A stretch of 27,395 bases of DNA from a virus. Its lineage: Duplodnaviria > Heunggongvirae > Uroviricota > Caudoviricetes. A program made the translations under genes and the position numbers. The notes under the pieces are model-generated. The model was given only the letters and a program-made list of their open reading frames with translations, was not told the origin of the DNA and did not search any database. How positions within the stretch are numbered: position 1 is the stretch's first letter; each line of letters starts with the position of its first letter. Below are positions 1 through 27,395 of this stretch, one piece after another. The stretch lies in IMG/VR virus record IMGVR_UViG_3300027770_000034; one strand, given 5' to 3'.

Positions 1-2
1 TG

Positions 3-80
3 GATAGTGGAATTAAAGGAATGATGGACGAAAGAATAAGTTATAGAGATTTTTTACCAACAAATTACATAGTAGAATAA
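3..80 (+). CDS. 3' end of a CDS entering from outside the window (...DSGIKGMMDERISYRDFLPTNYIVE*)
   Basis: Open frame from the window edge to TAA at 78-80, which overlaps the next ATG (TAATG). Confidence 0.6.
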   Translation, partial: DSGIKGMMDERISYRDFLPTNYIVE

Positions 81-295
81 TGGACGCAACACAAATATTA
101 ACGGATAGGATTCAGCATGAAATAGACATGGATATTCTCAGACAGATTGGTGAGAAAGTTGGTGCTGATTTGACTAAAGAAATAGAACTCGCAGAAAAAA
201 AATTTAATAATAAGTTGGACCGTGCAGTAAACGGTATGACAAATAAATCAGTACATGGAACAAAAAGAATTAAAAGAATGGAAGGAACATCTTGA
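80..295 (+). CDS. hypothetical protein
   Basis: 71-aa ORF coupled to the upstream stop by TAATG; no recognisable motif. Confidence 0.65.
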   Translation: MDATQILTDRIQHEIDMDILRQIGEKVGADLTKEIELAEKKFNNKLDRAVNGMTNKSVHGTKRIKRMEGTS

Positions 296-473
296 CTACA
301 AAAAACGTAGGGGAAAACGTAGGTTTGTTCTATCGCCAGGAAATTATGGTTGCTCATTTATGAGTAAACATGGTTTCTATTTGGATTTATATGATGTTCA
401 GGAAAGATATAAACTTGGTGGTAATGACGCCATACATAAATTAAAAGATTATGGATATAGCAAACAAAGATAG
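255..473 (+). CDS. hypothetical basic protein
   Basis: 72-aa ORF in the gene chain; overlaps both neighbours. Confidence 0.55.
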   Translation: MEQKELKEWKEHLDYKKRRGKRRFVLSPGNYGCSFMSKHGFYLDLYDVQERYKLGGNDAIHKLKDYGYSKQR

Positions 474-666
474 ATTCCCCCACATATACGCCTTGGATTT
501 TTTGGGTGGAGATAAATCTGCTTTGGGTGAGGCCTATTATGAGGACCATGAAAAGGAATTGGAGAAAGAGTTTACTGAGATTATGAAAAATGTTATTGTC
601 AGAGATAATTTTGGTGGTAATAAAAAAATACATGGAACAACTAATATTGAAATTCATAACAGATAG
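451..666 (+). CDS. hypothetical protein
   Basis: 71-aa ORF; no motif. Confidence 0.55.
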   Translation: MDIANKDRFPHIYALDFLGGDKSALGEAYYEDHEKELEKEFTEIMKNVIVRDNFGGNKKIHGTTNIEIHNR

Positions 667-910
667 GTTTGGAAAATATAAAACTATGGTGCAGAATAAT
701 CACCTTATTTTGTATTGTGATGATTACTATGTTCTCGGTGCATTAATTTATGCCCGCAAACAATTTAATTATATGCAACATATTCAGGTTGCGATTATGG
801 ATATGTTTTGTCTTAGTGTGGAAGAAGTTGATTGGTATATGAAAAGATGGATTCTAAACAATTTTAATGAGGAAGTTCTTGATACTGATGGTGTATATGG
901 ACATCAGTAA
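632..910 (+). CDS. hypothetical protein, possibly a leaderless distant member of the small W-containing paralog family
   Basis: Start moved to MEQLILKF at 632 (A-rich context). C-terminal YMKRWILNNFN resembles the family's KWFNKxF tail. Confidence 0.6.
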   Translation: MEQLILKFITDRFGKYKTMVQNNHLILYCDDYYVLGALIYARKQFNYMQHIQVAIMDMFCLSVEEVDWYMKRWILNNFNEEVLDTDGVYGHQ

Positions 911-921
911 TATTTATTCAT

Positions 922-1167
922 ATGAATAATATTGAACAGGACGTTAAGGTATTGAAGAAGTTATTGAATAGTCCTTTATTTTTGGGTAAGTATTCCATTA
1001 TTAAAAGAGTATGGGTTGAGGAGTATGGTACTAATGTTATTGATATTGTTATGAGTGTTGAAGAACCTGCCAACGAATATTGGCCTATTAGAGAAGAGAT
1101 TAGGTCTTTTATTTGGAATATTGCAAAGATGTCAGGTGTTACATCCAGATTCAATATATACCCTTAA
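922..1167 (+). CDS. hypothetical protein
   Basis: 81-aa ORF preceded by TATTTATT at 911-918. Confidence 0.7.
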   Translation: MNNIEQDVKVLKKLLNSPLFLGKYSIIKRVWVEEYGTNVIDIVMSVEEPANEYWPIREEIRSFIWNIAKMSGVTSRFNIYP

Positions 1168-1211
1168 TATCTAAACAATGGTGTCGGTATATTTATAATA
1201 AACGAATTTAT

Positions 1212-2225
1212 ATGGGTAAAATAATAAGACTGACTGAATCTGAGTTAATTAGGTTGGTTAATCGTGTTCTTTTGGAAGAAGAAATGGAGGAAGGACTTCA
1301 TGACACATCATGGGAAAATGATGAGGGTGACAAAATAACCCTTATGGATTTATTAAATGCCACAGAAGATATACCTGTAGAAAAAATATCTGTAGAAGAA
1401 TTAAAACCACACCTATTAACTTGGGATGGTGATGAAAAAGAAGCCACCAAAATAGATAAGGCAGATTTACAATATCCAATCTTAATATTTGTTGAAGATG
1501 ATGGTTCTTTTATTTCAATAATTGACGGACATCACAGAGCACAAAAAGCAGTTAAAAATAAATTAAAAACTATTAAAGCTAAAGTAATACCAATTAATTC
1601 TCTACCCAAGAGTTTTAAAAAAGTTTTCGGTCACATGGGAAAACAAGAACAAAATGAAGGTGAAATGACCGAAGCCTGTTGGAAAGGTTATATTCAAAAA
1701 GGAATGAAGACAATGTTTGGAAAAAGATATCCAAACTGTGTGAAAAAAGAATCTGCAGGAGAAACTGATGAAGCTTCAAGTCCCGCGCAACAAGCGGCAA
1801 TTGCAATCAATATGAAGAAGAAGGGTAAAAAACCAAAGGTTATTGCCGTTACTGAAGAACAATTTGAAAGACTATTTGAATACAATGAAGAGATTCCCTC
1901 TTTAATGTATGAAGATGAGTTTGGTTCGGTTCAATCCATTGATTATAACAAAGAATTTATTAATGAAGCCGAATACCAAGGACGTAAGGTTCAACTGGGA
2001 AAGATTATGCAAGGTGATGTGAAGAAGTCCAAGGTATATGTTAAAAACGATAAGGGTAAGGTTGTTAAGGTTAATTTTGGGTTTGGTGGAAAATCTGCTC
2101 ATGGTAAAAGAATGACAATTAAGAAAAATAATCCTGCAAGAAGAAAATCTTTTAGAGCTAGAATGAATTGTGATAATCCTGGACCAAGATGGAAGCCACG
2201 TTATTGGGCATGTCGTACTTGGTAA
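1212..2225 (+). CDS. modular protein: LTE leader, ParB/Srx-like domain, CWKGY module, PAQQAAIAI module and C-terminal Cys/Trp basic module
   Basis: Likely start MGKIIRLTESEL at 1212 after TATTTATA (1190-1197). PILI...IIDGHHR is a ParB/sulfiredoxin-type motif. Later blocks are EACWKGY..NCVKK and KVYVKN..KVNFG..RKSFRARMNC..RYWACRTW. Confidence 0.8.
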   Translation: MGKIIRLTESELIRLVNRVLLEEEMEEGLHDTSWENDEGDKITLMDLLNATEDIPVEKISVEELKPHLLTWDGDEKEATKIDKADLQYPILIFVEDDGSFISIIDGHHRAQKAVKNKLKTIKAKVIPINSLPKSFKKVFGHMGKQEQNEGEMTEACWKGYIQKGMKTMFGKRYPNCVKKESAGETDEASSPAQQAAIAINMKKKGKKPKVIAVTEEQFERLFEYNEEIPSLMYEDEFGSVQSIDYNKEFINEAEYQGRKVQLGKIMQGDVKKSKVYVKNDKGKVVKVNFGFGGKSAHGKRMTIKKNNPARRKSFRARMNCDNPGPRWKPRYWACRTW

Positions 2226-2235
2226 ATAATATTTG

Positions 2236-2263
2236 AACCCCTCCCTTTAAGGTGGGGTTTTTT
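2236..2263 (+). terminator. intrinsic terminator
   Basis: AACCCC..GGGGTT stem followed by a T tract, just after the stop at 2225. Confidence 0.8.
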
Positions 2264-2285
2264 ATTTTTATTTGTATTTATTATT

Positions 2286-3278
2286 ATGCCAAATGTAATT
2301 GCATCCGCAACAACCGTATCTAATGGAACACTAAAAAGAAATAACTTTTTAATTGGTGTTGATACATCAGTACAATATGGACCAACTTCCGCAACCACTT
2401 TTTGGAATGGGATAGTACCTCCAACTAGTGGATATACAGTATATGCTCAAAAAGTATTACAAGGACCAAGTATTAGGACTGCAGCTAACGATTCTGAACT
2501 AATAATAATTGCAAAACAATACGGTGGAACAAACATTACGACAGTTTATGATGCGTTGAGTTACTTAAATAGTCAAACAAATTTTATGGTAACTAACATT
2601 GATTACCCAAGTATTGTAACGAGTGGGTTAACTTATTTATTGGATGGTGGATTTATTCCATCATATCCAAGAACTGGTACAACATGGAGTGATTTAAGCG
2701 GTAATGGAAATTCCACAAGTCTTGTTAACGGACCTACATTTAATTCCTCCAACGATGGTAGTATTGTGTTTGATGGGGTAAATGAATATGGATTAACCCC
2801 AAATTTATTAAATCCAACAACATTTCCAAATGAATCTGTATTTGTTTGGTTTTATCCTACCTCAGCAGGACAAATTGTGTCTGAATTGGGTCAGGCGGCA
2901 ATAAACACATTATGGCATGATTCCAATATTGAAATTAGTTCAGGTGGGTTGATTAGTTTTGCAACTTGGGGTGGTAATCTTACCAATAAAGTTGTTTCCA
3001 CTGCTAAGAGTTTTAATACTTGGTATAATTTAGGATTTACATATTCAGGAACAACTCTCACCGCGTATATTAATGGTTCAAGTATTGGAACTGCAACACT
3101 TACAAGACAAACAACAACAGCTCTATACTTTGGACTTTGTGCTATAAGTATTACAAATATGGGTACCGAAGGATATGCAGGAGGAAGAATGGGAAATTTT
3201 ATGTTTTATAACAGGGGATTATCTTCAACAGAAGTTTTACAAAACTATAATGCTCAAAAAACCAGATTTGGATTATAA
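2286..3278 (+). CDS. LamG/concanavalin-A-like domain protein, probable virion surface or fibre protein
   Basis: LDGG..SYPRTGTTWSDLSGNGN, FDGVNEY and FYNRGLSSTEVLQNYNA are typical of phage LamG-like proteins; Thr/Ser/Gly-rich. Confidence 0.75.
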   Translation: MPNVIASATTVSNGTLKRNNFLIGVDTSVQYGPTSATTFWNGIVPPTSGYTVYAQKVLQGPSIRTAANDSELIIIAKQYGGTNITTVYDALSYLNSQTNFMVTNIDYPSIVTSGLTYLLDGGFIPSYPRTGTTWSDLSGNGNSTSLVNGPTFNSSNDGSIVFDGVNEYGLTPNLLNPTTFPNESVFVWFYPTSAGQIVSELGQAAINTLWHDSNIEISSGGLISFATWGGNLTNKVVSTAKSFNTWYNLGFTYSGTTLTAYINGSSIGTATLTRQTTTALYFGLCAISITNMGTEGYAGGRMGNFMFYNRGLSSTEVLQNYNAQKTRFGL

Positions 3279-3283
3279 CAATT

Positions 3284-3559
3284 ATGAAAATTATTATAAC
3301 TGAACAACAAAAAAGAACAATTATGAATAAAAGTGATTGGAAAGAAGGTAACAATAAGCTTACCAAAACATATTATTTTAAAGATTACAAAGAAGTTATG
3401 CCATTTGTTAATTCGGTAATGAAAATTGCCGATAAACAAAATCATCATCCTGATATGACCGTTCACTATGATAATGTGAAATTATCTATTACTGACCACG
3501 ATAAAGGTGGTGTTTCTGAGAAATGTCATAAATTTGTGAATGCTGTAGATAAATTATAA
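3284..3559 (+). CDS. phhB: pterin-4-alpha-carbinolamine dehydratase (PCD/DCoH family) with a 13-aa ITE leader
   Basis: W..L.KTY.FKDY..F...V..IADKQNHHPD and TDHD motifs; leader MKIIITEQQKRTI precedes an internal Met. Confidence 0.85.
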   Translation: MKIIITEQQKRTIMNKSDWKEGNNKLTKTYYFKDYKEVMPFVNSVMKIADKQNHHPDMTVHYDNVKLSITDHDKGGVSEKCHKFVNAVDKL

Positions 3560-4427
3560 AAAATAGTATTTATTTCTATGCCAACATTAATTATTAAATC
3601 AGGAACAACCGCAATTGCGGGAGCAACCGTTAAAGGTAGTTTTAGTTATTTCTCAGCGAATACTACAACAGATTTGGGACCAACAAGTTCAACAGGATTT
3701 TATTCGGGTGTTGATGCACCGTCAGGAGGATATACAGTTTATCAAATTGGTGGTTTAAATGGATGGACTGCGAGAGTTGCAACCGATGACGCAAGTTTAA
3801 ACTCAATTTTAATTTCTGCTGGTGCAACTGGTTCTACGGTAGACCAAAGAATTACTTGGGCAACAAATACAAATTCAATTTTTATTAATAGCGGTACAAC
3901 ATTACCAATAACACCAACTCCAACAGGAACGATAGCGGTAACTCCAACGCCTACTCCAACTCCGACACCAGGTGGAGGTTGGTTCTTCTTTTTCGCTAAT
4001 GGTGCAACTGTAACAAGAGCACCAAATAACAGTGGTGAAACAGCGTTTTATGATGGTTTAGGTAAAACAGTGTACAATCCAAACTATACTGGTGGAACAT
4101 TAAACTTAAGCTTTAATAATATTAATACAGCTGGAACAAGTTACGCGTCACAATTCACAACATTAGATAATTCGGGCGGAACAATAACAATAAGTCAAGG
4201 AAGCAGTACAGCGATTTACTCAGGAACTTCCGCAGATTATGTTGGAACTGCTAGTTTAATTCGTCTTGTGGTGACTAGGTCGGCACAAATGATTCAATCA
4301 GCATCAACACAATTTGTTTCAGGAACATCAATCAATGTTGTAGTATCTTAGTGATGTTTTAGATGTTTTACTATTTATAATAAAAAAGAAAAATGCCATA
4401 AATTCGTGAATGCTGTAGATAAATTAT
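3521..4427 (+). repeat. 37-bp direct repeat (3521-3557 and 4391-4427, 2 mismatches) duplicating the 3' end of the PCD gene
   Basis: aaatgtcataaatttgtgaatgctgtagataaattat vs aaatgccataaattcgtgaatgctgtagataaattat; both encode KCHKFVNAVDKL. Confidence 0.9.
3578..4351 (+). CDS. Thr/Ser/Gly-rich probable virion surface protein with a Pro-Thr linker
   Basis: N-terminal module GPTSSTGFYSG..P.GGYTVY matches 2286..3278; PT repeats at about 3911-3970; TATTTATT at 3567-3574. Confidence 0.7.
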   Translation: MPTLIIKSGTTAIAGATVKGSFSYFSANTTTDLGPTSSTGFYSGVDAPSGGYTVYQIGGLNGWTARVATDDASLNSILISAGATGSTVDQRITWATNTNSIFINSGTTLPITPTPTGTIAVTPTPTPTPTPGGGWFFFFANGATVTRAPNNSGETAFYDGLGKTVYNPNYTGGTLNLSFNNINTAGTSYASQFTTLDNSGGTITISQGSSTAIYSGTSADYVGTASLIRLVVTRSAQMIQSASTQFVSGTSINVVVS

Positions 4428-4830
4428 GAGTTGGAGCGAAGAATATAAGGAATCAGAAATAGTTGAGGACTATACTAGAGTATTATCCAAAATTTGGGAT
4501 AACCTTATGCCAACAACATATCCACATGTTTTGGAATTCAAAACCAATAAAGCTGTTGAGGTTTATAAAATTAAAAAGATGGGTCCCTATCATATGAATG
4601 AAAGATTTATTGATTATGATTGTTATGTTTTGATTGATAACGAGCCTTTGGTTAAAATTGGTTGGAATGGTAATGGTGACATATCAGAAAAAATGTCCGA
4701 TAAAGCATATGGTGAGTTATACTTCCATGATATGAGAAGTAAAATGGTTGAGTTGTCAAAATATGCTGGACTCAAAATAAATTCATCATTTGATTTCGGT
4801 GGTAACTTGGATGCAAACGTTAAAGATTAA
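4426..4830 (+). CDS. hypothetical protein
   Basis: 134-aa ORF; its ATG overlaps the TGA of the duplicated PCD tail (ATGA). Confidence 0.7.
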   Translation: MSWSEEYKESEIVEDYTRVLSKIWDNLMPTTYPHVLEFKTNKAVEVYKIKKMGPYHMNERFIDYDCYVLIDNEPLVKIGWNGNGDISEKMSDKAYGELYFHDMRSKMVELSKYAGLKINSSFDFGGNLDANVKD

Positions 4831-4832
4831 TG

Positions 4833-5186
4833 ATGAAATATCTTATTACAGAAAATAGATTGGAGAGTTTTATAACTTCCGTATTTGATAAGGACCTTAC
4901 TCCTGTAGGTGGATGGTGGTCTCATTCAAAAATCAAAAGAGAATTGAGAGGGTTTGAGGATGCTTTCCCCATTTATTATGATAAAGATTTTTATACTGAC
5001 TTGGCAGATAATGATTCCACCAAGTTTATGAATTATTTAAAGAAAGATGAAATTGTTGAACTTGAAGACCAATTGTATTACAAGTATGAAAGTATGTTTG
5101 AGGACTTATGGAAACCAGTATTTCTTAAATGGTTCAATCAACATTCGGGTCTTCCCATAGACCGTGTTCAATACGGATATTATTAA
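4833..5186 (+). CDS. ITE-leader small paralog-family protein
   Basis: MKYLITENRL start (MM from 4830 also possible); C-terminal FLKWFNQHSGLPI. Confidence 0.75.
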   Translation: MKYLITENRLESFITSVFDKDLTPVGGWWSHSKIKRELRGFEDAFPIYYDKDFYTDLADNDSTKFMNYLKKDEIVELEDQLYYKYESMFEDLWKPVFLKWFNQHSGLPIDRVQYGYY

Positions 5187-5196
5187 TGAGACACTC

Positions 5197-5219
5197 ACCC
5201 CCACAAAGGTGGGTTTTTT
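5197..5219 (+). terminator. intrinsic terminator
   Basis: ACCCCCACAAAGGTGGGT followed by a T tract. Confidence 0.7.
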
Positions 5220-5262
5220 ATTTTAAAATTGTTAGTATTTATTAAAAAAATACAAATTTTTA

Positions 5263-5655
5263 ATGGAAAAATTCACTCCATACCACCAACATCTGCTAGT
5301 TAAGTGTTGGGTTACAAATCCTCCTAAGAAAGAAGGGTTATTGAATGATTGGTTTACAAATTTAGTTGAGACTGTTGGGATGAAAGTCGTTGCAGGACCA
5401 ACAAGTGTTTATATCTCAGATTTAGGAAATGAGGGTCTTACAGGCACGGTTACTTTGGCTACGTCTCACGCGTCAGTTCACATATGGGATACTTTGGAAT
5501 TACCTATGGTTCAGTTTGACATTTATAGTTGTAAAGAGTTTGCTCTTGAACAAGTGATGGGTTGTTTCAGTGAGTGGGGTCTTGTGAAAGCAGAATGGGT
5601 TATGATTGATAGAAATGACCGACCATCCATAGTATCTGAAGGAATTTGGGAGTAA
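5263..5655 (+). CDS. speD: pyruvoyl-dependent S-adenosylmethionine decarboxylase-family proenzyme
   Basis: HLLV..., GLTGTVTLATSHASVHIW and FDIYSC match class 1B AdoMetDC; the cleavage site is Thr-Ser rather than the usual Glu-Ser. Confidence 0.75.
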   Translation: MEKFTPYHQHLLVKCWVTNPPKKEGLLNDWFTNLVETVGMKVVAGPTSVYISDLGNEGLTGTVTLATSHASVHIWDTLELPMVQFDIYSCKEFALEQVMGCFSEWGLVKAEWVMIDRNDRPSIVSEGIWE

Positions 5656-5675
5656 TCCACTTATATTTATAGTTA

Positions 5676-6044
5676 ATGAAATACATTATTACAGAATCAC
5701 AAATTAATAAATTGGTGTTCCTTTATTTGGATTCACAAGATTGGCATACGTGGGATATTGGTGACGGTGAGTTTAATGTTGCCGATGGACAATACGGTAA
5801 AGATGTAATGAAATTTAGAATTCAACAGTCAAGTAGAGTTTCTGACCATGAATTTAATGTGATATATATTAGTGATGATTTGGTTACAAAAATTAGCGAA
5901 TTATTTTCAATATCCTCAAAAAAATCCATCGGAGCAATAATTGATTGGTTTAACCAAAAGTATGATAAAAATTTAACCATGGATGATTTTGAATGGATGC
6001 CAAGTAGTGATACCTATTACGATGATGAAGAAGAAAATAATTAA
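5676..6044 (+). CDS. ITE-leader small paralog-family protein
   Basis: MKYIITESQINKLV; IIDWFNQKY; TATTTATA at 5664-5671. Confidence 0.8.
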   Translation: MKYIITESQINKLVFLYLDSQDWHTWDIGDGEFNVADGQYGKDVMKFRIQQSSRVSDHEFNVIYISDDLVTKISELFSISSKKSIGAIIDWFNQKYDKNLTMDDFEWMPSSDTYYDDEEENN

Positions 6045-6047
6045 TTA

Positions 6048-6362
6048 ATGAAATACATTATAACAGAAAATAGAATGTTAGGGTTGGTTGACAAAATGGT
6101 TAAACAAGTTTGTCCTAAGTTTAATTATCGTGATACTAGTATTGCAACTTACAGCGGAGGAGACGATACGTTTTTAGAATATTATTCCGCAGATAATCCA
6201 GGAAAAACTTTTGCCAAGTATTATGTTTGGACAAATGAGTTACGACTTAATCGTGAATTATTTCATAAATTGGAGGATTATTTTGGAGAAGAAAAGATGT
6301 CATTTATTCTTGATTGGTTTAATAAAGAATTTAGCCAAGATGCTGACCATATAACACTTTAA
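6048..6362 (+). CDS. ITE-leader small paralog-family protein
   Basis: MKYIITENRM; FILDWFNKEF. Confidence 0.8.
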   Translation: MKYIITENRMLGLVDKMVKQVCPKFNYRDTSIATYSGGDDTFLEYYSADNPGKTFAKYYVWTNELRLNRELFHKLEDYFGEEKMSFILDWFNKEFSQDADHITL

Positions 6363-6364
6363 CT

Positions 6365-6664
6365 ATGAAATACATAATAACGGAAAGTAAATTAGATATG
6401 TTAATGACCGATTATTTGAATACTTGGGTAGGCTCAAGAAAATTAATTGAATTTGACAGGTTTATTGTGCTTGAAGACCCTTACGGAGAAGAAGAAAATG
6501 ATGTTGATATGGAATATGACGGTGAAGATGGTAGATTATGGGTTAGACAAGAACTTTTTGATACATTAGTAGATTTATTTGGTAAAGGTGAAAATGAAAC
6601 ATTAGACTTTATCGGAAAGTATTTTGAATATAAATTTGGAGTTCAAGTTGTTAAAGTAGAGTAA
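6365..6664 (+). CDS. ITE-leader small paralog-family protein
   Basis: MKYIITESKL; FIGKYFEYKFGVQV. Confidence 0.8.
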   Translation: MKYIITESKLDMLMTDYLNTWVGSRKLIEFDRFIVLEDPYGEEENDVDMEYDGEDGRLWVRQELFDTLVDLFGKGENETLDFIGKYFEYKFGVQVVKVE

Positions 6665-6976
6665 ATGAAATATATTATAACAGAAAATAGATTGGTTGAT
6701 ATAGTTGACAAGTATCTTGAAGATAGTATTGGAAGACTTAGAAAATTTCCTCTTGACCATATAAATGCCAGAGAAGATGACTTTGAACTTGCCGATGATA
6801 GTGGAGAAACAATTTTTACTTATTTTGATTATGGGTTAGGCGTTGAAGAAAATCTATACACTAAAATGATGTCGTTATTCAATTTGAATCATAAGGAATT
6901 AGAAAAACTTTTGGAAAAATGGTTCACTAAACATTATGATGGTATGGTACTTAACATATATCCAATTATAGAATAA
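6665..6976 (+). CDS. ITE-leader small paralog-family protein
   Basis: MKYIITENRL; LLEKWFTKHY. Confidence 0.8.
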   Translation: MKYIITENRLVDIVDKYLEDSIGRLRKFPLDHINAREDDFELADDSGETIFTYFDYGLGVEENLYTKMMSLFNLNHKELEKLLEKWFTKHYDGMVLNIYPIIE

Positions 6977-7024
6977 ACCTGAAATTATCAGATAATAATG
7001 ATATTTATATAAAAAACAAAAAAT

Positions 7025-7315
7025 ATGGCAACATTAAATTTTACAGTAGCATATTCAAGTACATTATTAGGTCTTGAAGGTCAAGTACCATCAATTACAG
7101 TTTATGCTGAAGATTTAGGAAATTGTGCACCTTGTGTTGAGGTAACAAATAGTTGTTGGGCATGTTTAACTACATCTCAACAAGTATTTAACGACGAGGC
7201 ATTAGATTCTCCTGTTGCTGACGGATATTATCTTGTAAAGTATACAAGTGAATCAGACCCAGCAATATGGCACATTCAAGGTGGATTCCCTCAAACAGAA
7301 GGATTTTTTAATTAA
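7025..7315 (+). CDS. hypothetical protein with two CxxC pairs, possibly structural
   Basis: CAPC and CWAC; own TATTTATA (7002-7009) and own terminator. Confidence 0.7.
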   Translation: MATLNFTVAYSSTLLGLEGQVPSITVYAEDLGNCAPCVEVTNSCWACLTTSQQVFNDEALDSPVADGYYLVKYTSESDPAIWHIQGGFPQTEGFFN

Positions 7316-7337
7316 AATATTCCCCCTTAAAATTATT

Positions 7338-7366
7338 AACCCCATCTCACAAGGTGGGGTTTTTTT
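7338..7366 (+). terminator. intrinsic terminator
   Basis: AACCCCATC-TCACAA-GGTGGGGTT followed by a T tract. Confidence 0.85.
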
Positions 7367-7379
7367 GTGTGTGATTTAT

Positions 7380-7410
7380 TTTGATTATTAAATTTAATTT
7401 GTTATGTTTG
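7380..7410 (+). promoter_or_regulatory. Bacteroidota-type housekeeping promoter
   Basis: TTTG (7380-7383), 19-nt spacer, TATGTTTG (7403-7410); ATG only 4 nt downstream. Confidence 0.6.
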
Positions 7411-7414
7411 TTAT

Positions 7415-7645
7415 ATGGAAAAAAATATCACAATCAATGAGATTGACTATATGGTTACGGATGAAGAAAGGATTGACCAGTCTGATGAACTTATATTTGA
7501 AATAAGAGAAAGAAGAGATTCTGAGCACACTTATGTAATAGGAATGTGGGACGATTTGTTAGGTTCACCAATCCAAAAAGTTTGGAAGATATTAGGAAAG
7601 AAATTACAACATGATGAATATTATGATATTGGTGGTAGTGAATAA
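7415..7645 (+). CDS. hypothetical acidic protein
   Basis: 76-aa ORF between a host-type promoter and a terminator. Confidence 0.7.
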   Translation: MEKNITINEIDYMVTDEERIDQSDELIFEIRERRDSEHTYVIGMWDDLLGSPIQKVWKILGKKLQHDEYYDIGGSE

Positions 7646-7650
7646 TACTT

Positions 7651-7676
7651 AACCCCTCCTTTGTGAGGGGTTTTTT
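7651..7676 (+). terminator. intrinsic terminator
   Basis: AACCCCTC-CTTTGT-GAGGGGTT followed by a T tract. Confidence 0.85.
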
Positions 7677-7699
7677 ATTTTCATTGGTATTTATATTAG

Positions 7700-8554
7700 A
7701 TGAAAAAAACGTTAACACTTACTGAAGAAAGAATCCAAAAAATTGTTTCTATTGTTAAAGAAGCAATCAATGATTATGCTGATGAAGATTATCTTGAAGC
7801 ATTTCTCATTACTTTCAGACAATGGATAACAGAAAAATTGGGTGACGAATCCAAAAAATATCCTCTATCTCTTCTTTTGAACAAATACGGAAACGAATTT
7901 GAAGACTCTATTGGTGTTAAGGATTCGTATTATGGTTACGATGATGATGCAACATATAGTCCTTATAGATTAAAAAGAGTTGCAAGAGATTTAGTAAAAA
8001 AAGGAAAATATGTTTTACCAAATCTAAGAGCGGAAGAAAAGTTCACAGAAAAGTATCAAAAAGTTATATCACACTTTTTAAAACAAATAGAAATTCCTGA
8101 TTATGTTACAGTAAAATTAAAAGAGGATAAACCTAATGAGATTACAATAGGAGCTGACGTTGATTTTCCAACGATGATTAAGCAACCAAAATATAAAAAT
8201 ATTAATATTAGTAATATACAACGTAAGTTGACAGAATATTTGGAAAGTTATTGTGGTGTTGAGTTTGGTAATCCAACATATGGAAAGGTATACATGACTA
8301 ACGATAAATTAAATTTTGTTGGGCTTGACGAGTGGGTTAAAAATGTTTTAAATAAAAAAATTAAGAAGGATATAAAAGCAATTGCGCCAAACCTTATACA
8401 TGCAATTAGATTTGAGGCGTATGGTGGAAAGGCAACCTTGAAGATTATTTTTAAAGATTCAGGATGGGGACGTAGAAATGATGCAATGAAAAAAATTAGA
8501 GAATACACTCAAAGCGAGGGATATAGTCCTGATGTTTTAGTGGTAGAATATTAA
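7700..8554 (+). CDS. LTE-leader hypothetical protein
   Basis: MKKTLTLTEERIQKIV; TATTTATA at 7688-7695. Confidence 0.8.
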   Translation: MKKTLTLTEERIQKIVSIVKEAINDYADEDYLEAFLITFRQWITEKLGDESKKYPLSLLLNKYGNEFEDSIGVKDSYYGYDDDATYSPYRLKRVARDLVKKGKYVLPNLRAEEKFTEKYQKVISHFLKQIEIPDYVTVKLKEDKPNEITIGADVDFPTMIKQPKYKNINISNIQRKLTEYLESYCGVEFGNPTYGKVYMTNDKLNFVGLDEWVKNVLNKKIKKDIKAIAPNLIHAIRFEAYGGKATLKIIFKDSGWGRRNDAMKKIREYTQSEGYSPDVLVVEY

Positions 8555-8555
8555 T

Positions 8556-8843
8556 ATGGATAAAGAACAAGTAGAAATAACTCTTAATAAAATATTTCCT
8601 CACATAAAACCTGAGGAGGTATCCGATATTAATTTTGATGTTCGTCACACAGCACCTGATGAGTTTACATTACATACTTCATTTATTGTTGACGGTGATT
8701 GGTGGGATAGTTTGGATACGATTAACAAAGCGGCCTTTATTCACAAAACTAAAATGAAATTAAGAAGAGATATTAAAAATTTTGCTGGTATAAATGTTGT
8801 GTTTGACCAACTTAACACAAACGTAAATGGAAGATATAGATAG
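8556..8843 (+). CDS. hypothetical protein
   Basis: 95-aa ORF tightly packed in the operon. Confidence 0.7.
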   Translation: MDKEQVEITLNKIFPHIKPEEVSDINFDVRHTAPDEFTLHTSFIVDGDWWDSLDTINKAAFIHKTKMKLRRDIKNFAGINVVFDQLNTNVNGRYR

Positions 8844-8844
8844 T

Positions 8845-9237
8845 ATGAAATACATTATAACAGAAGACCAACATAATAAATTATTGGATATAATCCTAAG
8901 GTATCTTGATAGTAATCTTGTACCACAAGGTGGGTGGAAAAATAAAAAATATTATGAGAAGGAAATAGAAAGTGGTTATGAATTGTTTTTTATGTTTAAT
9001 ACAGAAGAAGAAGATTTTGGTTGGGGAGAGAGTGCGCATATGTGGTATTCATTGTGTGACAATCCAAATTTGGACCCACCACTACCTGAACATAAATGTC
9101 CTTTGATTACTGTTGATAGTACAAAGTATGATTCACTTGATGGATATTTTGGCCCAAGATGGCAAGAAACATTTAAAAGATGGTTTACAAAACATACAGG
9201 ATTACCTGTGGTTCACGTAGAACGTCAAAATTGGTAA
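8845..9237 (+). CDS. ITE-leader small paralog-family protein
   Basis: Start set at MKYIITEDQH, just after the TAG at 8841-8843; tail FKRWFTKHTGLPV resembles 16125..16499. Confidence 0.8.
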   Translation: MKYIITEDQHNKLLDIILRYLDSNLVPQGGWKNKKYYEKEIESGYELFFMFNTEEEDFGWGESAHMWYSLCDNPNLDPPLPEHKCPLITVDSTKYDSLDGYFGPRWQETFKRWFTKHTGLPVVHVERQNW

Positions 9238-9268
9238 TGTTTATTAAGGTTAGTAATATTTATTAATT

Positions 9269-10003
9269 ATGAAAAGAAAACTTAGATTAACAGAATCCGA
9301 CTTAGTGAATTTAGTCGGAAAAATTATACAAGAACAGTCATATGAAGAAAGTGCATTTGAGGAACATATGGGAACAATAGACCATATCGCAAATCACTTT
9401 AACAATGAAACAACTGAAGATGAATTAGATTTTATGTTAACTCAAATTGAATATGAATTAGATTCCGCAGTAAGAGGTGGTGAATTAACTGATGATGAAC
9501 TTGAAGAACTTCACGATTATGCAAATGATATTGCAAGAGAGTTGGAAATGGAATTTAATTCTTTTGATAATTTAAATGAAGGTACTAAGGCTAAAAAGCC
9601 AAAAGCCGTGAGAAGTAAGAAGTCAGGAGTTAAAACTCAAAAGACAATTAACCAAAATCATGATGTATTGAAAAAATTGGTTAAAGAAGAATTGGAGAAT
9701 GATGACGAAGAAGAAGAGGAGGAAGAAATGCATCCATCACTTCAGAGACAACTTAGACATTTTGACCCAGATGAATTTACCCTCTTAGGTAGAATTAAAG
9801 TAGTCCCAAATCCACCATCAAAAACCCCTAGTTTTATTTTAAGAAATAAAAATAAAACAGAGGACGGAACAAAAATAATTGGTTTAGGTTTTGGATATGA
9901 AGATAAAGTTGTAAAATTAACAGGAGTAACGAAAAACGGAAAACCACCAAGTTTTCAAAATCCACTGAAACTAACAAAAAGACCACAAGTATTATCAAGA
10001 TAG
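9269..10003 (+). CDS. LTE-leader protein with acidic and basic low-complexity blocks
   Basis: MKRKLRLTESDLVNLV; Glu/Asp-rich N-half, KAKKPKAVRSKK block, poly-E run; TATTTATT at 9257-9264. Confidence 0.8.
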   Translation: MKRKLRLTESDLVNLVGKIIQEQSYEESAFEEHMGTIDHIANHFNNETTEDELDFMLTQIEYELDSAVRGGELTDDELEELHDYANDIARELEMEFNSFDNLNEGTKAKKPKAVRSKKSGVKTQKTINQNHDVLKKLVKEELENDDEEEEEEEMHPSLQRQLRHFDPDEFTLLGRIKVVPNPPSKTPSFILRNKNKTEDGTKIIGLGFGYEDKVVKLTGVTKNGKPPSFQNPLKLTKRPQVLSR

Positions 10004-10007
10004 TATT

Positions 10008-10035
10008 AATCCCCACCCATAAAGTGGGGTTTTTT
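10008..10035 (+). terminator. intrinsic terminator
   Basis: AATCCCCAC-CCATAAA-GTGGGGTTT followed by Ts. Confidence 0.8.
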
Positions 10036-10197
10036 GTTTAAGTGGTTGAATCGGATATATGGTCTAATTCCTTTTGATTATGTTATAAAATGATTAAAAT
10101 AAGATATGATTTATCCTATCGCATAGATTAATTACCGCCTGTATACTATGGTTATTTTTTCGTTTTAATCAACTATAATTATTATAAACAAATTATT

Positions 10198-10539
10198 ATG
10201 AAAAAAACATTATTTGCCGCTTTACTGATGATTACATCTATCGCAGCGTTCTCACAAGAAAAACCAGTATTACATAATCAGTTTTCTGATTATGTTCAAT
10301 TTAGAAAAGACCACCAAAGACCTGAATTCAATCGTCATCACAGACCTGAGTTTGAACCCCAACATTTTCCAATGCAACCAAAACCTTTGAGCGTAACGGT
10401 TAAAGGTGATAAAGTTATTGTTGTCTTCAAGAAAGAAGATTTCCAAAGGTTAAGACCAATGGTTAGAGACAGAGTTATGTGGAGAGAAATACCACGTGGT
10501 AGAGCACATCAAATGTTTATTGAAAAAATGGAACATTAA
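10198..10539 (+). CDS. secreted hypothetical protein (Sec signal peptide)
   Basis: MKKTLFAALLMITSIAAFS|Q signal-peptide pattern; HQRPEF/HHRPEF repeat. Confidence 0.75.
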   Translation: MKKTLFAALLMITSIAAFSQEKPVLHNQFSDYVQFRKDHQRPEFNRHHRPEFEPQHFPMQPKPLSVTVKGDKVIVVFKKEDFQRLRPMVRDRVMWREIPRGRAHQMFIEKMEH

Positions 10540-10545
10540 AATATT

Positions 10546-10571
10546 AACCCCACTCACAAGGTGGGGTTTTT
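10546..10571 (+). terminator. intrinsic terminator
   Basis: AACCCCAC-TCACAAG-GTGGGGTT followed by Ts; nearly identical to 7338-7366. Confidence 0.85.
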
Positions 10572-10587
10572 CATTATATTTATTAAT

Positions 10588-10884
10588 ATGAAATATGAAA
10601 TAAGCCAAGACAAGTTGAATAAATTGGGAGCAAATGTTTTGGATGACATTTATGGACCATTACACACCGAAAAAGACGGTAATCGTTATTTTGATGATAA
10701 TGGTAAGGGAAGAATTCATGTAAGAAAAAACATACCTTATATTCTCTTTAAAGACTATCAGAAAATGTCATCGGCAATTGAGGTGAACACTGGTGTTTGG
10801 GCACAAATTATTCAGTATTGGTTAAAGGATAGATACGGTAGAAATTTATTTGATGAATTTGCTTGGTTAAGTTATGATATCTAA
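10588..10884 (+). CDS. small paralog-family protein with a variant leader (MKYEISQDKL)
   Basis: Start after TATTTATT (10577-10584); tail IIQYWLKDRYG. Confidence 0.75.
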   Translation: MKYEISQDKLNKLGANVLDDIYGPLHTEKDGNRYFDDNGKGRIHVRKNIPYILFKDYQKMSSAIEVNTGVWAQIIQYWLKDRYGRNLFDEFAWLSYDI

Positions 10885-10916
10885 AAAATAAACTATTTAT
10901 AATAAACTTTACAATT

Positions 10917-11084
10917 ATGACAGACGAAGAATTATTGGTGATACAAGATGCACAAGTCGCAGCTAACTTAGAGTTACTTGCAATTCAAGACGCACAAGTT
11001 GCGGCTAACTTAGAGTTACTAGCAATTCAAGATGCAAATGTTGCCGCGGACGCTTTACTTGCGGCACAACAAGCAGGATTGTAG
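10917..11084 (+). CDS. 55-aa peptide with three 14-aa repeats (not in the ORF track)
   Basis: MTDEELLVIQDAQVAANLELLAIQDAQVAANLELLAIQDANVAADALLAAQQAGL*; the 42-bp repeats differ mostly at synonymous sites; TATTTATA at 10894-10901 upstream and a terminator downstream. Confidence 0.8.
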   Translation: MTDEELLVIQDAQVAANLELLAIQDAQVAANLELLAIQDANVAADALLAAQQAGL

Positions 11085-11105
11085 TATACCAATCAAAAAA
11101 AATTG

Positions 11106-11132
11106 AACCCTCCCATCGTGGAGGGTTTTTTT
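11106..11132 (+). terminator. intrinsic terminator
   Basis: AACCCTCC-CATCGT-GGAGGGTT followed by a T tract. Confidence 0.85.
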
Positions 11133-11163
11133 ATTTCCAAAACTTTTTTTATATTTGCGTAGT

Positions 11164-11847
11164 ATGAATATATTGAATTTTTTAAGTAGGCTCACTGGAA
11201 GACCACCGTTATTACCTAACGGGTATCCTGATATGGCGGCCGAACACAGAGATATTGACTACGAACAGATTGCAAGACGTTGGAATCAAGGTCAACAATT
11301 TTTACCTCCTCCACCACCAATACCTCAAACACCTACTGAGGAACCAGCGCCACCGATGGTTGCTGATATAGTTAATAAAATTAAAAAGAAACAACCGAGG
11401 GATTTTCCTACAACAACATCATCATTAATTCAGGAAAGGGTGTTTGTTACATGTATAACTGATATTACATCAACCCTCACTGCACCGAAAGACCCATTGG
11501 TTTTGGACCACCTTCCACTCAAACATTTTTTAGTGAAAAAGTATCCTTGGATATTGGATGTAACTGAAGTTAGAATAAAACCATTAGGTGGGGCAATTAA
11601 TGGCGGTGTGACTGATTACAAGGTTTCAGGTACAATATACTATGGTCCATTAGAAATTCACATTACGGTTTCACCAACACATCACAGTGAATTAATGAAT
11701 CCTAAAATTGAGAAAAAGGTTAGGGAAAAACTATATGTTGACCTAATATCTTTAATAACCTGTATGTATGAGAACAACAATAAAGATAAACCTATTATTA
11801 TATTTTCACCATCACATTCTGAAACAATATTAGAATATGTCAAGTAG
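11164..11847 (+). CDS. hypothetical protein with a Pro-rich N-terminal segment
   Basis: ATG at 11164 follows TATATTTG (11150-11157, host-type -7 box); PPPPPIPQTPTEEPAPP. Confidence 0.7.
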   Translation: MNILNFLSRLTGRPPLLPNGYPDMAAEHRDIDYEQIARRWNQGQQFLPPPPPIPQTPTEEPAPPMVADIVNKIKKKQPRDFPTTTSSLIQERVFVTCITDITSTLTAPKDPLVLDHLPLKHFLVKKYPWILDVTEVRIKPLGGAINGGVTDYKVSGTIYYGPLEIHITVSPTHHSELMNPKIEKKVREKLYVDLISLITCMYENNNKDKPIIIFSPSHSETILEYVK

Positions 11848-12157
11848 TAGAAATTGGTCTCATAATTCATTTGAAGATACTATGGAAAAGTTTGTCCCTC
11901 TTATCAAATTTTGGTGGATGGAGTATATGAAAGTTATTCCTGTAAATTACAGCGAATGGTCTGATACGCTTTATGTGATTGTTGAGTTTGAATTAAATCA
12001 AGAAGGTTTGGAAATGGCTCGTGGTTGGAATTATACAGAACAGGTAGAAATAACATCGTTAATGAGTAATCATTTAAGAAGATATTTTAACGGATTTTTG
12101 AATACAAATATTGGAATTAAAGAATTTAGACGACCAGCTAATTATAGTATGAGTTAG
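11837..12157 (+). CDS. hypothetical protein
   Basis: 106-aa ORF overlapping the upstream stop; start uncertain. Confidence 0.65.
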   Translation: MSSSRNWSHNSFEDTMEKFVPLIKFWWMEYMKVIPVNYSEWSDTLYVIVEFELNQEGLEMARGWNYTEQVEITSLMSNHLRRYFNGFLNTNIGIKEFRRPANYSMS

Positions 12158-12169
12158 TATTTATTTGTA

Positions 12170-12781
12170 ATGACTATTTTAATCTCAGAAGACCAATACG
12201 AAAAATTAATTAAGGCGTCTCTCAAACGCCATGCTAAAGATACAGAAACTAATGTTAAAGGAGGGATGTTCAACGTTAATGGACACCTTGTAAAATATAG
12301 TGTTGTAAATCGTAAGGGGGAATCAATTTACGTTAATTATAATTACGATGAACAAAAACGTATGGTCTATATTATGACCGACGAAAACTTCATCAAACTT
12401 AGTAAGAAAGAACAGGAAGATGCTATTGAATTCAGAATCAAGAAAGACATACAAAAAAAATCAAAATTAGACTTTATAACCGAATCAGACTCCATGAATT
12501 GGTTGAAGAGAAGAGCTAACAAAGAGTCTATGAAAAAATATATCACGAATGCAGAAATAAATTTTCCAACATTATGTGATGATTTTAATGATGAGTTTGA
12601 ATTTGCCGATAATATCATAAATTACGCGGTGGATGAATTTATGACAATTGATGAAGATATTTTTTTAGATGATAAATTTGACGAGGTAAATGAAATAATT
12701 ACTGGTATGTGTGAAGAATGGTTTAGTGAATATCTTTTTGATATTTATAGAACAACTTGTTCGGAGGAAAATGGATATTAA
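12170..12781 (+). CDS. ISE-leader two-module hypothetical protein
   Basis: MTILISEDQYEKLI; internal DFITE|SDSMNWLKRR precedes an acidic second module; TATTTATT at 12158-12165. Confidence 0.75.
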   Translation: MTILISEDQYEKLIKASLKRHAKDTETNVKGGMFNVNGHLVKYSVVNRKGESIYVNYNYDEQKRMVYIMTDENFIKLSKKEQEDAIEFRIKKDIQKKSKLDFITESDSMNWLKRRANKESMKKYITNAEINFPTLCDDFNDEFEFADNIINYAVDEFMTIDEDIFLDDKFDEVNEIITGMCEEWFSEYLFDIYRTTCSEENGY

Positions 12782-13207
12782 ATGAAAGACTTAATTAAAA
12801 AAATATTGAGGGAGGGAATGCAGATTGGTGATGATGCCCCTGATTGGGTTAAAGAATTTCACACGCTACCGAGAGAAGGAAGAATTGCTTTAATTAAAAA
12901 AAATAAAAAACAAATTGAAAAACTATTACCAAGAATTGTTGAATTTTTTGAGAAAAAACTTGGAGACAACCTTGTACAACTCAAAGTAACTAATGAAGAA
13001 GGAACTAGAGGAAGATACTACGGAAATGAAAGTTACTCAACGAATGCAATTCTTTTACAGTTTTTTTTCCATAACCGCACTCCAAATGTAACAACACTAA
13101 AAAAAGAAATAATTAATGACCTTAAATCATTTTTTAATATACACTGGGACTATTATGGTATGCCATTAGATTTGGATTTCTATAAAGCGGTTTATGAAAA
13201 ATTTTAA
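12782..13207 (+). CDS. hypothetical protein
   Basis: 141-aa ORF starting MKDLIKKILREG, directly after the upstream stop. Confidence 0.75.
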   Translation: MKDLIKKILREGMQIGDDAPDWVKEFHTLPREGRIALIKKNKKQIEKLLPRIVEFFEKKLGDNLVQLKVTNEEGTRGRYYGNESYSTNAILLQFFFHNRTPNVTTLKKEIINDLKSFFNIHWDYYGMPLDLDFYKAVYEKF

Positions 13208-13208
13208 T

Positions 13209-13451
13209 ATGAAATACGTTATAACAGAAAGACAACATAGAATTTTAGAAAAAACTATAAATGAACAATTTGATAGTGAAAGACTATATTCAAAAAAAGA
13301 AATCTTAAGATTACTTAAAGGTGCCCCAAGAGAGTTAAAACAAATTGCAAAAAACCTTCCAAACATACCTTGTGAAAATGACAATGGTGAAAGAACGATT
13401 TGCACAAAAATACCAGAAACTATTCACGTTTATTTGACAGGTAGATATTAA
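13209..13451 (+). CDS. ITE-leader hypothetical protein
   Basis: MKYVITERQHRILEKTINEQ; start placed just after the upstream stop at 13207. Confidence 0.75.
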   Translation: MKYVITERQHRILEKTINEQFDSERLYSKKEILRLLKGAPRELKQIAKNLPNIPCENDNGERTICTKIPETIHVYLTGRY

Positions 13452-13478
13452 TTTATTATCATTTTAAAAAACTATAAA

Positions 13479-13916
13479 ATGAGTAAAGTTAAAATTTCTA
13501 CACAAAAAGGTGATATGATTATTGAGACATATGATAATCAAACACCAAAGACGGTTGCAAATTTCCTTAAATTAATTAATGACAAATTCTACGATGGTTT
13601 AAGTTTTCATAGAGTTATTCCAGGTTTCGTAGTTCAAGGAGGTTGTCCAAATGGTCTTGGTAACGGTGGACCAGGTTATACAATTGAATGTGAAACATCT
13701 GCACCAAACCAATTCCACGATAAAGGAGTATTGTCAATGGCACACGCAGGACCAAATACAGGAGGTTCTCAATTCTTTATCTGTCATGGTAGACAAAACA
13801 CACAACACTTAGACGGTAAACACACATGTTTTGGTAGAGTTGTTGAAGGTCTTGATGTAATTGATAAAATTATACAAGGAGATAGAATGACTTCTGTTGA
13901 AGTTTTGCCTGATTAA
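13479..13916 (+). CDS. cyclophilin-type peptidyl-prolyl cis-trans isomerase
   Basis: FHRVIPGFVVQGG, LSMAHAGPNTGGSQFFI and HLDGKHTCFGRV are canonical cyclophilin motifs. Confidence 0.95.
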   Translation: MSKVKISTQKGDMIIETYDNQTPKTVANFLKLINDKFYDGLSFHRVIPGFVVQGGCPNGLGNGGPGYTIECETSAPNQFHDKGVLSMAHAGPNTGGSQFFICHGRQNTQHLDGKHTCFGRVVEGLDVIDKIIQGDRMTSVEVLPD

Positions 13917-13921
13917 AATTA

Positions 13922-13947
13922 AGACCCCTCACTAAATGAGGGGTTTT
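13922..13947 (+). terminator. intrinsic terminator
   Basis: AGACCCCTCA-CTAAA-TGAGGGGTTT followed by a short T run. Confidence 0.75.
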
Positions 13948-13961
13948 GTATATTTATTATT

Positions 13962-14651
13962 ATGGGTAAAAAATTTAAAGTTAGACTTACTGAGCAAGAA
14001 TTTGGTGAATTATTAGCCAAATCTTTAATAGATAAAATTTTAGGCGGAGGACTTAATAAAGATGAGATAAAGAAAATGCTTTCAAGTGAAGTACCAAGCA
14101 AAAGTAATACAACTGGAGGCACAGGTGCTGGCGAATTCAAAGAAGTAGATTTAAATAGTTCTGAAGGATACAACGCATATAAACAAATTGCTGATAAATT
14201 TATTCAAAATAGGTCATCTAATCTTTTAGGTATTACTGGTGATATGTTAGCAACTGCCGCCAAAAATACTTTTAATAAGTATAAAAAATATGTTCCCGTT
14301 GAATTATCTCTTGCCCAATTAGCAGCTGAAGGAGGATTTTCAAGTAATCCAAATGCAAGACCAATCAAAACAAAGAATCCATATAATGTTGGAAACACAG
14401 ATAATGGAAAAAACATAACCCACCCATCAGTTCAAGACGGTATTCAAACGTATTATGATTTAATTGCAAGAAGATATCTTGCGGGCAACAAAACAGCATC
14501 AGATTTAGTTAAAAATTTCGTAAATGCTGATAATCAAAGATATGCGGGAAGTGGTTACGAAGATTTAGTTAGAAAAATTGTTGGTCAAGCTAAAAATATG
14601 TCAGAACCGATATTTGCTTCACTAACTAAAAAAGGTTCCGATATTGCATAA
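13962..14651 (+). CDS. LTE-leader protein with a GH73/glucosaminidase-like (lysozyme-fold) peptidoglycan hydrolase domain
   Basis: AQLAAEGG (catalytic Glu position), NPYNVG, S..DGIQTYYDLI and RYAG resemble FlgJ/GH73 motifs; leader MGKKFKVRLTEQEF. Confidence 0.7.
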   Translation: MGKKFKVRLTEQEFGELLAKSLIDKILGGGLNKDEIKKMLSSEVPSKSNTTGGTGAGEFKEVDLNSSEGYNAYKQIADKFIQNRSSNLLGITGDMLATAAKNTFNKYKKYVPVELSLAQLAAEGGFSSNPNARPIKTKNPYNVGNTDNGKNITHPSVQDGIQTYYDLIARRYLAGNKTASDLVKNFVNADNQRYAGSGYEDLVRKIVGQAKNMSEPIFASLTKKGSDIA

Positions 14652-14653
14652 TT

Positions 14654-14911
14654 ATGGATATTTCGTTTACTGAAAGAATTATCTTAGAGTATCTCAGTCA
14701 TAGTCATGTACATACAGATTTCAAAGTAAAAGAAATCAAAAATGAAACCGTTTCTACTTACGATGGTCAATACCCTTCATTTGAAGTTATCTACGAAGGA
14801 AAACAACCTAAATACGCTATGTCAAGGTTGGAGCTTACAAAACAAATAGAAAAATATACAACCCTAAAATACAACAAAGATTATTGGATTGGTATAAGTT
14901 GGGAAGAATAG
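14654..14911 (+). CDS. hypothetical protein
   Basis: 85-aa ORF in the operon. Confidence 0.7.
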   Translation: MDISFTERIILEYLSHSHVHTDFKVKEIKNETVSTYDGQYPSFEVIYEGKQPKYAMSRLELTKQIEKYTTLKYNKDYWIGISWEE

Positions 14912-14924
14912 GTATTTATTATTA

Positions 14925-15518
14925 ATGAAAATCATAATAACAGAAGGTCAGTACAATAGACTTAATAAAAGTAGTCAAAGTATTACAAATGCTATTATCA
15001 AATATATGAACGAATATATTGGTAAGGGCGAAAGAAAGATTACTAAGCAATCTCGTAATTATGGAAATTTTCGTGAGGATTGGTGTATTAATGGAAAAGA
15101 AACTATTTCAGCCTTTTATTATTTTGAAAAAGGTGAATTCCAAAAAGGGAGTTTGTTAATCTCAAAAAAAATAATAGAAAGCCTTTCTAATTTATTGAGT
15201 ATAAGACGTTCCTATGTTATTCATGTAATTGAAGAATGGTATGATAATACTGTGGTTCCAAAATTTGAAGAAATTGTTGGTGAGTCAGGATTATCAATTA
15301 ATGATGTAGATGTATTGGATAAAGAACATCCTTGTAGACAAGAACCTGTCAAGCCAAAGGGAATTACAGACGAAGAGATGATAGACTACATAGTCAATAA
15401 TACTCTATATTATAAAGATGATGTTATCGGTAAAATAGAATCAGGAGAAAGAGACCTTGATGACTTTTACTTGGACATTGTTGATACAGTTAAACGTAAA
15501 GAACAATTAGGATTTTAA
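14925..15518 (+). CDS. ITE-leader paralog-family protein with a C-terminal extension
   Basis: MKIIITEGQYNRL; VIEEWY; TATTTATT at 14913-14920. Confidence 0.8.
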   Translation: MKIIITEGQYNRLNKSSQSITNAIIKYMNEYIGKGERKITKQSRNYGNFREDWCINGKETISAFYYFEKGEFQKGSLLISKKIIESLSNLLSIRRSYVIHVIEEWYDNTVVPKFEEIVGESGLSINDVDVLDKEHPCRQEPVKPKGITDEEMIDYIVNNTLYYKDDVIGKIESGERDLDDFYLDIVDTVKRKEQLGF

Positions 15519-15519
15519 T

Positions 15520-16125
15520 ATGAAAATTATAATAACAGAACAACAGGCCAACGAATTATTAACGTCAAGGCTTGAAGACATGTTTAATGGTTATGAAACT
15601 AAATTTGAAGGAGACTTAAGAAACATTTATGTTAATGGTAAACTTATGGCTCAATTGGGTCCATCAAGTGGTATTGTTTCTTTAGATGCGTTTAATGAAT
15701 TAAAAGACAATTTATTTTTTAACTCTGATAAAGATTTAAGAGATGATGTTGCTGATTGGGTCAGGAATAAATTTAAGTCCAAAAATAATATTGGAAAATA
15801 TGGAATTTCATTTAAAAAATTACATGGGCAAGAAAGAGATTTACCAAAAAAACCAAAAAAACCTCATCACGCCACACGTCAAGATAAATTAGAACCAGGA
15901 TTTAATCTTAATGCGTTTAAAGAAAGAACAGGTAACATTGAAACAAAACTTAAAAATAAAGAAGATTTAATTCGTGCAGCAAAAGCAAAAATGAATCCTG
16001 ATAGTTTTCAGAATTGGTGGAAAAGAGATACGGACAAACATAATGAAAGAGAGAAAAAAGAAAAAGAAAAACAATTATCGGATATATCTAAAGCGGTTGC
16101 CAAATTAAAAACCGACAATAAGTAA
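15520..16125 (+). CDS. ITE-leader paralog-family protein with a basic C-terminal extension
   Basis: MKIIITEQQANELL; VADWVRNKF; Lys-rich tail. Confidence 0.8.
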   Translation: MKIIITEQQANELLTSRLEDMFNGYETKFEGDLRNIYVNGKLMAQLGPSSGIVSLDAFNELKDNLFFNSDKDLRDDVADWVRNKFKSKNNIGKYGISFKKLHGQERDLPKKPKKPHHATRQDKLEPGFNLNAFKERTGNIETKLKNKEDLIRAAKAKMNPDSFQNWWKRDTDKHNEREKKEKEKQLSDISKAVAKLKTDNK

Positions 16126-16499
16126 TGAAATATATAATCACAGAGTCAAAATTTGAGAATTTAGTTATTGAGTATCTTGATAAAATGTTTGACGTTACTG
16201 ATATAAATTGGACAAATCCTTACGACATAATAGATGATGAAACAGGTGAAGAAGGCGATGATGAAAGTAGAATTTTATTTTATATTGGTGACTACAACGG
16301 AGGTGATGATAGATGTTTTATGTGGTATGGTTGCGAATATTTTGATAAAGGAAGTAAAGCAAGAGAACTTTGTCCAATAGTACAACTTGAGCATCCATAT
16401 GATATTCAACTTAATGGATATTTTGACGATAAGTGGCACGAACCATTCAAAAAGTGGTTCACTAAAAACTTTAATTTACCTGTCAAAACTATAGAGTAA
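16125..16499 (+). CDS. ITE-leader small paralog-family protein
   Basis: MKYIITESKFENLV; FKKWFTKNFNLPV. Confidence 0.8.
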   Translation: MKYIITESKFENLVIEYLDKMFDVTDINWTNPYDIIDDETGEEGDDESRILFYIGDYNGGDDRCFMWYGCEYFDKGSKARELCPIVQLEHPYDIQLNGYFDDKWHEPFKKWFTKNFNLPVKTIE

Positions 16500-16828
16500 T
16501 GGTTAAAGAATTTCAAGTAAAAGGATTGGAAAAGTTAATTAACTCAAGTGCAATCAAGGAAATTTATCCTATGGTTGACCATATTGATGTTCGTTATAAT
16601 GGAGATTTATATGCACCGAGAGGGTGGGGAGGGATGGAGTTTGACATATTTTTGAATGACCCAACTATCACAAAAGAAAACATGTATGACAAAGAATTGG
16701 ACCCTCATTATTTAGTGGACTATCATATAAAACAATATCTACCGTATTTCAACATTGATAAATCAATTTCAAGTTTTATTGTTTGGGATTTGGATGGTAA
16801 TATTATCTATAGCTTTAAAAATTATTGA
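16499..16828 (+). CDS. hypothetical protein
   Basis: 109-aa ORF coupled by TAATG. Confidence 0.75.
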   Translation: MVKEFQVKGLEKLINSSAIKEIYPMVDHIDVRYNGDLYAPRGWGGMEFDIFLNDPTITKENMYDKELDPHYLVDYHIKQYLPYFNIDKSISSFIVWDLDGNIIYSFKNY

Positions 16829-16944
16829 AAAAACATTCTAAGATACGTGGTTACATAATCTTCGGGACTATGTTAGGGTTTACAGTGTTCCTACTCTATG
16901 TTATTTATAGGATATACGTGGTTTTTTTTTCTTGGTGGATTTAA
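16825..16944 (+). CDS. putative 39-aa single-pass membrane protein (not in the ORF track)
   Basis: TTG start overlapping the upstream TGA; MKKHSKIRGYIIFGTMLGFTVFLLYVIYRIYVVFFSWWI*; fills the gap up to the HNH stop. Confidence 0.45.
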   Translation: MKKHSKIRGYIIFGTMLGFTVFLLYVIYRIYVVFFSWWI

Positions 16945-16945
16945 G

Positions 16946-17524
16946 TTATTTTAAAAAGTAACGTTTTGTTTTTTTATCGTACCCAACGGTTCCATTTTTA
17001 TAAAGTTCAAATACAATTTGCTCGGCCTTTGCATGACAATTGTTGTGTTCCAAAATTGTACATATATCTAAATTATTAATATTATTATTTAGTTTATCTC
17101 CGTCAATATGATGAACAACCTCATTTTCCAATAATTTTCTGCCTATATTATTTTCAATAACGATAATGTGTTGTCTAACCCAATCTTGTTCAGGCCTGTA
17201 TGGATGAGTTTTTCTAACATAAACTTCATAATATCCACCTTTTGGTTTTATTATTTTTCCAATCTCACCTTCATACTTTTTATTCCTTATTTTTCCTGCT
17301 ATTTTACCACCTAAACTTTTTGAATCACATTCGTTACAAAAATGTTTAAAATTATTATTTCTTCTATTTGTTGCAATTTCGTGTATATTTCTGTTAAAGA
17401 TATTATTACAATTATCGCATTTTAATTCAGCTACCTGCCTTTTTCTTTTATACTCAAATGACTTACCGATTGAACTTTTTTTTAAAAAAGTACCCTCAAT
17501 TAATTTAATTTTATTTAACCACAT
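16946..17524 (-). mobile_element. free-standing HNH endonuclease gene, probable homing endonuclease
   Basis: VHHIDGDKLNNNINNL..EHNNCH HNH motif; N-terminal CDNC..CNEC zinc-ribbon; sits directly downstream of iscA. Confidence 0.85.
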
Positions 17525-17525
17525 A

Positions 17526-17550
17526 TAAGATGTTTATTATAAATATCTTA
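17526..17550 (-). promoter_or_regulatory. 11-bp hairpin immediately upstream of the HNH start, containing a TATTTATA box
   Basis: Minus strand reads TAAGATATTTA-TAA-TAAACATCTTA-T-ATG (one A-C mismatch); box at 17538-17545. Confidence 0.7.
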
Positions 17551-17593
17551 CAAAATAGTAAAACCCTAATGTAAAAAAAATAAAACCATAATG

Positions 17594-17926
17594 TTAAACT
17601 GCAAAGGAAGAACCGCAGCCACATTCGCGACTCGCATTAGGATTTCCCCACTGAAATCCTTTTCCATTTAATCCATCTGAGTAATCTAACTCAGTACCGT
17701 AAAGATATAATACAGATTTTCTATCAATGACAACTTTAAGTCCGCCATCAATTTCAACGGTTTCATCTGTAGATTCAATTGTATTGTCAAAGTCCATAAC
17801 ATAGGATAATCCACTACATCCTCCTCCTTTTACGCCAACGCGTAAGTGGTGAGAGTCTGGTGTTATGTTAGACTCCATCATTAAACTTATAACGTGTTGT
17901 AATGCCTTTTCTGAAACCGTAATCAT
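17594..17926 (-). CDS. iscA: A-type Fe-S cluster carrier (IscA/HesB family)
   Basis: LRVGVKGGGCSGLSY and NPNA..CGCGSSF; three conserved Cys. Confidence 0.95.
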   Translation of the reverse strand: MITVSEKALQHVISLMMESNITPDSHHLRVGVKGGGCSGLSYVMDFDNTIESTDETVEIDGGLKVVIDRKSVLYLYGTELDYSDGLNGKGFQWGNPNASRECGCGSSFAV

Positions 17927-18234
17927 TAGTTATATGTTAAACCAAAAAATTTATAATTTTTATGAACTGAGATTTCATCACCTGCTTTTATTGCTAAATC
18001 CTCATCTTCGTAAATTGCGTTAACGGGACATTCAGGTTCACACGCACCACAATTGATACAAACATCAGGATTGATATACATTTGACCACCTGGGAACGAT
18101 GCTCTACCATCTCTTTCAATTTCGCCACCAGAACCTTCAATATCAATAGGTCCGTGAATACAATCTACAGGACATACACTTGCACAAGCGGTGTCCATAC
18201 AATCAACACAACTCTTTCCAATAATATAACTCAT
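17926..18234 (-). CDS. bacterial dicluster ferredoxin, probably 7Fe/FdxA-like
   Basis: CVDCMDTACASVCPVDC and CINCGACEPECP cluster-binding motifs. Confidence 0.9.
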   Translation of the reverse strand: MSYIIGKSCVDCMDTACASVCPVDCIHGPIDIEGSGGEIERDGRASFPGGQMYINPDVCINCGACEPECPVNAIYEDEDLAIKAGDEISVHKNYKFFGLTYN

Positions 18235-18251
18235 ACTTTATTTTTTTGTTT

Positions 18252-18662
18252 TTATACGTGTGAAGCATCAAAGATTAATTCTTCTAATCCTTGTTTCTTT
18301 CTATAATCATTTATTGCGGATTTAATGGCATCCTCCGCTAAAACACTACAATGGATTTTAACGGGTGGTAGGTTTAATTCTTCTACCAATTCCATATTGT
18401 CCATTTTAATTGCTTCGTCTAACGTCATACCTTTCAACCACTCCGTTGCTAACGAAGATGCGGCAATCGCGCTTCCACAACCAAATGTTTTGAATTTTGC
18501 GTCGGTTATAATATTGTCGTTTACTTCAATTTGAAGTCTCATCACATCGCCACATTCTGGTGCTCCAACTAATCCTGTGCCAACGTTTGATTTTGATTTA
18601 TCTAATGTCCCAACATTTTTTGGGTTTGAGTAATGGTCAATGACCTTATCTGAATATGCCAT
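18252..18662 (-). CDS. iscU: Fe-S cluster scaffold IscU
   Basis: YSDKVIDHY.NPKNVG, GAPECGD, FKTFGCGSAIA and LPPVKIHCSVLAEDAIK. Confidence 0.95.
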   Translation of the reverse strand: MAYSDKVIDHYSNPKNVGTLDKSKSNVGTGLVGAPECGDVMRLQIEVNDNIITDAKFKTFGCGSAIAASSLATEWLKGMTLDEAIKMDNMELVEELNLPPVKIHCSVLAEDAIKSAINDYRKKQGLEELIFDASHV

Positions 18663-18665
18663 ATT

Positions 18666-19562
18666 TTAAAAATTAAATCCTAATCCTAAATATAAATCCT
18701 TTCTAAAGGGGTCATAATCTGCGGATAATGACCATGATTTATAATCATGAGTTAAACCAACACTCATTGTAGCAAAATCATCAGCAAAGTTCTTGAAAGA
18801 ATATCTTCCATTGTTTGATAAAATGTAGGTACCATCAAAATATTGGTATTTTTCGTTTTCGTATCCAAAACCAAATGAAATGTTAGCTCCAAAGTTTTTA
18901 AATTCTTTACCAAGACCTAAATACATAGACCACTCGTCTCTGATGTCATTTAATTTGTAATTTTGAGAAGGGTTATTTAATAACCAAGGTCTAACAACAT
19001 CCATGGTTATGTTTGTATAGAAAGTTGATTGGTCGGCATATACTGTTTTGTTGAAAGATGCTTTAAAATAAACATCTCGACCCACGGTAAACCATCCACC
19101 AATTTTATTTTTGTTTGAAAGGTTTAAACCAACTCTAATTTTATTTTGTTTACTGTATATAGTGTCTTGAGTGTTGTCAAGTTTATAATAAACTCTTGCA
19201 GGTGCTCTATAACCAAATCTGTCAAAATAATAGAAGTCATAATAACTTCTGTATTGAAAAGGCGCTCCCCATCTATTCCATCTATTATAATAAGGTGTGT
19301 TATAATTATAAGGATTTCTTGGACCAATATTATAATTTGGTGTTGTACCTAAATTATAATTTCGTGTATTATTTTCAGTTCTAATTTGAGTTTTTTGTTG
19401 ATACTCATTTGGACGAGAAATTGGTGATGAAGTTTGAGGCTGGGATTGTGGTTGGGATTGTGGTTGAGTACCCCCACTTCTGATGACTTCTTTTTGTTGT
19501 CTTTCAGTTTGTCCTAATATTACCATTGGTAATAAAAGAAGAATTAATATTATTTTTTTCAT
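18666..19562 (-). CDS. secreted protein, putative outer-membrane beta-barrel
   Basis: Signal peptide MKKIILILLLLPMVILG|Q; low-complexity Q/P/N/Y N-region; alternating hydrophobic/Gly strands; ends YLGLGFNF with terminal Phe. Confidence 0.6.
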   Translation of the reverse strand: MKKIILILLLLPMVILGQTERQQKEVIRSGGTQPQSQPQSQPQTSSPISRPNEYQQKTQIRTENNTRNYNLGTTPNYNIGPRNPYNYNTPYYNRWNRWGAPFQYRSYYDFYYFDRFGYRAPARVYYKLDNTQDTIYSKQNKIRVGLNLSNKNKIGGWFTVGRDVYFKASFNKTVYADQSTFYTNITMDVVRPWLLNNPSQNYKLNDIRDEWSMYLGLGKEFKNFGANISFGFGYENEKYQYFDGTYILSNNGRYSFKNFADDFATMSVGLTHDYKSWSLSADYDPFRKDLYLGLGFNF

Positions 19563-19577
19563 AAGTGTTTATTTAAC

Positions 19578-19589
19578 TATTTATAAATA
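19578..19589. promoter_or_regulatory. palindromic double box TATTTATAAATA between divergent genes
   Basis: Supplies TATTTATA on both strands, 15 nt from the + ATG (19601) and 19 nt from the - ATG (19562). Confidence 0.65.
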
Positions 19590-19600
19590 TAGTAAAAATA

Positions 19601-19885
19601 ATGCGTAAGATAATATTAACAGAATCTCAGATTAAAAAATTAACAGAACAAGGCTTAAATTCTGTTGCAATGGACTTAGATATCTACACACAACCAACTC
19701 AAATAGATACAAATAATGGAAATTTGGATGTGGAAGAGACAATTGAAAATATAATTACAAAATTAGAAGAAGTTTTATCTATGTTTAAAACAGGGAAAAA
19801 AGTACACCCTGAATTAAAAAATAGATTTTTTGGTATTTTAGATAGTATTAATTCAAATTTTGAAAATATTAAATACGAAGACTAA
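19601..19885 (+). CDS. LTE-leader hypothetical protein
   Basis: MRKIILTESQIKKLTEQ. Confidence 0.8.
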   Translation: MRKIILTESQIKKLTEQGLNSVAMDLDIYTQPTQIDTNNGNLDVEETIENIITKLEEVLSMFKTGKKVHPELKNRFFGILDSINSNFENIKYED

Positions 19886-19926
19886 TTTACAATTAAAAAT
19901 TATTACCTAAATTAAAAGAAAAAATC

Positions 19927-20121
19927 ATGCAAAGATTAACAACAGAACAAAAAGCACAAGCCTATAATAGACTATTAAGTCAATTTCAAAGACTTCAAGA
20001 ACAAGTCAGATTGATTCAGGCAGAAAATATTGAGGTTTCAGCTCAAGACCAAAAAAAGATTGACCAACTAAGAATGGAAATGAAAAGATTGGAAATGGAA
20101 ACCAAAAAATTATATCTCTAA
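19927..20121 (+). CDS. small coiled-coil protein
   Basis: 64-aa Q/E/K/R-rich helical sequence followed by a terminator. Confidence 0.7.
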   Translation: MQRLTTEQKAQAYNRLLSQFQRLQEQVRLIQAENIEVSAQDQKKIDQLRMEMKRLEMETKKLYL

Positions 20122-20128
20122 ATTATTT

Positions 20129-20154
20129 AACCCCTTCTAATAGGGGTTTTTTTT
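20129..20154 (+). terminator. intrinsic terminator
   Basis: AACCCCT-TCTAAT-AGGGGTT followed by a long T tract. Confidence 0.8.
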
Positions 20155-20157
20155 GAT

Positions 20158-20277
20158 ATGAATGTGAAGAAAATTATAGAAAAGTTTCTAACAAAACATA
20201 AAATCAGTAAGCTTGATATAGTCTTATTGATAAGTACAATTACATTAATATGTCTACTATTTGGTGTAAAATTCTAA
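20158..20277 (+). CDS. 39-aa membrane protein (not in the ORF track)
   Basis: MNVKKIIEKFLTKHKISKLDIVLLISTITLICLLFGVKF*; its stop overlaps the next ATG (TAATG). Confidence 0.55.
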   Translation: MNVKKIIEKFLTKHKISKLDIVLLISTITLICLLFGVKF

Positions 20278-20480
20278 TGAAAGTAAGAGGTTTATTTGTT
20301 AAAAGACCCTCAAGAAAATTAACTTGGACTCGTGAGGACTACGTCTTAGGAAAAAATTGGGCGAAGAGTCAACCTCATCCATTTATAAAAAACAAAACTC
20401 TTTGGGATTTATGTTATGACAAACAGGAGTCCACTTACACGATTGATAATTTAAATAAGTTTTTATTTAACGAAATTTAA
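20277..20480 (+). CDS. hypothetical protein
   Basis: Start moved to MKVRGLF at the TAATG coupling. Confidence 0.6.
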   Translation: MKVRGLFVKRPSRKLTWTREDYVLGKNWAKSQPHPFIKNKTLWDLCYDKQESTYTIDNLNKFLFNEI

Positions 20481-21114
20481 ATCCTGTAAGTTTTTCAATA
20501 TCTTTTTTATCAACTAGATTGTTATGAATACCATCTGGTTTGGAGGTGTCGTTGTTAAACAAAAATGACATCCATTCTTTTGTTTTTACAAAATATATTA
20601 CCTTCCAACATTGTGTCGGAACGGATACTTTTCCAATTTTTTTTGTAACTCCTATATTTCCACACCATACGTGAACTGAATCATCTTTCTTAGCCCACTC
20701 CCTTTCCATCGTCTCAACAGATTTCCAATCACCAGCATTTAAACTATGATATTGTGGTGACATGTTAGAAAAATAAAAACATTCATCTTGGATTGCAGAA
20801 GTTTGACATAAATTTTGAGCTGCTGGCATCATATGACCCCTATCGGTACCACTACCAACGTAATCTTTTGCTAAATCAGTTTCTAATGGTAATAATGGGT
20901 CTGGTTTGAAATTATCTTTTCTGGGCAATGGTTTTTCGCAATTTACCTTTGCTTTTGTAATCCACCACTCAACCATAACAGGGTAATATTTGGATTTTGA
21001 AAAGTGTGATGTATAATTTGTGTGTTTTAATACGACAACGTCTTGTGCTTGAGAGCTTATGCCTATTAGTATAATACTAAAAAGTATAAAAAGGTTCTTG
21101 GTAATTTTTTTCAT
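20467..21114 (-). CDS. secreted DNA/RNA non-specific endonuclease (NucA/Serratia-type His-Me finger)
   Basis: DRGH catalytic motif, FYFSNMSPQ..LNAGDW..VE; signal peptide ending SSQA|Q. Confidence 0.9.
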   Translation of the reverse strand: MKKITKNLFILFSIILIGISSQAQDVVVLKHTNYTSHFSKSKYYPVMVEWWITKAKVNCEKPLPRKDNFKPDPLLPLETDLAKDYVGSGTDRGHMMPAAQNLCQTSAIQDECFYFSNMSPQYHSLNAGDWKSVETMEREWAKKDDSVHVWCGNIGVTKKIGKVSVPTQCWKVIYFVKTKEWMSFLFNNDTSKPDGIHNNLVDKKDIEKLTGFKFR

Positions 21115-21150
21115 ATATTTTTTTAAATAAATAGATTATACTTGTAAAGT

Positions 21151-21864
21151 ATGAACATATCTCATAAGCATAAAACTATTTGGTGGGCACCCGAAAGGGC
21201 TGGAACAAAAATTACACGTAAAATCTTCTCAAATTATGATTTTTTGGTGTTTGACCCAAAAATCGGAGATGAGGTTTCAATAGAAACAAGATATACTAGT
21301 CATTTGAATGAGATACCTGAAAAATATACTGATTATAAATTGATTGGTAGTGTAAGAAACCCATATGACCGAGTGTTTTCAATTTTTCTATTAACAAGGT
21401 ATTCAGAAATTGTGGTTGAAAAAAATTCTCACAATGAAATTAGAAATAGTTTTAATAATTGGTTGTTGCATGCATTTAAAGGTGAAAAAACAATTGTTAC
21501 TCTTGATGATAACTACTCTGCTAAGGACATAAACTACAATTTTTTCTCAAAATGGACTTTTAATGGAAAAAAACCCGATTTTTTAATAAAAATGGAGACT
21601 TTGTTGGAAGATTTAGAAAAATTGGACTTTATTCAGTCAGACCCAAATTGGGATTCCTCCAAAATAAGTGAAATTCTTGAAAATAATGTATATAGAACAA
21701 ATAAACCCATAAGGTTTGATAATATGTATAACTTTCAAGGTGCTAAATTGATTTATTTCTATTTTAAATCTGTTTTTAACTTGGTACCTTATAATCCATT
21801 TTCATTTACAACTGAAAATTTATCAGAATCAGAAAAAATATCGTTTTTACATGATATTTTATAA
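21151..21864 (+). CDS. sulfotransferase-family-like protein
   Basis: N-terminal WWAPERAGT (5'-PSB-like) and VRNPYDRVFS (3'-PB-like) motifs. Confidence 0.65.
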   Translation: MNISHKHKTIWWAPERAGTKITRKIFSNYDFLVFDPKIGDEVSIETRYTSHLNEIPEKYTDYKLIGSVRNPYDRVFSIFLLTRYSEIVVEKNSHNEIRNSFNNWLLHAFKGEKTIVTLDDNYSAKDINYNFFSKWTFNGKKPDFLIKMETLLEDLEKLDFIQSDPNWDSSKISEILENNVYRTNKPIRFDNMYNFQGAKLIYFYFKSVFNLVPYNPFSFTTENLSESEKISFLHDIL

Positions 21865-21899
21865 TAAAGACAAATTAAAACTTCACTATATTTATTAAC

Positions 21900-22397
21900 A
21901 TGGGAAAAAGATTTGAAATAACAGAATCAGATAAGCAACAAATACAAAAAATGTATTTAATTGAGCAATCTGAACAAAAAGATGACAAAAAGTTTTGTCA
22001 TGGTGGAAATGTTAGGTCTTTAGAAGAAATCATGGGAGATGATGAAACTGAAGATTACATTGATGGAGTTCAATTGAGAAAAAATGGTGTTAACGGGTTA
22101 GTTGACAGACTTGAACTTTTAAAAACATCAAGACTACATCCAAAAATTTCTGATGGTGGTGAACATTTGGCTTATGGTCTTATGAACATGTTGAAAAATC
22201 ACAAACCATATCATTATTTTGATGAAACTAAAAAAGAATGTGGAACTGCAATGGATAAAATCATTGAGTTGTATAAAGAAAACGAACACGGAGAAGAATT
22301 GGTTAAAGATATAGAAAAAGTTTATGGTATGCAACATGTTGCTCCAAGAGCAAAAGAATTTTTAAAACATTCTCTCGGAATGATTAAAGGTCAATAA
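21900..22397 (+). CDS. ITE-leader hypothetical protein
   Basis: MGKRFEITESDKQQIQKMYLIEQ; TATTTATT at 21889-21896. Confidence 0.8.
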   Translation: MGKRFEITESDKQQIQKMYLIEQSEQKDDKKFCHGGNVRSLEEIMGDDETEDYIDGVQLRKNGVNGLVDRLELLKTSRLHPKISDGGEHLAYGLMNMLKNHKPYHYFDETKKECGTAMDKIIELYKENEHGEELVKDIEKVYGMQHVAPRAKEFLKHSLGMIKGQ

Positions 22398-22428
22398 TTT
22401 GAATTTTTAAAATTGATTCACTATACTT

Positions 22429-22452
22429 AAAGTCCCACATTGGGACTTTTTT
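22429..22452 (+). terminator. intrinsic terminator (perfect 9-bp stem)
   Basis: AAAGTCCCA-CAT-TGGGACTTT followed by Ts. Confidence 0.75.
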
Positions 22453-22456
22453 ATTT

Positions 22457-22843
22457 ATGTCAACTCAATCACATATAGACAAGGTTAATCTTCAACCAAT
22501 GAAGATGGAATATCCTGCACATGTTGGCGCCCCAAAGATTGAACCACAAGATTTAACGGCCTTTAAAAATCACGGTCTAAACAAAGTGGACCGAGTAATG
22601 AAGAAAAGATACGATGAGCTCGTTAAAGAGGTAGAAACCCTTCAAAATTCCATGATGATAAATCAACAGGTCTACGAGTCAAACTACAAATTTGAACCAA
22701 AAATTGGGGAAGTATATCACTTATACGAGGATTTTAATGGTGGTAAGACATTGTCTATCATTGGACCCACGGAATGGAATAAAAAACACTTATACTCGGT
22801 AGTCTTTAATTCAGATATGACATGGACAAAATTGCCAGAATAA
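22457..22843 (+). CDS. DUF2452-like protein
   Basis: YPAHVGAPKIEP and FEPKIGEVYHLYE..LSIIGPTEW resemble the DUF2452 family, from memory and not searched. Confidence 0.6.
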   Translation: MSTQSHIDKVNLQPMKMEYPAHVGAPKIEPQDLTAFKNHGLNKVDRVMKKRYDELVKEVETLQNSMMINQQVYESNYKFEPKIGEVYHLYEDFNGGKTLSIIGPTEWNKKHLYSVVFNSDMTWTKLPE

Positions 22844-23109
22844 AACGACTTGTTGAGTCTTCGTTGGACACCTCCTTCGGAGGGGAAATATCTATTGTGA
22901 GTATTCAGATACTTCCTACGCAAAAATATGACGAAGGGACAAAAGAATGGGTTCCTGATTCTCACTCCATTTTTTTAAACCTCAAAGACAAACGGAATTC
23001 AGAAAATAACCCTAATTATTATCACTTCGTTTCAGACCATCCATCGTACAAAGTTTCTAATCTATTGGAAAGCTTATTGGGTTTTGAGTGTTGTGTGGAT
23101 TTTGTGTAA
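22822..23109 (+). CDS. hypothetical protein
   Basis: 95-aa ORF overlapping the upstream gene, followed by a terminator. Confidence 0.65.
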   Translation: MDKIARIKRLVESSLDTSFGGEISIVSIQILPTQKYDEGTKEWVPDSHSIFLNLKDKRNSENNPNYYHFVSDHPSYKVSNLLESLLGFECCVDFV

Positions 23110-23117
23110 ATTCCTAG

Positions 23118-23139
23118 AACTAGTATTACTAGTTTTTTT
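23118..23139 (+). terminator. intrinsic terminator
   Basis: AACTAGT-ATT-ACTAGTT followed by Ts. Confidence 0.6.
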
Positions 23140-23255
23140 ACTTTTACTCTTTTTTTAATATTATATTATTATTCTATAAGAATAATAATTATTGCCCTTC
23201 CGACCAAACGACAAATTTTTATAAATAAAGTTATATTTATCACTTAAAGATTATT

Positions 23256-23558
23256 ATGCAACAAGAATCAATTTGGACAGTCTTAATAACAGTGGTTGGT
23301 GTTTTAGGTTCGGCAAGTGCGTGGAGATTTTACGAAAAAAGGTCCATGAGAAAAGAAAGAGATGAAGAATTTATTCGTCACGATTGTAAAGATAGAATTT
23401 CTAAATTAGAAATTTTATTGGAAAATTCATCTAAAGAAAAAGATGAAATGAGGTCAACAATATTAAAATTAACAGAACAAGTTGCGGCACTTGCGGTCAA
23501 AGTTGAATATCTACAAAAGGAAAATGCTGAATTATACAAAACTATGAATAAGGGGTAA
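23256..23558 (+). CDS. single-TM coiled-coil protein, holin-like candidate
   Basis: Hydrophobic residues about 6-25 then a long heptad coil; TATTTATC at 23234-23241. Confidence 0.55.
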   Translation: MQQESIWTVLITVVGVLGSASAWRFYEKRSMRKERDEEFIRHDCKDRISKLEILLENSSKEKDEMRSTILKLTEQVAALAVKVEYLQKENAELYKTMNKG

Positions 23559-23559
23559 T

Positions 23560-24816
23560 ATGAAAAAAATAATTAAATTAACGGAGTCCGATTTAGAAAA
23601 AATTGTTAATAAAATAATAATTGAGCAAGGAAATATGTATGGAACTGCTGGAGTTGGGATGACAAGTCCATTTATGGATTGGAAAAGTTATAGTGATAGT
23701 CGTAAACAACCAGTAAACAAAAACATAAATCCTAAAGGGTTAAAATTAGGTGATGGGGGTAATAAAAACCCTCAAAAAATTGAAGATGTAAAAAAACTAC
23801 AACAAAAATTGATGGACCTTGGATATTTGGTGACAAATACAATGATTCCTTCAGGATATTTCGGAAGTTTGACTAATAATGCATTGAAAGCGTTTTATTC
23901 GGGGGCAGAGCCCACAAACAAGAAAAAACAAACATCAGGTAAAGAAGTTGTTGGAACACAATCTAAAAAAACAACAGGTAAAGTTGATACGAATAAAAAA
24001 ATAACGGATTTCAAAGACTTAAAAGTTTCAAATCAAGTCAAAGCTCAGTTAAATTATATGAAATCCAATAATCTTCTAAATGCAGAGAAATTCACAATTT
24101 TGGATGATAAAAATTCACAAGTACACGCATTCTTACCAGGGTACAAACTATCCCGTACTTATTATGTTATTACTGGTAAAAATAAAGGGGACCAATTAAA
24201 AACTCAAACAATGACTGATTGGGCGATGAAAAATTGGACTGACGTAGGGGCAAAGTTTTTTAGTTCAATTTTTAATCAAACTAAGAACTTAGCTACAACA
24301 GGTAACGCTAAAAATCCTTTAAATGATGTTGCTAATTATATTGACGGTTGTTATTTTAATCAAAAAGAATGGAATTTAAAAAATACCCCATCTGGCGTGT
24401 TTAAAAGGGCTGGTAATATTAAAAACTTTATGAACGATTTATTAGCCACTACATTTGTTGAGGAAGATTACGGTGCTAGATTTGTTACGTGGGAAACATG
24501 TGATGGTACTACAATACCTTTTGGATTTCATGGTACCAAATCAGAGGGAAGAATAAAAAATCTTCCTGGAGGAGAAAATTTCTCAAAAAAACAATGTACT
24601 AAAAGAAAAATGAGTTTTGGGTGTATAAACTTTGGTGATGCCGATGTTAAAGAAATAAGTTCATTTATTACAGAAGGACAATTGAGTATTTGGTTACCTG
24701 ATGCATCAGATAACATTGTTGAAATTCCGAGTACTTGTGTGTCAGGGTCAGGTCCACAAAAATCTATTATGTCTTATGACTATATGACACAAAAGTATGG
24801 GAAAGGATTTAAGTAA
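23560..24816 (+). CDS. LTE-leader protein with a peptidoglycan-binding domain and a YkuD/L,D-transpeptidase-like domain
   Basis: LKLGD..EDVKKLQQKLMDLGY..GYFGSLT.NAL (PG-binding type 1); VITGK, TPSGVF, GFHGT..SFGCIN (His/Cys catalytic pair). Confidence 0.75.
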   Translation: MKKIIKLTESDLEKIVNKIIIEQGNMYGTAGVGMTSPFMDWKSYSDSRKQPVNKNINPKGLKLGDGGNKNPQKIEDVKKLQQKLMDLGYLVTNTMIPSGYFGSLTNNALKAFYSGAEPTNKKKQTSGKEVVGTQSKKTTGKVDTNKKITDFKDLKVSNQVKAQLNYMKSNNLLNAEKFTILDDKNSQVHAFLPGYKLSRTYYVITGKNKGDQLKTQTMTDWAMKNWTDVGAKFFSSIFNQTKNLATTGNAKNPLNDVANYIDGCYFNQKEWNLKNTPSGVFKRAGNIKNFMNDLLATTFVEEDYGARFVTWETCDGTTIPFGFHGTKSEGRIKNLPGGENFSKKQCTKRKMSFGCINFGDADVKEISSFITEGQLSIWLPDASDNIVEIPSTCVSGSGPQKSIMSYDYMTQKYGKGFK

Positions 24817-24821
24817 AAAAA

Positions 24822-25259
24822 TTATTTATTATATCTTTTCTTATATCCTCTTGTGTCAATGTGTATCATGTGCCTTGTAAAATATCCTTTGGTTGTATAA
24901 GTACCTAAAGCACCAACCAAATCAGGGTCAGTTGATTCAACATATTTATTTGCCGACTCAAAAATTTTAATATCTTTTGAATTAAAAATTCCATCACCGT
25001 TTAAGTCAATAACATAAATGTCAATTGCTTCTCCTATAATATGATAAGAATCTTTGGCAGAATTAGATAATAAACTATTATACCATGAATGTCTTTTACC
25101 ACTAATTATGAACCAATTGTTATTATAACCCCTTTTAGAAATTTCATTTTCAATCAATTTTAATTTATAATTTACTTGAGAATTCCCTGGTAAAAAGAAT
25201 AAAATCTTAATTAAAATAAAAATAACAACGGTAATTAATACTTTTGTAATGGTTTTCAT
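24822..25259 (-). CDS. membrane-anchored M15-family (YcbK-like) zinc peptidase
   Basis: N-terminal TM; SGKR, SYHIIGEAID and HIDTRG give His/Asp/His zinc ligands. Confidence 0.75.
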   Translation of the reverse strand: MKTITKVLITVVIFILIKILFFLPGNSQVNYKLKLIENEISKRGYNNNWFIISGKRHSWYNSLLSNSAKDSYHIIGEAIDIYVIDLNGDGIFNSKDIKIFESANKYVESTDPDLVGALGTYTTKGYFTRHMIHIDTRGYKKRYNK

Positions 25260-25273
25260 ATCTGTAATTTTTA

Positions 25274-25307
25274 CAAAGATAGGGAAATATTTTGATTAAA
25301 CATCAAA
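25274..25307 (-). promoter_or_regulatory. Bacteroidota-type promoter for the M15 peptidase gene
   Basis: Minus strand TTTG (25307-25304), 22-nt spacer, TATCTTTG (25281-25274). Confidence 0.5.
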
Positions 25308-25583
25308 CCTTACATAAGTTTTTACTGAACATTCAGGAAAAAAATAGACCATAGCATCTTGAATCAATACATCGGCAAGAGCCCTATCCATATGTTCTTC
25401 AGTAATTAAGTCACCAAGAACAATGACGGCTTCCATGAAAATACTTTGTTGTGTTACTGAGAAATTCAGATTGTGGATTTTGATACGAGAACCTTTACCA
25501 TACATTTCTTGTACTGATTTACCTTGATAATCATTAATGTACAATTCAATTAGGCGATAGAGTCTTCGTTTCTTATCTGACAT
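25296..25583 (-). CDS. hypothetical protein
   Basis: 95-aa ORF, co-oriented with its neighbours. Confidence 0.7.
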   Translation of the reverse strand: MSDKKRRLYRLIELYINDYQGKSVQEMYGKGSRIKIHNLNFSVTQQSIFMEAVIVLGDLITEEHMDRALADVLIQDAMVYFFPECSVKTYVRFDV

Positions 25584-25619
25584 GATAAAAATATAGCAAA
25601 TTAGTTTAGATATTGAAGG

Positions 25620-25748
25620 TTATCGTCCTTGTCCTCTATATGCTTTTAATTTTGGAGAATGTTTGTTGTGAGATTTTTTAGCCGAGCCTGTTTTTCTTTT
25701 ACCGAAACTTAATTTTGTTGATTCCCCTGACGATTTTCCTTTTGCCAT
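25620..25748 (-). CDS. 42-aa highly basic protein (not in the ORF track)
   Basis: MAKGKSSGESTKLSFGKRKTGSAKKSHNKHSPKLKAYRGQGR*; minus-strand TATTTATC at 25771-25764. Confidence 0.7.
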   Translation of the reverse strand: MAKGKSSGESTKLSFGKRKTGSAKKSHNKHSPKLKAYRGQGR

Positions 25749-25788
25749 AAATTAGATTTTGTTGATAAATACACTTATATTTATGAAT

Positions 25789-26079
25789 ATGATGATTACT
25801 GAAGAAGAAAAAAAAGAATTATTATCTAAATATTCTGGTGACACTTCAGATGAGCTATTAACTCATCTGAAAAGACATTTTCCTGTTACAGAAATTAAGT
25901 ATGATTGGATGACCGAACCTGTACAATTTATTCAAGTTGATGACAAATCAAGATTGATAAAAAACAATAAAAAATACTTGGTTGGTTTTATCTATAATCT
26001 TCTTGAAAATAGTTGGATTTCACTTGGTGAAAAAAAAATTCGTAGAACAATTAAAAAATATTTGGACGGAATAAAATAG
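25789..26079 (+). CDS. ITE-leader hypothetical protein
   Basis: MMITEEEKKELL; follows TATTTATG at 25778-25785. The start could be 25783, 25789 or 25792. Confidence 0.7.
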   Translation: MMITEEEKKELLSKYSGDTSDELLTHLKRHFPVTEIKYDWMTEPVQFIQVDDKSRLIKNNKKYLVGFIYNLLENSWISLGEKKIRRTIKKYLDGIK

Positions 26080-26092
26080 TTTCTTATCTTTG
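26061..26092 (+). promoter_or_regulatory. Bacteroidota-type promoter 1 of the RNA island
   Basis: TTTG (26061-26064), 20-nt spacer, TATCTTTG (26085-26092). Confidence 0.65.
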
Positions 26093-26166
26093 AATTCTGA
26101 TTCTAAAATACTCAAAAGCCAAGGGTGGAAATGTGAAATAAAATTTTCACCCTTACTTAAAAAAAG

Positions 26167-26198
26167 TTTGACGGAATCAAAAAAAGTTCTTAACTTTG
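26167..26198 (+). promoter_or_regulatory. Bacteroidota-type promoter 2, upstream of the tRNA-like gene
   Basis: TTTG (26167-26170), 20-nt spacer, TAACTTTG (26191-26198). Confidence 0.75.
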
Positions 26199-26281
26199 TA
26201 TAGAAATCGGGAGGACAGTAAAAATGTACCTGAAGTGATGAACCAAATGGTTTGAAATCCCGATGATAGTTCTTTAAATAT

Positions 26282-26373
26282 GGTTGTGGTAGCTCAGTTG
26301 TTAGGGTGACTTAACATAGGTAGAGCATCTGTGTGAAAGCAGTGTGCCAGTGGTTCGACTCCACTCCCAACCA
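26282..26373 (+). tRNA. atypical tRNA or tRNA-like RNA, nominal anticodon GAA (Phe)
   Basis: TAGCTCAG..GGTAGAGC D-arm; AGTGG-TTCGACT-CCACT T-arm; acceptor stem GGTTG(T)GG/CCCAACC; 18-nt hairpin inside the D-loop; weak anticodon stem; no encoded CCA. Confidence 0.7.
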
Positions 26374-26426
26374 CGAAAGTCCTCCGATATAAAGACGTTT
26401 TATTTTCGGAATTTTCATTAATAAAA

Positions 26427-26458
26427 TTTGATAAGTTGTAAAATTTATCTTATCTTTA
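26427..26458 (+). promoter_or_regulatory. Bacteroidota-type promoter 3 of the RNA island
   Basis: TTTG (26427-26430), 20-nt spacer, TATCTTTA (26451-26458; one mismatch to consensus). Confidence 0.55.
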
Positions 26459-26464
26459 TAAAAA

Positions 26465-26765
26465 AATGGACAGCGGAATGTTTTTCAGTGGTGGTTCCCC
26501 ATACTCACCTAGAACAATTTTCTTCTCCGCGTTACAAATTAGAAAAATGTTAAATAAAACACGGGAGGTTGAACGGACTGTTCTCCTTGTCTGACCTTAA
26601 CCAGACTAAAACAACAGGTCTTTTTGGTTGTTTTGGATTAGAACTAAAACAGAAGTTGTCCGACTTCACGGGTGTTGATGATTTACCCTTCCAAAAACAA
26701 TAATCATACATTTTTGTCCTGACGGGGACATTCGGGGGAGACGCGACGGTGTCTCCCTTTTTTTT
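26465..26765 (+). ncRNA. candidate structured noncoding RNA of unknown class
   Basis: Own promoter and terminator; GC-richer than its flanks; many nested helices found by eye; longest ORF noticed is 42 aa. Confidence 0.45.
26736..26765 (+). terminator. strong intrinsic terminator
   Basis: GGGAGAC(GC-GACG-GT)GTCTCCC followed by T8. Confidence 0.9.
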
Positions 26766-26797
26766 GTGCCATTTAACTATTTATAAGAAAAAAGAAA

Positions 26798-27395
26798 ATG
26801 GCAACAACACCTTTAGCATATAACCCAAGTGCGTCACCAATTGCGGGAACAACACAAGTAGGAAGTTTAGCGGTCGGAACAACTGACCAAGATTATAGTA
26901 TAGAGCCAGGGGGAGTTACTTGGTGGATGGGACCCGAAGAATCAGATGGGTATGTTATTGCCGTTCCTGTTTCAGGAAATACCCAACCAACACCAATCTC
27001 AGGAGTAACCGCATCAGTTGGATTTTTTAAGTCAACAGATTTGACTGATAGTTCTTTTCTTCAGTTAACAAATAATGAGTTTAATCAAAATTTTACGTCT
27101 GCAACAGAGGCTAGTACATGGTTAACAAATAATGGTTATTGGAATTCGTATGGTGGACCTGTTTTATATTTGGATGCCAATAATTTATCAAGCTATCCTG
27201 GAACAGGAACCACTTGGTATGATATAAGTGGTAATGGAAACGATGTCACAATGGTAAATTCAGGTAGTATTGCTTGGAATAATTCATCACCTGTTTATTT
27301 TTCAACAGGAGCAAACGGTTGGTTTAATAATCCATCAGGTTCCAATCTACCTATAGGAAATGAAAATTATACTTTTATAATATGGGTTCAACTTG
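26798..27395 (+). CDS. LamG-like virion protein, 3' truncated by the window edge
   Basis: MATTPLAYNPS...LYLDANNLSSYPGTGTTWYDISGNGN, matching the LamG entry of 2286..3278; TATTTATA at 26778-26785. Confidence 0.8.
   Translation, partial: MATTPLAYNPSASPIAGTTQVGSLAVGTTDQDYSIEPGGVTWWMGPEESDGYVIAVPVSGNTQPTPISGVTASVGFFKSTDLTDSSFLQLTNNEFNQNFTSATEASTWLTNNGYWNSYGGPVLYLDANNLSSYPGTGTTWYDISGNGNDVTMVNSGSIAWNNSSPVYFSTGANGWFNNPSGSNLPIGNENYTFIIWVQL

Follow-up and report, generated by a model that had tools for sequence, protein, structure and literature searches.

Short interchangeable leaders ending in a predicted head-protease motif begin about twenty putative late genes of an uncultured T4-type phage

Tagged genes of the window

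The window, 27,395 nucleotides of viral DNA in all (IMG/VR record IMGVR_UViG_3300027770_000034), comprises the end of the ~300-kb genome of an uncultured freshwater jumbo phage of the T4 type; this phage probably infects a member of the Bacteroidota. The pattern M-x(0-8)-[ILV]-[TS]-E is found at the start of 22 of the 56 genes of the window, where the internal frequency of [ILV][TS]E in the same gene set would give 1.1 (binomial p = 4e-23). A regex scan of all ATG-started ORFs of the window gave 21 distinct plus-strand gene starts with the motif and one match on the minus strand, IscA at 17926, which was judged to be due to chance. For a baseline, the motif was found on 3 of 124 ORFs in Flavobacterium phage immuto and on 2 of 79 ORFs of a T4 segment, both of the latter being Alt and its duplicate, so that the rate is ~2% in either phage. 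The 21 starts listed in the initial annotation are real: every one is an ATG opening an ORF of 80–418 aa, with the N-terminus as described. The [IL]-[TS]-E motif attributed to them is present in general; at 10588, which had been marked as a variant, the protein has ISQ instead of ITE. Nor are the 21 proteins unrelated, as had been thought. Eight belong to a single ~120-aa paralog family, and the proteins encoded at 9269 and 13962 show a weak C-terminal similarity to each other, which leaves ~13 independent cargo types.

All tagged genes of the window described below are on the plus strand. The eight-member family is one diverged domain family, with a common domain of ~120 aa and a conserved C-terminal F..W...F..WF in an alignment of 25 sequences. 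Its members begin with MKYIITE (MKY[IL]ITE at 4833..5186, 117 aa) and are encoded at 5676..6044 (122 aa, with TATTTAT 5 nt 5' of the ATG), at the three internal cistrons 6048..6362 (104 aa), 6365..6664 (99 aa) and 6665..6976 (103 aa), at 8845..9237 (130 aa), at 16125..16499 (124 aa) and, in degenerate form, at 10588..10884, where the protein starts MKYEISQ and Glu is absent at the site. The 16125 protein was modelled with AF2 (pLDDT 87.5). Residues 1–6 are coil and helix 7–21 is packed into the fold, so that MKYIIT appears in the model as an unpacked N-terminal tail. An amphipathic helix had been said to follow the leader; the leaders are indeed amphipathic, but in this family the fold takes in the helix after ITE, so that the 7-residue tail is the only separable part. 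This is shorter than the 10-aa T4 capsid-targeting sequence (CTS) and similar to the 6-aa propeptide of T4 Alt. A Foldseek search of the model against the PDB gave nothing below E = 0.3, and the matches in BFVD were to uncultured-phage proteins only.

The other tagged genes carry a variety of cargoes (in leader endings, a slash stands after the Glu). A class B leader, MGKIIRLTESELIRLVNRVLLEE, begins the 337-aa multidomain protein at 1212..2225, with TATTTATA ~18 nt upstream; this protein had been called ParB-like, and its ParB/Srx-like middle part is weakly supported. The enzyme cargo is pterin-4a-carbinolamine dehydratase (PCD) at 3284..3559, as proposed (Pfam Pterin_4a, E = 1.7e-20), which starts with MKIIITE. 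The Pterin_4a domain begins at residue 7, so that only a heptapeptide is left over, and PCD orthologues start MKYIITE; the N-terminus is ambiguous between tag and native sequence and could be native. The 284-aa protein at 7700..8554 has a class B-like leader, MKKTLTLTEERIQKIVSIVKE, and a terminator followed by TATTTAT upstream, and the 244-aa protein at 9269..10003 has a class B leader ending in KIIQE/Q and an acidic linker. Next come a 203-aa protein with an MTILISE leader (12170..12781) and a gene absent from the earlier list (12782..13207), whose leader MKDLIKKILRE/G resembles the T4 gp24 start MAKINELLRE/S. An 80-aa cargo follows MKYVITE...TINE/Q at 13209..13451.

At 13962..14651 a class B-like leader and a variable Ser/Thr-rich linker precede a GH73 glucosaminidase-like domain. 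That likeness comes solely from an Atlas look-alike search; the AF2 model is poor (pLDDT 53), and neither the PDB nor NCBIfam yielded a match in profile searches. MKIIITE heads the 197-aa protein at 14925..15518, whose distant homologues have MKDLIRKVLREE or MNLHEHIKKVLREE instead, and MKIIITEQQ the 201-aa protein at 15520..16125. The 94-aa protein at 19601..19885 starts with MRKIILTE...KKLTE/Q and has TATTTATA upstream. A class D leader, MGKRFEITESDKQQIQKMYLIE/Q, is found on a highly conserved 165-aa protein (21900..22397) with 1249 homologues, and the 120 that were read all retain both Glu sites. A candidate extra leader, MDKIARIKRLVE/S, was noticed by eye at 22822..23109. The 418-aa protein at 23560..24816 has the class B leader MKKIIKLTESDLEKIVNKIIIE/Q followed by PG_binding_1 and YkuD-like domains; a search of viral_contigs with this protein found no relative. 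It is one of two genes that had been annotated as cell-wall enzymes. Its PG_binding_1 domain lies above the Pfam cut-off, but YkuD falls just below it, and the second enzyme is the GH73-like protein of 13962. The last tagged gene, 25789..26079, encodes a 96-aa protein with a class D-like leader, MMITEEEKKELL, and its start could be 25783, 25789 or 25792. A second [IL]-x-E-Q site, as described earlier, is seen in 9269, 13209, 19601, 21900 and 23560.

Tagged cargoes include PCD, PPK2 and several peptidoglycan hydrolases. These are not obvious injected effectors, a point against loading into the capsid, as are the loss of Glu at 10588 and the fit of the PCD N-terminus to a domain from residue 7. 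Thr or Ser followed by Glu is also a common helix start, so that ITE need not be a cut site.

Leader classes and the module edge

The leaders fall into several types: the 7-aa MK[YI]IITE, the 22-aa MKK..LTESDL..IVKRVIxE (class B), M.KRF.[IL]TE....I.K.Y[LM][IV]E and MKDLIKKILRE. Each type terminates in hydrophobic-x-Glu. Among viral contigs we found 139 unique ORFs with class A leaders and at least 146 with class B leaders, and identity beyond the leader is at background. Within the 146 unique class B ORFs, identity is 53–57% at positions 13–22, which the search pattern left free, then 10.6% at positions 23–27 and 6.5% thereafter; Glu22 is 94% conserved. In class A the homology decays gradually, with no abrupt edge.

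In related contigs the same cargo has other leaders or none, and homology stops directly after hydrophobic-x-Glu. The cargo beginning DPKTGTGKKPKG is preceded by ...RVINE/S, ...EELLNE/S or ...MGVITE/G, depending on the contig. The 13209 cargo is preceded by ...TINEQ or ...VIKEQ or, in a fusion, by an internal ENITEQ; it occurs with leader B as well as with none. Where proteins are fused, I-T-E-Q is kept at the internal junctions. Different leaders are likewise found on the cargoes of 7700, 12170, 14925 and 23560: the orthologous cargo of 7700 in another contig and the homologous cargo of 23560 in L059 both have leader A, and the C-terminal cargo of 12170 occurs elsewhere with three other leaders. 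These swaps on one cargo and the sharp break in homology past hydrophobic-x-Glu bear out the proposal that the leader is a portable tag acting at the protein level. Leader and cargo fold can be separated, as seen in the leader swaps, the variable linker of 13962 and the unpacked residues 1–6 of the small-family model. The leader endings have the form of the gp21 cleavage motif L/I-x-E, with ITE or LTE at the first site and [ILV]-x-E at the module edge.

The codon differences among the closest leaders had been described as largely synonymous. Every synonymous codon does occur in the leader. Tyr3 (TAC) and Ile5 (ATA) deviate somewhat. The Lys, Thr and Glu codons follow the usage of the gene bodies, and residues are replaced by similar ones (I/L/V, T/S, K/R). 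Since all synonymous codons are used, and since the leader is also present on internal cistrons lacking a promoter of their own, selection acts on the peptide.

A late-gene signal upstream of tagged genes

In two large related genomes (G001 and G002), TATTTAT is found before portal, protease, scaffold, head-completion, sheath and tube genes and before none of 13 replication or nucleotide-metabolism genes; we therefore take it to mark late genes. It also lies 5' of structural genes in the cultured phage immuto. By a crude definition of a unit, 61 of 68 leader genes are in TATTTAT-headed units, compared with 464 of 733 other genes. This indirect evidence suggests that the tagged genes are late, together with the head genes. 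A scan for sigma-70-type promoters gave 97 sites with 108 expected, and thus no signal; Bacteroidota promoters are outside the scope of that scan.

Prohead protease and capsid sites in related phages

If the leaders are propeptides, a gp21-like protease is expected, and Peptidase_S77 is encoded in all five large related records that contain MKYIITE genes, which also have T4-type head genes. A closer fragment (L047/L096) has a T4 gp21-type protease, and four leader genes adjoin its head module. The capsid protein of the relatives matches T4 gp23 and has a predicted cut site of its own, YLINE/A or YLINE/S. Many class B leaders end in a similar way, VINE/S or IINE/S. All genomes tested belong to one lineage, so that the co-occurrence of protease and leaders is not independent evidence. 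A complex prediction for the G001 protease and the N-terminal 45 residues of the family of 21900 scored 0.00, which weighs neither way.

When the leader proteins and a leader of 27 aa were compared by tblastn with 50,697 phage records, nothing matched, and no cultured carrier emerged. Among cultured phages, immuto has the nearest capsid protein (44%), and the searches turned up no close cultured relative for which virion proteomics is available.

Discussion

The late genes of this T4-type phage include about twenty that, as read from their sequences, start with short interchangeable leaders ending in the motif of a head protease. We are inclined to regard the leaders as an enlarged form, with several classes, of the T4 capsid-targeting propeptide system; by analogy, the tagged proteins are probably loaded into the capsid like the T4 internal proteins. 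The tag would bind the protein to the scaffolding core during prohead assembly, and a gp21-type protease would then cut after Glu, once or twice. The freed cargo would stay in the head and leave with the DNA at the next infection. The tags probably also act as points of recombination, and this would account for the shuffling of cargo.

Another reading, which we consider unlikely, is that the leader is a shared interaction or assembly module that has nothing to do with the capsid interior and is not removed by proteolysis. As an amphipathic helix it could dock late proteins to one shared partner from phage or host, for example the membrane, a chaperone or the virion exterior, or drive oligomerisation. 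The leaders are amphipathic helices, several peptidoglycan-acting cargoes suit an envelope location, and cleavage is predicted from sequence alone. Such a module, however, leaves unexplained why every class ends in hydrophobic-x-Glu, with the 94% conserved Glu22 exactly at the edge, why I-T-E-Q is kept at internal fusion junctions, and why the leaders match the processed N-termini of T4.

We give still less credence to ordinary ancestry as the source of much of the pattern, in which a lineage-specific paralog family grew by tandem duplication and recombination carried its conserved N-terminus, with no function of its own, into adjacent genes. One domain family does account for eight of the 21 genes, which lie in tandem and have the first helix as part of the fold, and the gradual decay of class A homology fits this account as well. 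Yet the heptapeptide and the leader of 22 aa are found on well over 100 unrelated ORFs of 35–550 aa, leaders swap on orthologous cargo, and neutral spread would not keep both Glu sites of 21900 invariant in the 120 homologues read. An RNA-level signal, that is, an A/T-rich initiation region on mRNAs that are leaderless or nearly so, in a host without Shine-Dalgarno pairing, would suit the TATTTAT often only 4–6 nt before the ATG, the absence of a Shine-Dalgarno sequence and some codon bias at Tyr3 and Ile5, but is very improbable given that all synonymous codons occur with substitutions conservative in the protein, that no TATTTAT lies within 80 nt of 21 of the 34 G001 leader genes, that the same short spacing is seen at many non-leader genes and that class B is conserved across 22 residues.

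If the tags do load cargo into the head, they provide a sequence handle on capsid-borne, first-acting proteins in uncultured viruses. The T4 internal proteins are anti-restriction and host-takeover factors. The tagged set here is ten times larger than that of T4 and nearly all uncharacterised, so in that case it would offer many candidates for counter-defence and entry proteins. The tags, 7 to 22 residues in length, are possible packaging signals for engineered cargo in Bacteroidota phages. A bolder and rather doubtful proposal is that, in freshwater T4-type jumbo phages, about one tenth of the genes encode capsid cargo addressed by an interchangeable leader-class code, with two cut sites in some leaders, fused multi-module proteins split at internal I-x-E-Q, and a payload with peptidoglycan hydrolases, PPK2 and PCD among its members. 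The class of leader might determine how many copies are packaged, where in the head they lie or in what order they are released. Were this code real, the injected proteome of thousands of uncultured phages could be read from sequence.

Comparison with known systems

We found no description in the literature of reusable leaders at such a scale or in several classes. In PeSL-type mobile regulatory cassettes of T4-type phages, each gene forms a unit of its own between a terminator and a promoter, within a hyperplastic region. The tagged genes share this arrangement, but their promoter is of the late TATTTAT type and the recombination handle includes a protein-coding leader.

Among jumbo phages, head and ejection propeptides of phiKZ, 201phi2-1 and SPN3US are cut at S/A-x-E by a gp21-related protease (PMC5694885, PMC10052503). 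As in the present phage, where processing is predicted, there are Glu sites, several per propeptide; many proteins are packaged, and the SPN3US paralogs gp53 and gp54 have identical N-termini. The P3 residue is small in those phages and aliphatic here. Their propeptides are long and protein-specific, and a reusable short tag on dozens of unrelated cargoes is undescribed there.

T4 itself offers the closest parallels. Alt is processed at ITE-6 and LTE-619 (PMC5694885), which makes ITE and LTE genuine gp21 cleavage motifs on packaged T4 proteins, as had been assumed. The T4 record holds MELITE/L in Alt, FLTE/A in gp23, MAKINELLRE/S in gp24 and LLIE/T in gp21; gp23 is cut at LTE-65, with the mature protein starting at residue 66 according to PDB mapping. 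MELITE of Alt is nearly the same as MKYIITE in length and ending, MAKINELLRE of gp24 resembles MKDLIKKILRE, and FLTE/A of gp23 resembles RLTE/S. The parallel with T4 drawn in the initial annotation thus holds for the type of propeptide, but the nearest counterparts are Alt and gp24 rather than IPII and IPIII, with whose leader the present classes share length, amphipathicity and a terminal I/L-x-E and no sequence resemblance. The propeptides of Alt, gp24, gp21, gp67 and gp23 each serve one protein, whereas here one peptide is found on dozens.

The CTS of the internal proteins IPI, IPII and IPIII was reportedly described by Mullaney and Black in 1996. Its 10 aa suffice for packaging and the internal proteins otherwise share little (PMC9026906, PMC3012670); a review of T4 foresees that the CTS lets T4-like phages acquire varied proteins (PMC9026906). 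Both systems have a short N-terminal peptide with an L/I-x-E end on otherwise unrelated proteins, a gp21-type protease (here in relatives), hypervariable genes and shuffled cargo. They differ in that the leader sequences are unrelated, that there are at least four classes here and one in T4, that 20–45 genes per genome are tagged here compared with three to five in T4, that some of the present leaders have two Glu sites, and that the present system is known from sequence, in a phage whose host is probably one of the Bacteroidota.

Results

Occurrence and architecture of the leaders

The window has 31% G+C and a densely coding plus strand. All 21 leader starts listed in the initial annotation are ATG codons that open ORFs of 80-418 aa with the N-termini claimed for them. 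We applied the regular expression M-x(0-8)-[ILV]-[TS]-E to every ATG-started ORF on both strands. On the plus strand the matches were the listed leader starts, and the minus strand gave a single chance match, IscA. In our own gene set for the window the motif is present on 22 of 56 genes versus 1.1 expected from the internal frequency of the tripeptide [ILV][TS]E (p = 4e-23). With the same expression, 90 kb of the cultured Flavobacterium phage immuto gave 3 matches among 124 ORFs, and a 50-kb stretch of T4 gave 2 among 79, namely Alt and its partial duplicate.

The window DNA also forms one end of an 81-kb contig from a lake metagenome. Scanning IMG/VR with all codings of MKYIITE yielded at least 177 matches at no fewer than 119 loci; nearly all of the matches listed are true ORF starts of 90-550 aa, on contigs of ~30% G+C and up to 321 kb. 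Lakes in which such contigs are abundant are represented by JGI samples 3300028394 and 3300009163. Two complete related genomes were analysed: G001 (309 kb), which shares synteny with 13.4-25.5 kb of the window (35-77% amino-acid identity), and the more distant G002 (294 kb). Each has 34 genes with the ITE/LTE expression among ~400, and clustering by N-terminal similarity revealed extra leader classes, e.g. MNLQEHIRKVLREE; window gene 12782 starts with a leader of this kind (MKDLIKKILRE). Four late genes adjoining the capsid-protein gene of G001 (192136-196188, locus L153) have another common start, ..EEKNRILNLHESA.K..YL.EQ, and two of them run on into proline/threonine-rich stretches.

The 22-residue class B leader (pattern MKK..LTESDL) was found on at least 148 unique ORFs. 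Among the matches listed, we compared 146 ORFs of 70 aa or more: pairwise identity is 53-57% at positions 13-22, which were free in the search pattern, 10.6% at 23-27, and 6.5% (background) farther on, while Glu22 is 94% conserved. Similarity among class A leaders (MK[YI]IITE) tapers gradually past the heptapeptide. Across 2,800 unique ORFs, the spacing of the first and second Glu sites has two maxima, at 8-9 and at 12-13 residues, and therefore discrete leader architectures are indicated.

Late-gene context, head genes and protease

In G001 and G002 a TATTTAT box is found no more than 70 nt before the portal, protease, scaffold, head-completion, sheath and tube genes, and all 13 ssb, recA-like, exonuclease, dnaB, nrdA/B and thyA genes examined lack one. 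It also precedes structural genes in immuto. In the window the box stands before leader genes and also before probable structural genes (for example 2286, 3578, 7025 and 26798), often downstream of a strong terminator (23 terminator-like sites versus 8.2 expected). With a crude unit definition, 61 of 68 leader genes lie in TATTTAT-headed units, versus 464 of 733 others.

In many genes, leader-bearing or not, the gap between the box and the ATG is just 4-6 nt (window 5660-5678, 7684-7702, 9253-9271, 10572-10590, 13946-13964, 14909-14927 and 21884-21902), and in structural genes it is 15-35 nt. If transcription begins a few bases past the box, in the manner of T4 late promoters, such mRNAs would be almost without a 5' leader.

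Both complete genomes contain a T4-type head module with portal, protease, acidic scaffold and a capsid protein matching T4 gp23. In a closer fragment (L047/L096) four leader genes, the PCD (pterin-4a-carbinolamine dehydratase) orthologue among them, directly adjoin the head module. The initial annotation had suggested looking for a gp21-like prohead protease and for similar Glu sites in the capsid protein; in relatives the protease was found and a capsid-protein site is predicted. A Peptidase_S77 (T4 gp21) gene is present in five of five large related records searched, and the relatives' predicted capsid-protein site, aligned to that of T4, reads YLINE↓A or ↓S (↓, presumed cut), an ending also seen on many class B leaders. 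We consider an interaction tag unrelated to the capsid rather unlikely.

The nearest cultured-phage capsid protein is that of immuto (44%). This match, together with missing Shine-Dalgarno sequences and signal peptides that end in ...SFSQ, leads us to infer a Bacteroidota host.

Cargo proteins and portability of the leaders

The leader proteins had been described as 21 unrelated proteins. When window leader proteins were matched to one another with their first 25 residues removed, eight (4833, 5676, 6048, 6365, 6665, 8845, 10588 and 16125) still matched mutually, aligning as a single family of ~120 aa that conserves F..W...F..WF in its C-terminal part, and 9269 and 13962 showed weak C-terminal similarity to each other. 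The remainder are unrelated, leaving ~13 independent cargo types.

The PCD assignment of 3284 is solid (Pterin_4a, 1.7e-20), the domain beginning already at residue 7. As to the two proposed cell-wall enzymes, 23560 has PG_binding_1 above cut-off and a YkuD match just below it, and 13962 is GH73 glucosaminidase-like solely by Atlas search (feature score 0.95, TM 0.74). Between the leader and the domain of 13962 lies a variable Ser/Thr-rich linker; the model of this protein is itself poor. The ParB-like assignment of gene 1212 is weak. In relatives, leaders are also found on polyphosphate kinase 2 (L130:5806-6903, in G002; 1.8e-72), a phage lysozyme with LysM (L122:9648-10520) and a tail-type lysozyme with SH3 (L043:1887-2741). 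The leader-bearing peptidoglycan enzymes have no signal peptide, unlike the signal-peptide proteins of the window.

In the relatives fetched, the same cargo occurs with different leaders. The domain DPKTGTGKKPKG... is preceded by ...RVINE↓S, ...EELLNE↓S or ...MGVITE↓G. For the 13209 cargo the preceding sequence is MKYVITE...TINEQ, MRTIVKLNENDL...VIKEQ or, in a fused protein, an internal ENITEQ, and this cargo also occurs without a leader; the 7700 cargo follows a class B leader or MKYIITENHL...LISEQ. Relatives carry the 14925 cargo behind MKDLIRKVLREE and the YkuD-like cargo of 23560 behind MKYLITESQYNFLLEQ. Plain paralogy and recombination, which the eight-member family might suggest, is an unlikely explanation of the leaders.

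Fused two-cargo proteins in relatives (L012:7162-7851, minus strand; L054:1372-1926, plus; L015:3188-3898, minus) keep a leader remnant (GKLTESKNQYVISEGKL, ENITEQ) at the internal junction. Such proteins could have arisen by fusion of genes at the leader, or they could be polyproteins that are cleaved at Glu sites within the chain.

Conservation of the peptide

Every synonymous codon is used at class A codons 2-7 (131 unique genes among the matches listed), and leaders are found on internal cistrons as well as promoter-proximal genes, bearing out the earlier view that the peptide rather than the nucleic acid is conserved. Codons for Lys, Thr and Glu follow body usage, bias being confined to Tyr3 and Ile5. 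An RNA-level signal is highly improbable. Among the matches listed, Tyr3 is TAC in 55% of 131 MKYIITE genes versus 18% in gene bodies, and Ile5 is ATA in 62% versus 33%; this bias may avoid a TATTTAT-like box within the gene start.

The model of the ~120-aa family (pLDDT 87.5) has residues 1-6 as coil of lower confidence and helix 7-21 packed in the fold, so that in the predicted structure the heptapeptide alone is an appendage. The fold has no match in the PDB, and its BFVD matches are limited to uncultured-phage proteins.

Other genes of the window

A minus-strand block (16946-19562) encodes IscU (NifU_N, 4.9e-50), a 4Fe-4S ferredoxin and IscA, a predicted phage-borne iron-sulfur cluster assembly set, together with a 298-aa signal-peptide protein and an HNH endonuclease. 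Bacteroidota-style signal peptides are found on proteins at 10198-10539 and, on the minus strand, 18666-19562, 20467-21114 and 24822-25259. Among them are a DNA/RNA non-specific endonuclease (2.4e-38) and a possible endolysin, a small M15-like peptidase. ARAGORN detected no tRNA in the whole window, so the tRNA-like element at 26282-26373 is at best non-canonical.

Discussion

We observed tags, their portability, a conserved terminal Glu, a late-gene context and a protease in relatives. The leaders probably represent the capsid-targeting propeptide system of T4 in an enlarged form with several classes. The leader would bind the prohead core and be cleaved, and the tagged cargo would be packaged and then delivered. 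Our literature search revealed no description of such reusable leaders on a comparable scale.

In T4, a 10-residue capsid-targeting sequence is enough for packaging, and the internal proteins have little else in common (PMC9026906, PMC3012670). The parallel drawn in the initial annotation is closer than was thought, but the sequence it named, that of IPII/IPIII, resembles the leaders less than do the ITE/LTE sites of Alt and the N-terminus of gp24. The T4 record gives MELITE↓L for Alt, MAKINELLRE↓S for gp24, LLIE↓T for gp21, GLIE↓A for gp67 and FLTE↓A for gp23; PDB mapping confirms residue 66 as the first of mature gp23. Alt is an enzyme that is packaged and injected; it is reported to be trimmed by six residues at the N-terminus, at ITE-6, and by 63 at the C-terminus, at LTE-619 (PMC5694885). 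Its six-residue propeptide is similar to the heptapeptide appendage predicted for the ~120-aa family.
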